Source: Patescibacteria group bacterium (GTDB lineage: Bacteria > Patescibacteriota > Minisyncoccia > Phycocordibacterales > EsbW-18). Taken from it: a stretch of DNA of 61,277 nt. Positions 1 through 61,277 of this stretch are shown here, piece after piece. Positions within the stretch are counted from its first letter, which is position 1; every line of letters starts with the position of its first letter. Both the position numbers and the translations under genes were made by a program. The notes beneath the pieces were generated by a model. It ran no database searches, was not told the origin of the DNA, and was given only the letters and a program-made list of their open reading frames with translations. The stretch spans positions 4,980 through 66,256 of the forward strand of contig JBBTUJ010000001.1 of the NCBI GenBank assembly GCA_038063815.1, written 5' to 3'.

Positions 1-82
1 CGCTATTCCGGACGACACATCAGTTGATTCATCAGGGTCCGTCTACGTTCAATAACATCTTCCGGAGGCACTTTCTCGCACA

Positions 83-1177
83 ATGAATCTTTCGATTGGC
101 ATTGTTGGGTTACCAAACGTCGGGAAATCGACTCTCTTTAACGCGCTTACAAAACAATCCGTTGATGCGGCGAACTATCCGTTTTGCACGATTGACCCAT
201 CTGTCGGTGTCGTCCGTGTTCCCGATGCACGGCTTGCGGCTCTTACGGCGCTCTCGAAGTCAGAAAAAACGATTCCCGCCGCAGTGCAATTTGTTGATAT
301 CGCAGGGTTGGTGAAGGGAGCATCAGAAGGGCAGGGATTGGGAAATCAATTCTTGACCCACATCCGCGAAACAGATGCGATCGCGCAGGTTGTGCGTATT
401 TTTGAGGACGACGATATCATTCACGTCTCGGGCGGGATTGATCCTCTGCGCGACATCGAAGTCATTAATCTCGAACTTATTCTTGCGGATATGCAGGTTG
501 TGACAAAGCGTTTGGGGTCAGTTGAAAAGGATGTCCGCGCAGGAGTGAAAGAGGCGCGGCACGAAGAATCAGGACTCAAAAAGGTGAAAGAAGCACTCGA
601 AGCAAGCGCGTTTGCCGCCACGGCCACACTCACGGAAGAGGAAGAACCAGAAGTCAAAAAACTCAATCTTCTCACGATGAAGAAGATGCTCTATGTTTTG
701 AATACAAAATCGGGAGGAAAGAATCTGGATGAGATGAAAGATGAAAGATGGACACGACTCACCGATTTTCTCTCCGCTTCAGGAAGTGCGTCGGTCATCG
801 TTGATGCTGTAACTGAATCCGATCTTAAAGATGTGTCGGACGAAGAACGTATCGCAATGCACAAAGAACTTGGGGTCCGAGGTGGCATCGATGATTTGAT
901 CGTCGAAGGGTACAAACTCCTCGACCTCATCACATTTCTTACCACCGGGGAAGACGAAACTCGGGCGTGGACGATCCAAAGAGGTTCGACAGCACCTGTT
1001 GCAGGAACGGCGATTCATACCGATTTCAAAGATAAATTCATCCGCGCGGAGGTCGTCTTTTGGAAAGACCTCATTGATGCGGGTTCGTATGCCGCTGCGC
1101 GCGAAAAGGGAGTAGTGCGCACGGAAGGAAAAGAATACATTGTCAAAGATGGAGATGTCATAGAATTTAGGATATGA
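83..1177 (+). CDS. ychF: Redox-regulated ATPase YchF (Obg family)
   Basis: N-terminal GIVGLPNVGKSTLFNALT, ANYPFCTIDP, DIAGLVKGASEGQGLGNQFL, and C-terminal TGS domain ending YIVKDGDVIEFR. Confidence 0.98.
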   Translation: MNLSIGIVGLPNVGKSTLFNALTKQSVDAANYPFCTIDPSVGVVRVPDARLAALTALSKSEKTIPAAVQFVDIAGLVKGASEGQGLGNQFLTHIRETDAIAQVVRIFEDDDIIHVSGGIDPLRDIEVINLELILADMQVVTKRLGSVEKDVRAGVKEARHEESGLKKVKEALEASAFAATATLTEEEEPEVKKLNLLTMKKMLYVLNTKSGGKNLDEMKDERWTRLTDFLSASGSASVIVDAVTESDLKDVSDEERIAMHKELGVRGGIDDLIVEGYKLLDLITFLTTGEDETRAWTIQRGSTAPVAGTAIHTDFKDKFIRAEVVFWKDLIDAGSYAAAREKGVVRTEGKEYIVKDGDVIEFRI

Positions 1178-1590
1178 GTAAGACATTTTATATAGCGGCA
1201 CGGCCTTCGAAGCGAAGGGATCTTGTTGATGAGATTGCGAATTTGTTACAAGCTCGTGGGTGGCAAAATGCATTTGACTGGGTTGCTCACGAAAAGGATG
1301 GAAACATACCGCGACCGTACGCTTCTTGTCCAGACAAATCGTATGAAAGCTCAAATACAATGTTGCGAGCAGCCGCAACATGCGATCTTTTCATTCTTAT
1401 CTACGACGATGATTTGGTTGGGGCGAACATGGAATATGGTGTGGCGCGATATACACTTCTTACACAAAAAGGGAAGCGTATTGTTGTCCTTCACGGCGGT
1501 GAGCGCGACAATTTGTTTATCCACGGCCCAAATATCTCCCATGTCGAAAACCCCGAGGCCTTACAGGAATGGATAGTTACAAAGTGTTAA
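1174..1590 (+). CDS. Hypothetical protein, nucleoside 2-deoxyribosyltransferase-like fold
   Basis: 138 aa overlapping the ychF stop. FYIAA N-terminal strand, 'CDLFILI' and 'GANMEYGVA' resemble the NDT family G-x-x-x-E-x-G-x-A motif. The family call is inference. Confidence 0.5.
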   Translation: MSKTFYIAARPSKRRDLVDEIANLLQARGWQNAFDWVAHEKDGNIPRPYASCPDKSYESSNTMLRAAATCDLFILIYDDDLVGANMEYGVARYTLLTQKGKRIVVLHGGERDNLFIHGPNISHVENPEALQEWIVTKC

Positions 1591-1646
1591 ATAAGATTTG
1601 AAACGGAGTATACTGTGTGTATTACTTACTCTTCTAACTCTATTAT

Positions 1647-2597
1647 ATGGACCAAACACTTGAGCGCCCGAAGATGTCACCGAAGGATTTCTTCGTTTAC
1701 TTGGGAACTGCGATAACACTTTATGCTTCAGCAGGAAGCTTGCTCGCGCTTCTCTTCTCGATTATTAATACGAAGCTTCCGGACCCCGTTGCGCTTTCGT
1801 ACTATTACGGTCCTGGAACAGGATCTCTCACATTCGCGATTTCATCTCTCATCGTTGTATTCCCACTTTTTCTTTTTCTTTCCTACTACATACGAAAAGA
1901 GATCGGGCATGAACCCGCAAAAGCAAATCTCTCGATCCGTAAGTGGTTTGTGTGGCTGACGCTTTTCATCACCGGCGCAACGATCGCAGGAGATGTCATT
2001 GCGCTCGTGAACACGTACTTGGATGGTGAGATGACGATGCGCTTCGTGTGGAAGATGCTCGCCGTCCTTGTTGTCGCGGGGGCCATCTTCGCGTACTACC
2101 TCTATGACATGCGCCGCGCACGCGCCGGAATCACAACCGTGAATAAACCGTTACTCTGGATTGCGGCACTCGGTGTCCTTGCGAGCGTTGTTCTCGGGTT
2201 CGTTGTTGTCGGATCACCTTCGACACAGCGCGCCATTCGCTTTGACACCATGCGCGAACAGCATTTGAACGATATCCAGTGGCAGATACTCAATCATTGG
2301 CAGACAAGAGAAGTATTGCCTGAAACGCTTGCTGACCTCACCAATGAATTCAGCGGATATATCATTCCCACAGATCCTGAGACAAAGGCGGCATACGAGT
2401 ATCACATTCTTGGACCTCTCACATTTGACCTCTGTGCCACGTTCAATAGGGCAACCGAAGAGATGTCTACACAAGAATCAGTGGCTCGGTACATGACGGG
2501 GGGAGGGGGACTGAATCCTATATTCAAACATGATGCCGGAAGAACATGTTTCGAACGGACGATTGATTCTGTAGCGTACCCGCCGTACAAAAATTAA
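1647..2597 (+). CDS. Multi-pass membrane protein (DUF5671-like, common in Patescibacteria)
   Basis: 316 aa with about 5 hydrophobic helices followed by a soluble C-terminal domain (GSP..QR..RFD..R motif). Confidence 0.7.
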   Translation: MDQTLERPKMSPKDFFVYLGTAITLYASAGSLLALLFSIINTKLPDPVALSYYYGPGTGSLTFAISSLIVVFPLFLFLSYYIRKEIGHEPAKANLSIRKWFVWLTLFITGATIAGDVIALVNTYLDGEMTMRFVWKMLAVLVVAGAIFAYYLYDMRRARAGITTVNKPLLWIAALGVLASVVLGFVVVGSPSTQRAIRFDTMREQHLNDIQWQILNHWQTREVLPETLADLTNEFSGYIIPTDPETKAAYEYHILGPLTFDLCATFNRATEEMSTQESVARYMTGGGGLNPIFKHDAGRTCFERTIDSVAYPPYKN

Positions 2598-2686
2598 CAA
2601 CCTACAACCAATCACCCACAACTAACAACAGGGATTACTCGTTTTTGCCCCCTGGCTGTTGTTAGTAGTGGGTCGTGGGTTGTTAG
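2595..2686. repeat. 7-nt-periodic imperfect hairpin element
   Basis: Left arm taacaac-ctacaac-caatcac-ccacaac-taacaac; right arm ...gctgttg-ttagtag-tgggtcg-tgggttg-ttag, complementary to the left arm. Confidence 0.8.
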
Positions 2687-2719
2687 TTTTTGGGCCTTTC
2701 ATGTACCATATTGCTATCT

Positions 2720-5620
2720 ATGGAGGGGTACGATCACAAAACAATCGAAGAAAAGTGGCGCGCGGAGTGGGAGAAAAACCACAACAACATTGCAAAAGAT
2801 CTCTCGGACAAAAAGAAGACGTATCTTTTGGTTGAATTCCCATATCCTTCGGGCGAAGGACTTCATGTTGGGCATGTGCGGGGTTACACAGCACTTGATG
2901 TCGTCGCACGCAAGCATCGAAGGCAAAACGAAAGCGTGCTTTTCCCGATAGGGTGGGATGCGTTTGGTTTGCCGACGGAGAACTATGCTCTTAAAACGGG
3001 CCGTGATCCCCGCGAAGTCACCAAGGAGAACACCGATGTGTTTCGCGGACAGATGAAGCGTCTCGGGCTCTCGTTTAATTGGAACCACGAAGTGAACACA
3101 ACCGATCCGGCGTACTACAAATGGACACAGTGGATATTCCTGCAACTCCACAAACATAAGCTTGCGTATAAAGCAAAAACAACAATCAACTGGTGTCCGA
3201 AAGATAAGATCGGACTTGCGAACGAAGAAGTCGTTGATGGATGTTGTGAACGTTGCGGCACTCTTGTTGAAAAGCGCGAGCGCGAGCAGTGGATGCTTGC
3301 AATAACGAAGTACGCAAAACGTCTCTATGACGATCTGGATACGGTTAATTATATTGAGCGCGCGAAAGTGGGGCAGAGAAATTGGATTGGGCCTTCGGAG
3401 GGGGCTGTTATTACATTCGAAATCCGAAGTGCGAACCGTGAAGTAGAAGCACCTATCGAAGTGTTTACAACGCGACCCGATACACTTTTTGGGGCGACGT
3501 ATCTTGTGATCTCGCCAGAGCACCCACTGATCACGAAGCTTGAATCGCGAATCGTGAATCACGCTGAAGTGCAAAAATACGTAGAGGAGGCAAAGAAAAA
3601 ACCAGAAATCGAACGGACCGCGGAAGGAAAGGAAAAGACGGGGGTACTCCTCGAAGGAATACGAGCAATCAATCCTGGGAATAAAGAAGAGATCCCGGTG
3701 TTCATCGCGGATTATGTTCTCGCGTCATATGGAACGGGTGCCATCATGGCCGTTCCTGCGCACGATGAGAGGGACTTCGAGTTTGCGAAGAAGTATGAAC
3801 TGTCTATCAAACAGGTGATTGCCCCTGAAACAGGTGTCCGCCGAGAGAATGAGGAGGAACGTAATGGTGGTGTAGGAATTGTTTTTGATCCTGCACGGCA
3901 GAGATATGCGGTGGGACGACAAAAGAATGGTCTCGCGCGTCTTTTTTCCGGAGGTGTTGATGATGGCGAATCTATTCAGGAGGGGACACTTCGTGAGGTG
4001 GCCGAAGAGAGCGGGTTATTCGATTTTAAACATGTCGAGTATATAGGGAAAACGTACGCGCATTATCACAATAGTTTGCGCAACGTGAACAGATTAGCGT
4101 GGGCGAGCGCTTTTCTAGTCATTTTGGATTCTTCTGATGTGAAAGAGGTCAGACATGAATCCCACGAGGATTTTGAGCTCGAATGGATCACAGGGAAGGA
4201 CCTCTGGAATAATCTGGTCGAACATAATATTGAGGGTTCGACAGACCACTGGCTCTGGTTTTTGCGGCAGGGTATTGGTCGGGCGATTGACCTCGGATAC
4301 GACACAGAAAGCGACAAGGCCTTCTTTGCGCAATCTCCGTATACGGGGGAGGGTATTCTTACCGACTCGGGTGAGTTCTCTGGGATGAAAAGCGAAGAGG
4401 CAAAAAAGAAAATCACAGAGTTTGTTGGTGGGGAAATGAAGACAACATATAAACTCCGCGACTGGGTATTCTCTCGGCAAAGATATTGGGGAGAGCCGAT
4501 TCCGCTCATCAACTGCGAGAAGTGTGGTTGGGTTGCTGTTCCTGAGAAAGATCTCCCCGTTACTCTTCCTATTGTGGAAAAGTACCAACCAACAGACACG
4601 GGGGATTCTCCTCTTGCGAATATCTCCGAGTGGGTGAATACGACATGCCCTACATGTGGCGGGTCTGCAAAACGCGAAACAGACGTGATGCCGAATTGGG
4701 CGGGCTCGTCGTGGTACTACCTCCGGTATTGCGATCCAACAAACAAGGAGACACTCGCTGATTTTGAAAAAATGAAATACTGGCTTCCAGTCGACTGGTA
4801 CAACGGCGGCATGGAACATACAACACTTCACCTTTTGTATTCACGTTTCTGGCACAAATTTTTGTACGATATAAAAGTCGTTCCGACTCCAGAGCCATAC
4901 GCAAGACGAACAAGTCACGGCCTCATTCTCGCAGAAGGAGGAGAAAAGATGTCGAAGTCAAAAGGAAATGTGGTGAATCCAGACGATATCATTAAACAGT
5001 TTGGTGCAGACACGCTTCGTGTGTATGAGATGTTCATGGGTCCTTTTGATCAGGCGATTGCGTGGTCAACGGACGGTCTTGTTGGCGTACGAAGATTCTT
5101 GGAGCGCATTCTTCGTATGTCAGAACGCCTCCACGATATCCCGTTGCCTCAGGAACTTGAGACACTTCTCAACCAGTCAATCAAAAAAGTTGGAGACGAT
5201 ATTGAATCGCTTCGTATGAACACGGCGGTCTCTCAGCTTATGATCTTTGCGAATGCGTTACAAAAAGAGGAAAAAATTCCAAAGGAAGCATTCTTGACGT
5301 TCATACTCCTTCTCGCTCCGCTCGCCCCGTTCCTTTCTGAAGAAATATGGCAAGGTCTTGGGGGCGCAATGTCAGTTCACAAAGAGGCGTGGCCGAAACA
5401 CGACCCCTCAAAACTTGTGGGTGAGGAAGTGACGATTGGCGTACAGATAAACGGGAAGATCCGGGGGTCCATTTCCTGCCCCGCGGGCACCCCCGAAGCG
5501 ACTGTTTTGGCCCTTGCCCGGGCAGAGGCAAACGTCGAAAAATGGCTTAACGGCAAGGATATTGTCAAAATCATCTATATACAAGATAAGATATTAAACG
5601 TCGTGGCAAGGGATGCTTGA
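2720..5620 (+). CDS. leuS: Leucine--tRNA ligase with inserted Nudix hydrolase domain
   Basis: HVGH and KMSKS motifs, FPYPSG, editing-domain TTRPDTLFG and GTGAIMAVPAHDERD. Nudix box GGVDDGESIQEGTLREVAEESGL at 3950-4018. Start placed at ATG 2720. Confidence 0.97.
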   Translation: MEGYDHKTIEEKWRAEWEKNHNNIAKDLSDKKKTYLLVEFPYPSGEGLHVGHVRGYTALDVVARKHRRQNESVLFPIGWDAFGLPTENYALKTGRDPREVTKENTDVFRGQMKRLGLSFNWNHEVNTTDPAYYKWTQWIFLQLHKHKLAYKAKTTINWCPKDKIGLANEEVVDGCCERCGTLVEKREREQWMLAITKYAKRLYDDLDTVNYIERAKVGQRNWIGPSEGAVITFEIRSANREVEAPIEVFTTRPDTLFGATYLVISPEHPLITKLESRIVNHAEVQKYVEEAKKKPEIERTAEGKEKTGVLLEGIRAINPGNKEEIPVFIADYVLASYGTGAIMAVPAHDERDFEFAKKYELSIKQVIAPETGVRRENEEERNGGVGIVFDPARQRYAVGRQKNGLARLFSGGVDDGESIQEGTLREVAEESGLFDFKHVEYIGKTYAHYHNSLRNVNRLAWASAFLVILDSSDVKEVRHESHEDFELEWITGKDLWNNLVEHNIEGSTDHWLWFLRQGIGRAIDLGYDTESDKAFFAQSPYTGEGILTDSGEFSGMKSEEAKKKITEFVGGEMKTTYKLRDWVFSRQRYWGEPIPLINCEKCGWVAVPEKDLPVTLPIVEKYQPTDTGDSPLANISEWVNTTCPTCGGSAKRETDVMPNWAGSSWYYLRYCDPTNKETLADFEKMKYWLPVDWYNGGMEHTTLHLLYSRFWHKFLYDIKVVPTPEPYARRTSHGLILAEGGEKMSKSKGNVVNPDDIIKQFGADTLRVYEMFMGPFDQAIAWSTDGLVGVRRFLERILRMSERLHDIPLPQELETLLNQSIKKVGDDIESLRMNTAVSQLMIFANALQKEEKIPKEAFLTFILLLAPLAPFLSEEIWQGLGGAMSVHKEAWPKHDPSKLVGEEVTIGVQINGKIRGSISCPAGTPEATVLALARAEANVEKWLNGKDIVKIIYIQDKILNVVARDA

Positions 5621-5688
5621 CGCAAAACCCATACCATGATACATTACTAGGTATACAGAAAGGGGTATTCTATAATTCTTTATCCGCC

Positions 5689-6753
5689 ATGGGAAAAAAG
5701 GTCTCAAAAGTAAAAGTAGTCAAACCGATTGCGGTAAACTTCAATCCAAAAGCAGTTACCAAGCGCCTCCTTGGTGCGCTTACAACGCGTGCAAAAGACG
5801 TAATCATCAAACGCTACGGATTGGGTGACAAAACGAAACGAATGACACTTGAATCTATCGGCGGAGAATATGGAATCACCCGCGAACGAGTTCGACAGAT
5901 CGAAAACTATGCACTCCAGACGATTCGTAAGGCGGACGCGTACAAGAAAGAGGCGGGTGTCTTTGAACTGCTCAAAGAAGAAATGCTTTTCTTTGGCGGC
6001 ATCGTTTCCGAGGAACATTTTCTTGAACACCTTTCAAAAGAGGGAAGCGCACGAAACCATTTTCACTTCCTTCTCGTTGTTGGCGATACATTTGAAAAGA
6101 GAAAAGAGGATGACCACTTCGAACACCGTTGGCACGCAGATGAAGATATTGCTGAAAAAGTCGAAGACGCATTGAAGCGTATGTACGAGAAACTCTCTGA
6201 CGAGGAGTTGCTGTCTGAAACAGAGATCATCAAGATGTTTCTCGATCACGTCAAAGATCTTTCCGATAAGTATCGCGATGAAGAGATGGTAAAACGATGG
6301 CTCTTGATTTCAAAAAAGATTGGTAGCAATGACCTGGGCGAATGGGGCCCCTCTGCATCTCCCTCGATAACACCGAAGGGTATCCGCGACTATGCATATC
6401 TTGCGATCAGAAACCACGGTTCACCGCTCCATTTCACGGAAGTCGCAAAGCGGATTGAAGAACTGTTTGACAAGAAGGCGCACGTTGCAACGGCACACAA
6501 TGAACTTATCAAGGATGAACGCTTTGTACTTGTTGGACGTGGTCTCTACGCTCTCTCTGAATGGGGATATGTTGAAGGGGTTGTGCGCGATGTCATCAGA
6601 AAGATCCTTAAGGAACACGGCGCGCTCACTAAAGAGGAAGTAATCGAAAAGGTTCTCAAAGAACGCTACGTGAAGCCGAATACCATTCTCGTCAATTTGC
6701 AGGACAGCAAGCACTTCTCAAAGAAGGGTGACGGCACCTACACCCTCAACTAA
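5689..6753 (+). CDS. Sigma-70 region-4-like HTH plus C-terminal winged-HTH (HARE-HTH/RNAP delta-like) protein
   Basis: 'RYGL...MTLESIGGEYGITRERVRQIE' is a sigma-70 r4-type HTH. C-terminal 'PLHFTEVA...TAHNELIKDERFVLVGRGLYALSEWG'. Start placed at ATG 5689. Confidence 0.75.
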   Translation: MGKKVSKVKVVKPIAVNFNPKAVTKRLLGALTTRAKDVIIKRYGLGDKTKRMTLESIGGEYGITRERVRQIENYALQTIRKADAYKKEAGVFELLKEEMLFFGGIVSEEHFLEHLSKEGSARNHFHFLLVVGDTFEKRKEDDHFEHRWHADEDIAEKVEDALKRMYEKLSDEELLSETEIIKMFLDHVKDLSDKYRDEEMVKRWLLISKKIGSNDLGEWGPSASPSITPKGIRDYAYLAIRNHGSPLHFTEVAKRIEELFDKKAHVATAHNELIKDERFVLVGRGLYALSEWGYVEGVVRDVIRKILKEHGALTKEEVIEKVLKERYVKPNTILVNLQDSKHFSKKGDGTYTLN

Positions 6754-6916
6754 GAGTACGTTTAAAATCACAACCTGCTTTGTTGCGTGCTCCGGTACTT
6801 CCTCATGATAGGTCCAACTATCACTCGGTTCGTTCCTCGCCCGCGTCGCGCATCTTGCGATTTTAAACACACTCCTGTTCCTAGCGTGTCTTTTTAGAGC
6901 GCGGTATGATGTTTGT

Positions 6917-8209
6917 ATGATTGCGTATCTGTTTGACACCCTTTCGCCGATCGGAGATATTCTCGGCACCCTCTTTCGCTACGCGCCCCTGTGGCTTCCC
7001 GTTATTCTCCTTTTTGCCTTCTGGAAACTGTGGGTTGCATCCCGGCGTGCGCTTTTTATTACAGGTAAAGAGCCCGTCTTGCTTGAGATCCGCATTCCAA
7101 AAGAAATAAGTAAGTCCCCCCTTGCGATGGAAGTCGTGATGGGCGCGTTTTGGAATCCGACAGGCGAAGCGACGTTCGTTGACCGTTATTGGAAGGGTGG
7201 TGTGCGTCCGTGGTTCTCGCTTGAACTTGTCTCGATTGAAGGGCAAGTCCGCTTTTTCATTTGGACATGGAAAGGGTCTGTGAAGCACATCCAGAACAGC
7301 ATCTATGCGCAGTATCCCGGGACGGAGATTACCGAGGTGCCTGACTATACGCTTGAATTCCTTTTTGATCCTGACAAGGCCGATCTTCAAGGAATGGAAC
7401 TTGCACTTAACAAACCCGATCCGTATCCCATAAAGACGTATGTTGATTACGGACTCGATAAAGACCCCAAAGAGGAGTTCAAGATTGATCCGCTGAACCA
7501 AACACTCGAATATCTTGGTGGTTTAGGAAAAGGGGAACAAGCATGGATCCAGATCATCCTTCGCGCGCACAAATCGGAGGACAAAAAGAAGGGTGGGCCA
7601 TTTGCGGGAATCAAAAGTGTCGAGGACATGTTCGAACTCGTCCCCAAAGTACAAGACCAAATGAAAAAAACGGATAAGTGGAAAGATGATGTGAAGGTGG
7701 AGATTGAAAAGATTGTTAAAAAAAGGAAACTCCAAGGGAGCGGAGAAGATGATGACAATAATAAGGGCGTTACGCTTACTCCTGTTGAAAAAGAAATCGT
7801 TGGGGCTTTGGAGCGAAGCATCACCAAGTCGGGATATGATGTCGGAATCCGCCTCATCTATGCGGCAGAAAAAGATTCATTCAACTCCGCACACAAAGGA
7901 GCACTGGGGGCTATCTTTGCGCAGTACAACACGGGACACTTGAACGGTTTCAAACCAGGATTCGGAACAGGATTTCTATACCCATGGCAGGACATCTTTG
8001 GATGGCGTACAGCAACGAGGAAGAAGGAAATATTTAATGCATATCGCTTGCGCGCATACTTCCATCCGCCGCACAAGAAAAAATGGTTTGTGTTAAACAG
8101 TGAAGAGTTGGCGACACTCTACCACTTCCCGGGGCAAGTTGCTGAAACGCCGACATTGGGACGCATCGAATCGACAAAGGGTGAGCCGCCCGTTAATCTT
8201 CCCACCTAA
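6917..8209 (+). CDS. Conserved Patescibacteria membrane-anchored protein of unknown function
   Basis: 430 aa with an N-terminal TM helix, 'LLEIRIPKE', 'SLELVS..GQVRFFIW' and a terminal 'EELATLYHFPG...PPVNLP'. Resembles domains associated with CPR VirD4-like ATPases (inference). Confidence 0.6.
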   Translation: MIAYLFDTLSPIGDILGTLFRYAPLWLPVILLFAFWKLWVASRRALFITGKEPVLLEIRIPKEISKSPLAMEVVMGAFWNPTGEATFVDRYWKGGVRPWFSLELVSIEGQVRFFIWTWKGSVKHIQNSIYAQYPGTEITEVPDYTLEFLFDPDKADLQGMELALNKPDPYPIKTYVDYGLDKDPKEEFKIDPLNQTLEYLGGLGKGEQAWIQIILRAHKSEDKKKGGPFAGIKSVEDMFELVPKVQDQMKKTDKWKDDVKVEIEKIVKKRKLQGSGEDDDNNKGVTLTPVEKEIVGALERSITKSGYDVGIRLIYAAEKDSFNSAHKGALGAIFAQYNTGHLNGFKPGFGTGFLYPWQDIFGWRTATRKKEIFNAYRLRAYFHPPHKKKWFVLNSEELATLYHFPGQVAETPTLGRIESTKGEPPVNLPT

Positions 8210-8213
8210 GAAC

Positions 8214-9158
8214 ATGTTCTCAGGTTTTATACAACGCCCCGTTCTCTGGGCGAGTGCGGGACTCGCGCTTTTTATTCTCCTTGCGCATACCCCTCTCCGG
8301 TTTATATCGGGAACTCTCATTAGTATTCCTCAAGGAGCATCATTTGGAACAGTTGCCGAGACACTTGAAGAAAAAAATATTATCACGTCTTCGACACTTC
8401 TTCGCGCGTGTATGGTTCTCTTTGGTGGTGCGGAACACGTGAAAGCGGGGGACTATCTCTTTTTGCAACCACAAGGATCGTGTGCTATTGCACGGCGCCT
8501 TTCAAAAGGGGAGTACGCGCTCACCTCCATTCGTGTCACATTTCCTGAAGGAACATCGATCGCCGGGATGGCGCGCATTCTTGTGGCGGAACTTCCCGCA
8601 TTCGATGGGGAAGAATTCAAGAGTATCGCAAGCACATCAGAAGGATACCTTTTTCCTGACACGTACTTCTTTCTTCCGAACACAACACCAGAAAGTGTTT
8701 TAAGTGACCTTAGACAAACATTCAATGACAAAACGACGAACCTACTGCCCGCAATCGCACTTTCTGATAGAACCATTGAAGATATCGTCACTATGGCATC
8801 GTTGCTCGAAGAAGAAGCTCGAACACTCGAGGACAAGAGAATCGTTGCGGGCATACTCTGGAAGCGTATCGACGAAGGCATGGCGCTCCAGGTTGACGCA
8901 CCGTTTATCTATATATTGGGCAAATCATCCCACGAACTCACCGGTGCGGACCTCGAGTTCGACTCGCCCTACAACACGTACCTCTACAGGGGCCTTCCAC
9001 CAACGTCAATTAGCAACCCAGGGCTTGAGTCCATGATGGCCGCGCTTACACCAACCGACACTGCCTATTGGTTTTATCTCTCTGATTCGGAAGGGACAAT
9101 GCACTATGCAGAAACATTTGAGGGACACAAAGCGAATAAAGAAAAGCATTTCGAGTAG
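8214..9158 (+). CDS. mltG: Endolytic transglycosylase MltG
   Basis: N-terminal TM; EGYLFPDTY, MASLLEEEA, LQVDA and SPYNTY...GLPPTSISNPG motifs. Start placed at ATG 8214. Confidence 0.95.
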   Translation: MFSGFIQRPVLWASAGLALFILLAHTPLRFISGTLISIPQGASFGTVAETLEEKNIITSSTLLRACMVLFGGAEHVKAGDYLFLQPQGSCAIARRLSKGEYALTSIRVTFPEGTSIAGMARILVAELPAFDGEEFKSIASTSEGYLFPDTYFFLPNTTPESVLSDLRQTFNDKTTNLLPAIALSDRTIEDIVTMASLLEEEARTLEDKRIVAGILWKRIDEGMALQVDAPFIYILGKSSHELTGADLEFDSPYNTYLYRGLPPTSISNPGLESMMAALTPTDTAYWFYLSDSEGTMHYAETFEGHKANKEKHFE

Positions 9159-9161
9159 TTT

Positions 9162-9809
9162 TTGCTGTATACTATTTTCATGATTATCACACACAACACG
9201 CTTGAATCGTTTAAGGTGCAGTTCGGCGACACGATGCTTGCTTTTAATCCTGTATCGAAGAAGTCAAAGCTCTCCGCTACGAGTTTTGGTGCTGATATCG
9301 TTTTGGTCACACTCAATCATCCTGACATGAATGGTATCGAAACTGTTGCGCGGGGGGACAAGGTGCCCTTCACGATCGTAGGGCCTGGAGAATATGAAGT
9401 GAAAGAGATCTTTGTCAAAGGATTTCCATCGGTCTCTTCCTATGGCGGCGAACAAGCGATCAATACGGTGTATACGGTCATCCTTGAAGACATGCGGCTC
9501 TGTTTCTTGGGGGCACTTGCAACGACCGACCTTCCGCCAGAGACCTTGGAAGCCATGGGAGACATCGACATTCTTTTTGCCCCAGTCGGAGGTGATGGTG
9601 TCCTCTCTCCAAAGGATGCGCACAAACTCTCGGTGTCTTTGGAGCCGCACTGTGTGATTCCGATGCACTACACCAAAGAGACACTCGCGGCATTTTTGAA
9701 AGAAGAGGGAGTGTCTGTGGAACCGCTTGATAAATTGACCATAAAAAAGAAAGATGTGCTTGAAAAGGAAGGGGAGATTTTTGTATTAAAACCAACAACA
9801 AACAACTAA
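9162..9809 (+). CDS. MBL-fold metallo-hydrolase
   Basis: 'ADIVLVTLNHPDMN', 'GPGEYEVK', 'DILFAPVGG' and 'VIPMHY' are typical of the beta-lactamase-fold family. Confidence 0.85.
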   Translation: MLYTIFMIITHNTLESFKVQFGDTMLAFNPVSKKSKLSATSFGADIVLVTLNHPDMNGIETVARGDKVPFTIVGPGEYEVKEIFVKGFPSVSSYGGEQAINTVYTVILEDMRLCFLGALATTDLPPETLEAMGDIDILFAPVGGDGVLSPKDAHKLSVSLEPHCVIPMHYTKETLAAFLKEEGVSVEPLDKLTIKKKDVLEKEGEIFVLKPTTNN

Positions 9810-9886
9810 CAACCAACGACGCATCATGAAAGAAAATACGCCTTTTGGTTTGTTGTTGGTCGTCGGTTGTGAGTCGTAGGTTATTT
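9793..9886. repeat. 7-nt-periodic imperfect hairpin element overlapping the MBL gene 3' end
   Basis: caacaac-aaacaac-taacaac-caacgac ... gttgttg-gtcgtcg-gttgtga-gtcgtag. Confidence 0.8.
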
Positions 9887-9888
9887 CT

Positions 9889-10134
9889 ATGTTTGATCTT
9901 ATTGCAAAATTGCAACAGAAACCCGAACCCGAACGTCGCCGCATTGCGTTTCTGGTATCTCTTGTGGTGACGGGTATAATCGTCGCAATCTGGCTTATCT
10001 CACTTTCCGTGCGCTTCGGTTCTCCCTCAAAGAAAACCGAGGAGCCTTCCTTGGACAAAAGCGCGCCTTTTTCCGCCCTGGGGGAGCAGTTTAAAAGCAC
10101 TCTTGATTCGTTCCAAAATCTCTTCAAAAACTAG
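9889..10134 (+). CDS. Small single-TM hypothetical protein
   Basis: 81 aa; 'LQQKPEPERRRIAFLVSLVVTGII' followed by one TM helix. Confidence 0.65.
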   Translation: MFDLIAKLQQKPEPERRRIAFLVSLVVTGIIVAIWLISLSVRFGSPSKKTEEPSLDKSAPFSALGEQFKSTLDSFQNLFKN

Positions 10135-10195
10135 TCACTTTGAGTGGAAAAGGGCTTTAAAAAGGCCTCTTTTGCTGTTATACTAGAGAACATCT

Positions 10196-12664
10196 ATGGC
10201 AAAAAATAGCCCGTCCCTAGACCCGATTGTGCCCCGAGCGAGTGTCATTCCTCGGAGTGTTGCGACAGAAATGAAAGAGTCGTATCTCGACTATGCGATG
10301 TCTGTTATCACGGCACGTGCCTTGCCCGATGTGCGAGATGGTTTGAAGCCGGTCCACCGTCGGATTCTCTACGCGATGTACAACATGAATCTGCTGCCAA
10401 CGGCAAAGGCGCGCAAATCTGCCACCGTTGTCGGTGAAGTGTTGGGTAAATATCACCCGCATGGTGATGCGTCTGTGTATGATGCAATGGTCAACATGGC
10501 GCAAGATTTCTCATTCCGATATCCACTGGTCCTCGGGCAAGGGAACTTCGGATCGATTGACGGTGATCCCGCTGCAGCAATGCGGTACACCGAAGCACGC
10601 ATGTCGCGCGTCGCGACGCTCCTCATGAATGATCTGGAAAAGGAAACGGTCGCGTGGCGGCCGAACTATGACGGAACACGGACGGAACCGGAGGTCTTCC
10701 CCGCATCAGTCCCGAATCTTCTTTTGAACGGAACGCTGGGTATCGCTGTCGGTATGGCGACGAACATCCCACCACACAACCTTCGCGAACTCATCAGTGC
10801 CACGGTGCATCTTATTGATACTCCTGACGCAACGAACGAAGATGTTCTTGGATTCGTTCTCGGCCCTGATTTCCCGACGGGCGGTATCATTTTCAATCAA
10901 ACCGATATCCGTCACGCGTACACAGGAGGAAAGGGAGGCATCGTCATGCGCGGAGAAGCAGAAGTCCTTGAAGGAAAAAAAGGACAGTTCGAGATTATCG
11001 TCACATCTCTTCCGTATCGCGTGAACAAGGCGGAGCTCATCATGAAGGTCGCTGATCTGGTGCGCGAAAAGAAAATCGAAGGCATCCGAGACATCCGCGA
11101 TGAATCAACAAAAGATATTCGCATTGTCATCGAACTCAAGACGGGAGCGTATCCGCAGAAGGTTTTGAATTACCTCTATAAGCACACGCAACTCGAAGAC
11201 ACGTTCCATCTGAACCTCGTGTGTCTTGTGGACGGTATTCCGCAGACGATTTCTCTCAAGGGGGCGCTTGAAGAATTCATCAAGCATCGCCTCGTTGTTA
11301 TCCGTCGTCGCACGGAATTTGATCTCAAGGTGGCAAAAGCGCGCGAACACATACTCCTTGGTCTCACAAAAGCGCTCGATCATATAGATGAGGTGGTTGC
11401 TCTCATCAAGAAGTCAAAAGATGTTGTGGAAGCACGAGCTGGACTTATAAAGAAATTTGCTCTCTCGGAGATCCAAGCGAATGCAATCCTTGAGATGCGT
11501 CTCCAGAAACTCGCAGGTCTTGAACGAAAGAAGATCGAGGACGAGCTTGCGGAGATTACAAAACTCATCGTTGAACTCGAAACACTCTTAAAGAGCGAGA
11601 AGAAGATACGAGACGTCGCGAAGAAAGAACTCGAAGAGGTCAAAGAGAAGTATGGTGATGACCGGAAGACAAAAATCGTGAAGGGTGGTGTCGCCAATCT
11701 TGAAACAGAAGACCTTATTCCTGACGAAGAAAACGTTCTTGTCTATACCGCGGGTGGATACATAAAGCGCACCAATCCGGGAGAATTCAAAGCGCAAAAG
11801 CGCGGCGGTGTCGGCGTTATCGACCTCGACACAAAAGAAGAGGACTTCGTGACGACATTTTTGACGGCATCATCGCATAGCGACCTTTTGTTCTTCACTG
11901 ATAAAGGAAAAGTATACCAACTCAAGATGTACGACATTCCGGAAGGGAAGCGTGCAACGCGAGGAAAATCGATTATGAACTTCGTTTCGCTTACGGAAGG
12001 GGAGCGCGTCACAAGCATTCTCGCTCTCTCGAAGGAGGTGAAAAAAGATCTTGGAGCGAAGGGAAGCATTCTTATGGTGACAAAGTGTGGTGTTGCGAAG
12101 AAGGTTGCTGCAGAAAGTTTCAAAGATGTGCGCCGGAGCGGTATCATCGCAATCAAACTTGACGCAGGGGATGAGCTCATCGCAACCACATTCTCTATTC
12201 CGGGTGATGAAGTGGTTTTGGCATCAGCACGCGGACAATCTATCCGATTCAAGGAAACCGATATCCGCCAAATGGGGCGCACTGCGGGCGGTGTTCGTGC
12301 GCTCAAGCTCGCGGCGAAGGACTTTATCGTGACCGCTGGTGTTGCGCATGCTTCCGCTGTGGGCACGACGCTCCTCATCCTCTCGAAAAATGGATATGGG
12401 AAGCGGACACCAATCGATGAGTACAAAACACAAAAACGTGGTGGATCAGGTATCAAGACGGCAAATGTCACTGAGAAAACAGGACCTCTCATCGCCGGAC
12501 AAGTTGTGACGGCGGAATTTGATGAACTCGTTGTTATGTCGCAGAAGGGACAAGTTATCCGTGTGGGACTTGCCGAGATACCGGAGCTCGGTCGTGTGAC
12601 GCAGGGTGTGCGTATCATGAAGATGCGCGACGGTGATTCGATTGCTTCGTTTGTGTGTCTTTAA
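10196..12664 (+). CDS. gyrA: DNA gyrase subunit A
   Basis: [24 protein letters not shown], catalytic AAMRYTE, GyrA-box-like QKRGGVG and C-terminal beta-pinwheel repeats. Confidence 0.98.
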
Positions 12665-12774
12665 AGAATAAACAAGGAACAATACACAATGAACGAGATG
12701 GACAGGAAAAAGCCAGAGCGTATCATGGAGAGTGCCATCCTTTTGTTCATTGTTCATCGTTAGTTGTTCATTAT
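12663..12774. repeat. 7-nt-periodic imperfect hairpin element
   Basis: aaagaat-aaacaag-gaacaat-acacaat-gaacgag ... gttcatt-gttcatc-gttagtt-gttcatt. Confidence 0.7.
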
Positions 12775-12779
12775 TTTCC

Positions 12780-13310
12780 ATGTTCAGCAATCCTGAAAAG
12801 ATTCTTAAAGAGTTTCAAATTGGGGAAGGAACCCATGTAGGGGACTTTGGCGTTGGTGTGGGCAGCTATGCGCTGGCCGCAGCAGAAGCCGTCGGAGAGA
12901 CCGGAAGTGTCTACGCATTTGATATCCAAAAAGATATGGTTACGCGTCTTGTAAAGACGGCGCGAGACGAAAAAATAACGAATCTCCACGTCGTGTGGGC
13001 AGATCTCGAGGAACCGCGTGGCACAAAACTTGCCGATACATCCCTTGATGCAGTTATTGTCGCGAATCTCCTGTTCCAGATTGAGGCAAAAGACGTGCTT
13101 ATTGGTGAAGTCATACGGGTTTTGAAACCAAATGGCCGCGTGCTTATTGTTGACTGGAAAGAGTCCTTCGGACACACGGGCCCACATCCCGATGCTATCG
13201 TTCCTGAGAAAGTCGCACGTCCTCTTTTTGAAGGTGCAGGATTTGTATTTGAACGAAGCGTTGCTGCGGGAGAGCATCACTACGGGCTTGTGTTTCGGAA
13301 AAACAAATAG
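12780..13310 (+). CDS. Class I SAM-dependent methyltransferase
   Basis: Motif I 'VGDFGVGVGSY', acidic 'YAFDIQ', and 'RVLKPNGRVLIVDW'. Start placed at ATG 12780. Confidence 0.88.
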   Translation: MFSNPEKILKEFQIGEGTHVGDFGVGVGSYALAAAEAVGETGSVYAFDIQKDMVTRLVKTARDEKITNLHVVWADLEEPRGTKLADTSLDAVIVANLLFQIEAKDVLIGEVIRVLKPNGRVLIVDWKESFGHTGPHPDAIVPEKVARPLFEGAGFVFERSVAAGEHHYGLVFRKNK

Positions 13311-13312
13311 TC

Positions 13313-14608
13313 ATGAAAACCTTCCAAACAATTCTTCTTGCGATATTCGGTTTCTTCATCCTCGCGGGTGTCATTGTCATTGCCACATTTGGCCGAGGGG
13401 GAGGCGGAGGAGGTGACGTGCTCGCGGAGGGAGAAGTGTGGGGGACACTCTCTGCGTCGTTTGTTGATACGGTGGTGAGTGAATTCAATCTTGCAAATGA
13501 CAACATTCTCACGATAACGTACCGCGAATTTCCACCAGAAACATTCAATCAGGAGCTTATCGAAGCGTTAGCTGCAGGACGTGGTCCCGATGCTGTTATT
13601 TTTACTGAAGACCTGATTGCTTCGTATGAAGATAAGCTTTATACGATTCCTTTTGCGACGTTTTCGGAGCGGTCATTCCGAGATATATACGTTGAGGGCT
13701 CGGAGCTCTTCCTCAACGCCGAAGGCGTTCTTGCATTTCCTATAGCGGTTGACCCCATGGTTCTCTACTGGAATCGAGCTCTTTTTAATACCGCACGTAT
13801 CTCCGCACCTCCTTCGTACTGGGATGAACTCATCACCTTGAGCAAATCTCTCACAAAGACGGACAGTTCGTTCAATGTGCTCCAAAGTGTCATCGCGCTT
13901 GGTGAGTACCGAAACGTAACACACGCAAAGGAGATCCTTTCGATGCTTGTCATGCAGGCAGGAAATCCAATTGTAATCCGTGACGCACAAGGTCGTCCTG
14001 ATGTTATTTTTGCCGAAGAACTAAACTTGCCCGAAGCACCTGCAGAGTCAGCACTTCGTTTCTACACGGAGTTCGCGAATCCGGTGAAACCGGTTTACTC
14101 ATGGAACAGGTCTCTCCCACCATCAATTGATATGTTCACGCGCGGAGACCTTGCGATGTACCTTGGATTCGGAAGCGAAATTGTGGAACTGCAGGAACGC
14201 AACCCTAACTTGAATTTTGATGTGACAAATGTACCGCAGATACGCGATTCGTCCCTTGCAACGACATTTGGCACGATATATGCGATTGGACTTATGAAAG
14301 CATCCGACAATATCGCGGGTGCATTCAGTGTTGCAACGCTCCTCTCGGGCGCAGATGCTGCGCGGTTGTGGGCGGACATTGCCGGCGTTGTGCCGGCTCG
14401 CCGCGATCTTCTTGCAGAGTCACAAACAGACAAATACAAGTCGGTTCTTTATGAGGAGGCCTTGATTGCACGAGGATTTCTTGACCCCGCACCCGTCGAG
14501 AGCGACACGGTCTTTGCGGATCTTGTCGAAACAATCACTTCCGGACGTGATTCGATATCTCGTGCGGTAGAAGATGCACAGATTCGCCTTCAGACATTGT
14601 TCGAGTAG
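13313..14608 (+). CDS. Extracellular solute-binding protein (family 1-like)
   Basis: N-terminal TM anchor plus Gly linker; 'LAAGRGPDAVI', 'AFPIAVDPMVLYWNRALF', 'FTRGDLAMYLG'. Confidence 0.85.
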   Translation: MKTFQTILLAIFGFFILAGVIVIATFGRGGGGGGDVLAEGEVWGTLSASFVDTVVSEFNLANDNILTITYREFPPETFNQELIEALAAGRGPDAVIFTEDLIASYEDKLYTIPFATFSERSFRDIYVEGSELFLNAEGVLAFPIAVDPMVLYWNRALFNTARISAPPSYWDELITLSKSLTKTDSSFNVLQSVIALGEYRNVTHAKEILSMLVMQAGNPIVIRDAQGRPDVIFAEELNLPEAPAESALRFYTEFANPVKPVYSWNRSLPPSIDMFTRGDLAMYLGFGSEIVELQERNPNLNFDVTNVPQIRDSSLATTFGTIYAIGLMKASDNIAGAFSVATLLSGADAARLWADIAGVVPARRDLLAESQTDKYKSVLYEEALIARGFLDPAPVESDTVFADLVETITSGRDSISRAVEDAQIRLQTLFE

Positions 14609-14683
14609 GTCAGGGGGCACTAGTTGTCCACTCTCTACGTCGTTTCGAAAAGAAAGTGAAGTACACTAATAGCCATACATAGT

Positions 14684-15091
14684 ATGAAGGCAGCGATCGT
14701 TCCTCTGTTACTTATAGTGCTCCTCTGCGGGATTCTTGTTCCTATGGTGTCTCTTGCGCAAGAGCCCCTTGTTCCGTGTGGCATAAACGGGCCTGATTGC
14801 GATTTTGATGATTTGGTCGATCTCGCACGGCGGATCATTAACTTCCTTCTCGGTGTTGCGGTTCCGATTGCCGCGATTATGTTCGCATATGCGGGATTCT
14901 TGTACTTGACCTCGGCGGGTGATACGGCCAAACGAGGGAAGGCAACGAGTATCTTCCAGAACGTCTTTTGGGGTTTTGTGCTAGCATTGTCGGCGTGGCT
15001 TATCGTTAACCTTTTAACGACGTTTTTCCTTGAAGGCAATAAAAATCCAGAGAATATCTTTTCAAGACATGTCACAGTCCAAAAATCATAA
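14684..15091 (+). CDS. Pilin (TrbC/VirB2-like, CPR type) 1
   Basis: Signal peptide ending AQ, 'LVPCG..CDFDDL' and two hydrophobic helices joined by a 'TSAGD..KRGKA' loop. Confidence 0.8.
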   Translation: MKAAIVPLLLIVLLCGILVPMVSLAQEPLVPCGINGPDCDFDDLVDLARRIINFLLGVAVPIAAIMFAYAGFLYLTSAGDTAKRGKATSIFQNVFWGFVLALSAWLIVNLLTTFFLEGNKNPENIFSRHVTVQKS

Positions 15092-15503
15092 AATTTTCAT
15101 AGCACTTCTTGTTGGGTTCTTTCTTTTTGCCCCCATGTTTCTTTTTGCAGCGGATGGCGGTGGAAACACGCCACCGCCAAAAAAGAACCTCACGGGTATT
15201 ACAAACCCTCTGAAAGATATCGATTCGGTGAGCGACCTATTGTTTGCAGCTGTCGACATCGTCACACAGCTCGGATTTTATATCGCCGTCATATTCATCA
15301 TCTACTCAGGTTTTTTGTTCGTGAAGGCGCGGGGTAATAAAGAAGAACTTGAAAAAGCGAAACAGGCATTTCTATGGACGGTGATCGGAACGGCCATTCT
15401 CCTTGGGGCACGTCTTCTTGCGGAGGTTATTGAAGGAACGGTAGATCAGCTTGAGGACGGAAGCAGAGCACAGACGGTTGAGATAACGACGCAACACGTA
15501 TAA
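15030..15503 (+). CDS. Pilin (TrbC/VirB2-like) 2
   Basis: 'ITNPL', helix, 'YSGFLFVKARGNKEELEKAK', helix. The true start may be downstream (about 15069). Confidence 0.8.
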   Translation: MKAIKIQRISFQDMSQSKNHKIFIALLVGFFLFAPMFLFAADGGGNTPPPKKNLTGITNPLKDIDSVSDLLFAAVDIVTQLGFYIAVIFIIYSGFLFVKARGNKEELEKAKQAFLWTVIGTAILLGARLLAEVIEGTVDQLEDGSRAQTVEITTQHV

Positions 15504-15513
15504 TATATTTTTT

Positions 15514-15825
15514 ATGAGACACCTTCTTACTCGATTATTGCCGCTTTTCCTTCTCACCGCGCCGAGCATTCTTTTTGCTGCGCCAAGGAACCTCAAAGAT
15601 CTTGTTGGTGTTTTTCTTGATCTCATAAATCCCGCACTCGCACTTCTCACAGGTCTCGCCGTCCTTTTCTTTGTGTGGGGAATCGTTCAGTACATTCTCT
15701 ATGCTGGAGACGAAAAGAAGAAGCTCAGTGCTAAAAACACGCTTGTGTACGGCGTTGTTGCTCTCTTTGTCTTGTTTTCCTTCTGGGGTATTGTAGAATT
15801 CATACAGCAGTCAATTTTTAACTAG
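15514..15825 (+). CDS. Pilin (TrbC/VirB2-like) 3
   Basis: 'FFVWGIVQYILYAGDEKKK...GVVALFVLFSFWGIV'. Confidence 0.8.
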   Translation: MRHLLTRLLPLFLLTAPSILFAAPRNLKDLVGVFLDLINPALALLTGLAVLFFVWGIVQYILYAGDEKKKLSAKNTLVYGVVALFVLFSFWGIVEFIQQSIFN

Positions 15826-15840
15826 AAGTAACTTACGTAC

Positions 15841-16197
15841 ATGTATACACGAATCCTCGCCGCATCTCTTCTCGTAATCTCTTCTCCTCTTATCGCTTCA
15901 GCAGTTGAGCCGACGGGTAGGTTGAGCACCCTTATTAGCAATTTTGCCGGCATCATCAATATCCTCATTGGTGTTGCTTCCTCCCTCGCGATTCTTGTCT
16001 TTATTTGGGGGCTTGTGAAGTATATCTGGTCAGAGGGGAGTGCCGAGTCGAAGGGGGAAGGGAAGAAGATAATGATTTGGGGAGTCGTCGCTCTTTTTGT
16101 CCTTTTCTCCGTTTTTGGACTGATCAAATTCCTCCAGGATGCATTTGGTGTGTATAACTCTGACCTCAACGCTCCCCAAATCATCTACCGTAGATAA
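15841..16197 (+). CDS. Pilin (TrbC/VirB2-like) 4
   Basis: 'FIWGLVKYIWSEGSAESKGEGKKIMIWGVVALFVLFSVFGLI'. Confidence 0.8.
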   Translation: MYTRILAASLLVISSPLIASAVEPTGRLSTLISNFAGIINILIGVASSLAILVFIWGLVKYIWSEGSAESKGEGKKIMIWGVVALFVLFSVFGLIKFLQDAFGVYNSDLNAPQIIYRR

Positions 16198-16352
16198 TCG
16201 GGGTGGCTCGGCGATGCACAGAAGCATCCTTAGTTCAAACATCACTACACACAGCGCGTTTGCAGTCCTCAAGAGGAACGATATACTTTATATATCTTTC
16301 TGGGTACAGGAAGTAACAAATTAATCATTAAAAGAAAAACATAGTATAGAGT

Positions 16353-16700
16353 ATGAAAAAGACTTCACAGATTCTTATCGCCGGATCGGCGTTCTTCCCG
16401 CTCTTTGCATTCGCACAACAGTTGGGAAACGTTGAGAACCTCGTTCGTGCGATTGGACGTATTATTGATCTCGCGACACCGATTTTGGTCGGATTGGCGC
16501 TTCTCGCGTTCTTCTGGGGGCTCATCCGGTACATTTTCTCGGCCGGAGAAGAAGATGCAAAGAAAGAGGGTATTCGCCTCATGGTAGGTGGTGTTATTGC
16601 AATCTTCGTCATTGTCGCAATCGTTGGCCTCGTCCGCTTCCTTGGTAAAGCACTTGGTGTCGAGCTTGGAGGAGAATTGCCAGTGCCGGGTGTTAAGTAG
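16353..16700 (+). CDS. Pilin (TrbC/VirB2-like) 5
   Basis: 'FFWGLIRYIFSAGEEDAKKEGIRLMVGGVIAIFV'. Confidence 0.8.
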   Translation: MKKTSQILIAGSAFFPLFAFAQQLGNVENLVRAIGRIIDLATPILVGLALLAFFWGLIRYIFSAGEEDAKKEGIRLMVGGVIAIFVIVAIVGLVRFLGKALGVELGGELPVPGVK

Positions 16701-16722
16701 ACATTTGTCTCTTCTGTAATGC

Positions 16723-17049
16723 ATGCCCATCTCTGAGCTCATAGGAGAGGTTCATCAATTCATTGTTGAACCCTTACTGCTCCTTCTTTTCGGTGTTGCG
16801 TTCGTTATTTTCGTGTGGGGGATTGTTGAATTCATACAGAACAGCGAAAGTGACGATGGACGAGAAACGGGGAAGCGGAATATGATCTGGGGCATCATCG
16901 GCATGGTTATCATGCTCTCTGTCTTTGGTATCATCAATATCATTGCAGGAACGCTTGGTGTGGAAGGTGTGCAAACAAAAGACGAACAAAAATTCCAAAG
17001 TGATACAGAAAAGAAATTTAAGTTTCTTCAAAAGATAGGTATTGACTAG
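16723..17049 (+). CDS. Pilin (TrbC/VirB2-like) 6
   Basis: 'FVWGIVEFIQNSESDDGRETGKRNMIWGIIGMVIMLSVFGII'. Confidence 0.8.
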   Translation: MPISELIGEVHQFIVEPLLLLLFGVAFVIFVWGIVEFIQNSESDDGRETGKRNMIWGIIGMVIMLSVFGIINIIAGTLGVEGVQTKDEQKFQSDTEKKFKFLQKIGID

Positions 17050-17068
17050 ATTCGACACGCAAGATAAG

Positions 17069-17102
17069 AAAACACCGCGAGCCCTCGGGCTCGCGGTGTT
17101 TT
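17069..17102. terminator. Bidirectional intrinsic terminator
   Basis: 16-bp perfect inverted repeat aaaacaccgcgagccc-tc-gggctcgcggtgtttt between convergent genes. Confidence 0.85.
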
Positions 17103-17198
17103 GTATAAAAAGAAAACGGGCTGGGGTGGTGACACCTCAGCCCGCTCTCGACCGTCGTTGTTTGACGGCCGAAATGTTTCAGTCGAAAAGAGTGAAAT

Positions 17199-18590
17199 TC
17201 AGGTCACCGGGATGGGTCCCGTCGCCCGCCAGATGTTAACCTTGACCTCGGCATCCCTTCCGCGGGACTCCTCGAATCGCAGTTTCTTGGCAGGAGCGTA
17301 TTTTCCGAGCCGCTCGTCGACGTTGAACGTTATGTCGACGTCACTGCACGCTTCGCCAAGGTTGTGACCACCGTTGGCAAGCACGAACACGCATCCAGAA
17401 GTGACCTTGAACCGGTAGGAATTCCAGTGCGTAGCTCCTTCCGGCGGTTCCAACTGGACCGGCTCTGAGAGATGTCGACTTGCGAGCCGGACAAGAATTG
17501 TGTCTGGGAACTCGTCGAGCGGCCGACCGACGGGAGCGGTTTGCACCGCTTCCGCCTTGTGGCCGAACGGCCAGAAATCCCAGCCGGCGGTCTTCTCCCC
17601 GATCTTCTTCCACATCCCGGTCCCGATGAGGACCGAAAGAACGATGGTAACGGTGAGCACAACAGCAAGGATACGAAGCCCTCGTCCCTCGATGCCCGCC
17701 ATGAAGACGACCGTGATGATCGCGAGCATGATGAAACTGACGAGGGTCCGAGTTCCCGTCGAGATCATGTCGGCGGGCAGGAGTGCCCAAAAGCCGAACA
17801 CAATCATGGCGGTCAACGCCCACCAGACCACCTTGAGGTATCGTCGCGGTGCGTTCTGAGGCCCCAGAAGGGCCAAAGCGCTCACCCCGACCGGGGCAAG
17901 CAACACAGCGCCGATTCCCAAAAGGATAATCGCCCAAAACAAGTCGCTTGCTCCGGACGGGTCGGAGACCACCTTCATGATTGCGGGTCGCACCCACCAA
18001 TACACGAATATCAGGGTGGCCACGAGGTAGACAATGGCACCACCCAGTGCCCAGAGCCCAGCGCTTCGAGCCGCATCCAGCGCAGAGCGCTGGAGAAGCA
18101 TGTCGGCGTATTCGTTCGCCAGTGTTGGCGTCGCACATCCGCGGTTGAAGGCGTCTACGAAAATCCGTAAACGATTCCAACCTGAACGGTCGTGCCCGCG
18201 TTTGATGGTGACCTTCTTGATGGTGTCGGCCTTTTTGGTCTCCCGGTAAATCTCTTCGGTCTCACCGGGTCCAACAAGCCCACTCTTGAATTCGTTGAGC
18301 ATTTCAGCGATCGCGACCTCGAGGCGGTCGCGATTCCTGCGACTCAGACGCCGTTTGGCGTCCAGGAAGTTCTGTTGCGGCCCACGGGCGACTTTCGCCC
18401 AGAACGCCGCAACGGCGGCTTTCCGCTCCTTCCGTTCAGCCACGGTCGTGTCGGTGGCAGGAGTTGTCCCCGCCGACGTTGTTTTGGTGGTGCTTGTTGC
18501 GAACGGATTTCGCCCGAAAAGCGAACCCGCGAACCATCCACCAACCCATTTCAAGATGTCCCACAACGCCTCGTCTTTGATGTTGGCCAT
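17199..18590 (-). CDS. GC-rich orphan membrane protein (463 aa)
   Basis: Long ORF with SD (gaggag), about 5-6 hydrophobic helices in the middle, and visibly higher GC than its neighbours. No family recognised. Confidence 0.7.
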   Translation of the reverse strand: MANIKDEALWDILKWVGGWFAGSLFGRNPFATSTTKTTSAGTTPATDTTVAERKERKAAVAAFWAKVARGPQQNFLDAKRRLSRRNRDRLEVAIAEMLNEFKSGLVGPGETEEIYRETKKADTIKKVTIKRGHDRSGWNRLRIFVDAFNRGCATPTLANEYADMLLQRSALDAARSAGLWALGGAIVYLVATLIFVYWWVRPAIMKVVSDPSGASDLFWAIILLGIGAVLLAPVGVSALALLGPQNAPRRYLKVVWWALTAMIVFGFWALLPADMISTGTRTLVSFIMLAIITVVFMAGIEGRGLRILAVVLTVTIVLSVLIGTGMWKKIGEKTAGWDFWPFGHKAEAVQTAPVGRPLDEFPDTILVRLASRHLSEPVQLEPPEGATHWNSYRFKVTSGCVFVLANGGHNLGEACSDVDITFNVDERLGKYAPAKKLRFEESRGRDAEVKVNIWRATGPIPVT

Positions 18591-18732
18591 CGCTCTCTCC
18601 TCGTAGTTGAATTCGTTTTTTGGGTTTCAGAAAGACAGAAGACATGTCCAAGAAATCGGACAGTCGAAACACGGATGTCTGCTCAGATGTTATATTTCAC
18701 TCTTTTCAAACTGACAAAGAGCACTCGTATAT

Positions 18733-18760
18733 ATTGTATCACTTTCATACAAAAAGTCAA
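18733..18760 (-). promoter_or_regulatory. Sigma70-type promoter for the 463-aa orphan
   Basis: Minus strand TTGACT-N16-TACAAT with an extended -10 TG. Confidence 0.6.
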
Positions 18761-18809
18761 GTAGTAAGTACCTCTTTCACGGCCTCGCTAAGGCCTAAAA
18801 AAGGTTGTG

Positions 18810-18896
18810 TGGTGGGCAGGGCGAGATTTGAACTCGCACACTCTTTCGAGTACCAGCTCCTAAGGCTGGCGCGGCTACCAATTACGCCACCTGCCC
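18810..18896 (-). tRNA. tRNA-Leu(TAG)
   Basis: Acceptor GGGCAGG/CCTGCCC, anticodon arm ccagc-cttagga-gctgg, long variable arm, encoded CCA. Confidence 0.95.
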
Positions 18897-18921
18897 GTGT
18901 GTGATTATCCAATCATCTCAG

Positions 18922-18994
18922 TCCGCCCGGTTGGATTCGAACCAACGACCGTCTCGTTAAGAGCGAGCTGCTCTACCAACTGAGCTACGGGCGG
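18922..18994 (-). tRNA. tRNA-Lys(CTT)
   Basis: D arm gctcagttggtagagc, anticodon loop ctcttaa, T arm ggttcgaatcc. Confidence 0.9.
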
Positions 18995-19044
18995 AATACG
19001 ATAACTTTACACTACCCAGTCAATAACTGACAACTTCCTTTTTG

Positions 19045-19128
19045 TGCTCGGGGTGGGGGTCGAACCCACAAGACCTTGCGGTCGGAGGATCTTAAGTCCT
19101 CTGCGGCTGCCAGTTTCGCCACCCGAGC
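19045..19128 (-). tRNA. tRNA-Leu(TAA)
   Basis: Anticodon arm gagga-cttaaga-tcctc, long variable arm, acceptor GCTCGGG/CCCGAGC. Confidence 0.93.
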
Positions 19129-19142
19129 TTTTTATATAACCC

Positions 19143-19217
19143 TGGAGGCCTGGGCGGGAATCGAACCCGCGCATAACAGTTTTGCAGACTGTCGTGTTAC
19201 CACTTCACCACCAGGCC
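19143..19217 (-). tRNA. tRNA-Cys(GCA)
   Basis: Anticodon arm acagt-ctgcaaa-actgt, acceptor GGCCTGG/CCAGGCC, encoded CCA. Confidence 0.95.
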
Positions 19218-19223
19218 GCAGTT

Positions 19224-19556
19224 TTATTCTACGGGTTTCTCTTCCAATGACAACGCTTCGATATCCTGTCGATTCTTCTCTCCGACGTCGAGCATGAAGT
19301 CCAAAGTCGGGATGAATTTTAGAGACGTTTGTTTTTTTACATACTCACGGAAGTCGGTTCGGTTCCGTTTGAGGAAGGCGAGTGCGTTTTCTTCTTCAGA
19401 ATCAGGAAGGACAGTCACATAGATCGTTGCGCGCCGGTCATCAGGAGAGAGGGAGGCGTGCGTTACCGTGATGAGAGACGTACGATTCGATGCTCTGTTC
19501 AAGTACTCCGCCGCCAAATGCGCGATGTGTTCTTCTTTTTGTGTGTGATGTCTCAC
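19224..19556 (-). CDS. rbfA: Ribosome-binding factor A
   Basis: 'LITVTHASLSPD...ATIYVTV...PTLDFMLD'; lies downstream of infB. Confidence 0.9.
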   Translation of the reverse strand: MRHHTQKEEHIAHLAAEYLNRASNRTSLITVTHASLSPDDRRATIYVTVLPDSEEENALAFLKRNRTDFREYVKKQTSLKFIPTLDFMLDVGEKNRQDIEALSLEEKPVE

Positions 19557-19684
19557 GGTTATAATTTAATTTAATTGAGCAACGCACTCTATCTTGGGCT
19601 GTAGTATCGCATTTTTTGATTTACCACAAAAGTGAGCATACTTTTTTGAAACGACGCGTTTCAAAAAATGTATGGAAACGGCCC

Positions 19685-21193
19685 TTATCGTTCGACAAAT
19701 GTAAACGCGACGATCGTGTCTCCCGTTGCGAGTTCGACAGTCGCGTCGATCTTTGCGCCGCAATCCACACCTGCTTCAACGCGCGACGTGCGCTCCTTGT
19801 TCCTTTGGAGTTCCATGATCTTTCCTTTGCCAATCTCTTCGCCGCGTCGCATGACGCGCACGGTGTCGTTGTCGGATAACACACCCTCTTCCACCTTAAG
19901 ACCAACAACTTGTTTCATCCGTGTTGCACTGAAGATCTTCAAGACCCGTGTTGTCCCACTAATCTCTTCCTCGCGTCGTTTTGGCCTTCGTGCCGCCTTA
20001 ATCTCGACGAGTTTCTCACTCAATTTGTATATGATTTCATCGGTCATGATAAGGATGCCTGCCCGTTCTGCTTGTTCTCGGACACCATTCTCCATGTGCG
20101 TATTGAAACCAACAATGACCGTTCGCGCATCGCCACCGGCACGTTTGATGTCACTCTCGCCAATCGCTCCAACATCTGCGTGGAGTATCTTGAATGACAC
20201 ACGCTCATCGGAAAGTTTGTGTACTTCGTGTGCCAAGGCATCAAGCGATCCTGCAACATCTGCTTTCAGAATGAGAGGAATTGTGGCACGGTCTTCTTCA
20301 ACCACTTCTCCGTCTACACTTCCGCCGGTGTGTGGAATGGGGCGTTCCTTCACGTGTTCGTTTGCATAGCTTTCAGCATCTTTTTTCTTCTCAAAACTTT
20401 TTACGTTTGTCCCTATCATCGGCAAGTCACTCCACCCGATGATGACAACGGGGGATGAGGGCGTAGCACTTCCAAGCGTTTTTCCGAGAGGATCGTGTAT
20501 TGTGCGCACGGGTGTCATTGCTCCCTGACCTGCAAGGAACATACCAGTCGAGAGTGTTCCTTCGGTGAGGATGAGCGTCGCAGAGATGCCTTTCTTCGGG
20601 TCACGATGTGCCTCAACAATAACCCCCTCTGCGTTTTTTGTGGGGTCCATTGAGAGTTCCAAAAGTTCTGCGCTCAAAAGGATGAGTTCAAGTAAGTTGG
20701 GAATTCCTTCGCCGGTTTTTGCGCTTGTCCCCACATAGGGAATTGCTCCGCCGTGTCCCTCGAGGTAGACACCATTTTCGACGAGAGAATTCTTCGCGCG
20801 CTCAATATCAGCTCCCGGGAGATCAATCTTGTTTATCGCAACGACATAGGGGATCTTCGCTGTTTCGATTGCGAGAAGCGCTTCTTTTGTCTGCGCTTTT
20901 ACACCATCTTCAGCGGAGACGACGAGAACAGCGATATCGGCAAGAGATGCTCCGCGTGTGCGCTGTGCACCAAATGCTTCGTGCCCCGGCGTATCAATGA
21001 AGGTAATCGTTTTTTTCTCCCCTTCTATTTCGTGTTCTACCTCGTATGCGGCGGTGTGCTGAGTGATGCCGCCCGCTTCTCCGGCGACGACGTTCGTGCT
21101 CCGTATGTGGTCAAGCAGGCTCGATTTGCCGTGGTCAACATGACCAAGGACGACAACAACAGGTGGACGTAGTACTCGAGATGATGGCTCCAT
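19685..21193 (-). CDS. infB: Translation initiation factor IF-2 (short form, no N-terminal domain)
   Basis: RPPVVVVLGHVDHGKSSLLD, EAGGITQH, DTPGHEAF, NKID and LILKADVAGSL; only 502 aa. Confidence 0.97.
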   Translation of the reverse strand: MEPSSRVLRPPVVVVLGHVDHGKSSLLDHIRSTNVVAGEAGGITQHTAAYEVEHEIEGEKKTITFIDTPGHEAFGAQRTRGASLADIAVLVVSAEDGVKAQTKEALLAIETAKIPYVVAINKIDLPGADIERAKNSLVENGVYLEGHGGAIPYVGTSAKTGEGIPNLLELILLSAELLELSMDPTKNAEGVIVEAHRDPKKGISATLILTEGTLSTGMFLAGQGAMTPVRTIHDPLGKTLGSATPSSPVVIIGWSDLPMIGTNVKSFEKKKDAESYANEHVKERPIPHTGGSVDGEVVEEDRATIPLILKADVAGSLDALAHEVHKLSDERVSFKILHADVGAIGESDIKRAGGDARTVIVGFNTHMENGVREQAERAGILIMTDEIIYKLSEKLVEIKAARRPKRREEEISGTTRVLKIFSATRMKQVVGLKVEEGVLSDNDTVRVMRRGEEIGKGKIMELQRNKERTSRVEAGVDCGAKIDATVELATGDTIVAFTFVER

Positions 21194-21415
21194 AAGGGAA
21201 CACGCGTATGCATGTTAAAAGTGATTTTACCACATCTTTGAGGAAGACGGAATACCACGCGTGTCTGTACGGCGGTTTACAATGATGCACATGGAAGAAA
21301 AAACGAAGACACGTGTTTACCCAGACACTAACTTTGGCATGACTCACGTTTTGCGGAAATTACATATCAGCAGGTAGATATTTCTCGAAAGGTTTGTGAT
21401 AGTAATCAATAACAT

Positions 21416-22615
21416 ATGCTGAGCAAAAAAAATGCCAAAGTTAGTGTACGGGTCTATCTTGATTATGCTGCGGCAACTCCGCTTGATTCTGAGGTTGCGC
21501 GGGTGATGCGTTCTTTTGAAGATACGCACTTCGCGAACGCGTTCTCGATACACGAGGCGGGGCGAGAATCAAAACGTGTTCTTGAGGAATCTCGGCGTGG
21601 AGTCGCAGAACATCTGGGGGTTCGAGCGGAGGAATGTTTTTTTACATCGGGAGCGACCGATGCTCTCATGCGTGCGATCCACGGAGCAACCGACGCTGTC
21701 ATTGAGCGTGGTGGTACTTACACGGATATGCATATTGTGATGAGCGCCGTTGAGCACTCATCAGTCAAATCGTGTGTTGAAGCACTCGGCCGTCGCGGTG
21801 TCTCGATCTCAATCGTCCCCGTCTCTCACGAAGGTATTGTTGACATTCCTTCACTCGGACGTGTTCTTCGAGCGAATACTGTTCTTGTGTTTGCAATGCT
21901 CGTCAATAACGAAATCGGGACGATACAGCCGATACAAAAGATCGCTCGTGTGATACATGATCATTACGCAAAATCCTCTGACCGACCCAAAGTATTCGGC
22001 AACACGGAACCCATTTTTCTTGTCGATGCCAGTCAGGCCCCGCTATCGCTCCGTATTGCTCCGCATGACCTTGGTGTGAGCATGCTCATTCTTGATGCGC
22101 ATAAGATATATGGTCCGAAGCGAACGGGATTTCTCTATGTGCGCTCTGGTACTACGTTCACCTCGCCCTGCGACATGTTCGGTATGGTGCCGCGAGAAGG
22201 TACGCCGGATGTGGGTGGTGCAATCGGTATGCGAACAGCGTATGACAGCGTCGAGGCGCGTCGAGAGGGTGATACAAAAAAATGGCGCGATCTCAAAACA
22301 TATTTCATCGAAGCTTTGATGGCGCGATTCCCTGGCATGATTGTGAACGGTTCAATCAAAGAAAGTGTCCCCAATATCCTCAATGTCTCTTTTCCTGACG
22401 TCAACGGAGAATTTCTTGCTACCAAACTGGACATGGCGGGAGTTGCGGCCGCGGTCAAAAGTGCATGTCTTTCGGGGGGTAAGGAAGGTTCATACGTTAT
22501 TCACGCCCTGGCACCAGAAAGAGCGAACGAATCAATCCGGTTCTCATTCGGGCGTGAGACGAGTCGAGACGACGTCGACTACACCATCTCGGTTCTTGCG
22601 GACATCCTTGTGTAA
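21416..22615 (+). CDS. Cysteine desulfurase (IscS/NifS family)
   Basis: VYLDYAAATP, PLP-lysine region DAHKIYGPK, catalytic-loop 'KSACLSG', and SIRFSFGR. Confidence 0.92.
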   Translation: MLSKKNAKVSVRVYLDYAAATPLDSEVARVMRSFEDTHFANAFSIHEAGRESKRVLEESRRGVAEHLGVRAEECFFTSGATDALMRAIHGATDAVIERGGTYTDMHIVMSAVEHSSVKSCVEALGRRGVSISIVPVSHEGIVDIPSLGRVLRANTVLVFAMLVNNEIGTIQPIQKIARVIHDHYAKSSDRPKVFGNTEPIFLVDASQAPLSLRIAPHDLGVSMLILDAHKIYGPKRTGFLYVRSGTTFTSPCDMFGMVPREGTPDVGGAIGMRTAYDSVEARREGDTKKWRDLKTYFIEALMARFPGMIVNGSIKESVPNILNVSFPDVNGEFLATKLDMAGVAAAVKSACLSGGKEGSYVIHALAPERANESIRFSFGRETSRDDVDYTISVLADILV

Positions 22616-22707
22616 GAAAACGAGGCACCACTCGTCTCATAGGTAAGGAATATTTGCATTCCCGCTTTTTCCTCTATATCATACTTATACAAATACAGCC
22701 CTATTGT

Positions 22708-23472
22708 ATGGATCTTGAACATTTAAACAAAACACAGATCATCCTTTTGACGCTCTTAATCTCATTCGTGACATCGATTGCGACAGGTATCGCAACGGTA
22801 TCCCTGATGGAGAAAGCGCCGACCGATGTAACTCGCGTCATCGATCGCATTATTGAGAGACCGATTGAGACATTCGTGCCCGGTTCACGTGAAGTGGTGA
22901 CACAGGAACGGACGGTTGTTGTCTCGGAGAGTGAACTCATCGCAAAAGCGATTACCGCAATCACTCCTTCGATAGTCAATATCTACAGCGTTTCAAGACG
23001 CGACGAACTCACATTCAAAGGTATGGGCATCATCGTTTCCGCAGAAGGTATCGTCGTTGCAGACAGTCGTATCGTTAAGAACGGAGAAGAATACGTTGCG
23101 CGGCTTTCTGACGGTACAGAACTTACCGCAGAGCCGTCGCAAGAAGAAGGAGAGCAGGGTTTCTTTCGTCTTGAACGACTGGCGGAACGGACGTTTACCC
23201 CTGCCACATTTGCCGCATTTGACGCTCTGACTCTCGGCCAAACAGTTATTGTTCTCTCAGGCGAAACATCGCTCTCGATTTCTCCTGGCGTTATCGCCGA
23301 ACTCGTGCCGTCAGAACAGGAGAACGTATCATCGCGCATTCGCGCTTCCATTGACTCATCTCGCGTGCTCCTCGGGTCTCCCCTGATTGATCTTAAGGGT
23401 GCTGTCATTGGGATGCCGGAGAGCGAGGGTGGTTCCGTCTTCATATCTCTACGAGAGGCATCAGGCGAGTAG
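22708..23472 (+). CDS. Trypsin-like (S1C/HtrA-like) fold protein, probably catalytically degenerate
   Basis: N-terminal TM, 'GMGIIVSAEGIVV', 'LGQTVIVL' and 'GSPLIDLKGAVIGM' align with HtrA, but the His and GNSGG serine motifs are absent. Confidence 0.7.
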   Translation: MDLEHLNKTQIILLTLLISFVTSIATGIATVSLMEKAPTDVTRVIDRIIERPIETFVPGSREVVTQERTVVVSESELIAKAITAITPSIVNIYSVSRRDELTFKGMGIIVSAEGIVVADSRIVKNGEEYVARLSDGTELTAEPSQEEGEQGFFRLERLAERTFTPATFAAFDALTLGQTVIVLSGETSLSISPGVIAELVPSEQENVSSRIRASIDSSRVLLGSPLIDLKGAVIGMPESEGGSVFISLREASGE

Positions 23473-23515
23473 GTTTTTTGACACTAGACAAGTTGTGTGA
23501 TATATTGGGTGCACT

Positions 23516-26227
23516 ATGCCTCCACATTTCAAAAATTTCACGACAAAGGCCAAGGAAGCCATCAAAAAGGCGCACGAGCTTGCTCTTGAGCGTGGCCAGA
23601 GCCATGTGAATGTTCTCCATCTTCTTGCGGCGCTTATTTTGCAGGAAGAGAGCATGGTCGCGTCGATTCTCGATCGGCTTGAAGTGGATACAATTGCTCT
23701 CACGGACGAGCTTCTTGAAGCGATTGAGTCGCCTGACGCGGGCGGCACGGTGACGCCGTCATATCAAATGTACATCACACCCGAACTCGGCAAGGTGCTC
23801 GAGAATTCGATTCGTGTCGCAGCAATGCTCTCTGATCAATTCACTTCGACGGAGCATCTCTTCATCGCGTCCCTCGATTCGCAAGGTGAAGCGCGCGAAG
23901 TCCTCTCGCAGTTCAAGATCGAGAAGAATCATGTTCTCCAAGTACTGCAGGAACTTCGTGAACACGGCGCAAAAGAAGGGGGAGGGAGCAAGAAGCCCCG
24001 CGCAATCGCGCGTTACACACGAAGTTTGACCGCGCTCGCGCGTGAGAACAAACTCGATCCTGTTATCGGTCGTGATAAAGAGATAGGTCGCATCATTCAG
24101 ATTCTCTCACGGCGCACGAAGAATAATCCGATTTTGATCGGAGAAGCGGGTGTTGGAAAGACCGCTGTTGTCGAAGGGCTCGCACAACGCATCGCGTCTG
24201 GCGACATTCCCGAGTCACTTAAAGATAGAGACCTCGTGTCACTTGACCTCGGTGCGCTCATTGCGGGGACGAAATACCGCGGAGAATTCGAAGAGCGCCT
24301 CAAGGCGATTGTGAAAGAAGTCGAAAAATCAAACGGTAAAATCGTTCTCTTTATTGACGAGATTCATACGATTGTTGGCGCGGGCGCTGCGGAAGGAGCA
24401 ATGGACGCGTCAAACATGTTGAAGCCCGCACTCGCGAGAGGAGAACTCCGGGCGATTGGTGCAACGACACTTAAGGAATACCAACGCCACATCGAACGCG
24501 ATCCGGCACTGACACGGCGTTTTCAGCCCGTCTATATCAATGAGCCGTCGATCGAAGATGCGATTGCTATTTTGCGTGGACTCAAGGAAAAATATGAACT
24601 TTACCATGGCGTAAAGATTACGGACGACGCAATCATTGCCGGGGTCAATCTTTCAAGCCGCTATATTTCAGACAGATTTTTACCTGATAAGGCGGTTGAC
24701 CTCATTGACGAAGCATCGTCCGCGCTCCGCATCTCTCTTGAGAACAAGCCGGCCATACTCGAAGAAACAAATCGAAAGATAATGGTCCTTGAGATTGAAC
24801 GAGAGGCACTTAAGGGTGACGTGGGAAGGGATGGAAAAACACCAAAAGCAAAGAGTCGGTTGAAGGTGATCGAAAAAGGGATTGCTGACCTCAAAGAGAC
24901 GATCTCAGAGATTGAAATCAAGTGGAAGAACGAAAAGGAAACAATCACGGAAATAAAAGACATCAAAAAACAACTGGAGCGAGAACGCCTCGATGCAGAA
25001 TCTGCTGAGGCGACGGCGGATTTGGCCCGCGCAGCGGAAATCCGATACGGACATATTCCGACGCTTGAAAAAGAACTCGAACAAAAGAGCGCACGATTAA
25101 AACGACTCCAGAAGTCGCGCCGTATTCTTAAAGAAGAAGTAACCGAAACAGATATTGCAGAGATCGTCGCACGATGGACGGGAATCCCGCTTGCACGGAT
25201 GCTTGAGAGTGAGGCGGAAAAACTTTCGCGCATGGAAGAAGAATTGAAGAAGCGTGTCGTCGGACAAGACGAAGCGGTGGAGAAGGTTGCAAATGCAGTG
25301 AAGCGTTCGCGCGCCGGAATCGCAGACCCCAATCGTCCGATCGGTTCGTTTATTTTCCTTGGGCCAACGGGTGTGGGGAAGACAGAGCTCGCGAAAGCGC
25401 TCGCAGAATTTATGTTTGATGACGAGAAAGCGCTTATCCGCGTGGACATGAGCGAGTACATGGAGAAGCACTCTGTTTCGAAAGTTATCGGTGCGCCTCC
25501 GGGATACGTTGGACACGAAGAAGGGGGAGCGCTTACTGAATTAGTACGTCACCGCCCCTACTCCGTCATCCTTTTTGATGAGATTGAAAAAGCACATCCA
25601 GAAGTATTCAACATCTTGCTCCAAGTACTTGATGACGGGCGTCTGACAGATGCGAAGGGAAGAACGGTTAACTTCAAGAATACGATTATTGTGATGACGT
25701 CAAACATCGGCGCAGAATATCTTGATCGAATGCATGGTATCGGATTTGGAACAAAAGATGCTGATGTGCAATCGTACGGGAATATGCGTGAAAAGGTTAT
25801 GGATGCACTCAAGGACCAATTCCGACCGGAATTCCTGAATCGTCTCGATGAGATTATCGTCTTTAATATCTTGCCTGGTTCCGCGATTGAATCGATTGTC
25901 GGTATCCAGCTTGAACTGGTGAAGAAGCGGCTTCTCGGAAAAGAGATCGAACTTACGGTAACATCTGCCGCGGTCTCGTACCTTGCTCGTGTTGGATATA
26001 ATCCGACATACGGCGCACGTCCGTTACGCCGCCTCATCCAGGACAAGATTCTGACGAAAGTCGCGCAACTCATGGTGTCAAAAGGAATCCTCGAAGGCGG
26101 TGCAATCACGGTTGATGTTGCCAAAAATGAAAGCGGGGAAGAGGACATCACCTTCACGCTTACCAAGAAAGGAAAGTCATCGCGTGGAAAAAGCAAACTA
26201 TCTCTCGCAGAAACAGTTAAGGTATAA
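23516..26227 (+). CDS. clpB: ATP-dependent chaperone ClpB/ClpC family
   Basis: Clp-N repeats, two AAA modules (GEAGVGKT; GPTGVGKT), a long coiled-coil middle domain, and RIDMS-like '[11 protein letters not shown]'. Confidence 0.93.
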
Positions 26228-26241
26228 TTTTTTGCTTTTCT

Positions 26242-26276
26242 TTGTTGTTTGTTGTAGGTTGTTTGTTGTAGGTTGT
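26242..26276. repeat. 7-nt tandem tract (single arm) directly 5' of tRNA-Tyr
   Basis: ttgttgt-ttgttgt-aggttgt-ttgttgt-aggttgt. Confidence 0.75.
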
Positions 26277-26280
26277 TTTT

Positions 26281-26367
26281 GCGTCGGTACTCAAGTGGTC
26301 AACGAGGGCACGCTGTAGACGTGCTGGCCTTTGGCCTACGGGGGTTCGAATCCCTCCCGGCGCACCA
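26281..26367 (+). tRNA. tRNA-Tyr(GTA)
   Basis: Anticodon arm gcacg-ctgtaga-cgtgc, long variable arm, encoded CCA. Confidence 0.95.
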
Positions 26368-26407
26368 TACAAAAATAATGCATCGCAATGATGCATTATT
26401 TTTGTAT
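26367..26407. terminator. Long inverted repeat / terminator after tRNA-Tyr
   Basis: 18-bp arms atacaaaaataatgcatc-gcaat-gatgcattatttttgtat. Confidence 0.7.
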
Positions 26408-26556
26408 CTGGTCGCCGAGAGCGACTGAACTGCTTCGGTCGCGAGAGGGATTCGAACGCCGGAGTCATGTTCCGAAAGCTTTCGGAACAGACGAGGCGGT
26501 GCCCAGTCCGAACCGAGCGACGGCGAGGCGAGAGGCGCGGGAGAATCCCTCCCGGC
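26408..26556. repeat. tRNA-3'-end-derived structured element
   Basis: Contains gagggattcgaa (antisense to the tRNA-Tyr T arm), internal hairpins, and a 14-nt direct copy gaatccctcccggc (26543-26556) of tRNA-Tyr 26348-26361. Confidence 0.6.
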
Positions 26557-26606
26557 AACAATGTCCTCGAGAAAGTTCTCCGGTTACATTTTTATGATAT
26601 TCTTGT

Positions 26607-26842
26607 CGGCAGGGGCCACTGAGGTGGCAGTCGATTGCTGGTAGAGGTGGGCAAGACCTCGCCTTTCTTCCTCCAGCGTCTCCCTTTACTGTAATGTGCG
26701 ACTCACTCGACGGTGCACCAAGGGTAAAGGCAGTACTGTTCCTTGGTGTTTAAAGAAAGGTCGCTATCCAGCGAGCACACGAGGCCACACCACAGCGTTA
26801 CGGCGCTGTGATGCGAGGAGGGGAGTCGAGCCCCTCCTTTTT
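26607..26842 (+). ncRNA. Unassigned structured RNA candidate
   Basis: No convincing ORF. Nested stems: gaggt/acctc, cctttctt/aagaaagg, caccaagg/ccttggtg, cctttac/gtaaagg, tcgct/agcga, cacagcg/cgctgtg; ends in ggagggg/cccctcc plus a U-tract. Confidence 0.5.
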
Positions 26843-26879
26843 CATTTGTGTTTTTTTCAAAACCTGTTAAAATGTCTTC

Positions 26880-27047
26880 ATGTCCCAAGACGCAATCGCA
26901 AAACTCAAATCAACCAAGTCCGACCACATGTATTGGACGCGGCGCAATAGAAAGAGCAAAGGAGTCCAGAATAAGGAACGCCTTGAGCTTATTAAGTTCG
27001 ACCCGACTATTCGTCAGCGTGTTACATACAAGCAGGTGAAAAAGTAA
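26880..27047 (+). CDS. rpmG: 50S ribosomal protein L33
   Basis: 55 aa, below the ORF-track cutoff: MSQDAIAKLKSTKSDHMYWTRRNRKSKGVQNKERLELIKFDPTIRQRVTYKQVKK. Confidence 0.9.
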   Translation: MSQDAIAKLKSTKSDHMYWTRRNRKSKGVQNKERLELIKFDPTIRQRVTYKQVKK

Positions 27048-27096
27048 ATTTTTGCTTTAAAAATCAAGAAAGCAAAAAGTGGCGAAGGCCACTTTT

Positions 27097-27131
27097 TTGT
27101 TGTAAGTTGTTTGTTGTTGGGCGTTTGTTTA
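27097..27131. repeat. 7-nt tandem tract (single arm) directly 5' of tRNA-Trp
   Basis: ttgttgt-aagttgt-ttgttgt-tgggcgt-ttgttta. Confidence 0.65.
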
Positions 27132-27136
27132 TAAAG

Positions 27137-27207
27137 GGGCCTATAGTTCAATGGTAGAATTTCTCTCTCCAAAAGAGAAGATCCAGGTTCGAATCCTGGT
27201 GGGCCCG
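27137..27207 (+). tRNA. tRNA-Trp(CCA)
   Basis: Anticodon arm tctct-ctccaaa-agaga, T arm ccagg-ttcgaat-cctgg; the 3' CCA is not encoded. Confidence 0.93.
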
Positions 27208-27318
27208 CCTTCGGTTTGCAGTAGCAAACCTGCGTCGTGGCAAGCCCGCCACAAGAACTAAGTGTCGGAGTGGTCCGAGTGCATTGTGTCGCATTTTTAA
27301 TTAGCCATTTTGGCTAAG

Positions 27319-27951
27319 TTATTCTTGCCTTCGCGAAACCACTTCTTCAATGACTTTTTGTATATTAGGGAAATGGGAGTCAAAAGCGATTTTGACTTCT
27401 TTAAGATCTTCGGGTTTTCCTTGAATGTTTACTTCTCCAGGAAAGAATCTGTCCATAATTAAATCTACCATTCTTTCTTTAGTCCAGTGCTCAATCTTGT
27501 ATTTCTTCACCCACTCCTCAATCGCCAGATGTACAATCTCATGAGCTAGGGTAATCCAGGAAATAGTGCGTCCATAATCAATATTCACTTGAACGTTATT
27601 TGGTAAGCTGTAGCTACCGCCAACCCCGTACTTTGTAAGTGAGATGGTATATGTATCGTGTACCGGCACGCCCAAACTCTTCAGATTTTTTGTAAAATCT
27701 CTCTCGATCTTCCGAAACTCAGATTCTAAAAGTTTTATTGCGTTATCATATGCAACGGTGTCAAACTCTTCTGTAACCACCTTAGTGATTTCTTCGTCTT
27801 CGACACGCTCACCGCATTCTGCTTTGGCTTTCAATGAGTCAGGGAGATTGATTCGGTAATTATTTTCTTTGTACCATCTGTATTTATCCAGAGTATATCC
27901 AATCCGATCTGCTTCTGATTCCGGCGAATATCTAAAATGGAGCTCCATCAC
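27319..27951 (-). CDS. Hypothetical protein with HExxH zinc-metallopeptidase motif
   Basis: 'ITLAHEIVHLAIEE'; AT-rich gene downstream of tRNA-Trp. Confidence 0.6.
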   Translation of the reverse strand: MMELHFRYSPESEADRIGYTLDKYRWYKENNYRINLPDSLKAKAECGERVEDEEITKVVTEEFDTVAYDNAIKLLESEFRKIERDFTKNLKSLGVPVHDTYTISLTKYGVGGSYSLPNNVQVNIDYGRTISWITLAHEIVHLAIEEWVKKYKIEHWTKERMVDLIMDRFFPGEVNIQGKPEDLKEVKIAFDSHFPNIQKVIEEVVSRRQE

Positions 27952-28078
27952 TCTATTTTATACTTATTTACAGAATTCGTACTCAGACCCGAGTGCCTCG
28001 GCGATACCTACCGTAAGATGCTAAAATAGCCTTGCACGGGTTGGACCTGTCGGTACTTAACCTGAGTGGCACGCACAT

Positions 28079-28735
28079 ATGAAATTACTTCTTACCTCAG
28101 CCGGAATTACAAACAAATCGATATCCGATGCGTTGTTTAGATTGGTCGGTAAAAAACCAGAAGACACCTCTCTTGTTTTTATTCCAACTGCCTCAAATGT
28201 AGAGAAAGGAGATAAGGGGTGGTTGATTGACGATTTGATTAATTTAAAAAAACAGGAATTCAAATCAATTGACATCGCAGATATCTCAGCGGTTGGAGAG
28301 GAGATATGGAGACCAAAACTTGAAGAAGCCGACGTGCTCTTTTTTGAAGGAGGCAATACATATCATCTTCTCGAATGGATACACAAATCAGGGTTGATCA
28401 ATTGTCTTCCTGAATTGTTGAAAACTCGTGTGTGGGTTGGCCTAAGTGCGGGAAGTATGGTGACGAACAAAGATTTGGCCTTGAAGATATCGCAGATTGT
28501 GTATGAAGAAGATTTGGATAGGACGGAAGATGTTGTTGGTCTGAATTACGTTGATTTTTATTTCTTGCCGCATCTTAATTCGGAATTTTTTCCAAGGCTG
28601 CGAGAACAAAATATCAAAGATGCCACACAAGGAATGAGCGAAAAAGTATACGCTCTTGACGATAACTCTGCGCTTGTGGTTGTGGATGGGAAGGTTGAGG
28701 TTGTGAGCGAAGGAAAATACCTGGAGTACAATTAG
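28079..28735 (+). CDS. Peptidase S51 / dipeptidase E family (class I GATase-like)
   Basis: MKLLLTSAG, 'ADVLFFEGGNTYHL', nucleophile 'GLSAGS', and 'YFLPHLN'. Confidence 0.88.
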   Translation: MKLLLTSAGITNKSISDALFRLVGKKPEDTSLVFIPTASNVEKGDKGWLIDDLINLKKQEFKSIDIADISAVGEEIWRPKLEEADVLFFEGGNTYHLLEWIHKSGLINCLPELLKTRVWVGLSAGSMVTNKDLALKISQIVYEEDLDRTEDVVGLNYVDFYFLPHLNSEFFPRLREQNIKDATQGMSEKVYALDDNSALVVVDGKVEVVSEGKYLEYN

Positions 28736-29206
28736 ATGAAAAAGATTCTCCTCGCACTCCTTATTATTGTATGCGCTCTTCTCTTGGGTGTTGCTTTTAT
28801 GCTTAAAAATAATGAAGAAATATCAGTAGAAGGCACAGACCTCGCGACAACAACGCTTTCGTGGGACGGAGGATCCTTTATTGTTGAAATCGCGGACACT
28901 TCTGCCTCAAGAACACAAGGATTATCCGACAGGGAAGAACTTCTCCGTGGTCACGGGATGCTGTTTGTGTTTCCGAAAGATGATTTTTACTCTTTTTGGA
29001 TGAAGGATATGCGCTTCTCGATTGACATGCTCTGGTTAAGCTCAGATTTTCGTGTTGTGCATATAGTTTCGGCTGTATCTCCAGAAACCTATCCGGAGTC
29101 ATTCACATCTCCTGACTCGGCGCGCTATGTTTTAGAGATTCCTAGCGGTGAATCGCTCACAAAAGGAGTTGTTGTTGGTACACAGTTTGTCGCTCCCTCG
29201 TTTTAA
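28736..29206 (+). CDS. DUF192 family protein
   Basis: 'VEIADT..SRTQGLSDRE...GMLFVF...FWMKDMRFSIDMLW...ARYVLEI'. Confidence 0.9.
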   Translation: MKKILLALLIIVCALLLGVAFMLKNNEEISVEGTDLATTTLSWDGGSFIVEIADTSASRTQGLSDREELLRGHGMLFVFPKDDFYSFWMKDMRFSIDMLWLSSDFRVVHIVSAVSPETYPESFTSPDSARYVLEIPSGESLTKGVVVGTQFVAPSF

Positions 29207-29443
29207 AATTTCTTCGGCGGATTGTAAACGTTGACGGTCTTCTTTTTTCATCCCATGACCTCTCAAAAAGGAGTTATCCACCGTGTGGTGGGCAGGTCGA
29301 GTGTCCTACAATAGGTGCACGACTGATTTCCGACTTGATTGACTTCTCGATTTTAAAATTGGGGAAAGGGGAAGACGCCCTGAGAAGAGGATGTATACAC
29401 AGTGCACGAATCATTAGTACTTTTAATCCAAGCACATCGCAGT

Positions 29444-32305
29444 ATGTATCCCACCCTTCGAGAAATACGCAAACGCACGGGTCAGGTCGTTCCTTTTGAG
29501 GCAGAAAAGATAACTCGCGCTATCGAAAAAGCGTTTGAGTGTACTCTCGGGGACGATCACAAGACCGATACGGAGGCGATTGCCAATATTGTCCTTAAAG
29601 ATTTGGAAGTGCGTATCCGAACGGTAGGGGAGTCATATGTTCCTGCTGTCGAAGAGGTGCAGGATCTTGTTGAGCGCGCGATAATGCAGAAGGGATTCTT
29701 CACTGTTGCGAAGGCGTACATCGTCTATCGATACGAACACCAGAAGATTCGAGAGCAGAAAAAAGAAGTACTGCAGAAAAGGATCGCGAAGAAAGAATTC
29801 CTCATTAAAAAACTCGACGGACGCACAGAAACATTCTCACTTGAAAAAATAGAAAAAGCGTTTCTCCGCAGTGCTCGTGGTATCGAAAAAGATATTGATA
29901 TCAAAATGCTTCTCGAGCAGTCACAACGAGAGGTGTATGAAGGAATGACGACGCGTGACATCTCACAGATGCTTGTCTTGGTCGCACGCTCGTTCATTGA
30001 GCGCGATTCCGCATATACGCTTCTCGCATCGCGTTTGCTTCTTGAAACAACCGTCTACCGAGATGCGATTGGATACACAGAAGTGCTCTCACCAGAATTC
30101 GCGGGGCAGTATCGAGAAGCATTTATACAAAATACTCACCGCGGGATTGAGCTCAACCTGCTTGATGGGCGCTTGGCCTCGTTTGATCTCCGAAAGATTG
30201 CTGATGCGATCGCCCCTGAGAGGGACGACCTTTTGCGATACCTGGGGACGCAGACCCTTTTTGACCGATACTTTGTCCGTGACAAGACAAACCCCAATAA
30301 CTACCGCATTCTCGAGGCACCGCAGATGATGTGGATGCGGGTTGCAATGGGGTTGTCGCTTCTTGAAGAAAAGAAGGAGGAACGCGCAATCGAGTTTTAT
30401 AATCTCATGTCGACGCTCCGGTATGTGCCCTCGACACCCACCCTATTCAACGCGGGCACACCGTATTCGCAGCTCTCTTCGTGTTATTTGGGTGTTACGG
30501 GAGATGATCTCCATAGTATCTTCAAGGCGTACGAAGACTACTCACACCTTGCAAAACACAGCGGAGGCATCGGATACAGTTGGACGAAACTCCGCGCAAC
30601 AGGCGCACGTGTTAAAAGTACAGGAGTTGAAAGTAACGGTGTTGTTCCGTTTTTGAAAATTCTTGACTCAACGGTTGTTGCTATCAACAGAAGCGGGCGT
30701 CGACGTGGCGCTTGTGCAGTCTATCTTGAGCCCTGGCATGCGGATGTCGAAGAGTTCATCGAACTTCGCAAAAATACGGGAGATGAGCGCCGTCGGACAC
30801 CTGACATCAACACGGCACTCTGGATTCCCGATGAGTTCATGAAGCGTGTACGCGATGACAGAGAATGGACGCTCTTTTCTCCCGACGAGACACCTGATCT
30901 TGTAGATCTCTACGGTGCAGCATTTAGCAAACGATATGCTGAGTATGAAGCAAGGGCAGAGAAAGGGGAGATGCGGCTTTCAAGACGGATGCAAGCGCGA
31001 GATTTGTGGAAAAAAATGTTGACACAACTTTTTGAAACAGGACATCCGTGGGTGACGTTTAAAGACGCATCAAACATACGAAGTCCGCAGGATCATATGG
31101 GCACCATTCATAGCTCGAATTTGTGCACAGAGATCACATTGAACACGAGCGCGGATGATGAGGTCGCCGTGTGCAACCTAGGATCGATTAATCTTACCGA
31201 ACACGTCGTAAACGGAACGTTGAGCGAGGATTTGATACAAGAGACAACGGTCCTTGCGGTCCGTATGCTCGATAACGTCATTGATCTAAACTACTACCCG
31301 ATTCCCGAAACAAAGAAGTCGAATATGCGGCACCGGCCTATCGGGCTCGGTATCATGGGCTTTCAGGACGCTCTGTATCTTCAGAATATCCCCTTTGAGT
31401 CGAAAGAATGCATCACATTTGCCGATGAGAGCATGGAGATGATCTCGTACTACGCGATTCTTGCATCATCTCTTCTTGCGCAGGAACGCGGAGCGTATGA
31501 AACATACGAAGGATCGAAGTGGCACCGAGGTATTTTCCCCGTAGACACACTCGATCTTCTCGAAAAAGACCGTGGTGAGAAGATTACGCTCCCAAGAACA
31601 GAGCGTATGGATTGGAGTATTGTGCGCGACTCAGTAAAAAAATACGGCATGCGGAATTCAAATTGTCTTGCGATGGCCCCAACCGCGACGATTGCAAACA
31701 TTGCTGGCTGTTTCCCGACGATAGAGCCGATTTACAAGAATATCTATGTAAAATCGAATATTAGCGGTGAGTTCATCCTTGTGAACGAGTATCTCGTCCG
31801 TGATCTCAAAAAAGAAGGGCTGTGGAACAGCGAGATGCTTGAGATACTCAAGGGTGTTGACGGAGATCTCTCTCGTGTTTCAAGTGTTCCGTCGTGGATC
31901 AAAGAACGCCACAGAGAAGTGTTTGCCATCGATCCTCAATTCTTGGTCACCGCCGCAGCGCATCGCGGACAGTGGATTGATCAGAGCCAATCTCTGAACA
32001 TCTTTTTCTCGGGCACATCGGGCTCACAACTCTCTGATGTGTATCTCTCGGCGTGGCAGCAGGGAATAAAGACGACGTACTATCTCCGCACACTTGCTGC
32101 GTCCGGTGTTGAAAAAAGCACGGTTACGCTTGAAAAACAGAACCTCGCACCGGAAGTCCGTGAACGCCTAATCGCACAGGAAGCGGTTGACAGCATCAAG
32201 TCGACCATTGTTCCGGAAGAATCTGTTCCGGTTCATGCGACGTCTTCGGGTCCTGCGCTTAAACTCTGCAAGATTGACGACCCAGATTGCCAGGCGTGCC
32301 AGTGA
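29444..32305 (+). CDS. nrdA: Ribonucleoside-diphosphate reductase alpha subunit (class I), two N-terminal ATP cones
   Basis: Two ATP-cone-like segments (IRKRTGQVVPFEAEKI; IKKLDGRTETFSLEKI), PSTPTLFNAGT, SNLCTEI, MAPTATIA, TTYYLR and a C-terminal CxxC. No intein seen. Confidence 0.97.
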   Translation: MYPTLREIRKRTGQVVPFEAEKITRAIEKAFECTLGDDHKTDTEAIANIVLKDLEVRIRTVGESYVPAVEEVQDLVERAIMQKGFFTVAKAYIVYRYEHQKIREQKKEVLQKRIAKKEFLIKKLDGRTETFSLEKIEKAFLRSARGIEKDIDIKMLLEQSQREVYEGMTTRDISQMLVLVARSFIERDSAYTLLASRLLLETTVYRDAIGYTEVLSPEFAGQYREAFIQNTHRGIELNLLDGRLASFDLRKIADAIAPERDDLLRYLGTQTLFDRYFVRDKTNPNNYRILEAPQMMWMRVAMGLSLLEEKKEERAIEFYNLMSTLRYVPSTPTLFNAGTPYSQLSSCYLGVTGDDLHSIFKAYEDYSHLAKHSGGIGYSWTKLRATGARVKSTGVESNGVVPFLKILDSTVVAINRSGRRRGACAVYLEPWHADVEEFIELRKNTGDERRRTPDINTALWIPDEFMKRVRDDREWTLFSPDETPDLVDLYGAAFSKRYAEYEARAEKGEMRLSRRMQARDLWKKMLTQLFETGHPWVTFKDASNIRSPQDHMGTIHSSNLCTEITLNTSADDEVAVCNLGSINLTEHVVNGTLSEDLIQETTVLAVRMLDNVIDLNYYPIPETKKSNMRHRPIGLGIMGFQDALYLQNIPFESKECITFADESMEMISYYAILASSLLAQERGAYETYEGSKWHRGIFPVDTLDLLEKDRGEKITLPRTERMDWSIVRDSVKKYGMRNSNCLAMAPTATIANIAGCFPTIEPIYKNIYVKSNISGEFILVNEYLVRDLKKEGLWNSEMLEILKGVDGDLSRVSSVPSWIKERHREVFAIDPQFLVTAAAHRGQWIDQSQSLNIFFSGTSGSQLSDVYLSAWQQGIKTTYYLRTLAASGVEKSTVTLEKQNLAPEVRERLIAQEAVDSIKSTIVPEESVPVHATSSGPALKLCKIDDPDCQACQ

Positions 32306-32357
32306 TTCGTTTATAAGGTTTTCATCCACAGAGCATGTGTGCTCGTCTAAAAATACT

Positions 32358-33365
32358 ATGGCCAAAAAACAAATAATAAACGCATCCGGCGTTGACCCCA
32401 ATAAAATCCTCCCCCTAACCTATCCGTGGGCTCGCCAGTACTACAAAACGGGCGTCGCAAACAACTGGGTTCCCGAAGAAGTATCCATGCAGCTTGATGT
32501 TGAGGCATGGAAAGCAAAAGGAGAGAAAGGAATCACTGAAGATGAGCGGCGGATGATACTCTATAACCTCGGGTTTTTCTCAACCGCTGAATCTTTGACT
32601 GCGAACAATATTGTTCTTGCTATCTACCGACATGTAACGAATCCAGAATGTCGACAATATCTCCTTCGGCAAGGATACGAAGAAGCGATCCACACGGACA
32701 CGTTTATCTATTCATGTGACACGTTGGGGCTTGATCCCGATACGGTCTACAACATGTATATGACGATCCCCTCGATCAGAGAAAAAGACGAGTTTGTTGT
32801 TGAGATGACAAAATCGGTCCTTGATCCCACCTTTATCACGCAGGGAACAGAGAACATCCAGCGGTTCGTAAATGATCTTGTTGGCTTCTACGTCATCATG
32901 GAGGGCATCTTTTTCTATGCGGGGTTTGCCATGATGCTCTCACTTCTTCGCCGTCAAAAAATGACAGGGATTGGGGAACAATTCCAATTTATTCTTCGTG
33001 ACGAGACAATCCACCTTGCGTTTGGAACGCAGCTCATCAATACCATCATTGAAGAGAATCCGGATATCTGGACAGCAAGCTTTAAAGATAATCTTACACA
33101 GAGAATTACACGTGGTGTTGAACTCGAGAAACAGTATGCGTTTGACGCATTGCCAAAGGGGGTCGTCGGACTTACACCAGATTCGATTGCTGAATACATC
33201 GAACACATCGCAGATCGTCGACTTGAACGCATTGGCTTGAAAACAGTGTATGGAACAAAGAACCCGTTCCCGTGGATGAGCGAGATTATCGATGCGCGGA
33301 AGGAGAAGAACTTTTTTGAGACACGCGTAACGGAATACAAGACGGGGGGACAACTTGAGTGGTGA
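32358..33365 (+). CDS. nrdB: Ribonucleoside-diphosphate reductase beta subunit
   Basis: NNWVPEEV, EEAIHTDTF, MEGIFFYAGF, DETIHLAFG and EKNFFETRVTEY. Confidence 0.96.
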   Translation: MAKKQIINASGVDPNKILPLTYPWARQYYKTGVANNWVPEEVSMQLDVEAWKAKGEKGITEDERRMILYNLGFFSTAESLTANNIVLAIYRHVTNPECRQYLLRQGYEEAIHTDTFIYSCDTLGLDPDTVYNMYMTIPSIREKDEFVVEMTKSVLDPTFITQGTENIQRFVNDLVGFYVIMEGIFFYAGFAMMLSLLRRQKMTGIGEQFQFILRDETIHLAFGTQLINTIIEENPDIWTASFKDNLTQRITRGVELEKQYAFDALPKGVVGLTPDSIAEYIEHIADRRLERIGLKTVYGTKNPFPWMSEIIDARKEKNFFETRVTEYKTGGQLEW

Positions 33366-33420
33366 AAACCACAAAATCCAAATACTTGCAAAACTGAGGG
33401 AGGAAAGTATACTCCGTCTA

Positions 33421-33846
33421 GTTTGCATTGGGCAGATGCGCCCCGCCTCGGCGGGGTGAGGAAAGTCCGAACACTCTCTTCGTAGCAATACGAAGAAACA
33501 AGGTAACGGGTAACGCCCGTCCGGAGCAATCCGTGAGGTGCGAACAGTGACGTTCTTTTTCGAAAGGGAAAGAACACCCTTCGGGGTGAATCCTTATGGA
33601 AACATGAGGAGTGAAACGGCCAAATCCTTACCCGAGTGCAAGGCCGCGTCAGCTTGCGCTTCGCACAAGAACCGACAACCAACGACAGACGACCCACAAG
33701 AGAATCCAAATTCTTGTTGTGTGTTGTAGGTTATACGTTGTTTGTTCCTGCGCGGAGCGCAGGTTGAAGAGCCGCTTGACCCCGAGAGTAATCGCGGGGC
33801 TAGATACATGTCTGTCGATAACAGAATTCGGCTTATAGATGCAAAC
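33421..33846 (+). ncRNA. rnpB: RNase P RNA (with a heptad-repeat hairpin insertion)
   Basis: GAGGAAAGTCCG near the 5' end, AACAGAATTCGGCTTATAG near the 3' end, and terminal P1 pairing gtttgcat/atgcaaac. Confidence 0.95.
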
Positions 33847-33922
33847 ATCATCATGGCCACCCGCACACCGCGGGTGGTTGTGTTTTCTGCTACTATATAT
33901 ATGTAATGACCACGGTTTCTGT

Positions 33923-35605
33923 ATGGTCCGTCGAATCCTTTCATTCTTCTCGCAAACAACGACGACATTAAACGCCGCCGCATACGTTATTGCTGGCTTT
34001 GCTCTCGCCTCTCAAATATTGGGAATCGTGCGCGACCGTATACTTGCACACATCTTTGGTGCAAGCCCCACCTTGGACGTCTACTATGCGGCATTTCGAG
34101 TCCCCGATCTCATCTTTGTTTCGATTGCTTCTATCGTATCTCTCTTCATACTCATCCCGTTTCTCTCCGAAGCCCTCAAAAATGGTGGGAAAGAGGCGGC
34201 ACGACAATTCCTTTCAGAGGTGAGTACGGTGTTTTTTGTGTTCATTATCGTCGCAAGTGCCATTGTGTGGTGGTTTGCACCTCACCTCTCGCAGATTCTC
34301 TACCCTGGTTTTGATGGGCATCAACACGAGACGCTTGTCGAACTCATGCGCATTCTCCTTCTTTCTCCTATTCTTCTCGGACTCTCAAACATTTTCTCGA
34401 GTGCAACACAGCTCATGCACCGATTTACGATTTATGCGCTTTCGCCGGTTCTCTACAACATAGGCATCATTGTAGGTATCATCTTTTTCTATCCATCCCT
34501 CGGTCTTTCGGGGATTGGATGGGGGGTCGTCCTTGGAGCGGCTCTTCACCTTCTCGTGCAAATCCCCGTGGTACGAAAAGATGGATTACTGCCGCGGCCA
34601 ACACTTCGCATCAAGGGCGCACACATACTTCGAGTTGTTCTTTTATCTTTGCCGCGGACGCTCACACTCTCACTGAATCAAATCGTGCTGGTGGTTCTTG
34701 TTGGTATTGCGTCAACCCTTTCTCCTGGCTCAGTGACCATCTTTACGTTCGCATCGAATCTTTATTCAGCACCACTCACCCTGATTGGTGTCTCATATTC
34801 TGTTGCCGCGTTTCCAACCCTCTCGCGGCTTTTTTCAACAGGGGAGCGCGTCGCCTTTCTTGAACAGCTCATCGACGCTTTGCGGCAGATTATTTTTTGG
34901 TCTCTCCCTGCGCTTGTCGCTACCATCGTCCTTCGTGCACACATCGTTCGCGCGCTTTTGGGGTCCGGAGCATTCGATTGGTCTGCGACTCGATTGACCG
35001 CGGCGGCACTTGCGATTCTTGCGGTCTCTCTCGTTGCGCACGGGGTCATTCTTTTGTTCGTGCGTGCCTATTATGCGACCGGAAGGACGATGCGTCCTTT
35101 TCTTATTACTACTGGAGGATCAATCCTCACCGTACTCTCTGCCTATGGCGGCCTTCTCTTATTTCAAAAGATTCCCGCGTTTCATTTTTTTATTGAAGCG
35201 CTGTTGCGTGTTATTGATGTGCCGGGTACGGCGATTCTTGTTCTTGCGGGAGGTTATTCAATCGGTCTTATATGTTCGGCGATTATTTTTTGGATTATTT
35301 TCCGACGTGATTTTGAGGGAGAGATCCCTTCCGGTGTTGTCCGTTCTTTTTGGCAAAACACTGCGGCCTCAATGATCGCTGGGGCAGTCATGTACGTAGT
35401 GCTTCGGGCGACAGAAGGAAGGTTCCTTCTCGACACATTTGGAAGCGTTGTCGGGCACGCGCTCCTCGCGGGAATCTTGGGATGTGCCGCATGGGTCTTC
35501 ATGCTTATTGTTCTTAAGAACTTGGAATTCGGGGAACTCATAGGAACGCTTCGTGCGCGTTTCTGGAGAACCGTTCCTATCCAACCTGGACCAGAAGAAC
35601 TCTAA
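33923..35605 (+). CDS. murJ: Lipid II flippase MurJ (MviN)
   Basis: 'SQILGIVRDRILAHIFGA...LDVYYAAFRVPDL', about 13-14 TM helices, 'VRAYYA'. Start placed at ATG 33923. Confidence 0.93.
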   Translation: MVRRILSFFSQTTTTLNAAAYVIAGFALASQILGIVRDRILAHIFGASPTLDVYYAAFRVPDLIFVSIASIVSLFILIPFLSEALKNGGKEAARQFLSEVSTVFFVFIIVASAIVWWFAPHLSQILYPGFDGHQHETLVELMRILLLSPILLGLSNIFSSATQLMHRFTIYALSPVLYNIGIIVGIIFFYPSLGLSGIGWGVVLGAALHLLVQIPVVRKDGLLPRPTLRIKGAHILRVVLLSLPRTLTLSLNQIVLVVLVGIASTLSPGSVTIFTFASNLYSAPLTLIGVSYSVAAFPTLSRLFSTGERVAFLEQLIDALRQIIFWSLPALVATIVLRAHIVRALLGSGAFDWSATRLTAAALAILAVSLVAHGVILLFVRAYYATGRTMRPFLITTGGSILTVLSAYGGLLLFQKIPAFHFFIEALLRVIDVPGTAILVLAGGYSIGLICSAIIFWIIFRRDFEGEIPSGVVRSFWQNTAASMIAGAVMYVVLRATEGRFLLDTFGSVVGHALLAGILGCAAWVFMLIVLKNLEFGELIGTLRARFWRTVPIQPGPEEL

Positions 35606-35645
35606 GGGAGGTCGTGGGAGCGTTTTTCTGGTAGGATAAGCGTCT

Positions 35646-37499
35646 ATGGATGCTCGCAGAATACGGAATTTCTCTATTATCGCTCATATCGACCACGGAA
35701 AATCGACCCTCGCGGATCGGCTTCTTGAACACACGAAAACAATCGATAAGCGGCAGATGCGCGAGCAGGTGCTTGATTCGATGGACCTAGAGCGGGAGCG
35801 AGGTATAACCATAAAGATGGCTCCAGTGCGGATGGAATACACCTTGCCGGAAAATCCAAACACCAAAATCCAAAATCCAAGTTTGGAATCTGGAGCTTGG
35901 AATTTGGATTCTTCAGATTCAAGACGATATGTCTTGAATCTGATTGACACACCGGGGCACATCGATTTTTCATACGAGGTCTCGCGTGCCTTGACGGCTG
36001 TTGAGGGCACGCTTCTCTTGGTTGACGCGACGCAAGGTGTTCAGGCACAAACGTTAACGACACTCGGTATGGCGAAGGAGCAGAGCCTCGTCATTATTCC
36101 TGTCGTATCAAAGATCGATGCTCCCCACGCACGAACAGACGATGTGATTCTTGAGATGGTTGATATCCTCTCGTGTTCTCCGGATGATGTTCTTCGTGTA
36201 TCGGGAAAGACAGGAGAGGGTGTTCCTGGACTCCTCGAAGCGATCATCTCGCGTATTCCGCCGCCCGAGCATCGAAAAGAGGGAACGCAAGCACTTGTTT
36301 TTGATTTTACATACTCGAATCACAGAGGAGTTGTTGTTCATGCGCGTGTTTTTGGCGGTTCGATTACCAGTCGCGACAAGATTCTTTTTGTTGCGGCGGG
36401 AGAAAAATTTATCGCAGGCGAAGTAGGCGTCTTCGTTCCTGGAGAACATCCAACCGACGCACTTTCCGAAGGGGAGATTGGATATATCGTAACGGGAATC
36501 AAGAAGCCGGGTATCGTGTCTGTGGGTGACACGCTGACGCTTGCGTCGCATCCTGCGCCAGCACTTCCGGGATATGCGGAACCGAAGCCCGTGGTGTGGG
36601 CAAGTATCTTTCCGGAGAGCCAGGACGATCTCCATTTTTTGCGACAATCTCTTGAGAAATTGCGCCTCTCTGATTCATCTCTTTCCTACGAAGAAGAAGC
36701 GTCGGGAACGTTGGGGCGCGGATTTCGCTGCGGATTTTTGGGGATGCTCCACCTTGAGATTGTGACGGAACGTTTGCGTCGTGAATCGAATCTTGCTCTT
36801 GTCGTGACAACACCCTCGATCACATATGAAGTCACATACAAAAATGGAAAAACAGAAGTAATCTACTCGCCGTCACTATTCCCGGACGAGGGGGAAACAA
36901 CGCTCATTCGTGAGCCGTGGCTCGCTGTCCACCTTTTGACGCCGGGAGCGTATGTAAGCGCACTCATGGCTGCCTTTCATGAGCATGAGGCGACAATCGA
37001 TGACTCGCGGACGTACCGTGACGGACGTCTCTCGTTCACACTCTCGATGCCGCTTCGAGAACTCATGCGTGGATTTTTTGATAGGGTGAAGAGCGCAACA
37101 TCTGGATACGCATCAATGTCATATGAACGGGTGGGCATGCGGGACGCAGAGGTGGTACGTCTTGATATTCTTGTCGCAGAAGAAGTTGTTCCCGCATTTT
37201 CGCGTGTTGTAGCCGAGAGAACAGTCGAAGAAGAAGGACGTAAAACGGTTGAAAAACTCAAGGATGTCCTCCCGCGTCAACTTTTTGTGACAAAGATCCA
37301 AGCACGCGCAAAGGGGAGGATTGTTGCATCAGAAACGCTTTCGGCTATGCGAAAAGACGTGACGGGGTACCTCTATGGAGGAGACGTCACACGAAAGATG
37401 AAACTTCTCGAGAAACAAAAACGAGGGAAAAAGAAGATGCTTGCTCGTGGGAAGGTGAATATTCCACACGAGGTATTTATTGAGATGGTGCGACGTTAG
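35646..37499 (+). CDS. lepA: Elongation factor 4 (LepA) with a ~22-aa in-frame repeat insertion
   Basis: RNFSIIAHIDHGKSTLADRL, LDSMDLERERGITIK, DTPGHIDF, GFRCGFLGMLH and KLLEKQKRGKK. Confidence 0.97.
   Translation: MDARRIRNFSIIAHIDHGKSTLADRLLEHTKTIDKRQMREQVLDSMDLERERGITIKMAPVRMEYTLPENPNTKIQNPSLESGAWNLDSSDSRRYVLNLIDTPGHIDFSYEVSRALTAVEGTLLLVDATQGVQAQTLTTLGMAKEQSLVIIPVVSKIDAPHARTDDVILEMVDILSCSPDDVLRVSGKTGEGVPGLLEAIISRIPPPEHRKEGTQALVFDFTYSNHRGVVVHARVFGGSITSRDKILFVAAGEKFIAGEVGVFVPGEHPTDALSEGEIGYIVTGIKKPGIVSVGDTLTLASHPAPALPGYAEPKPVVWASIFPESQDDLHFLRQSLEKLRLSDSSLSYEEEASGTLGRGFRCGFLGMLHLEIVTERLRRESNLALVVTTPSITYEVTYKNGKTEVIYSPSLFPDEGETTLIREPWLAVHLLTPGAYVSALMAAFHEHEATIDDSRTYRDGRLSFTLSMPLRELMRGFFDRVKSATSGYASMSYERVGMRDAEVVRLDILVAEEVVPAFSRVVAERTVEEEGRKTVEKLKDVLPRQLFVTKIQARAKGRIVASETLSAMRKDVTGYLYGGDVTRKMKLLEKQKRGKKKMLARGKVNIPHEVFIEMVRR
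35854..35909. repeat. 8 x 7-nt hairpin element inside lepA
   Basis: atccaaa-caccaaa-atccaaa-atccaag | tttggaa-tctggag-cttggaa-tttggat. Confidence 0.85.
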
Positions 37500-37507
37500 G
37501 ATTTTTT

Positions 37508-37618
37508 CTATCCAAACAAGGCGGGGGTGTAGAGGATAATCATGCTTATGATGACTGCAACGCAGAGAACCATCCAGATGATCTTCACGGCCTTTTGTGT
37601 TTTTTTGTGAAATAGCAT
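37508..37618 (-). CDS. Small single-TM protein (36 aa)
   Basis: MLFHKKTQKAVKIIWMVLCVAVIISMIILYTPALFG; basic N-terminus plus TM helix; not in the ORF track. Confidence 0.55.
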   Translation of the reverse strand: MLFHKKTQKAVKIIWMVLCVAVIISMIILYTPALFG

Positions 37619-37684
37619 GGAGATTTCGTGTTAGGTGCTTTATAGACGATTCCTACTATATACTAAAGAGCACATTTCATCCAT

Positions 37685-38080
37685 ATGTACCACTCTCCGA
37701 GAGTCGATTTCCACGAAAAGCAGCGTATGCGTCGCTGGCTCTATTCGAAGACCACGTTCGTGATTCTGGCGATTGCGATTGTGGTGGCCGGAATACAGGT
37801 GTGGGATATGTATCAAAAAGCACGTCTCACCAAAACACAGCTTGCGCAGACAGAGGAGGCGTATAAGAAATTACAGGAACGCGAGGCCTTTCTTTCTGAA
37901 GAGACAAGAGGACTTTCGACGGAGGCGGGTGTTGAGGCAAAATTACGTGCACGTTTTGGGGTTGCAAAAGAAGGGGAAGAGATCGTTGTGATTTTAGAGG
38001 ATACAGAAAACGATGAAAGTGTAGAAACTTTTTCATGGTGGCAGAGGGTGTGGCGATGGATGCGAGGAGATGAGGAATAA
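37685..38080 (+). CDS. Septum formation initiator family protein (FtsB/DivIC-like)
   Basis: TM helix, coiled coil, and 'GVEAKLRARFGVAKEGEEIVVI'. Confidence 0.8.
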   Translation: MYHSPRVDFHEKQRMRRWLYSKTTFVILAIAIVVAGIQVWDMYQKARLTKTQLAQTEEAYKKLQEREAFLSEETRGLSTEAGVEAKLRARFGVAKEGEEIVVILEDTENDESVETFSWWQRVWRWMRGDEE

Positions 38081-38240
38081 AAAGCGGGATTAGCCCTGCA
38101 CTCAACTTGTCATGGCGCTTTGCGCAAGAGGGGATGACAAGATTGAGTGCTCGGGTAAATGTAGTGGTAAGGGTGATGCTTCTTTCCGATTTACACACGA
38201 GCAAAGCGAGTGTATTGTAAATCGCAATCCCTACAATTTT

Positions 38241-38311
38241 GCGAGTGTAGTTCAGTGGTAGAATGAATGCTTCCCAAGCATTAGGCGCGGGTCCGATTCC
38301 CGCCACTCGCA
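38241..38311 (+). tRNA. tRNA-Gly(CCC)
   Basis: Acceptor GCGAGTG/CACTCGC, anticodon arm aatgc-ttcccaa-gcatt, T arm gcggg-tccgatt-cccgc. Confidence 0.9.
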
Positions 38312-38328
38312 TCTGTTCGCAAAATTGT

Positions 38329-38372
38329 GCGGGATCAAGCGAGAGATGCGAGTTCGATTCTCGCATCCCGCA
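38329..38372 (+). other. tRNA minihelix-like remnant (acceptor stem plus T arm only)
   Basis: GCGGGAT-N12-GCGAG-TTCGATT-CTCGC-ATCCCGC-A, with no D or anticodon arm. Confidence 0.6.
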
Positions 38373-38393
38373 CAGGTTAGTGCTAATTCAAGT

Positions 38394-38405
38394 GACCGAA
38401 CGGCC
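38394..38405. repeat. Candidate attL core
   Basis: GACCGAACGGCC, identical to 54796-54807; quasi-symmetric around a central AA. Confidence 0.55.
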
Positions 38406-38567
38406 CCGTGCTTTTAGGTCGTATTTTGAGTGTCCAGTTCGGTTCCTAAAAACTTCGCCCCAGCTGAAAATAGAACCTTAACTAGGCAATATCTCTACCA
38501 TTTCCTTCGTCCTTACCTCGTTGTTGTTACTTGAAGTTAGTTAAAGGTGGTAGAATTTCGCTAACAC

Positions 38568-40310
38568 ATGGACTACATACAGAAAATAACCGCTACACGC
38601 TGGAAGCATATCCAGCTTGATAAGCCGGTCGAACTCGAACCTGGAATTAACCTGATTCTGGGTAAAAATGGAAGTGGCAAGACCTCACTTATTGGGATGA
38701 TTGAGGCGGCAGCGGTGACTCAGGCTCAGCCGCTTCGCCAAGAGGTTCTTGATGCATTTGCTGAAGGCGCTCGACTTTCCAGTATCGAACTACGGTCAGG
38801 GGAGACTGATGTTGTTATAGGTAACGACAGACGGGGTAGCGAGGGACACTGGACTGCTAGCGATCTTAAGGATCGGCTCCGAACAATTGGATCTGCCCGT
38901 TCGGTTACTAGTGGCACTAGCACCAAAAATCCTTTTGCGAGTTCTATCACTATGGATACTTCCGGGCTTGCTGTTGGCCAAACTATTGATGTCGCTGAAG
39001 AGTTCAACAAATCGATTATAAAAGAACTCATTGAGGTCATTAAAGAAAAGATGGCCGCTGGTACAGACTTTCTTGAGGAGATTCAAAAAGACTACCAAAA
39101 CGGCCTAGTTGATTTCGATAAGGTGCTAAAAATAGACCCGTCTAAGGAGAACGCAGTATTTTTCGTTGACCATCTCGATAGAGAAGTTTCCATCACAGAG
39201 CTGAGTTCGGGCGAAAAGGAGTACCTCTATTTTTACTCATACCTCCGCCGGATTCGAGCAGACGAAAACAAGATTATTCTTATTGACGAGCCGGAACTTC
39301 ACCTCCATAGCAGCCAGATAAGGAAGCTGTGCGAACTTATTGCTGGTCTGGCAGTTAAAAACCAAGTCATTATCGCAACGCATTCCGGTGAGGTACTTCA
39401 GCATTTCATTTCTCGCGCAAACATAATCCTGCTCAGTAAAGGCGTAGTTGATAGGATTCAAGATGCGGAACAAATGAGAAAAGCTCTTGAGGAGACCGGC
39501 CTACCTATCGACCCATCCGTTTTCACAGCACACTGGATCTGTGCCGAGAACGACCCCACCGTGTCTCTTCACGGCGGAGGGCCGACTACTCCAGAGGTCC
39601 TAAGTTGGATTCTTGGAAACGATTTAAACAAGCGGTATTGGTCTTTTGGGTCTAATAAATCCACCTCGAAGATTTACGGCGAAGGTATAGCCAGTGCGTC
39701 TCCAGCGGCGCATAAAATTCGTGTCACACCTCTACTGGACGGGGACGTTCTTGCCAAAACTCCGGCAGACTATTTTCCTGCAACCATTCCTGCACCAGCG
39801 AATAACCTAGCCTACTTTCCTTTTTGGGAGATAGAGAGCGCCTTTCTCAGTACTGCGATACTCAATGCCATAATTCCAACCGAAGGAGGCGTTACGGGTG
39901 CGGATAGGTTCTGGGCAAGCGTTACTACCAATCAAGCAAGACTCCTTCTCTACATAAAGAAGACTGTCGCAAAGAACAGCCTTAGGCGATTTAGCTTGGA
40001 TAAATATATTGAAGCTGACCCACAAGTTGACATAGAGAAATGGAAAACTGAAATTCAGGCGAGTGTCACTGATCTTTCCCCGATTGATACGAAATTCGCA
40101 GAAGTTATAGCTGTTAAAAACTGGCGTTGGTTGCCCGGCAAAGAAGCCCTCGCACTGGCCATTATCTTGGAGCCAAACTTCTGGACAAAGCTTAGAAACC
40201 TGCAACAGAGCAAGGAGCTTAAAGCCCTTCTCGAATTGGACGCTGGTATGAAAACGTTTATTGAAAGCATGTCTGCGCTTTCAGGAGAGGTTCCCGAAGA
40301 GGCAGAGTAG
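38568..40310 (+). CDS. ABC-type ATPase fused to a putative TOPRIM-like nuclease (OLD/PARIS-like)
   Basis: Walker A GKNGSGKT, signature LSSGEK, Walker B ILIDEPE, H-loop ATHS. C-terminal acidic motifs CAEND and LLDGD suggest TOPRIM (inference). Confidence 0.7.
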   Translation: MDYIQKITATRWKHIQLDKPVELEPGINLILGKNGSGKTSLIGMIEAAAVTQAQPLRQEVLDAFAEGARLSSIELRSGETDVVIGNDRRGSEGHWTASDLKDRLRTIGSARSVTSGTSTKNPFASSITMDTSGLAVGQTIDVAEEFNKSIIKELIEVIKEKMAAGTDFLEEIQKDYQNGLVDFDKVLKIDPSKENAVFFVDHLDREVSITELSSGEKEYLYFYSYLRRIRADENKIILIDEPELHLHSSQIRKLCELIAGLAVKNQVIIATHSGEVLQHFISRANIILLSKGVVDRIQDAEQMRKALEETGLPIDPSVFTAHWICAENDPTVSLHGGGPTTPEVLSWILGNDLNKRYWSFGSNKSTSKIYGEGIASASPAAHKIRVTPLLDGDVLAKTPADYFPATIPAPANNLAYFPFWEIESAFLSTAILNAIIPTEGGVTGADRFWASVTTNQARLLLYIKKTVAKNSLRRFSLDKYIEADPQVDIEKWKTEIQASVTDLSPIDTKFAEVIAVKNWRWLPGKEALALAIILEPNFWTKLRNLQQSKELKALLELDAGMKTFIESMSALSGEVPEEAE

Positions 40311-40315
40311 GTTCT

Positions 40316-41641
40316 CTATTTCTCAAGCGCGATTTGCCGGTCCTTCAACACCAGCGTGCTCTTGAGACAGGACAGTAGCTCTCGCTTCTCCGTGATCGTA
40401 CCCTCCTTGAGAAGATACTTGGCGTATTCGCGCAGGTCGACATCGCTGCTGCGCTCCTTAGTTTTCATGCCGAGCACGCCGATACGGAATTTGTTGTATC
40501 GCGATATCTCATCACGGATCTTCTCTTTCATGCCGATCTCGTCGAGGTCGATGGTATCGAGGAGCTTGACCAGTTCTTCTATGAGATCCGTTTCGTTCAC
40601 GGGCGGGTTCTTGCAGTCGATGTCTTTCGACCGCGTGCACCTGTAGTAGACATGGCGGTTCACGCCGCCGTCTTTAAGTTTCTTGAACTTCTCGTCTGCC
40701 GTGATGCCGCTTCCGCATACACCGCAGGCGATCAATTTCGTGAAGGCGAATTCCTTGCTCTCGGTTTTGGGGATGTACTGATCTTGGATTGACTCCTGCA
40801 CCTTGTCGAAAAGTTCCTTGGTGATGAGTGGCTCATGTTTGCCCTGATACCAATTGCCGCTCCCGCGCGGGTACTCGAATTCACCGTAGTAGAAGGTGTT
40901 GCGAATGACGGTATACAGATTCCCAAGCGAGAGGTGTTTGCCAGTATGGGTCTTGAAGGCGTTTTTCGTGAGCCAGCGATGTGTTTGCCGTCCACTCCAT
41001 TTCTCATTGCCGATTTTCTCGAAGATCTTCCGAATAGTCGCGGCACGCTTCGGGTCGACAATAACCTCGCACTTGCGGTCTGTACGTTTTTCATTGAGGT
41101 AGCCAGTTGGTGCCGTTGATGGCCGCAGACCCATTTCGCAGCGGGCTCGTAGCCCGCGCTTCACATTGATGATTTTCTGGTCGTTCTCGAGCTTCGCCTG
41201 CGAGCCGAGAATCATGAGCATGAACTTCTCGTTTGGATTGTTGGTAAAGGCCTGCGTGAAGGTGCGTATCTCGACCAGCTTCTTTTGATCCAGGAGATCG
41301 ACAACCGCACCCAAATCTCCGGCGTTGCGACTGAGCCGATCCGGTGCCCACGTGAGGATACCGTTGAACTTCTCCTGCCGGATATCCTCGAGAAGCTGGT
41401 TATACACCGCCCGCTGGCCTACTTCCTTGGAGGAGTGCGACTCGCGCTTGACCTCGACGATCTCAAGATTCTCGCGCGTGGCGATGGCGGTCATCTCTCG
41501 CACTTGGGACTCGATGGAAAGCGCCTGTTTGTCCTCTTCCTCGGTGCTCTTTCTTGCATACAGGCAGTATCGGACCTTTACGGGCACGGGGACGGCCTGC
41601 CTGTTAATGCCGCCAACGGGAGCCCTTGTTGCTGTGTTCAT
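40316..41641 (-). CDS. Large serine recombinase (resolvase, recombinase and Zn-ribbon domains)
   Basis: 'YCLYARKSTEE' catalytic Ser, 'DRLSRN', 'PTGY', 'HEPLIT', 'CGVCG...YYRC...C'. Start placed at ATG 41641. Confidence 0.93.
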   Translation of the reverse strand: MNTATRAPVGGINRQAVPVPVKVRYCLYARKSTEEEDKQALSIESQVREMTAIATRENLEIVEVKRESHSSKEVGQRAVYNQLLEDIRQEKFNGILTWAPDRLSRNAGDLGAVVDLLDQKKLVEIRTFTQAFTNNPNEKFMLMILGSQAKLENDQKIINVKRGLRARCEMGLRPSTAPTGYLNEKRTDRKCEVIVDPKRAATIRKIFEKIGNEKWSGRQTHRWLTKNAFKTHTGKHLSLGNLYTVIRNTFYYGEFEYPRGSGNWYQGKHEPLITKELFDKVQESIQDQYIPKTESKEFAFTKLIACGVCGSGITADEKFKKLKDGGVNRHVYYRCTRSKDIDCKNPPVNETDLIEELVKLLDTIDLDEIGMKEKIRDEISRYNKFRIGVLGMKTKERSSDVDLREYAKYLLKEGTITEKRELLSCLKSTLVLKDRQIALEK

Positions 41642-41739
41642 ATACCACAAGGGATGACGCGAACAGTCCTAGGAGTCAAGAGCGTCCGAGGGGCTTGGAG
41701 TTGGTAACTTTACTGGCTCAAAGTTGCTAGAATAGTCCC

Positions 41740-41858
41740 CGCAACCGAATACCTGGCCTAACCTCGCCTTCGGGCGAGCATGGTCAAAAACCATCCAAGG
41801 AAGCTTCCTCGCACGAGGACTCGGCCGTTGGCCGGATCTGGATGCGAGGTTTTCTTTT
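41740..41858 (+). ncRNA. Candidate small RNA, motif copy 1
   Basis: Extended -10 TGCTAGAAT (41725-33). GCCTAA, hairpin ctcgcc-ttcg-ggcgag, CATGG-N7-CCATCCAAGG, then a cctcgca/tgcgagg stem and U-tract. Confidence 0.5.
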
Positions 41859-42906
41859 ACTCGGTGCGCCAGAACCAGTATCGGTTGTATACGTCCTGAC
41901 GCAGGCGGTATGCGTCGGCATGACTGAGTACGCCCATGTACGAATTGAGGCAGGACTCGAGCGTCAATTCGCTTATCTCCCCACGCTTGTAGGCACGAAC
42001 GGCTTGGTGCAGCTTTCGTGGAATCCGGCGTTTGGTCTTCGCACGAAGCTGCACGTGATTCGGCAACATGATGTAGCCGAGAAAGTCCACGCCACGCGTA
42101 TGCCTCCGCAATGTTATTTTCTTCGGATGTAACTCCAGCAGTAGTTTCTCTCGCAGAAAGTCTTGCATTGGCGTAAGCAAGTCCTCAAGGTAGCTCTTGT
42201 CGTTAGACACAATGATAAAGTCGTCCGTGTATCGAGCGTAATGTTTGACTTTCAACTCACGCTTCACGAACTGATCAAACTCATTCATGTAAATGTTCGC
42301 AAAGATCTGCGATGTCAGATTGCCGATTGGCACGCCTCGTCGCTCGAACAGATTCGGTCTGCTTGCGGAAAAGCTCTCGACGATCTCATGCATCAGTCTC
42401 ATGACCTTCTCGTCCTTGATCTTTGTGCTGAGAATCCCTAGGAGCGTGTCGTGGTCGATAGAGTCGAAGAACTTTCTGATGTCGCACTTGAGTGCGTAGC
42501 ACGGACGCGTGTTGTTGCGACTCACGGCGCGTATGACTTGTGCAACCCACCGCACGCCCTTGTGTGTTCCTTTGCCAAGACGGCAGGAAAACGACGTTGG
42601 GATGAAGGTCGGTTCAAAGATGGGGTTGAGCACGCTGAAGATAGCGTGGTGAAGCACGCGGTCGCGAACCGTCGCCTTATGAATGTGACGCACTTTAGGG
42701 TCGTGAATCCAGAAGCCCCTATACGCTCCGTGTTTGTACGTGCCATTCTTCAGATCTCGGTACAGGCCAAAGATGTGTTGCTCGATGTCTACCCCGAATT
42801 CCGCCACGTCAGGTTTGTTCCGCTTGTCGCGCTTGAATACCTCCCAAGCTCGAAACAACGTCTGCGGAGAGATTATTAACCAGCTTAGATTCTTATAAAC
42901 CTTCAT
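41857..42906 (-). CDS. DGR-type reverse transcriptase
   Basis: 'VRDRVLHHA', 'CDIRKFFDSI', 'GVPIGNLTSQIFAN', 'RYTDDF' and 'GVDFLGY'; 349 aa with no maturase or endonuclease domain; adjacent to avd, TR and VR. Confidence 0.93.
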   Translation of the reverse strand: MKVYKNLSWLIISPQTLFRAWEVFKRDKRNKPDVAEFGVDIEQHIFGLYRDLKNGTYKHGAYRGFWIHDPKVRHIHKATVRDRVLHHAIFSVLNPIFEPTFIPTSFSCRLGKGTHKGVRWVAQVIRAVSRNNTRPCYALKCDIRKFFDSIDHDTLLGILSTKIKDEKVMRLMHEIVESFSASRPNLFERRGVPIGNLTSQIFANIYMNEFDQFVKRELKVKHYARYTDDFIIVSNDKSYLEDLLTPMQDFLREKLLLELHPKKITLRRHTRGVDFLGYIMLPNHVQLRAKTKRRIPRKLHQAVRAYKRGEISELTLESCLNSYMGVLSHADAYRLRQDVYNRYWFWRTE

Positions 42907-42909
42907 AAC

Positions 42910-43260
42910 ATGAGTGATTTAGACATACCCATCTTCAAAAAATCCTACGATCTCTACAAAGAGTTCTACGGACTCCGCCTCTCGGTGCCGAAGCAAGACC
43001 GCTATACGCTCTGGCAAAAGTGCGAGAATCTGCTCATCGACATCCTTGAGGGCATTCTCCTTGCGAGCCAGCAGTCAAAGTCTGAGAAACTGCCGACCTT
43101 GGAGAAAGCGAGCGTGAAGCTCAACTTCATGCGGGTCTGCGTGCGCCTGTTGAAAGACGTGAAGGCAATCGACGACAAGAAGTACGTGCTCATTGAGGCG
43201 GACCTCGATGAGATCGGTCGGATGCTGGGTGGGTGGATCAAATCCACAAAAGAGCGTTAG
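42910..43260 (+). CDS. avd: DGR accessory variability determinant (Avd, four-helix bundle)
   Basis: 116 aa; 'IPIFKKSYDL', 'PKQDRYTL' and C-terminal 'EIGRMLGGWIK'. Confidence 0.9.
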   Translation: MSDLDIPIFKKSYDLYKEFYGLRLSVPKQDRYTLWQKCENLLIDILEGILLASQQSKSEKLPTLEKASVKLNFMRVCVRLLKDVKAIDDKKYVLIEADLDEIGRMLGGWIKSTKER

Positions 43261-43261
43261 T

Positions 43262-43290
43262 AGAAACTCCCGCGTGAAGCGGGAGTTTCT
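43262..43290. terminator. 12-bp hairpin between the avd 3' end and the TR 3' end
   Basis: agaaactcccgc-gtgaa-gcgggagtttct. Confidence 0.75.
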
Positions 43291-43313
43291 CACTGTGGAT
43301 GGAGGTATGACTG

Positions 43314-43428
43314 CCTGGCGGACGACACACCGATGTTGCTGTTGCGGTTGTTGTCGTTCCAGTTGTTGACGTTGAGACCCTTGGCGTCGAAGTTGCCGAC
43401 GTTCACGTGGTTGCCGTCCGAGTCGAGG
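43314..43428 (-). ncRNA. DGR template repeat (TR), 115 nt
   Basis: Aligns without gaps to 43816-43930; contains 11 in-frame AAC codons and 32 adenines. Confidence 0.95.
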
Positions 43429-43756
43429 TAGCTGCCCGTTCCCATCCGTGGCACCAGCACTCGAGGTTTGCCGCTCTTGCGAGCCTATATCCTCTCACGC
43501 CTGTATTTTATTCGAGAGCAGATTCCTTGCGGAACCATCTCCCCCTAGAAACGGGCAAGAAGTTCTCTCCATCCTTAATCGCACGCTGCCGTGATCCGTA
43601 AACCACTGGCACTCTGGCGATATCTCAAGGTGAGATATCTCGCGAGCGTGAACCGTAACCCACGCTACATTAGCAAGATTCAAAAAGTATAGTGTATCTG
43701 TATAAAAAACGAAAGCCCCCGGCACACTCTCCGACCGAAGTCGAAAAATATGCGCG

Positions 43757-43800
43757 GAGGCTCAAGACCTCAAGAGGGACAAGCCCTCAAGCGGTCAAGG
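43757..43800 (-). promoter_or_regulatory. Candidate DGR target-recognition hairpins 3' of VR
   Basis: gaggg-acaag-ccctc (43774-88) and gagg-ctcaaga-cctc, about 27 nt past the VR end. The stems are short, so the role is inference. Confidence 0.4.
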
Positions 43801-43809
43801 TTCAGAACT

Positions 43810-44607
43810 TCACTTCCTGGCGGACGACACACCGATGTAGCTGTGGCGGTAGTAGTCGTCCCAGCTGTAGACGTAGAGACCCTTGGCGCCGAAGCCGCCG
43901 ACGAGCACGCGGTCGCCGCCCGAGTCGAGGCTCGACGTACGCACGTAGACGTTCGCGAAGAGCCGGATGCCACGGACCTCGAAGTACATGGTGATGAACC
44001 ATGACATCTCGGCAGCGTTCGGCACGCTCTCGACACCCGACAGGAGCTTCTCCTGCTCGCTCCAAGTGCGGTTCGTCGAGTTCGGGACCGGCGTCTTGCG
44101 GATGGCGAGCCACCCGAACGACGTCTTGTCCTTGCTGGCGAACTCCTGGTCCGCGTACCAGCCGCCGGTCTTGCTGTAGAAGTGATTGGTCACGAGCTGG
44201 CGGACGTCCAGGAGCGACATCGCCGTTGGTGGCGCGGGCATGACGGCGTAACCGTTGTCCTTGCACCACCGCAGCATGTCGGCCGAGGGGATGCTGGCCG
44301 CGAGCGTCGCGATCTCGTCGTTGGTATAGGCGACACCACGACGAGTGGCCATGATCTCCTCCGGCGTGATGAAGTCCGCGCCGAGGATGGACTGAGCCAG
44401 GATGTAGTCAGGCAGCTTGGCCGAGAAGCGGCGGATGCCCTCGATGACCCAGTCCTGGAACTCACCACCACGCCCGATCAGGCGCTGGATGGCGTCCTTG
44501 TCGGGGTTCACCTCGACGAGAGCACGGTCACCCGTGTCCTCGACAAAACGCTTGAACTGCTTCTCTTGCGGCTGGGTGCGGTCCGACGTGATCGACTGAG
44601 TCGTCAT
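43810..44607 (-). CDS. DGR target protein (265 aa), C-terminal variable region, presumed CLec-like fold
   Basis: Start at ATG 44607 after SD aaggag. The last 38 sense codons before the final Lys form the VR. No signal peptide or TM helix. Confidence 0.9.
   Translation of the reverse strand: MTTQSITSDRTQPQEKQFKRFVEDTGDRALVEVNPDKDAIQRLIGRGGEFQDWVIEGIRRFSAKLPDYILAQSILGADFITPEEIMATRRGVAYTNDEIATLAASIPSADMLRWCKDNGYAVMPAPPTAMSLLDVRQLVTNHFYSKTGGWYADQEFASKDKTSFGWLAIRKTPVPNSTNRTWSEQEKLLSGVESVPNAAEMSWFITMYFEVRGIRLFANVYVRTSSLDSGGDRVLVGGFGAKGLYVYSWDDYYRHSYIGVSSARK
43816..43930 (-). repeat. DGR variable repeat (VR), 115 nt
   Basis: 16 mismatches versus TR, all at TR adenines; invariant 3' tail atcggtgtgtcgtccgccagg. 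Confidence 0.95.
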
Positions 44608-44751
44608 CGTCTGCTCCTTGTAGGTCACTACCATCCGCTTTGGGCGAACGATAACTGTCTCGGAATGAGACGAGTGTTTTAGGGACTTATGAAAATCCAC
44701 AAAACACTCGCCTCATTCAAGTTCTGAATTGAGAAGGAGCTTCTGGTGTAT

Positions 44752-44780
44752 ATAGTACCATAACGGTATACAGAAGTCAA
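44752..44780 (-). promoter_or_regulatory. Sigma70-type promoter for the DGR target gene
   Basis: Minus strand TTGACT-N17-TACTAT. Confidence 0.65.
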
Positions 44781-44878
44781 GAGTTGGTAACTAGGCTTCG
44801 CAGGGCCCTATTTCTAAGCTATAAGGGACATAGAAATTCGGCCTAAAAATGGTAGTATTTCTTTAACAACTGAATAGA

Positions 44879-45048
44879 GCCTAAACCCTCCGTTGGAGGG
44901 CATGGCGTTGAATCCATCCAAGGTAAACACCCCGTCGTCAGGGTTCCTTGGATGGTCGTAGGGGGAAACCTCTACGTTCTGGCCGAAAGGCTAGAGCTCC
45001 TGGCGGCGGGCTTTTTGCTACCCGCTGGGATAAATCCATCCAAGGAAC
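44879..45048 (+). promoter_or_regulatory. Structured 5' leader of the RM methyltransferase (motif copy 2)
   Basis: GCCTAA, hairpin ccctcc-gtt-ggaggg, CATGG-N8-CCATCCAAGG, two GAAA-capped hairpins, and gttccttggatgg complementary to ccatccaaggaac over the SD. Confidence 0.6.
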
Positions 45049-46761
45049 ATGTCTGATAATAAAGTCGAGCTCATCACTCGCATCGCAACACTCGAATCTG
45101 AAATACAGCGGCTTAAGCGTGCCAAGACGTATGGCCTCGTCTGGGAAGATAAGCCAGAGGACGTAGTCGTACAGTGCAAAGCGAATATTCCGGTCCTCAA
45201 AGAAGTGAAGACGCGGAAGATCGTCACGGACGAATCCCTTCCCACAAATCTCCTCATCGAAGGAGACAACTACCATTCGCTCTCGGTCTTGAACTACACC
45301 CACCGAGGCGGCTTTGACGTCATCTATGCCGATCCTCCATACAACACTGGCAATAAAAGCTGGCGGTACAATAACGATTACATAGAAAAAGATGACGGGT
45401 TCCGCCACAGCAAATGGATTTCATATATAGAGAAAAGATTGAGGCTCTCTAGATCATTACTCAAAGATGACGGAGTGATAGTCGTTACGATTGATGACTA
45501 TGAAATAGGCACATTGAGGCTACTCTTGGATGAAATCTTCGGCGAAGACAATCGACTTGGGCTTATTACGATAATGCATAATCCGCGAGGAAGAAGCGAT
45601 GACCAATATTTTGCGACTTCCCACGAATACGCTCTCTTTTATGGAAAAAATCCTGATAAGGCAATAACGTATAAGCTCGATCTTACACAGGAGCAGCGAG
45701 AATTATTTCCGCTGACCGATGAATTTTCAAACTACCGACTCCTTCCTCTTAAGAGAACGGGCTCCAACTCAACACCGAACGAGCGACCTAAATTGTACTA
45801 TCCAATTTTTGCAAATAAAAAATCTGGTGAGATCAGTATTAAAGAACGCGTGGGCAAGGATTGGTTGGTGATCGAACCTAAAGATTCAACCGGCGCAAAG
45901 CGTGTATGGCGCTGGGGCAAAGAAAAAGTTCAAAGAGAATGGAAAACCGAGCTGATTGCCAAATTCAAAAATGATAAATGCTCGATATTCACCAAGGACC
46001 GCATAAAGGAGGGACGGAAGCCGAAGACGATTTGGGTTGATCCAAAATATGATGCTTCTTCGCACGGAACAGTGTTGCTTGAAAATATCTTAGGCGAGAG
46101 GAAAGTTTTTGATTATCCGAAGTCCCTCTACGCAGTAATCGATACACTCAAAATTCTAACGAAAGAAAAAAGAGATGCTTCAGTTCTCGACTTCTTCGCT
46201 GGATCTGGCACCACCGGTCACGCAGTCTTTGAACTCAATAAGCAAGATGGCGGAAATCGTCGTTTCGTTCTTTGTACGAACAACGAAAACAATATCTGCG
46301 AAGAGGTAACGCATAAACGGCTTGAGCACGTCATTAAGGGCTATAAGGACAAGGGTGGTCAGCTGGTTAAAGGTTTGGGAGGCGATTTGAGATACTACAA
46401 AACCGACCTCGTCAGCACCGACAAACTCCAGAAGATATCTGATGAAGCTCGAATCAAGGTGACGTACCAAGCCGGTGAGATGATCGCGCTTCGCGAGGAC
46501 ACACTGACGGAAACCGAGAAAAACGACTGGTGGCAGATCTTCGAGGACCACGGGCGCATGACCGCCATCTATTTCAAAGAGGACAAGGCGAAGCTATCCG
46601 AGCTTGTGGCAAAACTTGAACAGAAGAATATTCCGGTCGCCCTATACATCTTCAGCTGGGGTAAGAACGAGTATCGGGGCGAGCTCGGAAGCGGCACGAT
46701 CCGCGTCGAAGATATTCCCGAGCCGATCCTTGAGGTCTATAAAGAAATCAATCGCCTGTAA
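45049..46761 (+). CDS. Type III restriction-modification methyltransferase (Mod)
   Basis: 'NLLIEGDNYHSL', 'ADPPYNTG', 'FDYPKS' and 'VLDFFAGSGTTGHAV' (beta-class N6-MTase order); followed by Res. Confidence 0.9.
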   Translation: MSDNKVELITRIATLESEIQRLKRAKTYGLVWEDKPEDVVVQCKANIPVLKEVKTRKIVTDESLPTNLLIEGDNYHSLSVLNYTHRGGFDVIYADPPYNTGNKSWRYNNDYIEKDDGFRHSKWISYIEKRLRLSRSLLKDDGVIVVTIDDYEIGTLRLLLDEIFGEDNRLGLITIMHNPRGRSDDQYFATSHEYALFYGKNPDKAITYKLDLTQEQRELFPLTDEFSNYRLLPLKRTGSNSTPNERPKLYYPIFANKKSGEISIKERVGKDWLVIEPKDSTGAKRVWRWGKEKVQREWKTELIAKFKNDKCSIFTKDRIKEGRKPKTIWVDPKYDASSHGTVLLENILGERKVFDYPKSLYAVIDTLKILTKEKRDASVLDFFAGSGTTGHAVFELNKQDGGNRRFVLCTNNENNICEEVTHKRLEHVIKGYKDKGGQLVKGLGGDLRYYKTDLVSTDKLQKISDEARIKVTYQAGEMIALREDTLTETEKNDWWQIFEDHGRMTAIYFKEDKAKLSELVAKLEQKNIPVALYIFSWGKNEYRGELGSGTIRVEDIPEPILEVYKEINRL

Positions 46762-46762
46762 T

Positions 46763-49090
46763 ATGTTCGCTCTCAAACCATTTCAGGAAGTAGCTGTCTC
46801 GAAACTCAAGAACGAGTTCCTCTCACTCTGGAAGTCACCGCACGAGAACATCCCGCTTGTTTTTAAGTCACCGACGGGATCGGGCAAAACGATCATGCTC
46901 GCGCAGTTCCTTCGAGATATCGTCGGCGACCCACGCTTCCAAGGTAATGATGTCGCGTTCCTGTGGTTCTCGTTCAGCGAAGACTCATACCTCCAGAGCA
47001 AGGGCAAGCTCTTTGATTACTACGGCGGCGCATCGGAACTCGACCTGTTGGATCTTAACGACCTCACCCGAGGGAAGCTTGAGCGAAACAATGTCTTTTT
47101 CATCAACTGGCAGAAGATTAAGGGAAAATCGAAAGAGAGCCGCAAGCTTCGGCGCGACAACGAGTGGGACCTGACCTTCGACAGCTTTATCAACAAGACC
47201 CACGAAGCGAAGCGGAAGCTGGTGGTCATCATCGATGAAGAGCACATCGGCTCCGATACCGATCTCGCGCTTGAACTGGTGAATGGGCTCATCAAACCAA
47301 AACTGATCGTCCGTGTTTCTGCGACCCCGAAGTACATCCCGAATGCGGAAGAGATCGCCGAGAAGAAAGGTGGTTTCGTTCAAGTAAAACGAGAAGAAGT
47401 AGTGGAAGCCGGATTGATCAAGGAAAAGATCGTATTCCAGACCGAGGAAGACCTGAACAGGAAAGAGCTAAAGGATATGGATCAGGACGAGATCCTTCTT
47501 GAGCTTGCATACCAAAAACGTCTTGAGCTTGTACAGCACTACAAGGCACTTAATATCGATATCAATCCGCTGGTCCTCATCCAGCTGCCGAACGACGATC
47601 AGGAAAGCACCGCGACCAGCACCAACAAGCGCGGTATTGTCACGCAGTTCCTCAAAGCAAAGGGTATTGGCGAGGAAGAGATAGCTGTCTGGCTCTCTCA
47701 GGAAAAAACGAACCTTGAAGACATCGAACAGAATGCTTCTCCTGTGTCATTCCTGCTCTTCAAGCAAGCCGCAGCGACCGGCTGGGACTGTCCGCGCGCG
47801 GGCGTGCTTGTGATGTTTCGAGAAATCCAGAATCCCACCTTCGCGATTCAAACCGTTGGTCGCATTCTGCGAATGCCGTTAGGTATACACTTCCCGCGAC
47901 CGGAGCTGAACATCGGCTACCTCTATACCAACTACAAGCGCAACGAGGTGCTTGCGGAATATGCGAAATCGAAGACCGACAACCGACCGGCGATCTACGG
48001 CAGCCACCGCAAAGTGGACATCGTACCACTCCAAGTCGAGTCTATATTCATGAGCCGAACCGACTACAACGATCTCGGTGACAGCTTCCAAGACGTATTC
48101 AGCGAAACTGTCGATGCGTATTTCGGGATCAAAAATGCAGACACGAGGCAGTCTGTCTTGAAAAAGCTCAAAGAAAAGGATTTGGAGATCTCACCGATGC
48201 TGACGAACGGTCTAATCGTAAACGTGGAGATCGACGACTATGACAACTTCACCCATGAGCTGCTTGCGGAAGGGAGCAGCCATGAACAGGAGATATCGCA
48301 GTATGATCTCGAACGACTCTACAATCTGCTGTGCTTCAAGCTCATCGTGCGGCAAACCGATGAAAACAAGAAGTTCGCTCCAGAGCGATCGTGGGGCAAG
48401 CTGAAAACAGCTCTCAATGTCTGGCTCATGAAGCGCCTCGACCTGACGCGACAGGAGGTATATACGATTCTCGTCTATGACCTCCTCAATCCCACCAGCG
48501 TCCTCGCTCCGCTCATCGGAGAATCGCTCGGTTTGTACCGCCCTCTGCGGGAACGAGAGGTGGATAAAAAGTCGTCCCGCTCGAAGCGTACGGAGGTCAT
48601 CGAGATGCCTCGTGAATCATTCTTCTTCACTGATCAATACGAGGAAATGCGCGTGAAGAAGTGTGCGATGACCCCGTTCTATATCGAGAAAAGCTATGTA
48701 GGAGAAGATAACGAGAAGGAGTTCATCGCCTTTCTCGAACACCACAAAAACGTCCTGTGGTGGTACAAGAACGGCGATCTCGGGAGCGAACACTTCTCCC
48801 TCTCGTACTACAACCCCGAGGAGAACAAAGAAAGACTATTCTATCCCGATTGGATCGTGAAGACGAAGTCCGGCGTATGGATCATTGATACCAAGAAAGG
48901 AAGTACGGCTGAACTTATGGACACCAAGTACAAAGCTGAAGCACTGCAACAATGGGCTAAAGTCCAAAAGGGATTCCTGGCTGGCATCGCCGTACAAGAC
49001 GGTCCCAACGGATGGAAGATCAACACAGAAAAGACGTACACGTATACGCCCTCGTTGACCGGATGGAGAAATCTGCAGGAGCTGTTGTGA
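46763..49090 (+). CDS. Type III restriction endonuclease (Res; SF2 helicase plus PD-(D/E)xK nuclease)
   Basis: Walker A SPTGSGKT, 'IIDEEH', 'TGWDCPRA', 'QTVGRILR', C-terminal 'YPDWIV...IIDTK'. Start placed at ATG 46763. Confidence 0.9.
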   Translation: MFALKPFQEVAVSKLKNEFLSLWKSPHENIPLVFKSPTGSGKTIMLAQFLRDIVGDPRFQGNDVAFLWFSFSEDSYLQSKGKLFDYYGGASELDLLDLNDLTRGKLERNNVFFINWQKIKGKSKESRKLRRDNEWDLTFDSFINKTHEAKRKLVVIIDEEHIGSDTDLALELVNGLIKPKLIVRVSATPKYIPNAEEIAEKKGGFVQVKREEVVEAGLIKEKIVFQTEEDLNRKELKDMDQDEILLELAYQKRLELVQHYKALNIDINPLVLIQLPNDDQESTATSTNKRGIVTQFLKAKGIGEEEIAVWLSQEKTNLEDIEQNASPVSFLLFKQAAATGWDCPRAGVLVMFREIQNPTFAIQTVGRILRMPLGIHFPRPELNIGYLYTNYKRNEVLAEYAKSKTDNRPAIYGSHRKVDIVPLQVESIFMSRTDYNDLGDSFQDVFSETVDAYFGIKNADTRQSVLKKLKEKDLEISPMLTNGLIVNVEIDDYDNFTHELLAEGSSHEQEISQYDLERLYNLLCFKLIVRQTDENKKFAPERSWGKLKTALNVWLMKRLDLTRQEVYTILVYDLLNPTSVLAPLIGESLGLYRPLREREVDKKSSRSKRTEVIEMPRESFFFTDQYEEMRVKKCAMTPFYIEKSYVGEDNEKEFIAFLEHHKNVLWWYKNGDLGSEHFSLSYYNPEENKERLFYPDWIVKTKSGVWIIDTKKGSTAELMDTKYKAEALQQWAKVQKGFLAGIAVQDGPNGWKINTEKTYTYTPSLTGWRNLQELL

Positions 49091-49169
49091 TGTAAAAGAG
49101 TACTTACCGGAACATGTTAATCCACTTTATTACTTTACTTCATCTCGCTCACAAAACAGATCCTCGTCT

Positions 49170-50984
49170 CTAGAACTTCCCAAAAATATCTCGCAGTTTC
49201 TCTACATGCTTCTCGACCGCCGTCTCATCCGGCTTGATTGACTCGACGTCAATAATCCAATCCTCTTTAAGATATAGTTTATCCTTGCGCCTAAAGGGCC
49301 CCTTGTTTATTCGTTCCAAGTCACCCTCTTGGGTGTTAGTGGCTACTCGGACCGCATCATTGTCGCTTTCGATAAACTCCTTCACAGCTTTTATTCTTTC
49401 GGAGACGTGTTCACTCATGTCGGCTTCGTAGATGTCGTCCAACTTCTTAAACACCGCTTCGAACGCGAGCAGCTGGGCGTACCCGTCCATCAAGGTAATC
49501 CGTCGCGTTCTGAACAATGCCTCGTATAACAGGTCCTTGAATTCAAGGTAGGTCTTGCCGCCCTCTCTGGTTTCCTTAAAGTAGCTTGTACCCTCGAAGA
49601 TATTGGAGAGCAGTGTCATCGACATACCATAACGGCTGAAGAACGTCGGTTCGCCCTTGGCATTATGGCCACAGATAAGAAGCTCTTGATCCAAGTGGTC
49701 GCCCTTGTGCTCCGGATCATCGTCGGCATAGACGATGCCGAGGTTTGGATCGTATGTGTCCGCACGCTTCTTGAAGTCTGTTACGAATTTATACCTTCCC
49801 TTGAACGCATACAGACTCTCGCCGGTAATCACTGACTCGCTGAAGGTCTCAAAGGCAATCCTTTCGTCTACTTCTCCCTTATAAGCGGTTTCAAGGCCGA
49901 TATTTTCCAGCACATGCTTCGACAACGCAAGCTCCCCGTCGAGCGCATCCTTGCTGTAGAGTTTTTCTTTTCTCGTTTCGGCATCTGTTCGTCCTCGAAC
50001 CGTGAGGTCGCCCGCATCGATATGCTTTTTCAAGACCCCCCTTGCTTTTTCTTTGGTGGAGATCCAGCGCTCGAATAGCTTCGCGTCGGTGCTCACCACC
50101 AACGGCGTATACTCATCGAGGAGACCACTCTCCAGAGCTGCAAGGCAGGCATCCTTAAGCATTGTTCGGATTGTCGTATGGTGCTCTGCCGCATACGCTT
50201 CCATGACCTTCTTTATCTCATCAGATTCATAGAGACCGTCGTCATCTTTGCTGACGGGTATCTCGATGCCCTTGCTCTTGAGAAAATATTTGGCGACCTC
50301 AAGAAGAGGAATGCAGGCGAAGTAGTGGTACAACTGATACTCCTTGGCGAAGTTGTTATAGCTTTTCTCGGCCACCAGTTCGGCGAGCCGTTCCTGGGCT
50401 TCGTGCGTCAATTCGTTCTTGCCGTTGAAGAGACCCGCGATCACTTCTTCCTGATCCAGATACTGGTGATCATATTCCACCTCCTCATAGAGTTCTTTCA
50501 TTCTTTTCTTCTCCTCAAGGCTTAAAAGCTCGAACGCCAGTTGGTAGACCGCGTAGTCAAAGTCGACGCCTTCCTTGAGCTTTACCTCTCGCTGTTTTTT
50601 GGCGATCTCGGCTGCCTCTGCAACCGTCACTTTCTTGATCTGCTTTAAGGTTGTGATGGCTCCTTCCATACGCTGAGTGACTGGGTACCCCACCAGTTCC
50701 ATGATAAACGGCAGCTGGGCCAAGTGTGCAACCTGAGCGTCCTTGTACAAGAGTTCTATTTCAAGATCCATGCGGCCGGAGTGTTTCCATCCTTCGTTCA
50801 GGGTGTTCCACTCTCGGGCTTCAGCATTGTCCTTCGCGTGCCAGTTTTCCAGAGCGTCCTTATCGGCGGGGGTGAGGATGTCTTTGCCGGTCTTCGCGCG
50901 GTGCATCTCGTTTTTGATGAGCATCAAAAACTTTTCCCGGGCGGTGAGGTTACCTCTCGAAAGTGCGTTGGTGAGCTGTTTCAT
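49170..50984 (-). CDS. Hypothetical protein (604 aa), element-encoded
   Basis: Long helical, charged ORF at the end of the minus-strand operon; no family recognised. Confidence 0.75.
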   Translation of the reverse strand: MKQLTNALSRGNLTAREKFLMLIKNEMHRAKTGKDILTPADKDALENWHAKDNAEAREWNTLNEGWKHSGRMDLEIELLYKDAQVAHLAQLPFIMELVGYPVTQRMEGAITTLKQIKKVTVAEAAEIAKKQREVKLKEGVDFDYAVYQLAFELLSLEEKKRMKELYEEVEYDHQYLDQEEVIAGLFNGKNELTHEAQERLAELVAEKSYNNFAKEYQLYHYFACIPLLEVAKYFLKSKGIEIPVSKDDDGLYESDEIKKVMEAYAAEHHTTIRTMLKDACLAALESGLLDEYTPLVVSTDAKLFERWISTKEKARGVLKKHIDAGDLTVRGRTDAETRKEKLYSKDALDGELALSKHVLENIGLETAYKGEVDERIAFETFSESVITGESLYAFKGRYKFVTDFKKRADTYDPNLGIVYADDDPEHKGDHLDQELLICGHNAKGEPTFFSRYGMSMTLLSNIFEGTSYFKETREGGKTYLEFKDLLYEALFRTRRITLMDGYAQLLAFEAVFKKLDDIYEADMSEHVSERIKAVKEFIESDNDAVRVATNTQEGDLERINKGPFRRKDKLYLKEDWIIDVESIKPDETAVEKHVEKLRDIFGKF

Positions 50985-50985
50985 A

Positions 50986-51201
50986 TTATTTTCTTTTCTT
51001 TAAGGTCTGTTCAAGAAATTCAACCCTGTCTTTAAGCTCGGTGATCTCTAGGACCTTCGCCAGAGCGAGTGCCAGGCGGGAGACGACCAAAGCGCGCCGC
51101 GTGCCGGTCTTTCGCTGGTGCACGTCCTGCAACGTATCGGAAAGAATGGCCGCCGCTTCCTCGATACTCAGATATTTTTTAGGTTGTTCGTGTAGTTCCA
51201 T
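50986..51201 (-). CDS. Small hypothetical protein with C-terminal coiled coil
   Basis: 71 aa, tightly packed in the operon; ends 'EITELKDRVEFLEQTL'. Confidence 0.6.
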   Translation of the reverse strand: MELHEQPKKYLSIEEAAAILSDTLQDVHQRKTGTRRALVVSRLALALAKVLEITELKDRVEFLEQTLKKRK

Positions 51202-51206
51202 ACTTG

Positions 51207-51599
51207 TTACATTCCTTCGATTATTTCCATCCAGGCCCGCACCTCCGCCGCCTTACCGGTTTTGGTGGCTTCCCGATACAGTGCCGAGACCACATTCGGC
51301 GTTAACCGCTTGGCCCACGCCGTGACGTTTTTAAGGAGCCCGCCGTTCTCCTCGATCCGTTTGTTCCAAGCGGTCAAGGTACCGAGATCTTTGATGCCGA
51401 AGCGCTTGGCGAATTCCGTTTGGTTTTTGATATCAAGCAGGGACATCGCTAGCTCGTCGTCGATACCGAACTTCTCGATGACGTGCCGCGGCTGACCGCG
51501 AAAGATCGAGGGCATCGAGCGCCACAGAATGTATGACTCGAACTCCTGTTTCTTGTATACCGTCAGGGCTTTGGAACTGTCTTCGTCGAAGTGCGGCAT
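51207..51599 (-). CDS. HTH protein resembling phBC6A51-type / small-terminase-like proteins
   Basis: 'NQTEFAKRFGI...TLTAWNK' HTH and 'TPNVVSALYREA..GKAAEVRAW'. The family call is inference. Confidence 0.5.
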   Translation of the reverse strand: MPHFDEDSSKALTVYKKQEFESYILWRSMPSIFRGQPRHVIEKFGIDDELAMSLLDIKNQTEFAKRFGIKDLGTLTAWNKRIEENGGLLKNVTAWAKRLTPNVVSALYREATKTGKAAEVRAWMEIIEGM

Positions 51600-51604
51600 A
51601 TCGT

Positions 51605-52372
51605 TCAGGCATGGTTAATACGTTCAGCTTTCTTGTTGGTAAGCTTCTCCCACCGCTCGATGATCGTCTGGCAGTACGTCTCGTCGCATTCAACCGTGAA
51701 GCATACCCTGCCCATCTGCTCGCACGCGATAAGCGTTGAGCCTGACCCACCAAAAGGGTCGAGTACGACATCTCCAGGCTTGGTGCTGTGGTAGATGAGC
51801 CGCCGCAAGAGCATCGGCGGCTTCATGGTGGGGTGGAGTTTGCTCCTGCTTGGTTTCGGATAGAACAGCGCAGTCTTGTCTTTGTTACCGAAGTAGGCAT
51901 ACGTACCAAGCCAACCATAGACAATCAGCTCATGTTGGGGGTGATAGTCTTTTCTTCCCATCACATGATGATTCTTGATCCAGACCAGGAGGCTCGACTT
52001 AGTATGCCCGAGGTCGTGGAGTGCATTTAAAAACTCTCGCAGCTTCGAGTCGCCGCTGAAGATATAAAAAGCGTTCTTGTCTCTCAAATGGGGCTTCACC
52101 GAAGAGAGCCACTTTTTTGAAAAAGCATAGTAGTCTTCTTCCACGCCGTCGCCTTTGATGACGCCAAATCCTTTATCCTTGGTCTTTTTGTGAATCGCTT
52201 TCAGAAGCTCCTGCTTGCCTTCGACATATCCAACACCATATGGAGGGTCCGTGAGCAAGAGCGTTACTTTCTTCTCACCGACAAGGAGACCCACGTCTGC
52301 CTTGTTCGTGGCGTCTCCGAGCATGAGACGATGCTCTCCGAGCTTCCAGATTTTAGTTACATTTTTTGGCAT
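51605..52372 (-). CDS. DNA methyltransferase (N4/N6 family)
   Basis: 'HRLMLGDAT', 'TDPPYG', 'HPTMKP' and 'VLDPFGGSGSTLIA'. Start placed at ATG 52372. Confidence 0.9.
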   Translation of the reverse strand: MPKNVTKIWKLGEHRLMLGDATNKADVGLLVGEKKVTLLLTDPPYGVGYVEGKQELLKAIHKKTKDKGFGVIKGDGVEEDYYAFSKKWLSSVKPHLRDKNAFYIFSGDSKLREFLNALHDLGHTKSSLLVWIKNHHVMGRKDYHPQHELIVYGWLGTYAYFGNKDKTALFYPKPSRSKLHPTMKPPMLLRRLIYHSTKPGDVVLDPFGGSGSTLIACEQMGRVCFTVECDETYCQTIIERWEKLTNKKAERINHA

Positions 52373-53615
52373 GATCTCCGGTGAAGTGCTCGTAACGCTT
52401 GATGATGACGTCGCAGAAGGTTGGATCAATCTCCATGAGGAAGGCCCGACGTTGCAGTTGTTCTGCAGCGATGAGTGTTGAGCCGCTGCCTCCAAAGAGG
52501 TCAAGAATAATATCTCCCGGTGCGCTACAGCGCTTGAGTGGTTTTTCAGCCAAGGTAATTGGCTTTTGGGTGGGGTGTTCGTAGTCCTTGGTATTGTCTC
52601 GTTTCACCAGCCAGAGCTGCACGATTGACATGAGGTCATCGTAGAGGCCGATAGAGTGTACGTCCTTGTTGAGGACTTCGGAGAGATTCTTCATGCTTGG
52701 ATTGAGTGCCGGACTGCCCTTCGTGCCGTAGACGCACGGCTCGATCACTTTGTTGAAAGCCACCTGCGGCGTTGGATCAAAGTTGTTCTTCACCCAAAAG
52801 CAGATGCGGCGATTGACCAATCCGAGCTTTTCATAGAGCCGCTGCACAAGTCCGACGTACTTCTCGTCGCACCAGTAGAAAACATGCACGCTATCGTGGC
52901 TCCCTGTGATAGCGTTCTGGATTGATGTTTCTAAGAACGATTCGTACTCGTGGGTTTTCTTGCTGTCATTGACGTAGTTGTCTGGAGTGTACTTGCCTTT
53001 AGTGCCGATGCCCTTGCGGTAGTCAAGACCGATATTGTATGGAGGATCGCAGTAAATCATGTGTGCTTTCTCGGTACCCGTGAGCTTTGTGATGTTTGCC
53101 GAGTCGAGCGCATCGCCACAAAACAGTCTGTGTTTGCCGAGCCGGTACACGTCTCCCGGTTTCGTTTCCGGCTCAGTGATCTTGGCCAGTTCTGCCTCTA
53201 CGTTGAAACCGTCGTCCGAAACATCGAGGACATCGTCGAAGAAGAGATTGAGTTCGTCCGGCGTGAAGCCGACATCGAGGAGGAGTGTGGTGTCAAAGGC
53301 TTTGAGGAGTTCTTCGTCCCATGCTCCGAGATTCTTATTGAGTCGGAGGTTGAGCTCCTTTTCTTTTTCCAGGTCCGGGAGGTTGAGATACACCACCGGT
53401 ACTTCCTTGAATCCGAGCTTCGTCGCCACCTTGAGGCGCAGGTGTCCGCCGATGACGATATTCTTCCTCTCTGGGGCGCTGTTGACAATAAGTGGATCGC
53501 AGAGCCCAAAACGGGTGATAGACTCCGTCATGTCCGAGAAGGCCTTCTCGTCCCATTTGCGCGGGTTGTATACCGAGGGCTTGAGCTCGGTTATCTTCAC
53601 GTGCTCTATCTTCAT
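52353..53615 (-). CDS. ParB/Srx-like domain fused to DNA methyltransferase
   Basis: N-terminal 'LKPSVYNPRK...SITRFG...VIGGHLR' then 'CDPPYN', 'HPTQKP' and 'LDLFGGSGSTLIA'. Start placed at ATG 53615. Confidence 0.9.
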   Translation of the reverse strand: MKIEHVKITELKPSVYNPRKWDEKAFSDMTESITRFGLCDPLIVNSAPERKNIVIGGHLRLKVATKLGFKEVPVVYLNLPDLEKEKELNLRLNKNLGAWDEELLKAFDTTLLLDVGFTPDELNLFFDDVLDVSDDGFNVEAELAKITEPETKPGDVYRLGKHRLFCGDALDSANITKLTGTEKAHMIYCDPPYNIGLDYRKGIGTKGKYTPDNYVNDSKKTHEYESFLETSIQNAITGSHDSVHVFYWCDEKYVGLVQRLYEKLGLVNRRICFWVKNNFDPTPQVAFNKVIEPCVYGTKGSPALNPSMKNLSEVLNKDVHSIGLYDDLMSIVQLWLVKRDNTKDYEHPTQKPITLAEKPLKRCSAPGDIILDLFGGSGSTLIAAEQLQRRAFLMEIDPTFCDVIIKRYEHFTGDHAKKCN

Positions 53616-53703
53616 AGGTGTACCTTTTGCTGTGCTAGATTGCGACATATAGTATCATTATTGGGTAAAAAAATTTGTCATTGAAAACTGATCGATCCGC
53701 TCC

Positions 53704-54225
53704 CTACTTTTTTGTGAACGGCAGACCCAGAAGCTTAAGCTGGATCTCGGCGACCTGTCTGCTGACCTTAAACGTTTTGGCGATATCTTCCAGATACGGC
53801 CGCGGAGAAACTCGGCAGTATGCGCGAACATGTGCTTCCGGCATGAGGAGGTACCCCGCGAACAGATCACAGATGCGTTCCACCCAACTGGTGTTGTCCG
53901 TCGAGCAATACTCTATCTTTCGGGGGCTTCGCATCAGCACGATGTGCCCAAGCTCGTGGGCTGCAGAGAAGCGCTGGCGCTCGGGACATTCATTGCCGTT
54001 GAGGGCGATGACCCACCCGACATCCATCTCTTTCCTGGCAAAGCCCGAGATGCCATCAGCAAAAATGGGATCGAGAGAGGTTATGACATTTGCATCGACG
54101 ACGTAGGATTCGATCACGTCTCGGATCGGAATCGGTATCGTGAGCGTATGCACCTCAGCAAATTCAGCGAGAATTTCATTCGCTTTGTGCTTCGCCTTGT
54201 TTTTCCATTCGGGAGGTGGATGCAT
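53704..54225 (-). CDS. ImmA/IrrE family metallopeptidase
   Basis: 'RQRFSAAHELGH' (HExxH) and 'ERICDLFAGYLLMP'. Confidence 0.9.
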   Translation of the reverse strand: MHPPPEWKNKAKHKANEILAEFAEVHTLTIPIPIRDVIESYVVDANVITSLDPIFADGISGFARKEMDVGWVIALNGNECPERQRFSAAHELGHIVLMRSPRKIEYCSTDNTSWVERICDLFAGYLLMPEAHVRAYCRVSPRPYLEDIAKTFKVSRQVAEIQLKLLGLPFTKK

Positions 54226-54234
54226 GTGATGCGT

Positions 54235-54573
54235 TTAGTTTTTAAGTTGGTTCTTCAGCGTTGTGATGTAGGCTTCCACCGCTTGTGTCTGATGTTCGTT
54301 GAGGTTGTATGCGGCCCGGAAGAACGTCTGTGCGGTTGCCGATTGCATGTAATCGTCCTGCGTAATGCCCGCTTTGGATAAAATGATCTCAAGCGGTTCC
54401 TCGAGTCCCTCGGCGATCTTTCGCAATGTCTTAATCGAGGGGGATTCATCAGGATACGCTCCTTGCTCAAGACGGGAGATGTATCCTCTGGTGAGCTGTG
54501 CGTTCTCGGCCAGCTTCTCTTGCGTCAGGCCTTTTTGCTCGCGCAAATCCTTAATGACCGTGTGCAGTTTCAT
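54235..54573 (-). CDS. XRE-family HTH repressor (ImmR-like)
   Basis: 'IKDLREQKGLTQEKLAENAQLTRGYISRLEQG...PSIKTLRKIA'; directly upstream of the ImmA-like gene. Confidence 0.92.
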   Translation of the reverse strand: MKLHTVIKDLREQKGLTQEKLAENAQLTRGYISRLEQGAYPDESPSIKTLRKIAEGLEEPLEIILSKAGITQDDYMQSATAQTFFRAAYNLNEHQTQAVEAYITTLKNQLKN

Positions 54574-54652
54574 AGTGCGTTATGATTATCGTGTCATTAG
54601 TAACCTGACGTAAGGATACCATAGGCGGCTACAATGTGAAGTATAGTAAGGG

Positions 54653-54788
54653 TGTGGATAAGTACAGAAGTTCAATATTACAAAACATTCTTTGTAATAT
54701 GTAAAGTTTCAGAGTCAGGAAAATTGGGTTTGTTTGGCATTTGAGACACGCCCTGAGACACCCTTGAAGTGTCTCATTTGTCTCATTT
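54653..54788. promoter_or_regulatory. DnaA-box match plus cluster of four TGAGACA repeats
   Basis: TGTGGATAA at 54653-61; tgagacac at 54742 and 54754; inverted tgtctca at 54770 and 54779. Confidence 0.5.
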
Positions 54789-54795
54789 GCAACGC

Positions 54796-54807
54796 GACCG
54801 AACGGCC
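54796..54807. repeat. Candidate attR core
   Basis: GACCGAACGGCC, identical to 38394-38405. Confidence 0.55.
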
Positions 54808-54894
54808 TCGACCTGTTATATTAAAAGTCCCCGAAAAACCCTTGTGGTGCTTGATGGCCCAAGGTTCACGACCTAACGGGGGCACTAAATAACG

Positions 54895-55326
54895 GTGAAC
54901 ACTATGTCTACAGAAAAAATAAAAGTCTATCTGGCGGGTCAAGCGAACGAGCACGATAATAATTGGAAGGGGTCGTTCAAATCTACGGCTGAAATTGATT
55001 TCCACGACTGGGAATTTGATTCCGATCAAACCTCACCAGACACGTTTTTCCCAGACGATTTAAATGGAGTACTGACCGCTGACTATATGGTTGCAAACCC
55101 AGGCATTGCACCTTCTGAAGGCACCTGGATTGAAATAGGATATTTCTACGGTAATAAGGTCAAAAGTCCTGGAGACTTTTGTGACAAGCTCATTATTGTG
55201 TGGCGAGAGGATCGTAATCCTAAATGGTCAATAGAATTTGTAAAAAAGACCGGTTTTATTGTTGCCTCTGTTGAAGAGGCAAGGGAAAAACTGCTTGAAT
55301 TGTTAAAAACATCGACGAGAGCTTGA
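54895..55326 (+). CDS. Nucleoside 2-deoxyribosyltransferase-like protein
   Basis: 'KVYLAG', 'DLNGVLTADYMV' and 'GTWIEIGYFYG'. Confidence 0.6.
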   Translation: MNTMSTEKIKVYLAGQANEHDNNWKGSFKSTAEIDFHDWEFDSDQTSPDTFFPDDLNGVLTADYMVANPGIAPSEGTWIEIGYFYGNKVKSPGDFCDKLIIVWREDRNPKWSIEFVKKTGFIVASVEEAREKLLELLKTSTRA

Positions 55327-55333
55327 TATTTGT

Positions 55334-55861
55334 TTACTCCGCCCATGAACCAAGGCGTGCGGTGATGCGACCGAGACCAAACCCCCTGCCCGCGTGGAAT
55401 GCGTAGAGTGCGAGAAAGGCAAAAATGTAGATGATATGTTCGTCCACAAGGTAGGCGTGTTCGTTTGGATATGGAAATTGAAGAGCTGGTAGGTAGTAGA
55501 GCGCCATCAGCACGATGGCGAGTACGGAGCCCAATCGTACGAATATTCCAAGAATCAGTGCTACCCCAATGAGTGTGAGTCCCCATTCGTTAAGGAAATT
55601 TACGATAGGCAAAACGTTCGGCTGAAGGAGAAAATTGAAAAATCCTGAAAATGTATGTGCACCCTGGAGATACCCTGCCGCAGACCACGCGGAATCGAGA
55701 ATCTTGGTGATGCCCGCGTAAAAAAACATCCACCCGAGCGAAAGACGCAACAGAATGAGCGATGTGCGTTGTAATGCGTTCATACAAAAAATTATTTGAT
55801 AATCGCCATAATCAGTGTAGCAACAGCGTTGTGTCTCGCCAGCAAGTTGTGCACCTCGCAA
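55334..55861 (-). CDS. DoxX family membrane protein
   Basis: 'LLRLSLGWMFFYAGITK' and 'GLTLIGVALILGIFVRLG'. The true start is probably about 55780 (MNALQR). Confidence 0.85.
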   Translation of the reverse strand: MRGAQLAGETQRCCYTDYGDYQIIFCMNALQRTSLILLRLSLGWMFFYAGITKILDSAWSAAGYLQGAHTFSGFFNFLLQPNVLPIVNFLNEWGLTLIGVALILGIFVRLGSVLAIVLMALYYLPALQFPYPNEHAYLVDEHIIYIFAFLALYAFHAGRGFGLGRITARLGSWAE

Positions 55862-55877
55862 TGTTAGATACTCTTTG

Positions 55878-55949
55878 TGCCCCCGGCAGGAATTGAACCT
55901 ACATCCACTCCTTAGGACGGAGTTGTTCTATCCGTTGAACTACAGGGGC
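55878..55949 (-). tRNA. tRNA-Arg(CCT)
   Basis: Acceptor GCCCCTG/CGGGGGC, anticodon arm actcc-gtcctaa-ggagt. Confidence 0.88.
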
Positions 55950-55991
55950 GTATCACGAATATAGCATATTCTCATGATATACTTTGGAAAT

Positions 55992-56240
55992 ATGACCCCA
56001 GAAGAACGAAAGATGCTTGAAGAAACACTCGCGCTTTCTCGCGAGAACAATATCGTACTTAAGAAATTGCGTCGAGGAGCGCTATGGGGGAGAGCGATGC
56101 ACCTTCTCTATTGGGTAGTCATCATTGGGACAACGGTTGGTGCATTTTACTTCCTGCAACCGCTTCTCGATCAGTTTGGAAGCATCTACGGAGGCTTTCA
56201 GGGAGCGGAGTCCTCATTCCAAGGACTTTTTGGAAACTAG
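55992..56240 (+). CDS. Small single-TM hypothetical protein
   Basis: 'MTPEERKMLEETLALSRENNIVLKKLRR' followed by a TM helix. Confidence 0.7.
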   Translation: MTPEERKMLEETLALSRENNIVLKKLRRGALWGRAMHLLYWVVIIGTTVGAFYFLQPLLDQFGSIYGGFQGAESSFQGLFGN

Positions 56241-56267
56241 AGTATCTTTGTGCTAATCTACTTTTGT

Positions 56268-56425
56268 TGCCGAGGTATGGCTACATACCTCGGCAGTACG
56301 CGGACCACATGATGTAGAGGGCTCGAGCTCACATCATCTCGGTGTCGATCAAAAATGAAAGCGAGCTTTCCTTTTTGCTCTTACCTCGATGACTTCGCTC
56401 TCGCACAGAGCACACCGCGTGTCAT
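56268..56425. other. Structured intergenic region with a tRNA-Phe acceptor-mimic hairpin
   Basis: 12-bp hairpin tgccgaggtatg-gcta-catacctcggca, plus further stems (acgcgg/ccgcgt, atgatgt/acatcat, gctc/gagc). Confidence 0.5.
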
Positions 56426-56433
56426 CCTTGTTC

Positions 56434-56510
56434 GCCGAGGTAGCTCAGTTGGTTAGAGCACTTCTCTGAAGAAGAAGGGGTCGGCGGTTCGAATCCGCCC
56501 CTCGGCACCA
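56434..56510 (+). tRNA. tRNA-Phe(GAA)
   Basis: Anticodon arm cttct-ctgaaga-agaag, encoded CCA. Confidence 0.95.
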
Positions 56511-56770
56511 TTTCGGAAATAGCAAGTTTTTAAGGGTTGCCTCGCTTCGCTCGGCGACTAATTTGAATTGGATTTTCGGGGCAAAAACAATCGGCTTGGA
56601 CCATGTTTTAGGAGAAAGAAGAAAAGAAATTTTTTAATCACTGAATTCATAACTTTTAAGATAAGAAACGGCAGAGGTGCCGATTTTTTGTTGGGCTTGA
56701 CTTTTATCTGGTTTCGTGTATTATAGTAAGTGGCACCTAAGAAAATGGGTGGCCAGAAAGGGGGATTGTT

Positions 56771-57079
56771 ATGGACCATAACAATCTTGAAGGTCAGCAG
56801 AAGTGCCCACACAGTCAGTGTCGCCACGGCATGTGCCTTGACCACGGGCCGGAGTGGGAGAACGTCGGTGAGAAGCGGTGCGAGCTCAATCCGGGAGTCT
56901 TCGGCAAGAAGACCTACTGGATGAGTCGCCACTGCGGACAACCCATGGCGCGGTACAAGGAAGTCCAGACGCGGCGGTGTCGCAAGTGTGGCAGAACCGA
57001 GGATCACGTCACGAACTACCACCTCGCACTCTGCCTCTGCTGCGGCTACCACTTCGACAACATTCCGGACGACTACTAG
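56771..57079 (+). CDS. GC-rich Cys/His-rich small protein (possible Zn-binding)
   Basis: 102 aa with CPHSQC, HC, CRKC and CLCC; SD-like aaggggg; upstream TTGACT-N16-TATTAT (56697-56724). Confidence 0.55.
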   Translation: MDHNNLEGQQKCPHSQCRHGMCLDHGPEWENVGEKRCELNPGVFGKKTYWMSRHCGQPMARYKEVQTRRCRKCGRTEDHVTNYHLALCLCCGYHFDNIPDDY

Positions 57080-57294
57080 GTACGACCGGTCGTCGGAGTG
57101 TTCCAACCGGGGTTGCGGGAGAAATCTCGCAGCCCCTTTCCATTTTTATAATTTTTTGATAAATTGAATTCACACTTGACTTGCCGCCAAAGAAAAATTG
57201 GAAATTGTTAAATCTCGCGGCGAAGCCACTCCAAATTCGCGAGGGATTCCTCGGCAAAATGCGTCCGAACTAATTCAAAAATACTGCACAGTAT

Positions 57295-57525
57295 ATGGCA
57301 AACAAAATCGCTTTCTTTTTTCTGGCGTTGGTTGTTACGGGTTTCTTAGGTGTTCTTGGGTGGGTTCTTCTGGCTACGTGGGGCGGTGGTTATGCTGAGG
57401 ATTTTATTGCTTTCGGTACACGCGGCTATGAGGCAACGGGTATTATTGGATGGTGGGTAGGAATAGTTATTGGGGTAGTTGCGAGTATCTTTGTCTATAA
57501 AAGGATTTTTAAATCTACGCAATAA
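57295..57525 (+). CDS. Small two-TM membrane protein
   Basis: 76 aa with two hydrophobic, Gly-rich helices. Confidence 0.6.
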   Translation: MANKIAFFFLALVVTGFLGVLGWVLLATWGGGYAEDFIAFGTRGYEATGIIGWWVGIVIGVVASIFVYKRIFKSTQ

Positions 57526-57534
57526 CACTACGGG

Positions 57535-57574
57535 AAACTTTAAAAAACCACCTCGAGGTGGTTTTTTAAAGTTT
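57535..57574. terminator. Perfect 40-bp palindrome between convergent genes
   Basis: aaactttaaaaaaccacctc|gaggtggttttttaaagttt. Confidence 0.85.
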
Positions 57575-58031
57575 AGATCGTCTTGATACGAAGTTTTGTT
57601 TGTTTCTGCTTATCTATCTTCGGGAGACGTATCGTCAAAAGCCCATGCTTTACTTCGGCAATGGCTTCTTCGGACTTTACCTCGGCGGGGAGGAGAATCG
57701 TTCGTGAGAACGAACCCCAGTAGAGTTCTTTGTGGAAGAAATCACTCTCGGAAAGCTCATACGCTTCGCTCCGTGATCCGCGAATGGTCACCATCTCTTG
57801 ACTAATCGAGACATCGAGCTCATTTGGATCAACACCAGCGACCATTGTCTTGATGACGATTTCTGTTGGTGTCTGGCTCACGTCAACTGCAAGTTCTGCC
57901 TCCTGTTCTTTCTCTTCGGCCATCTTTGATACTGCGTCATTTCGTACGGGAATACGCGATTCTCGTTCTACAAAAAATTCATCATCTGTGTTTATTGCAC
58001 CTGTCAGGCGTTGAAAGAATGAACGTCTCAT
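57573..58031 (-). CDS. Hsp20/alpha-crystallin small heat-shock protein
   Basis: 'LAVDVSQTPTEIVIKTMVAG', 'ELYWGSFSRTILLP' and 'GLLTIRLPK'. Confidence 0.93.
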   Translation of the reverse strand: MRRSFFQRLTGAINTDDEFFVERESRIPVRNDAVSKMAEEKEQEAELAVDVSQTPTEIVIKTMVAGVDPNELDVSISQEMVTIRGSRSEAYELSESDFFHKELYWGSFSRTILLPAEVKSEEAIAEVKHGLLTIRLPKIDKQKQTKLRIKTI

Positions 58032-58033
58032 AC

Positions 58034-58117
58034 TAGAAGTTAGATGTTAGAAGTGTGAAGTTAGTAATTGGTTTTGGTTCAGTTGTTGTTTTGATTTACC
58101 TGCCTGCCGCAGGCAGG
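58034..58117. repeat. 7-nt tandem tract plus REP-like palindrome
   Basis: tagaagt-tagatgt-tagaagt-gtgaagt (58034-61) and cctgcctgccgcaggcagg (58099-58117). Confidence 0.65.
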
Positions 58118-58121
58118 CGAT

Positions 58122-58832
58122 TCAGGATTCGTGTTTCATGATTTGTGCCGTTCGTCGGATGTGTTTGATTCGTTCAAAAACAATGAGAAGGCCGATGATC
58201 GCTATCCAGATGAAGACGAATACGGCAAACATCCCCTTTGATCCTGTGTGTAGTATAAGAAAATTGAACAAGGCATGCAACGCGACTGCCCCCACGATAC
58301 CGAGAAGGGCGTGTTCAATGCGGAGTACCTCTTTTTGATAGAAAGAAAAGGCAACAGCGGCACCAATGATACCAGAGGCGAGGATGTGCAGAAGTGTTGT
58401 CCCAACGAAGCGGACGTTGATTGTAATGAGGCCTGTGAACACCTCTCCTGCGATGAATGGTTCAAGAATAAAGAGCGTGTTCTCTGCAGCGGCAAAACCG
58501 AGCGCGGCAGTGATGATGTATATCAGCGCGTCAATGGGCTCGTCTTCCGCTTGTGTGTGCATGCCACCTATATACGCCGCTCCGTATTTGAGAATTTCTT
58601 CAACAAATGCCCACCCCACAAATATCCACAGAGGAGCGGAAGCGACAGAGGAAATGAGACGCTCGAAGGGAACAGCAAGAGGCACAGCGCACATACCAAG
58701 GACAAAGCAGGCGAGAATCAAATGTGGCGGCTCGGGATGTCTCTGATCTTCCCGAAGCCAGAACCACAGCCATACCAATGTCGGTAAGATGCCTCCGAGT
58801 ATCGCCCATAGGATTGCGGTTGATGAAAGCAT
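58122..58832 (-). CDS. PrsW family intramembrane metalloprotease
   Basis: 'EDQRHPEP', 'VEEILKY', 'ALGFAAAENTLF', 'LLHILASG' and 'LHALFN'. Confidence 0.92.
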   Translation of the reverse strand: MLSSTAILWAILGGILPTLVWLWFWLREDQRHPEPPHLILACFVLGMCAVPLAVPFERLISSVASAPLWIFVGWAFVEEILKYGAAYIGGMHTQAEDEPIDALIYIITAALGFAAAENTLFILEPFIAGEVFTGLITINVRFVGTTLLHILASGIIGAAVAFSFYQKEVLRIEHALLGIVGAVALHALFNFLILHTGSKGMFAVFVFIWIAIIGLLIVFERIKHIRRTAQIMKHES

Positions 58833-58833
58833 A

Positions 58834-60966
58834 CTATTCTGGCCAAGATGAGATCATAAGAAGTTTTTTATCGGGAACGGGTATGTGTTCCCAGATCTCT
58901 TCCGTGATAAACGGCATAAACGGATGGAGAAGGAGGAGGCAGGTGCGAAGAATCTCGAGGAGGAGTGCCTTGCGGGAGTTTTTGGCCAGAAGGTCGTTTC
59001 CTTGGAGTAAGGGTTTGCTCTCTTCGATAATGTCATCAGCAAGCGTATGCCATACATAGTGGTACAGTTTTTCTCCCGCCATATAGAAACGATACTCGTC
59101 GATATTTTTTGTAACCTCTCGTATCAAGTTTTGTAACTCTTGTACACGACCTGTGTCGGTTTCTGTGTACGAAACATCTTTTTCGAGAGGGCTCTCCTCA
59201 CAGTTCTCAAGAACAAAGCGGGTAATATTCCATATTTTATTTGCAAAGAGCTTATACGCCTTAATCTTGTCTTCATAGAGTGCCGTCGTCGTGCCTGGCG
59301 TGTTACCAATGGTGAGGGCCATGCGTAGAGCATCAGTGCCATATTTGTCTGAAAGCTCAAGAGGACTGACGACATTGCCGCGACTCTTGCTCATTTTTTG
59401 ACCGTCTTTTGCTGTGACGATGCCGTGGAGATACACGGTAGTGAAGGGGAGTGTGCCTGTGCGATAGAGTCCGAACATAAGCATTCTGGCAACCCAAAAG
59501 AAAATAATCTCTCCGGCGGTCTCCATTACTTGTGTTGGATAAAAGGTTTTGAAATCAGTACTTTTAGGATACCCAAGGGCCGCAAATGGCCACTGACCGG
59601 AGGAGAACCACGTGTCAAAAGTATCTGTCTCGCGTACCCACCCATCACCCTCAGGTTTTTCCTTGCCTACACGTACCTCATCATCTCGATACCACGCAGG
59701 GATAGGAATGCCCCACACAATCTGTCGGGAGACGTTCCAATCCTCAATGTTGGTCAACCAATGGAGCATGATTTTTTTGTAATGCTCCGGGTAGAATGTT
59801 ATTTCATCACGTTCAATTGCTTGGATAACGGGCTGTGCAAGTGACTTCATGTTTACGAACCACTGCGGTAAAACCCGGGGCTCGAGTACGCGCTCGCATT
59901 TGTAGCAGGTTTTGACCGTATGCTTATATTCGGGATCGATTTTTTCAAGAAGCCCGGCCCTTTCTAGGTCTTCTGCAATGATTTTTCTTGCCTCTTCGAC
60001 TTTTAGTCCAGCATACTTTCCGCATTTTTCGTTGAGCTTTCCATACTGATCGACAACTTCAACGATAGGTAGGTTGTGCCGCAGAGCAACGAGAAAATCG
60101 TTTGGATCGTGGGCTGGAGTGATTTTCACGACACCTGTTCCAAACGCGGGGTCAACATATTCGTCAGCGATGACGGTAAGTGTAACGGGGCCGATAAGAC
60201 CCTCGAACTTGATTTCTTTCCCGATCCATTCTTGGTAGCGCGGATCATTAGGATGTACAGCAAGTGCAGTATCACCGAATTTTGTTTCGGGACGTACGGT
60301 GGCGAGCACGAATGGTCCGTACTTCATGTAGTAGAGAGGATCAACACGTTCTTCGCTCGATGTTTCGAGTTCTGAAAGAGATGTCTGATGTTTTGTGCAC
60401 CAATTGACACTTCGTTTGCCGCGGTATACAAGGTTATCCGCATGGAGTTTCTCGAATGTGTCATACACGGTATCGATGACATCGTCATCGAGTGTGAATT
60501 TTTCACGACTCCAATCGCACGACGCACCCAACTGACGGAGTTGTCCCTCCATGAATGATTTGTTCGCAAGCGTGAACTCCATGATCTCGGCACGGAGTTT
60601 TTCGGGATCCATACCAAAACGCGTGCGACCTTCTTTCTCCAGTTTCTTTTCGTACACTACTTGTGTTTCAAAGCCTGCGTGGTCGGCACCAGGGAGCCAC
60701 AATGCTTTTTTTCCACGCATCCGCTGGTAACGGATAAGAAGATCTTCAATCGTTACAAATACCGCATGCCCTGCGTGGAGGGAGCCGTTTGCATTTGGCG
60801 GTGGCATGATGATCGTATATGGATCTGTGTGCCGCCGAGGAAGGTTGTCGGGGTTGAAAAAACCGCTTTTTTCCCATACTTGGTAAATCTTCGGCTCAAC
60901 GTCTCGTGGAGTATAGGGCTTCAGGAATTTTTCAGGGACCATGTCGTCAATAGTATCATTTTTCAC
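58834..60966 (-). CDS. valS: Valine--tRNA ligase (compact, lacking the C-terminal coiled coil)
   Basis: MPPPNANGSLHAGH, GADHAGFETQ, W(N)VSRQIVWG, DTWFSSG, KMSKSRGN and LLHPFMPFITEEIW; 710 aa. Confidence 0.97.
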   Translation of the reverse strand: MKNDTIDDMVPEKFLKPYTPRDVEPKIYQVWEKSGFFNPDNLPRRHTDPYTIIMPPPNANGSLHAGHAVFVTIEDLLIRYQRMRGKKALWLPGADHAGFETQVVYEKKLEKEGRTRFGMDPEKLRAEIMEFTLANKSFMEGQLRQLGASCDWSREKFTLDDDVIDTVYDTFEKLHADNLVYRGKRSVNWCTKHQTSLSELETSSEERVDPLYYMKYGPFVLATVRPETKFGDTALAVHPNDPRYQEWIGKEIKFEGLIGPVTLTVIADEYVDPAFGTGVVKITPAHDPNDFLVALRHNLPIVEVVDQYGKLNEKCGKYAGLKVEEARKIIAEDLERAGLLEKIDPEYKHTVKTCYKCERVLEPRVLPQWFVNMKSLAQPVIQAIERDEITFYPEHYKKIMLHWLTNIEDWNVSRQIVWGIPIPAWYRDDEVRVGKEKPEGDGWVRETDTFDTWFSSGQWPFAALGYPKSTDFKTFYPTQVMETAGEIIFFWVARMLMFGLYRTGTLPFTTVYLHGIVTAKDGQKMSKSRGNVVSPLELSDKYGTDALRMALTIGNTPGTTTALYEDKIKAYKLFANKIWNITRFVLENCEESPLEKDVSYTETDTGRVQELQNLIREVTKNIDEYRFYMAGEKLYHYVWHTLADDIIEESKPLLQGNDLLAKNSRKALLLEILRTCLLLLHPFMPFITEEIWEHIPVPDKKLLMISSWPE

Positions 60967-61213
60967 CTCTTTTTCTCTGCGCGAAAAGAGACCGCACGTT
61001 TTTATTTACAAGAAGGGAGGTGTTCATAATCTGTGGACAAGGGTGTCTTTTATTTTGGCAAAAATCTAAAGGACATTTATGAATATCAAGGATGGGTTGT
61101 CTACCACCTCTTGTTAGTACGACCTCAAATATGCAAGGGGAGTTATATTGCTATTAATCACAGATATGGTATAATGCGAGACGTTGTAATGTCCCTGGTA
61201 TCATAACTTCAGC

Positions 61214-61277
61214 ATGATCATACGTCACATAAAAAACTATCTCATTCCCCATTCTGGAAACAATAATCGACCGCATC
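61214..61277 (+). CDS. Partial CDS running off the window (possibly a CAP/SCP-domain protein N-terminus)
   Basis: MIIRHIKNYLIPHSGNNNRPH...; extended -10 TGGTATAAT upstream. The family guess rests on recalled similarity only. Confidence 0.35.
   Translation, partial: MIIRHIKNYLIPHSGNNNRPH

Follow-up and report, generated by a model that had tools for sequence, protein, structure and literature searches.

A probable satellite-like integrative island joining a DGR to exchangeable defence genes in a CPR bacterium

Introduction

In PICIs, TerS redirects the packaging of a helper phage. The same role is proposed here for p130, a protein encoded on the chromosome of an ultra-small bacterium from groundwater that belongs to the Paceibacterota (CPR/Patescibacteria). 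The locus lies in a window of 61,277 nucleotides (the whole stretch of DNA that was analysed), in which the original prediction, made from the letters and open reading frames, had described a satellite-like island combining a DGR with restriction-modification (RM) and other defence cargo. The element is probably an integrative mobile island of ∼16.5 kb (∼38.33–54.89 kb of the window) in the interval between tRNA-Gly and tRNA-Arg, and it appears on balance to belong to a recurrent, previously unnamed satellite-like family.

Results and discussion

Chromosomal context and island borders

The backbone MurJ-LepA-DivIC-tRNA-Gly-tRNA-Arg-p88-tRNA-Phe-p152-p236-p710 is kept in ∼40 relative loci. The spacing between tRNA-Gly and tRNA-Arg is ∼17.5 kb in the window compared with 1 nt in the closest relative, L002, and none of the 16 proteins of the interval (14 from the island, p143 and DoxX) gave a tblastn match at the same locus in 80 relatives; RT and Avd alone were matched among these loci, at a different site in L036. 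The genes are thus not fixed in relatives, and the genes on both sides are conserved chromosomal genes rather than structural genes of a phage.

The chromosomal landmark on the recombinase side is tRNA-Gly(ccc) (38240–38313, + strand; ARAGORN and Rfam). The island end adjoins an internally deleted tRNA-Gly pseudogene (38330–38375, + strand; acceptor stem and T-arm), which looks like a recombination scar at tRNA-Gly; the pseudogene matches the tRNA-Gly of L002 in the first 7 nt at the 5′ end and in the T-arm/3′ acceptor, and a comparable 3′ fragment follows tRNA-Gly in L048. The host tRNA-Arg does not adjoin this end; it is inverted, lies outside the island and is separated from it by p143 and DoxX.

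The predicted bounds, 38394 and 54807, coincide with the two copies of a 12-nt terminal direct repeat, GACCGAACGGCC (38394–38405 and 54796–54807), a candidate att core that is near-palindromic about a central AA/TT; a repeat of this length arose in three of 500 shuffles. Island conservation runs past copy 2 to ∼54889. The outermost conserved sequence at this XRE end is a terminal fragment resembling the 3′ end of tRNA-Arg (54863–54889, + strand; 18 of 23 nt identical to the host gene). Conservation with L102, L145 and L084 starts precisely at this fragment, and its equivalent opens the block of identity between L166 and L168. The motif GGCC.TTCGGTC is kept in other islands at the position equivalent to copy 2, and each end of L167 bears a 14-nt repeat akin to that of the window, AACCGTCTCGGTCG (0 of 500 shuffles); the terminal repeat of L084 is not significant. 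Four TGAGACA half-sites, two direct and two inverted (54740–54786), form a candidate operator, origin or pac element. The window shares ATGAGACAAATGAGACA without mismatch with L081, L082, L090 and L094, while L102 and L166 have near-exact versions. Genes or fragments of tRNAs are found at the ends of islands. The att sites of this island are candidates and are not cleanly defined. The GC content of the island is not distinct, except in the DGR target gene (62%).

Gene content

Every gene named in the original prediction is present, in an order that differs from the one written; the labels TOPRIM and small terminase are qualified below. The large serine recombinase (integrase) of 444 aa (40316–41650, − strand) contains Resolvase, Recombinase and Zn_ribbon_recom domains and matches the phrog_95 integrase (E 2.6e-65); its closest NCBIfam model is CcrB, and its homologues in related islands are 51–65% identical. 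Convergent with it is an item of defence cargo, an OLD/PARIS-AriA/PtuA-like ABC-type ATPase of 580 aa (38568–40310, + strand; AAA_21/AAA_15 in Pfam) with matches to AriA, PtuA and GajA in PADLOC and to AriA in the PDB. This gene had been predicted to be an ATPase–TOPRIM gene. The ATPase assignment holds, while HMM searches gave zero TOPRIM matches in the C-terminus; the motifs CAEND, LLDGD and EIES there align with VEGDD, LLDGD and ESEN of the equally placed L167 ATPase, and the region is possibly TOPRIM/DUF4435-like.

The anatomy of the DGR is textbook. The reverse transcriptase (RT; 349 aa, 41857–42906, − strand; RVT_1) carries IGNLTSQ and YTDD motifs and shares 40–60% identity with its counterparts in related islands. 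The accessory protein Avd (42910–43260, + strand; bAvd; NCBIfam DivGenRetAVD, 83.5 bits against a cut-off of 80) is divergent from RT, with start codons 3 nt apart, a layout also found in L036, L084, L166, L167 and L168. The template repeat (TR; 43310–43428, − strand) includes 11 AAC codons and 33 adenines, all 33 at codon position 1 or 2 and none at position 3. The variable repeat (VR; 43812–43930, − strand), the only one in the window, lies at the C-terminus of the target (43810–44700, − strand; up to 296 aa), and 16 of the 17 TR/VR differences are A-to-N. Neither a signal peptide nor a known domain was found in the target protein (Pfam, PHROG and NCBIfam), which is 24–26% identical to target-like genes of L084 and L097.

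A type III RM system follows, with the methyltransferase Mod (45049–46761, + strand; N6_N4_Mtase; PADLOC MTase_III, 293 bits) and the restriction subunit Res (46763–49090, + strand; ResIII and Helicase_C; PADLOC REase_III). In L097 and L170, Mod homologues of 53–55% identity lie beside the core module, and Res is 64 and 51% identical to its respective counterparts in these loci. A LOOT RNA (RF03000; 44878–44995, + strand) lies 54 nt upstream of mod and scores 77.2 bits in Rfam (gathering score 46.4). LOOT RNAs also occur in L097, L167, L119, L134 and L137 and are absent from the 1.34 Mb of ordinary CPR loci searched; the LOOT RNA is an island-associated feature. A second, weak and degenerate LOOT-like element (41749–41842, + strand) between the recombinase and RT genes scored 22.7 bits (E 7e-4) with a custom covariance model, R1; at the equivalent position L167 has a full LOOT, divergent from its recombinase.

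The core module, on the − strand, begins with an XRE-family repressor (54235–54573; HTH_3) and an ImmA/IrrE-type metalloprotease (53704–54225; Peptidase_M78, with an HELGH motif in the translation), a putative anti-repressor. There follow a fusion of ParB_N with an N6/N4 DNA methyltransferase (ParB-MTase, 52353–53648; Pfam; phrog_498, E 2e-102) and an N6/N4 DNA methyltransferase (MTase, 51605–52372; Pfam; phrog_498), colinear in at least 30 loci, whose start was picked from homologue comparison, the open frame extending to 52504. The all-helical TerS-like protein p130 (51207–51599) occupies the small-terminase position. The small conserved protein p71 (50986–51201) is colinear and 59–82% identical in module loci, and family searches gave no match. 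The last gene encodes p604 (49170–50984), the hallmark of the family, for which a homologue search gave more than 250 full-length homologues, every one from CPR or metagenomes; its relatives fall into 225 clusters at 50% identity. No match to p604 was obtained in Pfam, PHROG or PADLOC, nor with Foldseek in the PDB or BFVD for its AF2 model (pLDDT 80). No recognizable replication gene was found on the island.

Recurrence and mobility

The core from XRE to p604 recurs in 40 metagenomic loci, with ParB-MTase, MTase, p130, p71 and p604 colinear. Identities are 73–85% for ParB-MTase across island loci and 74–83% for p130 across core-module loci, whereas those for LepA do not exceed 73%. Five or more further loci combine the core with a CPR-type DGR and a large serine recombinase, and the defence cargo differs among them: MoxR/VWA in L084, which has tRNAs at its bounds; type I RM and SduA_C in L166; in L167 an AAA_21 ATPase that, like the one in the window, is convergent with the recombinase; Dcm and Vsr in L168; and type III RM, Shedu and a RelA_SpoT-like gene in L170/L191. 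The short contig L097 holds a partial example (core, type III RM, LOOT and DGR target gene) in which RT and recombinase were not seen. The repertoire across islands comprises type I, II or III RM, Shedu, OLD-like ATPases and MoxR/VWA, which bears out the prediction that the DGR travels with anti-phage systems on a mobile island.

Alternatively, a variable hotspot flanked by tRNAs could have gathered neighbours that are independent of one another, a mosaic that does not move as one unit. Its pieces would be a domesticated phage-derived seven-gene module that serves the host (for instance through methylation or by interfering with phage packaging), a chromosomal CPR DGR separate from it, an islet with the serine recombinase, and defence genes. 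Of the 18 core-module loci in which at least 3 kb lie beyond p604, 13 showed neither a DGR nor a recombinase, and in all ten of these 13 that were ORF-scanned housekeeping genes follow p604 directly; in many loci the core may thus be immobile or domesticated. The mosaic reading also draws on the unrelated cargo in the Gly–Arg interval of L048 and L054, on the DGR cassette of the window, which is inverted relative to L166, L167 and L168, on the switch of cargo at the recombinase 3′ end and on tandem att-like repeats in L091, which suggest stepwise accretion. However, L166 and L168 are 92% identical at the nucleotide level over 9.9 kb, an unbroken stretch that starts at ImmA, spans the DGR and runs into the recombinase, yet have unrelated flanks and different cargo, and this near-identity indicates mobility. 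The order module–DGR–recombinase is repeated in those five or more loci in different hosts and at different sites, and the whole set is enclosed in both the window and L167 by matching terminal repeats that share one motif family. Downstream of p604 a DGR is present in four of the 18 loci, in three short loci and in the window, whereas 1.34 Mb of loci around LepA contain a single DGR, a strong enrichment beside the core module over ordinary CPR loci. The mosaic, with its component assignments, is thus considered unlikely.

Relationship to phages

The predicted absence of capsid, tail, portal, large terminase (TerL), relaxase and T4SS genes was upheld: Pfam and PHROGs gave no match in the island, and tblastn with structural proteins of related phages, run against the window and 767 kb of island loci, gave none either. 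The p130 protein is 51% identical (E 2e-45) to the product of a gene overlapping TerL in a phage contig (L171:7968–8429) and 32% identical to that of a gene in L172 that precedes TerL and portal. ParB-MTase is 50–54% identical to phage-contig versions that precede MTase-TerS-TerL-portal, and the contigs L187 and L182 have the order ParBMT-MT-TerS-TerL-portal-head. Islands and phages therefore share the ParB-MTase/MTase/TerS block, which in the phages continues with TerL, portal and head genes that the islands lack. The island core operon is likely to be phage-derived, and the label 'TerS-like' for p130 is supported by this context, whereas searches gave a weak HTH_28 match only and no TerS HMM or fold match. 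Because the TerS-type block is kept while TerL, portal and head genes are missing, dependence on a helper phage is plausible, though unproven; the same pattern lends genuine, though indirect, support to the predicted satellite character.

The want of a recognizable TerS HMM or fold could also fit a helper-free integrative element, excised by its recombinase and then either taken up through competence pili (natural transformation) or mobilized by a CPR T4SS, with p130 no more than a DNA-binding regulator. Consistent with this are the T4SS homologues that the title of PMC12102498 reports for Patescibacteria, the pilus genes that flank some islands (e.g. L084 and L165) and the distribution of p604, relatives of which were missing from phage and plasmid collections and did not pass an IMG/VR pattern scan, the only IMG/VR case being a distant 497-aa relative on L170, an island without structural genes. 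However, none of the islands yielded a relaxase, an oriT protein or a T4SS gene, and the resemblance of p130 to the TerL-overlapping gene within a shared gene order argues against a mere regulator; transfer of this kind, together with such a role for p130, is judged rather improbable. An ordinary decayed prophage with deleted structural genes, suggested by the phage-like integrase, XRE/ImmA switch, ParB-MTase, MTase and TerS-like gene and by the IMG/VR listing of L170, is very improbable given reading frames that are all full length relative to homologues, conserved chromosomal genes on both flanks and a compact set without structural genes kept at 50–85% identity in dozens of loci of diverged hosts.

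Conclusions

The satellite-like family would have three parts: the phage-derived core operon (XRE, ImmA, ParB-MTase, MTase, TerS-like p130, p71 and p604); a CPR-type DGR consisting of a target gene with VR, TR, an oppositely oriented avd and RT; and a large serine recombinase, with exchangeable defence genes in slots beside the recombinase and after p604. In the window these slots would be filled by the OLD-like ATPase and the LOOT-preceded type III RM system. The recombinase would integrate and excise the island at tRNA-proximal sites, XRE/ImmA would keep it silent until a signal, be it helper infection or DNA damage, and the two methyltransferases would protect its DNA. By analogy with PICIs, p130 might redirect the packaging machinery of a helper phage to island DNA, a tentative assignment, and p71 and p604 could act in replication or packaging interference. 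The DGR would rewrite 21 codons at the target C-terminus, allowing ∼10^19 variants of a binding module that could serve in receptor binding or as a sensor inside the cell, while the RM and ATPase cargo would defend host and island against other phages. The design recurs in other ultra-small CPR bacteria, so that the island seems to be a satellite-like element of a kind not described before.

Gene content and organization of the island

The island covers about 16.5 kb (approximately 38.33–54.89 kb). From left to right, the interval begins with tRNA-Gly(ccc) (38240–38313) and an internally deleted tRNA-Gly pseudogene (38330–38375), followed by a 580-residue ABC-type ATPase (38568–40310, plus strand; Pfam AAA_21/AAA_15) and a large serine recombinase (40316–41650, minus strand; Pfam). 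The diversity-generating retroelement (DGR) comprises a reverse transcriptase (RT; 41857–42906, minus strand; RVT_1), the accessory protein Avd (42910–43260, plus strand; bAvd and DivGenRetAVD), a template repeat (TR; 43428–43310) and a variable repeat (VR; 43930–43812) inside the target gene (44700–43810, minus strand). A LOOT RNA (RF03000; 44878–44995, plus strand; Rfam) precedes type III mod (45049–46761) and res (46763–49090), both on the plus strand and identified with PADLOC. The remainder is a leftward operon on the minus strand that encodes XRE (54573–54235), ImmA (54225–53704), a ParB_N–methyltransferase fusion (ParB-MTase; 53648–52353), a second methyltransferase (MTase; 52372–51605) and three proteins named by size: p130 (51599–51207), p71 (51201–50986) and p604 (50984–49170). 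These seven genes are referred to here as the core.

Searches against Pfam, PHROGs, PADLOC and NCBIfam indicate that all of the genes listed in the original prediction are real, but that their order is not as first described. The same searches produced no match in the island to capsid, portal, large-terminase, tail, relaxase or T4SS families, as had been predicted. Relaxase, T4SS and T4CP are absent from the window island and from the related islands described below, which argues against an ICE or IME. No domain of a replication module (primase or initiator, origin) was found in the island with Pfam or PHROGs. The recombinase scores above the Pfam cut-offs for its Resolvase catalytic, Recombinase and zinc ribbon domains, and its translated N-terminus carries the catalytic serine motif YARKSTEEE; among NCBIfam models it matches CcrB and XisF best, with each score below the model cut-off. 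Composition was considered as a marker of the island and rejected, as GC content does not set it apart. Elsewhere in the window, positions 27001–29000, beside tRNA-Trp, are low in GC (0.41–0.42, compared with 0.49 for the window).

Host and insertion site

The DNA derives from a 119-kb contig from the 0.1-µm fraction of Hainich groundwater (H41; source assembly ERZ1292625, with related runs ERR3858120/21), and the best LepA matches (72–73% identical) place the host in the Patescibacteria/Paceibacterota. The backbone MurJ–LepA–DivIC–tRNA-Gly–tRNA-Arg–p88–tRNA-Phe–p152–p236–p710 is common to about 40 related loci. A single base within MurJ (position 34912) is G in the window and A in a public ENA contig (L193).

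The distance from tRNA-Gly to tRNA-Arg is 1 nt in L002, the nearest of the relatives in which the downstream flank is still present, and 17.5 kb in the window. The possibility raised with the original prediction, that the genes are fixed and syntenic in relatives, is not borne out: none of the 16 proteins encoded in this interval gave a tblastn match at this locus in 80 related loci, where the only matches were RT and Avd at another site in one locus (L036) and one short match to ParB-MTase. The island thus represents an inserted segment, not a block of fixed synteny. Structural phage genes adjacent to the island were also looked for and none were found; ordinary chromosome lies on both sides, so that the island is not the edge of a larger prophage. 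The same island does not occupy the Gly–Arg gap of other relatives, as this gap contains unrelated genes in loci L048 and L054.

The segment between the island end and p88 (54895–55949) contains p143 (a weak match to Nuc_deoxyrib_tr), DoxX and an inverted tRNA-Arg(cct), which are missing or differently oriented in most relatives. The tRNA-Arg is also inverted in L048 and L054, in which the gap is filled by other cargo.

Island ends and candidate attachment sites

The non-coding region on the XRE side has a fixed order of elements across islands: a fragment resembling the 3′ end of tRNA-Arg (54889–54863), about 55 nt of spacing, the motif GGCCGTTCGGTC (54807–54796), a slot occupied in some islands by additional ORFs, four TGAGACA half-sites (54786–54740), GCCAAA repeats and then XRE. 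The tRNA-like fragment marks the exact start of conservation in the window and three related loci (L102, L145 and L084), and the block of identity shared by islands L166 and L168 begins at the equivalent of this fragment. The motif forms a 12-nt direct repeat at 38394 and 54796, the island boundaries as first described, and a repeat as long occurred in three of 500 shuffles. A related 14-nt repeat is present at both ends of the island in L167 (0 of 500 shuffles), and the same shuffle comparison gave no significant terminal repeat for the island in L084. The recombinase-side ends adjoin a tRNA-Gly pseudogene in the window, tRNA-Ser(cga) in L167 and tRNA-Arg(cct) in L084. Taken together, the ends present a picture of probable tRNA-proximal, site-specific integration with accretion, in which they would be candidate att sites. 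In the window itself p143 and DoxX lie between the island and the tRNA-Arg, which is inverted.

A classical attachment site formed by duplication of a tRNA 3′ end was considered and rejected, as no second copy of the 3′ end of tRNA-Arg or of either type of tRNA-Gly was found at the far end, where there is only the degenerate Arg-like fragment. Mini-tRNA pseudogenes or tRNA 3′ fragments occur just downstream of an intact tRNA-Gly or tRNA-Arg in the window (38330–38375), in L048 (about 12740–12780) and in L002 (12567–12593), and are thus also seen in relatives that lack the island. The window fragment is of the tRNA-Gly type found in L002; the intact tRNA-Gly of the window differs in the acceptor stem and T-arm. 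These fragments may be scars of repeated integration. In L091 the terminal block is present in tandem (2749–2810 and 3981–4040) around an ORF of 198 residues, and in L167 a cluster of tRNA-Ser fragments in both orientations lies beside the island (5380–6180); both arrangements suggest serial integrations at one site.

Contigs from independent assemblies that are 100% identical to the window end at 38276 (two Logan contigs), in the anticodon loop of tRNA-Gly, and at 40434 (one NCBI MAG contig), which lies within the recombinase gene, 118 nt from its 3′ end. The latter position resembles the end of the L166/L168 identity, 76 nt before the recombinase stop codon. Both may be branch points of the assembly graph that arise from population heterogeneity, or could have trivial causes. 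A look-up with p88 returned no contig of the same population with an empty site or alternative junction, and a look-up with DivIC returned only the identical contigs ending at 38276 and 40434, a result that is suggestive and not conclusive.

A recurrent family of islands

More than 250 full-length homologs of p604 were found (225 clusters at 50% identity), every one of them from CPR genomes or metagenomes. The protein has no match in Pfam, PHROGs, PADLOC or NCBIfam, no tblastn match in phage and plasmid collections and none in an IMG/VR scan; a profile search of 1.8 billion representatives returned family members only. Its AF2 model (pLDDT 80) has no Foldseek match in the PDB or BFVD. Assignment as a portal, TerL or capsid protein was rejected after these profile and structure searches.

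Context look-ups and a metagenome scan show that ParB-MTase, MTase, p130, p71 and p604 are colinear in 40 loci, usually with XRE and ImmA ahead of them. Identities across loci are 73–85% for ParB-MTase, 74–83% for p130 and 51–64% for p604; the first two, the most conserved core proteins, exceed the maximum of 73% for host LepA. In L082, ParB-MTase is 85% identical, compared with only 46–53% for backbone proteins.

The core recurs together with a DGR and a large serine recombinase, but with different cargo, in five islands. L084, located between tRNA-Ser and tRNA-Arg, carries a MoxR-type AAA_5 ATPase and a VWA protein; L166 carries a type I restriction–modification (RM) system and a Shedu-like SduA_C protein; L167, like the window, has an AAA_21/AAA_15 ATPase in convergent orientation to the recombinase; L168 carries Dcm, Vsr and proteins of unknown function; and L170/L191 carries a type III RM system (51–53% identical to that of the window), Shedu, a RelA_SpoT-like protein and extra recombinases. 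A partial locus on a short contig (L097) has a type III RM system, LOOT and a target gene directly after p604, with no RT or recombinase seen. The strongest evidence that core, DGR and recombinase move together, and that cargo is exchanged on the 3′ side of the recombinase, comes from L166 and L168. A 9.9-kb stretch that starts at ImmA and stops 76 nt short of the recombinase stop codon is 92% identical in nucleotide sequence between the two, which differ in cargo and have unrelated flanks. This agrees with the predicted association of the DGR with anti-phage systems, and the loci probably represent a mobile island family in which the DGR moves along with defence genes.

Enrichment of DGRs beside the core is strong: four of the 18 loci with at least 3 kb of sequence after p604 have one there, as do three short loci and the window, compared with one DGR in 1.34 Mb of loci from LepA neighborhoods. 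The core also exists alone. In 13 of the 18 loci a DGR or recombinase was not detected, and housekeeping genes directly follow the core in the ten of these in which downstream ORFs were scanned. More distant p604 loci carry a tyrosine integrase, Dam methylase, DnaG-type primase (only in the distant variant L119), Fic and an MTase–Mrr fusion, which again points to mobile elements.

The diversity-generating retroelement

The window DGR is canonical. The RT (RVT_1, E = 7 × 10−28, Pfam) contains the motifs IGNLTSQ and YTDD in translation and has a TR nearby, and Avd scores 83.5 bits against the NCBIfam DivGenRetAVD equivalog cut-off of 80 bits, in addition to matching Pfam bAvd. The TR and VR form a 119-nt pair with 17 differences, of which 16 are A-to-N and the remaining one is at the 3′ end (IMH-like). 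The 33 TR adenines fall in codon positions 1, 2 and 3 in the numbers 15, 18 and 0; with 11 AAC codons and 21 diversifiable codons, the theoretical repertoire is ∼10^19 variants. The window holds one VR, which stops 2 nt short of the target stop codon and so covers the C-terminus of the target. Contigs from other assemblies are either identical to the window or end short of the VR.

The avd and RT genes are divergent, with start codons 3 nt apart, and since this layout is repeated in L036, L084, L166, L167 and L168 it is characteristic of the lineage rather than artefactual. The window DGR belongs to the CPR lineage. Neither a signal peptide nor a known domain (Pfam, PHROGs, NCBIfam) is present in its target, in agreement with the CPR clade-2 targets of Roux et al. 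(PMC8144416).

A 26-nt inverted repeat at 44663–44718, with 85% complementarity and a loop of 4 nt, overlaps the target ORF at its 5′ end and gave spurious sub-threshold matches to miRNA families in an Rfam E-value scan. Three paralogous target-like genes (270, 272 and 275 residues) are interleaved with the MoxR-type ATPase and VWA genes of L084 (13796–20134), an arrangement that may represent a DGR-diversified multi-protein system.

Defence cargo and the LOOT RNA

The type III RM system is complete by HMM (PADLOC; MTase_III 293 bits, REase_III 49 bits), with Mod ending at 46761 and Res starting at 46763. The predicted ATPase–TOPRIM gene was upheld in its first part: the protein has an ABC ATPase domain (Pfam; AAA_21 70 bits, AAA_15 69 bits) and resembles AriA, PtuA, GajA and the OLD family. 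Residues 290–580 produced no TOPRIM or DUF4435 match by HMM or against the PDB; the C-terminus aligns with the equally placed L167 homolog at the TOPRIM-like motifs of that homolog (VEGDD, LLDGD and ESEN), an alignment without HMM support.

The LOOT RNA scores 77.2 bits (Rfam gathering threshold 46.4) over model positions 1–121 and is also found in L097 (7677–7799) and L167 (16936–17055). A covariance model built from these three copies added copies in L119 (7255–7379), L134 (5828–5957) and L137 (3279–3408) and a weak second copy in the window (41749–41842, plus strand). Strong copies thus number six across 0.73 Mb of p604-linked loci, whereas 1.34 Mb of ordinary CPR loci contain none. The RNA is found on the 5′ side of cargo, often a DNA methyltransferase gene; the neighbor is mod in the window and L097, the MTase–Mrr fusion in L119 and an ORF of 326 residues in L167. 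The L167 copy is divergent from the recombinase and the L137 copy is near a tyrosine integrase. LOOT could act as a leader, an sRNA or a cassette boundary. In the window, the strong and degenerate copies flank the DGR cassette as direct repeats.

Relationship to phages and the satellite reading

The protein p130 is 51% identical (E = 2 × 10−45) to the product of a gene that overlaps the large-terminase gene on a phage contig from IMG/VR (L171) and 32% identical to that of a gene upstream of TerL and portal on a second phage contig (L172). No TerS HMM matched p130. Because a PDB profile search and Foldseek were also empty, its assignment as TerS, predicted from the sequence as a small-terminase-like gene, is one of gene context only; the prediction has support from gene context in phages, with no fold match. 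Homologs of ParB-MTase (50–54% identical) occur in 18 IMG/VR contigs, and phage contigs L187 and L182 have the order ParB-MTase, MTase, TerS (phrog_4044), TerL, portal and head protein. Homology and gene order thus show the core to be homologous to and colinear with a block that real phages carry immediately ahead of their packaging and structural genes. The island core ends this block at the TerS homolog and continues with p71 and p604 instead; tblastn searches with the phage TerL, portal and head proteins were negative for the window and for 767 kb of island loci.

As read from gene content, an integrase, a repressor switch and a TerS without TerL or capsid is the presumptive signature of a satellite of the PICI kind. 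Dependence of transfer on a helper phage is plausible, with slightly below even confidence. A less likely, more specific proposal is that these islands are the first family of phage satellites of CPR bacteria, with a DGR of their own, in which the hypervariable protein would serve as a diversifiable module for receptor binding or phage sensing, carried alongside a packaging hijack based on TerS and defence cassettes that can be exchanged.

Comparison with known systems

By analogy, the nearest functional models for the island would be satellites of the PICI type or the defence-hotspot carriers of the P4 type. Like the island, PICIs and SaPIs are compact (10–17 kb), encode an integrase, a repressor-based switch and a small-terminase homolog without large terminase, portal or capsid, carry accessory or defence cargo and have packaging-proximal genes with relatives in real phages. 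In contrast to PICIs, in which a tyrosine integrase is usual, the island has a large serine recombinase, no recognizable primase, replication initiator or origin, ParB-MTase and MTase in the core, a DGR, a CPR host and a hallmark protein (p604) without a known fold. The defence hotspots of P4-like satellites and P2 prophages are fixed positions that hold different anti-phage systems in each copy; the island likewise has variable defence slots, which follow the recombinase, follow p604 or adjoin the terminal repeat. The P4 core genes (primase-helicase alpha, Psu, Sid and Delta) have no match in the island in Pfam or PHROGs, and the island also differs from P4-like satellites in integrase class (no tyrosine integrase) and host phylum.

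An ImmR/ImmA switch is found in ICEBs1 and phage-like elements. The island similarly places an XRE-type repressor and an M78 metalloprotease next to each other at one end, as a putative switch, but unlike ICEBs1 it has no conjugation genes. SCCmec (CcrA/B) and the fdxN element (XisF) share a three-domain recombinase and adaptive cargo with the island. This similarity is at the family level only: the island target sites are tRNA-proximal and the other genes are unrelated.

CPR clade 2 DGRs, which have been treated as cell-encoded (Roux et al., 2021; PMC8144416), resemble that of the window in their Patescibacteria hosts, adenine-specific TR/VR pairs and targets without transmembrane segments or known domains. 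They differ in setting, as the island DGR lies within a recurrent phage-derived integrative island beside a serine recombinase and defence genes. Horizontally acquired islands with RM systems and an ATP-dependent endonuclease are described for groundwater Paceibacteria (PMC12455944); the terms 'recombinase', 'retroelement' and 'terminase' are absent from the main text of that paper, so that the core module, DGR, serine recombinase and phage-packaging link are apparently not described in its main text. The original prediction did not recognize the combination as a named system, and in the literature consulted no description was found of the core module, of its phage-packaging link or of a DGR on such an island.

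Implications

DGRs are unusually common in CPR bacteria, and neither the reason for their presence nor their route of spread is known; they are described as cell-encoded, with targets of unknown role (PMC8144416). According to the present results, one DGR lineage resides on a recurrent integrative island of phage origin that also shuttles defence genes, among them RM, Shedu and OLD-like genes. The island is a concrete vehicle for DGR spread and ties targeted hypermutation to the phage–host–satellite arms race in organisms with tiny genomes. It offers testable parts, namely a serine integrase with tRNA-proximal sites, a TerS homolog, the orphan hallmark p604 and a genomic context for the orphan LOOT RNA. 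If the satellite reading is true, part of the Patescibacteria DGRs catalogued as 'cellular' would be satellite-borne, and p604, p71 and the LOOT RNA would represent new satellite-specific functions in replication, interference or regulation.

Follow-up and report, generated by a model that had tools for sequence, protein, structure and literature searches.

The LOOT RNA motif originates from a comparative-genomics survey (Weinberg et al. 2017, PMC5737381), and the Rfam 14 paper displays it as a metagenome-based family (PMC7779021). Rfam types this family as 'Gene; sRNA', not as a cis-regulatory element, and its function is unassigned there. A second point of comparison is offered by temperate phages, namely the c4-icd-ant operon of P1/P7 and its repression by c4 (PMC8198154). 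The two RNA motifs described here lie in a stretch of 61,277 nucleotides (the window) of a CPR genome of the Parcubacteria/Paceibacterota type, and our analysis shows that both contain the 5' domain of LOOT-family RNAs (Rfam RF03000). Both belong to an integrated, prophage-like element, the cargo of which includes a serine integrase, a diversity-generating retroelement (DGR), and type III restriction-modification genes, together with the regulator pair ImmA/ImmR.

A first-pass annotation had reported two copies of a motif with a 6-bp stem maintained by compensatory changes, and had regarded it as new-looking. Both copies were located, and 2 of the 6 pairs in this stem (P1a) are true double changes between copies 1 and 2 (U-A to C-G and G-C to U-A). 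Shuffled sequence would yield 0.03 occurrences of the framework GCCTAA-N-stem-CATGG, and the window has two. The Rfam model matches copy 2 at 77.2 bits (gathering score 46.4) over model positions 1-121 of 121, and copy 2 is a canonical full-length LOOT. A match to a described family is the result that the annotation had itself named as counting against novelty, and that claim therefore falls: the motif is already catalogued. Copy 1 scores 25.2 bits with the same model, which is below threshold. A purpose-built 5'-domain model (R1), from whose training copy 1 was left out, matches it at 36.1 bits (E 8.9e-8), and copies 1 and 2 are the only R1 matches in the whole window. Copy 1 is a truncated LOOT paralogue, which we call a mini-LOOT. 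The second stem proposed earlier, between ATGG and CCAT, is not a conserved feature, as no more than 11 of 102 family members could form it. In the family, GCC pairs with GGC to give P1, while CCAUCCAAGG supplies the 5' side of P2, a long helix.

Copy 2 runs in order through the -10 box, a 5' element, P1/P1a, an A-rich linker, P2, the two GNRA hairpins P3 and P4, a 3' tail, and a U-run. As first proposed, it heads the leader of mod, the ATG of which lies 54 nt downstream. The features of copy 2 and its operon are as follows.

44850..44858, +, extended -10 box TGGTAGTAT, a predicted promoter from the sequence and the family pattern
44866..44877, +, conserved 5' element ACAACUGAAUAG, at the predicted transcript start
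44878..44995, +, full-length LOOT as in the Rfam model (RF03000, 77.2 bits); the next five helices follow this match
44879-81/44904-06, +, P1
44886-91/44895-44900, +, P1a (CCCTCC/GGAGGG)
44914-23/44946-55, +, P2
44957-76, +, P3 with a GAAA loop
44978-95, +, P4 with a GAAA loop
44879-84, 44901-05, and 44914-23, sequence blocks GCCTAA, CATGG, and CCATCCAAGG
44931..44942, +, segment X of the P2 apical loop, CCCGUCGUCAGG, pairing with the 3' tail (12 bp of complementarity to 44999-45010)
44999..45016, +, segment X'', the 3' tail CCUGGCGGCGGG (44999-45010), then C and the U-run (45012-16)
45022..45029, +, segment X''', CCGCUGGG, a downstream tail complement with which the tail could pair instead in read-through RNA
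45036..45048, +, the P2 5' strand CCAUCCAAGG repeated exactly (45036-45) across the Shine-Dalgarno sequence of mod (AAGGA), 3 nt from the ATG (45049)
45049..46761, +, mod, a type III-like N6/N4 DNA methyltransferase led by copy 2 (Pfam N6_N4_Mtase, 3.5e-29)
to 49090, +, res, of the ResIII helicase type, after mod (Pfam ResIII, 9.9e-12)

Copy 1 lacks hairpins P3 and P4, and its linker runs via CCAUCCAAGG straight into a nested terminator. It lies divergent from the large serine recombinase gene, with a 105-nt gap between the two.

40316..41650, -, large serine recombinase (Pfam Resolvase, Recombinase, and Zn_ribbon_recom)
41725..41733, +, extended -10 box TGCTAGAAT, a predicted promoter read from the sequence
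41741..41752, +, conserved 5' element GCAACCGAAUAC, at the predicted transcript start
41755-41858, +, copy 1, the truncated paralogue, whole
41755..41785, +, 5' domain, with P1 (41755-58/41782-85) around P1a and the conserved CCUAA and GCAUGG
41763-68/41773-78, +, P1a (CTCGCC/GGCGAG) in the R1 model, with the same stems in the minimum-energy fold
41756-61, 41779-83, and 41791-41800, sequence blocks GCCTAA, CATGG, and CCATCCAAGG
41786..41800, +, A-rich linker and CCAUCCAAGG (41791-41800), matching the 5' strand of P2 in copy 2
41807..41858, +, predicted terminator (fold z -3.05; helix kept in relatives), with helix CCUCGCA 41807-13/UGCGAGG 41843-49, a small inner hairpin (41822-34), and a U-run (41850-58)

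The two copies also resemble each other farther upstream, as far as a shared CAAC(C/U)GAAUA element where the transcripts are predicted to start. This element takes the form ACAACUGAAUA in copy 2, in locus L123, and in four further truncated copies, and the form ACAAYUDAAU in many LOOT loci. The extended -10 boxes noted earlier are indeed present, with spacings to the GCC of 22 nt for copy 1 and 20 nt for copy 2, and among the 33 relatives that strictly match the pattern of the 5' element, 12 have a TGnTAnnnT box 4-7 nt before it. A simple sigma-70 scan calls neither box of copies 1 and 2, because the -35 is absent.

The view that this is a conserved structured RNA module is borne out by ≈103 LOOT relatives with covarying helices, nearly all in CPR/Patescibacteria assemblies, although their conservation of GCCTAA and GCATGG is partly guaranteed by the search pattern that collected them. 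The gene upstream is divergent in 65 of 94 loci, and homologs of the large serine recombinase, mostly upstream and divergent, occur in 37-42 of 102. The gene clusters of these loci include a serine recombinase, terminase, and ParB-methylase, among others, and phage genes often adjoin. The genes behind LOOT are very diverse: 7 of 90 encode DNA methylases, and the others encode unrelated proteins, mostly uncharacterized or without a family, among them proteases, zinc-ribbon and membrane proteins, and DUFs.

A feature absent from the Rfam model is a long-range helix between the 3' tail and the P2 loop, which forms a pseudoknot with P2 and is a predicted terminator. Its version in the window spans 12 bp, with an energy of -22.8 kcal/mol. 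Across the family alignment it shows compensatory changes at 9 of 9 pairs and is 95.9% paired, versus 36-43% when the partner is slid, with 0 of 500 shuffles as high. The U-run that follows it is at least 90% conserved among 103 sequences. Beyond the U-run, roughly half of LOOT loci hold a complement of the tail; in the window this segment (X''') pairs with 44999-45006 as a hairpin when the full leader is folded to minimum energy.

A second set of alternative pairings involves the P2 strands. The sequence CCATCCAAGG has four exact occurrences: at 41791, at 44914, as the reverse complement at 44946-55, and at 45036-45 over the ribosome-binding site of mod. The minimum-energy structure predicted for 44866-45060 joins the last of these to the P2 3' strand in a pairing of 13 bp, and the full mod leader folds with its Shine-Dalgarno sequence masked (-88.4 kcal/mol, z -5.5). 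An exact P2 5'-strand copy of at least 8 nt precedes the start codon in 25 of 102 loci, window included, with all 11 nt present in 14; these copies always lie 72-99 nt after P2 and stop 0-7 nt short of the ATG. The corresponding rate in cross-locus controls is 0.7%, and each of the six LOOT-led methyltransferase loci carries such a copy. The P2 3' strand could therefore mask the ribosome site, and the two alternative states differ by 2.7 kcal/mol on average. As 75% of loci are without a ribosome-site copy, translational masking cannot be the universal function of LOOT.

Copy 1 looks like a stand-alone, terminated small RNA of ≈115-120 nt, much as the first-pass annotation had suggested (≈115 nt), on the basis of its strong predicted hairpin and U-run and of the lack of any ORF behind it. 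Its terminator extends over the stop codon of a reverse transcriptase gene that runs toward it, and CCAUCCAAGG is mostly unpaired in the predicted fold, apart from 41797-41800, which pair at the base of the terminator hairpin. Mini-LOOTs also lie directly 3' of related DGR reverse transcriptase stop codons in L123, L258, L264, and L270, where the block of linker plus CCAUCCAA and the terminator helix are kept; L271 and L286 have the same truncated form with other P2-like strands. Overall, the block CAAA(A/G)CCAUCCAA(G) is kept in 5 of 5 DGR-linked truncated copies.

On balance, we lean with moderate confidence toward a leader/attenuator switch on mod-res, combining a terminator with ribosome-site masking, that has a small-RNA twin in copy 1. 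LOOT would be a promoter-proximal leader that gates the downstream cargo gene at two levels. At the first, the tail/P2-loop helix and U-run would end most transcripts as an RNA of ≈150 nt, and competition of this helix with a small apical P2 hairpin would provide the attenuator logic. At the second, in read-through RNA, the P2 3' strand would exchange its internal partner for the copy at the mod ribosome site, and the tail would then pair with its second, downstream complement. With the Shine-Dalgarno sequence and AUG flank masked, Mod, and with it Res, would not be made. Because P2 forms first during transcription, the masked state would need strand displacement or a factor. A protein or RNA that sets the balance would probably be sensed by the invariant 5' domain together with the linker. 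More speculatively, copy 1 as a free small RNA could compete in trans for the masking strand, since its CCAUCCAAGG is mostly unpaired and identical to both the P2 5' strand and the mod-site copy. The module may also, as the first-pass annotation proposed, coordinate genes of the element. The only perfect complement of this segment of copy 1 in the 61-kb window is the P2 3' strand of copy 2. One and the same P2 sequence is present in all loci that hold both a truncated and a full copy, so these loci offer no covariation in favor of a trans interaction, for which the evidence is complementarity. The internal pairing predicted for the CCAUCC strand in the truncated copy of L123 counts against it.

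A doubtful but substantial alternative is that both copies are purely trans-acting small RNAs with their own promoter and terminator, directed at mRNAs of the element, the host, or rival phages, and that the gene behind each is incidental or has its own promoter. The Rfam type agrees with this view, as do the near-invariant U-run after a covarying helix, the frequent absence of the cis ribosome-site copy, and the classical layout of copy 1, with no ORF following its structured 5' domain, largely single-stranded stretch, and terminator. However, the candidate antisense segments of the full form, namely the tail and the 3' strand of P2, are engaged in intramolecular pairing, and about 90 of 103 loci have an ORF on the same strand that begins within ≈100 nt of LOOT, leaving little room for a second promoter. 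Elsewhere in the 8-kb loci, sequences matching the P2 strand are also no more frequent than background, with enrichment at the cis site alone.

An improbable reading places the function in DNA, with the copies as portable promoter-plus-boundary modules or recombination substrates that swap cargo cassettes beside the integrase, much as promoter-stem-loop repeats flank mobile cassettes in T4-like phages. The conserved LOOT module stands before very diverse cargo and frequently near a serine recombinase. A module is flanked by more than one copy in the window, in L123, which has three, and in L203, where the 5' domain is in tandem, and identical P2 sequences recur in unrelated loci. Yet six helices keep their pairing through G-U pairs and compensatory changes, and the GNRA tetraloops and U-run are conserved, which places the constraint on RNA, not on DNA sites. 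A DNA-level role could be a by-product compatible with an RNA function.

It is very improbable that the copies are accessory RNAs of the DGR they flank, for example in cDNA priming or handling of the TR RNA. Copies do bracket the DGR in the window, L123, and L258, truncated copies directly follow a reverse transcriptase stop codon in seven cases, and the LOOT 5' domain is found in 14 of 80 related-reverse-transcriptase loci, always antisense to that gene. Conversely, 66 of those 80 loci are without the domain, and only 2 of 102 LOOT loci contain a reverse transcriptase. Both copies are opposite in strand to the TR and the reverse transcriptase gene, and relatives lack the CCAUCCA that lies 3' of the TR in the window. 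A ligand riboswitch controlling the methyltransferase, with SAM or SAH as suggested at first, is very unlikely despite the SAM-dependent methylase behind copy 2 and a compact, highly conserved junction (CCUAAAC/GCAUGG) beside alternative pairings like those of an expression platform, because the downstream genes are mostly unrelated proteins without a metabolic theme, the family is tied to mobile-element genes, no gene is controlled by copy 1, and the Rfam scan matched no riboswitch family even at E up to 10.

In comparison with the Rfam LOOT family, copy 2 is the same (P1/P1a, P2, P3 with GAAA, and P4 with a GNRA loop), and copy 1 agrees with it in the 5' domain, the linker, and the beginning of P2. 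Beyond that model we describe the 5' element, the tail/P2-loop helix and U-run, the further copies of P2 and the tail complement that lie downstream, and the CPR prophage context; some of these, the terminator especially, may already be part of the original LOOT description. Riboswitch platforms and attenuators resemble LOOT in their mutually exclusive helices, here the P2 apical hairpin versus the tail helix with its U-run, and P2 versus the pairing of its 3' strand with the ribosome site, the competing states being nearly equal in energy. Unlike them, LOOT has no known metabolic gene association or ligand, its terminator stem is long-range and pseudoknotted and not a local hairpin, and its masking strand lies within the conserved core and not in a separate platform. 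As in the antisense-RNA and C-protein control of mobile restriction-modification systems, LOOT would be a regulatory device ahead of an operon; unlike these, it sits on the sense strand in the leader, has no C-protein box, and precedes many genes unrelated to restriction-modification.

The P1/P7 c4 and P4 CI RNAs are, like LOOT, small structured RNAs transcribed first in a temperate-phage operon. The sites of P1 c4 are arranged as a1/b1 and a2/b2, and those of P4 CI as seqA/B/C. In both cases, as in LOOT, antisense segments match an upstream site and the ribosome-binding site of the next gene, and the specificity segments vary between related elements. The c4 and CI RNAs are immunity RNAs in the leader of the operon that they repress, and the likeness of LOOT to them is one of layout, with no sequence or model similarity and no match to the Rfam C4 family. 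LOOT ends at its own predicted terminator, whereas c4 and CI are ended by processing. Because the upstream site and antisense strand of LOOT form a stable internal helix, a cis switch is likelier here than a free antisense RNA.

The first-pass annotation had singled out two copies of an RNA motif in the window, and both lie exactly where it placed them, each preceded by the extended -10 box claimed for it. Their GCCTAA-stem-CATGG framework occurs twice in 61 kb, against 0.03 occurrences expected from shuffled sequence. The P1a stems of the two copies differ by genuine double changes at two of six pairs, which bears out the compensatory changes that had been claimed, and copy 2 does head the leader of the type III modification gene mod.

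Features of the two motif copies in the window
41725-33: extended -10 box of copy 1, TGCTAGAAT
41741-52: conserved 5′ element of copy 1
41756-61: GCCUAA of copy 1, followed by C
41763-68 / 41773-78: P1a stem of copy 1, CUCGCC/GGCGAG
41779-83: CAUGG of copy 1, followed by a 7-nt A-rich stretch
41791-41800: CCAUCCAAGG of copy 1
44850-58: extended -10 box of copy 2, TGGTAGTAT
44866-77: conserved 5′ element of copy 2
44879-84: GCCUAA of copy 2, followed by A
44886-91 / 44895-44900: P1a stem of copy 2, CCCUCC/GGAGGG
44901-05: CAUGG of copy 2, followed by 8 nt
44914-23 / 44946-55: helix P2 of copy 2, with CCAUCCAAGG at 44914-23
44957-76: helix P3 of copy 2, GAAA loop
44978-95: helix P4 of copy 2, GAAA loop
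44931-42 with 44999-45010: tail helix of copy 2, 12 bp, -22.8 kcal/mol
45012-16: U-run of copy 2

The annotation overlooked that CCATCCAAGG has four exact occurrences, all inside 3.3 kb: at 41791, at 44914, at 44946-55 as the reverse complement, and at 45036-45, 3 bases 5′ of the mod start codon.

The motif had been taken for a new-looking one, a reading that the Rfam covariance-model scan overturns. Copy 2 (44878-44995) matches the LOOT family (RF03000) along the whole model (positions 1-121 of 121) and, at 77.2 bits, exceeds the gathering score of 46.4. In LOOT RNAs a GCC-GGC helix (P1) encloses an internal loop together with hairpin P1a, and CCAUCCAAGG in copy 2 is the 5′ strand of the long helix P2. 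Copy 1 (41755-41876), with 25.2 bits and an E of 0.07 when 3.8 kb are searched, stays below the gathering score, and its alignment to the family is convincing for the 5′ part only, the rest failing to match: P3 and P4 are absent, and the P2 remnant of 6 bp (CAUCCA/UGGAUG) lies outside the minimum-energy fold. What both copies have is the 5′ domain, in which P1 closes a CCUAA(A)C ... GCAUGG internal loop around P1a and an A-rich linker follows. A covariance model of the 5′ domain alone (R1), built from 102 relatives including copy 2 and excluding copy 1, finds copy 1 at 36.1 bits (E 9e-8) and copy 2 at 42.9 bits, with no further match in the window. The second stem that had been drawn, ATGG/CCAT, did not survive the comparison; it can form in only 11 of the 102 listed relatives and is therefore no family feature, the family pairing GCC with GGC instead. 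The motif is a fresh instance of a known orphan family together with a truncated variant that falls below the Rfam threshold. The observation is confirmed and its interpretation partly supported.

LOOT was described in the survey of Weinberg et al. 2017 (PMC5737381); the Rfam 14 paper (PMC7779021) displays it as a metagenome-based family, and it is also listed in structure-prediction and Rfam 15 papers. The literature searched yielded no functional study of this orphan, metagenome-catalogued family, no function or host assignment for it, and no papers on Patescibacteria prophages with serine recombinases. The window and its relatives place LOOT in prophage-like elements of CPR/Patescibacteria, beside serine integrases.

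Copies 1 and 2 bracket a minus-strand diversity-generating retroelement (DGR) within an island that apparently extends from a tRNA-Gly to a tRNA-Arg gene.

Features of the island in the window
38240-55949: apparent extent of the island
Beyond the recombinase: AAA_21/OLD-like ATPase gene; tRNA-Gly
40316-41650: large serine recombinase, upstream of and divergent from copy 1
41857-42906 (-): reverse transcriptase
42910-43260 (+): bAvd gene, inverted relative to the rest of the DGR, which is unusual
43310-43428 (-): template repeat (TR) of the DGR
43810-44700 (-): DGR target ORF, with the variable repeat (VR) at its 3′ end, 43812-43930
45049-46761: mod, led by copy 2, followed by a ResIII-type res gene
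Further along: two more N6/N4 DNA methylases (one with a ParB-N fusion), an ImmA/IrrE M78 peptidase and an HTH repressor

Sixteen of the 17 TR/VR mismatches fall on template adenines, and the 296-aa target ORF has no Pfam match. A perfect hairpin occupies 43263-43290, between avd and TR. A near-perfect long inverted repeat surrounds the start of the target gene (44657-44722) and draws spurious weak matches to microRNA families; it may be an operator, a 5′ UTR hairpin or a bidirectional terminator. The island also holds a 604-aa ORF without a family. Virion genes are missing from the island, which could therefore be a defence island or what is left of a prophage. LepA is encoded in the chromosomal flank, and every named relative of it belongs to the CPR (Campbellbacteria, Kaiserbacteria, Paceibacterota and Parcubacteria); together with the gene content, this points to an integrated prophage-like element in a CPR bacterium. 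Housekeeping RNAs in the window comprise a class A RNase P RNA (119.6 bits) and nine tRNA genes, four of them clustered at 18.8-19.2 kb (coordinates 33420-33851, 18810-19217, 26281-27209 and 55877-56510).

Relatives were collected with a pattern made from conserved blocks, which returned 3 viral contigs and at least 120 stretches in a species-representative genome set. About 103 of the matches listed adopt the LOOT shape with its four hairpins when folded. That GCCTAA, GCATGG, GTC and GAAA do not vary among them is in part built in, since the pattern contains those blocks. By lineage label, the 68 true matches with a readable label among those listed divide into 49 CPR/Patescibacteria, 10 "bacterium", 8 Gammaproteobacteria (third-party bins) and 1 Pacearchaeota, and all 12 false matches among those listed stem from ordinary phyla. 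The LOOTs on the eight "uncultured Gammaproteobacteria" contigs and the one "Pacearchaeota" contig (loci L128, L148, L164, L177, L184, L186, L189, L202 and L169) resemble the CPR ones; either these bins are mislabelled or contaminated, or the element extends past CPR. A looser pattern, CCTAANC..GCATGG..AAAA, gave just one canonical LOOT (L002) and a few similar 5′ modules among the matches listed, which included at least 120 viral stretches. Modules like the LOOT 5′ domain (CCUAA, hairpin, GCAUGG, A-run) but followed by very dissimilar 3′ parts are seen on the viral contigs L057 (382-425, minus strand), L064 (3017-3059, minus strand), L097 and L111, and that of L057 adjoins a tRNA T-arm-like sequence. 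The 5′ domain may be a portable module, the scores of these viral contigs being biased by a selection pattern that shares those blocks.

A same-strand ORF begins within about 100 nt of LOOT in about 90 of 103 listed loci, and 65 of 94 have a divergently transcribed gene as their nearest upstream neighbor. The genes behind LOOT are extremely diverse: most encode proteins without any family, 7 of 90 among the listed loci are DNA methylases, and others specify trypsin-like proteases, DUF4352, DUF805 or zinc-ribbon proteins, an Ltp-like lipoprotein or pieces of restriction-modification systems. A large serine recombinase is the nearest upstream gene in 11 of 96 listed cases, and homologs of the window recombinase lie within 8 kb of LOOT in 37-42 of 102 listed loci. 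Twelve of these, among the listed loci, are close relatives (E 1e-145 or better, about 445 aa), seven of which sit 100-232 nt upstream and divergent, an arrangement exactly like that at copy 1. Recurrent neighbors in the listed loci are a ParB-methylase fusion (15), an 84-aa protein (13), a large-terminase-like protein (11) and a small HTH protein (11); the recombinase and the ParB-methylase were named from Pfam scans and the others by sequence reading. A reverse transcriptase is present in only 2 of 102 listed LOOT loci. This family-wide context identifies LOOT as a CPR mobile-element module at the head of variable cargo, neither part of the DGR nor bound to methylases.

The relatives also reveal an anatomy larger than the Rfam model. 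A 5′ element, ACAAYUDAAU, precedes P1 by 12-21 nt in 33 of 99 listed relatives under a strict pattern, and many others show looser forms of it. Extended -10 boxes, where visible, end 4-7 nt ahead of this element, which places the element at the predicted transcript start. A further shared DNA element, GTTGGTAACTnGnCTTCGCA, is found upstream of LOOT promoters, at 41700-41711 and 44781-44800 in the window, where AGTCAAGAG precedes it, and about 60-100 nt upstream of LOOT in L151, L159, L164 and L177. Its five matches are clustered, about six being expected across all 787 kb, and it could be an operator or a recombinase site.

At the other end, P4 is followed by a conserved tail (consensus CUGGCGGGGAGC) and a nearly invariant U-run. 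The partner of the tail is the 5′ half of the P2 apical loop, a helix that RNAalifold chose unprompted. Compensatory changes occur at all nine of its pairs, with 95.9% of cells paired in the listed relatives; with a slid partner 36-43% are paired, and none of 500 shuffles reaches the observed covariation. The tail helix forms a pseudoknot with P2 and excludes the small P2 apical hairpin drawn by Rfam, so that, as modeled, the two competing structures have the layout of a terminator with a competing hairpin. In copy 2 this helix is long-range and pseudoknotted, and the conserved U-run behind it suggests that it would act as a terminator. Its counterpart in copy 1 is a nested helix (41807-13/41843-49) with a U-run, and these 7 G+C-rich base pairs followed by UUUUCUUUU make a clear candidate for an intrinsic terminator. 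A simple promoter and terminator scan calls neither the promoters nor the terminators, because there is no -35 box and the loops exceed 8 nt. A second complement to the tail lies 5-12 nt past the U-run in about half of the listed loci (45022-29 in the window).

A third addition links LOOT to the gene behind it. In 25 of 102 listed loci, at least 8 nt of the P2 5′ strand recur without mismatch 72-99 nt past the P2 3′ strand, and in 14 of these loci the copy spans the full 11 nt. The same A-rich run stands in front of the copy, whose end lies 0-7 nt ahead of an ATG. Cross-locus controls reach an 8-nt match in 0.7% of cases. Because P2 is hypervariable, with 82 distinct 9-mers among the 102 listed loci, the match of each locus to its own copy is strong covariation in itself. 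All six DNA-methyltransferase loci that are led by LOOT, namely the window, L122, L140, L161, L165 and L168, have such a ribosome-site copy. Certain P2 sequences recur across otherwise different loci: CCTACGCGA is found in L134, L161, L165 and L226, and CCGCTACAG is common to L167, L210 and a truncated copy in L286. These recurring sequences look like discrete specificity groups. Some loci carry multiple units. L123 holds a truncated copy and two convergent full LOOTs (401-520, 3618-3738 (+), 4295-4412 (-)), and L203 has a full LOOT with a tandem second 5′ domain (4301-4349 and 4408-4555, minus strand), with the P2-like strand of that domain directly adjoining the ATG of the following gene. 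Such arrangements hint that ribosome-site copies arose by duplication of the 5′ half.

Folding suggests that the leader can adopt two states. The nested minimum-energy fold of the window leader (44866-45060; -88.4 kcal/mol, z -5.5) pairs GUUCCUUGGAUGG with CCAUCCAAGGAAC, and the Shine-Dalgarno sequence is therefore masked in this predicted structure. The AUG would sit in a 3-nt bulge followed by six more pairs, with the tail forming a hairpin with 45022-29. Across the 21 of 25 loci that were computable, the states with P2 closed and with the ribosome site masked differ by a mean of 2.7 kcal/mol, and 7 of the 25 loci attain their lowest energy in the masked state. For the terminated RNA (44866-45017), the predicted energies are -67.3 kcal/mol with P2 and -67.5 kcal/mol with the tail helix when one is allowed each time, and the two could coexist as a pseudoknot.

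Copy 1 represents a recurrent truncated form. Its predicted fold consists of P1/P1a, a mostly unpaired CAAAAACCAUCCAAGG, a Y-shaped terminator hairpin (CCUCGCA/UGCGAGG) and UUUUCUUUU; the reverse transcriptase gene converges on copy 1, and its stop codon and the U-run overlap. The earlier proposal of a terminated small RNA agrees well with this predicted terminator, which would yield an RNA of about 115-120 nt. We examined 80 metagenomic loci encoding related reverse transcriptases and found LOOT 5′ domains in 14, in every case antisense to that gene. In L123, L258, L264, L270, L271 and L286 the domain lies directly 3′ of the reverse transcriptase stop codon and lacks P3/P4. The truncated copies of the window, L123, L258, L264 and L270 share the 5′ element, a covarying P1a, a CAAA(A/G)CCAUCCAA(G) block and the terminator helix. 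Both L123 and L258 carry, like the window, a full LOOT with CCAUCCAAGG as its P2 on the far side of the DGR, so the order of truncated copy, DGR and full LOOT is ancestral to the lineage. The P2 sequence is identical within every pair of truncated and full copies; in the truncated copy of L123, folding predicts internal pairing of CCAUCC.

An action purely in trans, in keeping with the sRNA label that Rfam gives to LOOT, is possible for the family and likely for copy 1, with its own candidate terminator; matches to the P2 strand elsewhere in the loci, at about 0.12 per locus, are at background. A portable DNA-level boundary for cassette exchange may coexist with an RNA function, although it leaves the RNA-type covariation unexplained. 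A riboswitch for SAM or SAH, ligands that the first-pass annotation had suggested probing, is unlikely: no riboswitch family matches 41500-45300 at E up to 10, and the downstream genes are heterogeneous, without a single metabolic pathway. The idea that LOOT is an accessory RNA of the DGR it flanks in the window is contradicted by co-occurrence and strand, given the near-absence of reverse transcriptases from the 102 listed LOOT loci and the consistently opposite orientation of the domain in the 14 of 80 reverse-transcriptase loci that have one. The CCAUCCA found 3′ of the window TR, a candidate RNA link to the DGR, is missing there in 44 related loci examined and is a coincidence. A leader peptide starting at the invariant AUG of GCAUGG is excluded, as the ORFs range from 2 to more than 80 codons and show no conservation.

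Alongside the family membership, architecture, covariation and context documented here, we infer that LOOT is a promoter-proximal leader that gates its cargo gene in two ways. The first gate would be termination at the tail helix and U-run, giving an RNA of about 150 nt. The second would operate in the read-through RNA, which would swap partners near-isoenergetically and so mask the ribosome-binding site. The invariant 5′ domain and its A-rich linker offer an obvious putative binding place for a factor. For the window, copy 2 would be expected to keep mod-res silent or tightly limited, and copy 1 to be released as a free sRNA whose CCAUCCAAGG could, more speculatively, compete for the masking strand in an anti-antisense effect. 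In its fullest form, the proposal would make LOOT and its truncated version a specificity switch built of RNA alone and used by CPR phages and integrative elements. It would combine a hypervariable P2, a 3′ strand alternating between an internal decoy and the cargo ribosome site, a pseudoknot-built terminator and a truncated sRNA acting in trans as an anti-antisense; we regard this complete scheme as rather improbable. If it is true, defence cargo, for instance restriction-modification genes, would be under a control of the immunity or addiction type, in a lineage with almost no regulatory RNA biology known.

These data add to the anatomy of LOOT a predicted promoter, a 5′ element and a putative terminator helix that forms a pseudoknot, and they offer a testable mechanism in which the cargo ribosome-binding site is an exact, covarying copy of one strand of LOOT's own helix. 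Such a mechanism, if true, would rank among the first examples of RNA-based regulation reported from CPR mobile elements and would be a new way to gate restriction-modification and other defence or "moron" genes.

The c4 RNA is encoded in the leader of the c4-icd-ant operon, which it represses (PMC8198154). No C4 match is present in the window at the gathering threshold or in the region at E up to 10, and LOOT is not a member of that family. The closest working analogy for LOOT is nevertheless provided by such leader-encoded immunity RNAs, c4 of P1/P7 and CI of P4. Their antisense segments match two sites, one upstream and the other on the next gene's ribosome-binding site. The layout of LOOT is similar: the strand at 44946-55 is complementary to both 44914-23 and 45036-45, and the same holds in 25 of the 102 listed loci.

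Follow-up and report, generated by a model that had tools for sequence, protein, structure and literature searches.

LOOT and the regulators it resembles

The LOOT motif was described by Weinberg et al (2017; PMC5737381) and is held in Rfam as RF03000 under the type "Gene; sRNA". In the main text of that paper, in PMC7779021 and in PMC11701678 it appears by name only, and no function is described for it in these texts. Several known systems share parts of the arrangement reported here. In SD-sequestering platforms of the thiM TPP type, the middle one of three strands pairs either with an upstream strand of the structured domain or with the RBS, and the two states are nearly isoenergetic. In trp-type attenuators, the helices 1:2, 2:3 and 3:4 overlap and are mutually exclusive. 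The c4 RNA of phage P1 acts on the RBS of the co-transcribed icd/ant region. In the rpoS leader, the small RNAs DsrA and RprA pair with an inhibitory leader strand and free the RBS.

The window (the whole 61,277-nt stretch of DNA that was analysed) contains a LOOT RNA at 44878–44995 of the plus strand, which scores 77.2 bits by cmscan against a gathering score of 46.4 (E = 8e-13) and is full length (model positions 1–121). Seven other loci that carry the start-site strand Y'' described below score between 56 and 93 bits. The element comprises P1 (44879–44906), P2, P3 (44957–44976) and P4 (44977–44996) as in the family model, and 44879–44996 shows the LOOT hallmarks, namely the conserved internal loop CCUAAaC...GCAUGG in P1, a long P2 and a pair of hairpins with GNRA caps. 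Among 12 relatives, P2, P3 and P4 are each ~98% paired, with four covarying pairs (double changes) in each stem. Both the LOOT RNA of the window and the other LOOT matches found come from Patescibacteria (CPR), and among the matches listed in one pattern scan LOOT was abundant in the candidate phyla radiation. A loose P1 pattern gave mostly chance matches on viral contigs, and a tightened pattern was used instead. A kinship of P1 with tmRNA was rejected, as the matches to alpha-proteobacterial tmRNA reflected a search pattern that fits the tag end GCC-UAA followed by a hairpin; ARAGORN found no tmRNA in the window.

Downstream of LOOT lies mod, which encodes a type III RM methyltransferase (45049–46761, plus strand; Pfam N6_N4_Mtase, 3.5e-29; PADLOC MTase_III, 8.6e-88) and is directly followed by res, which extends to 49090 (PADLOC REase_III). 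Upstream, a putative extended −10 promoter, TGGTAGTAT (44850–44858, plus strand), would start transcription of the leader near 44864. TGnTAnnAT boxes occur at the same place 5' of P1 in most related loci, and the plus strand between 40 and 46 kb holds only four such motifs, TGGTAGTAT included; a sigma-70 scan made no call at 44850–44858. The interval between promoter and P1 holds a conserved 5' motif, AACAACUGAAUAG (44865–44877, plus strand), which is found in most class-W LOOT loci and in a second small RNA of locus L247. None of the RNA-seq runs searched contained the leader of the window, and metatranscriptome contigs covering a related LOOT in L247 extend across its promoter, so that they define no 5' or 3' RNA ends. 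Separately, DNA assemblies of the source population contained one unexplained single-contig joint (44745>44911), the locus being otherwise as in the window.

LOOT is filed as an sRNA, yet in our reading its behaviour is that of a 5' leader. In 63 of 69 LOOT loci the following gene shares its strand, and because the start codons fall ~25–45 nt past the U-run there is no room for a promoter between LOOT and gene. This suggests that the label "sRNA" should be revisited. The genes that follow are diverse. Locus L152 carries a near-identical leader, including Y'', ahead of a PDC-S11-like gene, and related leaders precede an HNH nuclease gene, genes for small membrane or secreted proteins, and others. 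The original prediction had proposed control specific to the establishment of the RM system; this specificity was not supported, since the same leader precedes such unrelated genes and most LOOT RNAs lack Y''. The window and L152 are syntenic exactly as far as the end of Y''. An ORF of L152 is 46% identical to the DGR target of the window, so the leader can be called "portable" on its downstream side only. Beyond the known LOOT family, the leader-like context, a helix X:X' before the U-run, the strand Y'' in a subset, a mini-LOOT variant and synteny with a DGR and a serine recombinase are new here.

Three complementary strands at the mod start

The 10-mer CCATCCAAGG occurs in four exact copies in the window, compared with a mean of 0.11 by chance (dinucleotide shuffles; four or more copies in 0 of 100), and all four lie within two related RNA units, LOOT and mini-LOOT. 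In the mod leader, GTTCCTTGGATGG (44943–44955) is perfectly complementary to CCATCCAAGG (44914–44923) over 10 bp and to CCATCCAAGGAAC (45036–45048) over 13 bp, with the ATG at 45049 directly beyond the latter. On re-reading the DNA, the coordinates and sequences of the original prediction were all correct. As plus-strand RNA, Y (CCAUCCAAGG, 44914–44923) is the 5' arm of P2 and the "anti-anti-RBS" strand; it pairs with 44946–44955 (97.5% of cells paired, four pairs with double changes), and this pairing, the first of the two originally proposed, corresponds to stem P2 (Y:Y') of the LOOT family. Y' (GUUCCUUGGAUGG, 44943–44955) is the 3' arm of P2 with a 3-nt extension, and represents the shared "anti-RBS" strand with three possible partners. 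Y'' (CCAUCCAAGGAAC, 45036–45048), the third copy of the Y strand, is complementary to Y' at 13 of 13 positions, contains an SD-like AAGGA (45042–45046) and abuts the mod ATG.

Y'' was identified in 17 loci with ~10 Y types, each fitting its own Y', at 71–82 nt (once 109 nt) after Y' and 0–5 nt before the ATG. Among 38 distinct leaders, retrieved by a pattern that contains neither Y nor Y'' and therefore selected independently of Y'', 12 have, at +71 to +82 nt, a stretch of 9 nt or more that is exactly complementary to their own Y', a length that none of 1080 non-self comparisons reached; the ATG follows within 0–5 nt in 10 of these 12. Of 73 genomic LOOT loci, 6 contain a match of at least 9 nt, compared with a rate of 0.8% per control pair, and duplex z-scores pick out the same Y'' loci. 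Retrieval anchored on the RT protein gave two further cases. In 12 aligned leaders, Y':Y'' is 89% paired overall, with the 11 core pairs ~100% paired and four pairs showing double changes, counts that need to be read beside the unbiased ones above as this alignment was picked for having Y''. The observed level of covariation was reached by 0 of 500 shuffles and by none of the slid controls, and the only non-Watson-Crick pairs in the interior of Y':Y'' are U.G. Because it recurs with covariation in homologous loci, found in other uncultured bacteria, the Y':Y'' pairing is more than a local coincidence. Y'' is absent from ~90% of LOOT loci in the genome sample; the RBS strand is therefore an optional add-on and not the core function of the family. 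Y'' of loci L284 and L286 lacks an SD-like purine run, so it may be the start region, and not the SD as such, that is hidden.

Both pairings of the original prediction thus exist and exclude each other. Since related leaders preserve the RBS-covering helix through compensatory changes, the proposed cis RNA switch over the mod start site stands as the best reading. As in translational RBS-sequestering leaders, two exclusive helices share one strand and one of them covers the SD and AUG; compensatory changes in homologues, the second mark of such leaders, were found in a subset of the LOOT family only. Most likely, the leader is a cis-acting anti-RBS/anti-anti-RBS switch, in which Y' (44943–44955) would have two mutually exclusive cis partners, Y (44914–44923) and Y'' (45036–45048). 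Y:Y' would form stem P2 and leave the start site free, whereas Y':Y'' would bury the SD-like AAGGA together with the sequence from there to the AUG, and the choice between them would control translation. The complete LOOT fold would in this way keep the anti-RBS strand occupied. We consider it probable that the segment originally noted is the 3' part of a LOOT RNA acting as 5' leader for mod, and that this leader is a two-state, possibly two-level, riboregulator, in which loss of the LOOT fold closes the mod start. Some factor, be it a ligand, a protein or an RNA, would choose between the folds. The middle strand of three and the two nearly isoenergetic states are as in the thiM TPP-type platforms; in contrast to translational riboswitches, the genes behind LOOT leaders are heterogeneous instead of belonging to one pathway, and the sequestering strand is optional and restricted to a minority of the family.

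The same strands would also allow a c4-like arrangement, in which LOOT RNA ended at the U-run acts as a separate small RNA, binds Y'' on the read-through mod mRNA from the same promoter and represses its translation. Consistent with this, Rfam files LOOT as an sRNA, X:X' with the U-run closes nearly every LOOT, and antisense Y', target Y'' and the upstream target repeat Y lie on one transcript, as antisense, RBS target and upstream repeat do in the c4 RNA of phages P1 and P7. However, in the terminated RNA the Y' strand pairs with Y or else lies inside the multiloop closed by X:X', leaving no exposed seed, and the constant 71–82 nt between Y' and Y'' would be expected of an intramolecular junction more than of a trans target. 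We found no further Y'' sites elsewhere in the window or in the 8-kb LOOT loci. The C4 covariance model gave no match at its gathering score in the window and none at E ≤ 5 in 41400–45200; LOOT matches C4 in neither sequence nor structure, a processing signal was not found, and the interaction is most simply intramolecular. We therefore regard antisense repression by a terminated LOOT RNA as very unlikely.

The second strand trio and the predicted order of folding

The cis switch over the mod start may involve a second trio of plus-strand segments alongside the first: X in the apical part of P2 (CCCGUCGUCAGG, 44931–44942), its partner X' (CCUGGCGGCGGG, 44999–45010), which is followed by a C and UUUUU (45012–45016), and X'' (ACCCGCUGGGA, 45020–45030), the downstream partner of X'. 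X:X' comprises 12 bp that are 99.3% paired, with five covarying pairs and two conserved U.G pairs. Over 69 loci its self duplexes reach −20.6 kcal/mol against −11.8 kcal/mol for non-self duplexes, which indicates that the pairing holds family-wide; nearly every LOOT ends in X:X' and a U-run, and X'' is detectable in ~45% of LOOT loci. With X, the X' segment would form a long-range helix that either resembles a terminator or makes a pseudoknot with P2. This conserved GC-rich 12-bp helix stops 1 nt before UUUUU, and the U-run would terminate transcription; a simple hairpin-terminator scan called no compact hairpin terminator at 44996–45020 of the plus strand.

The P2 apex hairpin, X:X' with the U-run and the overlapping X':X'' are mutually exclusive, as are the helices of trp-type attenuators. 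Three differences set the LOOT leader apart from these: its terminator-like helix, ~56 nt in span, either has P3 and P4 inside it or is a pseudoknot, it has no leader peptide, and X'', being located after the U-run, cannot act as an antiterminator.

The MFE fold of 44870–45065 (−88.4 kcal/mol, z = −5.6) contains the downstream pairing, with SD and AUG buried and a probability of being unpaired of ~0 at 45040–45048, and an X':X'' hairpin is part of the MFE fold of the read-through RNA. When P2 was forced the energy was −82.3 kcal/mol against −88.4 kcal/mol for the Y':Y'' fold, and X:X' contributes −25 kcal/mol; the balance is approximate because nested folding cannot score the X:X' pseudoknot. 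As duplexes with Y', Y gave −17.9, Y'' −24.4 and the Y strand of mini-LOOT −22.1 kcal/mol. The notion that Y'' is always the stronger partner was rejected, as its energies and those of Y are comparable across loci; since Y'' is not consistently more stable than Y, the default state is not predictable. The original prediction had named co-transcriptional folding as a check; in folding predicted on the growing chain, P2 appears first, and Y':Y'' with X':X'' last. Based on this order, P2 would form in the growing transcript, followed by X:X' as a terminator-like helix that either makes a pseudoknot with P2 or replaces it; after read-through, P2 would coexist with X':X'', and finally Y':Y'' and X':X'' would together switch translation off.

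For LOOT, an orphan family, this would provide a first concrete mechanism, that of a 5' leader whose P2 3' arm acts as an anti-RBS in a covarying subset and whose P2 apex pairs with the segment before the U-run. The interval 44864–45070 of the window offers a precise experimental test piece.

Mini-LOOT, the DGR and the serine recombinase

The element that the original prediction treated as an sRNA, here called mini-LOOT, spans 41725–41858 of the plus strand and is convergent with the RT stop codon. It features an extended −10 box TGCTAGAAT (41725–41733), a P1 (41756–41785), a free Y strand ACCAUCCAAGGAA (41790–41802), a CCUCGCA (41807–41813) that pairs with UGCGAGG (41843–41849), and a U-run (41850–41858). 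P1, linker and Y are common to mini-LOOT and LOOT, and P3 and P4 are missing. With 25.2 bits against the LOOT model (E = 0.07) it falls below the gathering score, and 41756–41858 is best called a LOOT-derived variant, not a LOOT member. The element was identified at the same place in L256, L284, L286, L288, L290, L239, L250, L253, L254, L262, L276 and L282, and in at least 11 loci a mini-LOOT with the same Y strand at the RT stop codon is combined with a full LOOT beyond the DGR.

The DGR of the window contains RVT_1 and bAvd together with a 119-nt TR/VR pair that is 86% identical; as expected of a DGR, 16 of the 17 TR/VR differences lie at adenines of the coding (minus) strand. The DGR is flanked by 130-nt imperfect direct repeats. 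A large serine recombinase gene is located 105 nt from mini-LOOT in the window, and 26 of 74 LOOT loci have one at a distance of 8 kb or less, mostly in divergent orientation. The proposed link to the recombinase/DGR locus is thus supported in part, by the mini-LOOT and LOOT that bracket the DGR in the loci counted above and by the recombinase genes near LOOT loci. The conserved order mini-LOOT–DGR–LOOT, often with a serine recombinase nearby, is a previously unreported synteny, and may bear on the regulation of DGRs and adjacent defence genes in hard-to-culture organisms.

This neighbourhood raises the question of whether Y, Y' and Y'' are DNA-level repeats, either recombination sites for the adjacent large serine recombinase or scars of cassette insertion; the 80-bp Y'–Y'' segment would then be invertible, or excision would occur between the mini-LOOT Y and Y''. 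The proximity of the recombinase gene, the end of the window/L152 synteny exactly after Y'' and the direct repeats around the DGR are in line with such a role. Against the proposal, large serine recombinases are not known to need identical cores of 10–13 bp. The Y'–Y'' segment is inverted relative to P1 in 0 of 51 class-W matches, which led us to reject the inverton version, and four metagenome assemblies showed no excision or inversion joint at the repeats, at the level of contigs, from which rare variants could escape. Furthermore, Y'' always abuts the start codon and is also present in L141, L145 and L182, which have no recombinase gene nearby, and Y and Y' form an unquestioned RNA helix with GNRA-capped neighbour hairpins and U.G wobbles. 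A DNA-level explanation of the repeats is accordingly highly improbable.

A role for mini-LOOT in trans, on top of the preferred cis switch, is plausible, though we rate it as unlikely. The mini-LOOT RNA (41740–41858) would pair its exposed Y with Y' of the mod leader, much as DsrA and RprA act on the rpoS leader, with the difference that the candidate small RNA is paralogous to the very leader it would target and belongs to a DGR cassette. Either the mod start would be freed, or P2 would be opened and termination changed, and this would couple the DGR-side gene to the DGR/recombinase cassette. ACCATCCAAGGAA (41790–41802) is a 13-nt perfect complement of 44944–44956, and the 5' 7–8 nt of the mini-LOOT Y, which are unpaired with a probability of ~1, could serve as a toehold. 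Mini-LOOT also has its own extended −10 box and terminator, the at least 11 loci in which it and LOOT flank a DGR have RTs 57–93% identical to that of the window, and the match is kept in CCAUCC and CCGUCC lineages alike. Nevertheless, the duplex with Y' is weaker (−22.1 kcal/mol) than the intramolecular one with Y'' (−24.4 kcal/mol), and part of the 3' half of the mini-LOOT Y is itself paired. The units are paralogues whose common Y could be explained by descent or gene conversion, and the two lineages differ at one position only, so that the covariation may amount to a single event. Moreover, most DGR-linked LOOT RNAs of this clade lack Y'', so that a general role in "RBS release" is ruled out.

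A broader proposal, which we consider decidedly unlikely, would make LOOT a riboregulator widespread in Patescibacteria instead of an sRNA; it would be a riboswitch-like leader whose sensor is pseudoknotted, and in one DGR family it would be paired with mini-LOOT. Mini-LOOT would there be the leader of the oppositely oriented avd (42910–43260), with read-through antisense to RT, the full LOOT would gate a variable border gene, often of a nuclease or defence type, and communication via Y/Y' would coordinate DGR activity with expression of the neighbour. Elsewhere in the window, one-mismatch copies of the Y strand at 2017 and 7996 were rejected as trans targets, as both are located inside coding sequence and away from start sites.

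Alternative pairings over the methyltransferase start

In the leader of mod, the type III restriction-modification (RM) methyltransferase gene, we identified the repeats exactly where the original prediction had placed them. GTTCCTTGGATGG (44943–44955) is complementary to the upstream CCATCCAAGG (44914–44923) over 10 bp and to the downstream CCATCCAAGGAAC (45036–45048) over 13 bp, and the last base of the latter precedes the ATG of a 570-aa ORF, the type III RM methyltransferase, with res as the next gene. A third perfect partner of the central strand, ACCATCCAAGGAA, is located at 41790–41802, and the exact 10-mer occurs in four copies in 61 kb against 0.11 expected. The minimum free energy fold of 44870–45065 features the downstream pairing (z = −5.6), and nearly every structure in the predicted ensemble pairs the SD-like AAGGA together with the bases between it and the AUG.

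The leader is a member of the LOOT RNA family (Rfam RF03000), with a full-length match at 44878–44995(+) that scores 77.2 bits (gathering threshold, 46.4). The upstream pairing corresponds to LOOT stem P2, whose arms we named Y and Y′; the strand over the start site is Y″. LOOT was first described by Weinberg et al (2017; PMC5737381), where the main text, like later papers (PMC7779021, PMC11701678), presents it as a motif from metagenomes that has many covarying pairs; neither this main text nor the passages of later papers naming LOOT describe a function.

A search with a P1 pattern against one genome per species returned at least about 74 distinct LOOT loci, nearly all from Patescibacteria among the matches listed. 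The leader of one of these, L152 from Saccharibacteria, is almost identical to that of the window. A second pattern was built from P3 and P4 only, and is therefore blind to Y and Y″; the loci it recovered in the window's subclass came from metagenomes (43) and a viral collection (2), and one from a groundwater assembly (L258) is identical to the window. All of the rescanned Y″-bearing loci scored above the LOOT threshold.

The Y and Y″ sequences vary from locus to locus and agree within each locus. Across loci, Y is represented by CCATCCAAGG, CCGATCAAG, CCGTTCAAGG, CCGGCTAAGG, CCGTGCAAGG, CCCGCTACAGG, CACAGGACAT and CCTAGACGAATA, and by CCGTCCAAA in two loci reached via the RT protein. In a MAFFT alignment of 12 Y″-bearing leaders, the Y′:Y″ core is ~100% paired with four doubly changed pairs, its interior non-Watson–Crick pairs are U·G only, and no shuffle or slid control reached the observed pairing and covariation values. 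Because members of this alignment were selected for possession of Y″, the real test lies in the unbiased counts. Among the P3/P4-selected loci, 12 of 38 distinct ones contain a stretch of 9 nt or more that is perfectly complementary to the Y′ of the same locus, starting 71–82 nt past Y′ in all 12 and followed by an ATG within 0–5 nt in 10, whereas 0 of 1,080 non-self comparisons reached 9 nt. In the genome set, among the matches listed, a Y″ match of at least 9 nt was found in 6 of 73 loci versus 0.8% per control pair, and duplex-energy z-scores singled out the same loci. The proposed alternative pairing that hides the mod ribosome-binding site is well supported by this comparative evidence.

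The repeats could instead represent DNA recombination sites of an inverton, as these inverted repeats adjoin a recombinase. We consider this reading improbable, since their internal orientation is identical in 51 of 51 subclass hits, four source-population assemblies contain no joint at the repeats, and Y″ is also present, always at a start codon, in loci that lack a recombinase within reach. One DNA contig (run X3) joins 44745 to 44911, omitting the leader promoter and P1; this joint may derive from a paralogous locus. Group I intron hits of 67–69 bits in two loci (L177, 391–606(−); L279, 40–224(+)) lie a few kb from Y″-bearing LOOT leaders.

LOOT as a leader and the proposed switch

A second set of alternative partners involves X (44931–44942), at the apex of P2, which pairs with X′ (44999–45010), itself directly followed by C and UUUUU. 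Pairing in the X:X′ helix is 99%, five of its pairs covary and two U·G pairs are conserved, and among the matches listed its family-wide duplex energy is −20.6 kcal/mol for self versus −11.8 kcal/mol for non-self. Relative to P2, this helix would form either a pseudoknot or an alternative structure. Among the matches listed, ~45% of loci have a further downstream partner of X′, including the window (X″, 45020–45030). Also among the matches listed, LOOT and the next gene share a strand in 63 of 69 loci, most upstream genes are divergent, and start codons follow the U-run by ~25–45 nt, which leaves no space for a promoter. Based on the same-strand genes, the lack of promoter space and the X:X′ helix with its U-run, LOOT behaves like the 5′ leader of the following gene, equipped with a terminator-like element, rather than an independent sRNA.

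Folding of the growing chain predicted P2 for transcript ends up to 44998, X:X′ at 45011–45017, P2 with X′:X″ at 45032, and Y′:Y″ with X′:X″ from 45052. The fold energies are close (−88.4 sequestered versus −82.3 kcal/mol with P2 forced), in a nested model in which X:X′ (approximately −25 as a duplex) is not scorable, and the predicted binding strengths of Y and Y″ for Y′ are comparable across loci. We infer that the mod leader may act in cis as a bistable switch. As long as the LOOT fold is intact, Y′ would be occupied and the mod start open; upon loss of this fold, Y′ would close the start. A terminator-like step may operate upstream of this start-site switch, and candidate sensors are the internal loop of P1, which is strongly conserved, and the putative pseudoknot. 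The likeness of this leader to riboswitch platforms, attenuators, c4 and DsrA/rpoS is one of functional analogy only. Within the LOOT family, the window element represents a variant expression platform, positioned at the border of a diversity-generating retroelement (DGR) cassette.

A conserved block (AGTCAAGAG, GTTGGTAAC, GCTTCGCA, CTAAGCTATAAGG) is located 5′ of the LOOT promoter at 44776–44830 and 41674–41710, and also in L152, L252, L177, L279 and L242; within it, TGGTAACTT is similar to a second extended −10 box. In L196 (889–2717), the P1 module alone is present in three tandem copies with an 898-nt period, each directly 5′ of the SD and ATG of paralogous genes, so P1 is able to act as a 5′-UTR element without the rest of LOOT. 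The GCCUAAAC-hairpin-GCAUGGC module also occurs in alpha-proteobacterial tmRNAs, at their tag end, and opens a conserved RNA of Clostridia (L122, L156, L163, L183, L227, L234; L130, L176, L187, L229, L235), a likeness that may partly be a search-pattern effect. Downstream of LOOT in L247, a second small RNA (5878–5990) shares the ACAACUGAAUAG 5′ motif, has its own TATAAT box and terminator, and reaches a contig depth of 324 in a wastewater metatranscriptome, where it is abundant. It is followed at 6144 by a truncated ORF encoding a Dam-like methyltransferase.

Mini-LOOT, the DGR cassette and its surroundings

The unit at 41756–41858 (mini-LOOT) is a sub-threshold LOOT relative (25 bits) that keeps the upstream boxes, P1, A-rich linker and Y of LOOT, followed by a short 3′ part with a terminator at its end. 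In each locus its Y is complementary to the LOOT Y′, over 13, 12, 11, 9 and 8 nt, and this match is kept in both CCAUCC and CCGUCC lineages. Based on sequence complementarity, mini-LOOT Y could capture Y′ of the mod leader in trans, as originally suggested, and its 5′ half is predicted to be exposed. Such capture is plausible, but the duplex (−22.1 kcal/mol) is weaker than that with Y″ in cis (−24.4 kcal/mol), and the common Y may also reflect paralogy of mini-LOOT and LOOT.

The DGR between mini-LOOT and LOOT (41857–44700) is genuine, with both RT (41857–42906(−)) and bAvd (42910–43260(+)) found. Its TR (43310–43428(−)) and VR (43812–43930) form a 119-nt pair in which 16 of 17 differences fall at minus-strand adenines, and the target gene spans 43810–44700(−). 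RT, TR and target share one strand and the bAvd gene occupies the other, with the avd and RT start codons 3 nt apart, and the same inversion of avd recurs in L284, L286 and L288. Upstream of avd on the plus strand, mini-LOOT provides the only good extended −10 box; avd may therefore be transcribed from this box, antisense to RT.

We compared RT homologues retrieved with their flanks, together with RT-containing loci of class W (window-like LOOT leaders). The conserved layout places mini-LOOT next to the RT stop codon, convergent with RT, followed by the DGR and then full LOOT, which lies ~3.1–3.3 kb away on mini-LOOT's strand and leads a variable gene. Between the window and L152, similarity covers the DGR target gene (46% identity), includes an inverted repeat and extends over the complete leader up to the end of Y″, directly after which the two loci diverge into mod-res and a PDC-S11-like gene (PADLOC), respectively. 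Across the family, genes after LOOT are mixed, encoding small membrane or secreted proteins, nucleases, methyltransferases and an Ltp-like lipoprotein, many without a family. Together with the gene following the L152 leader, this variety does not bear out control specific to RM establishment. The inverted repeat (44663–44688/44693–44718; 26-nt arms, 85% complementary) is located at the 5′ end of the DGR target gene, with an 11-nt loop insertion in L152.

Among the matches listed, 26 of 74 8-kb LOOT loci (L120–L238 set) contain a homologue of the large serine recombinase of the window (40316–41650). With four metagenome class W loci added, the homologue is located upstream in divergent orientation in 25 of the 30 LOOT loci having one, at 157–4660 nt, among the matches listed. 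LOOT is a candidate marker of the border, or of the attachment region, of recombinase-borne elements. The envisaged link to the DGR and recombinase holds as synteny, in the conserved mini-LOOT–DGR–LOOT layout with a recombinase nearby; a regulatory link is conjectural.

The surroundings resemble a defence island, with an AriA/PtuA/GajA-like ATPase (38568–40310) and the type III RM system (45049–49090); in L284 (8564–13050), the same DGR and recombinase adjoin T5orf172, ResIII and MmeI-type genes. The window also contains nine tRNA genes and a class A RNase P RNA (33420–33851; 119.6 bits) with a ~70-nt insertion in the P15–P18 region.
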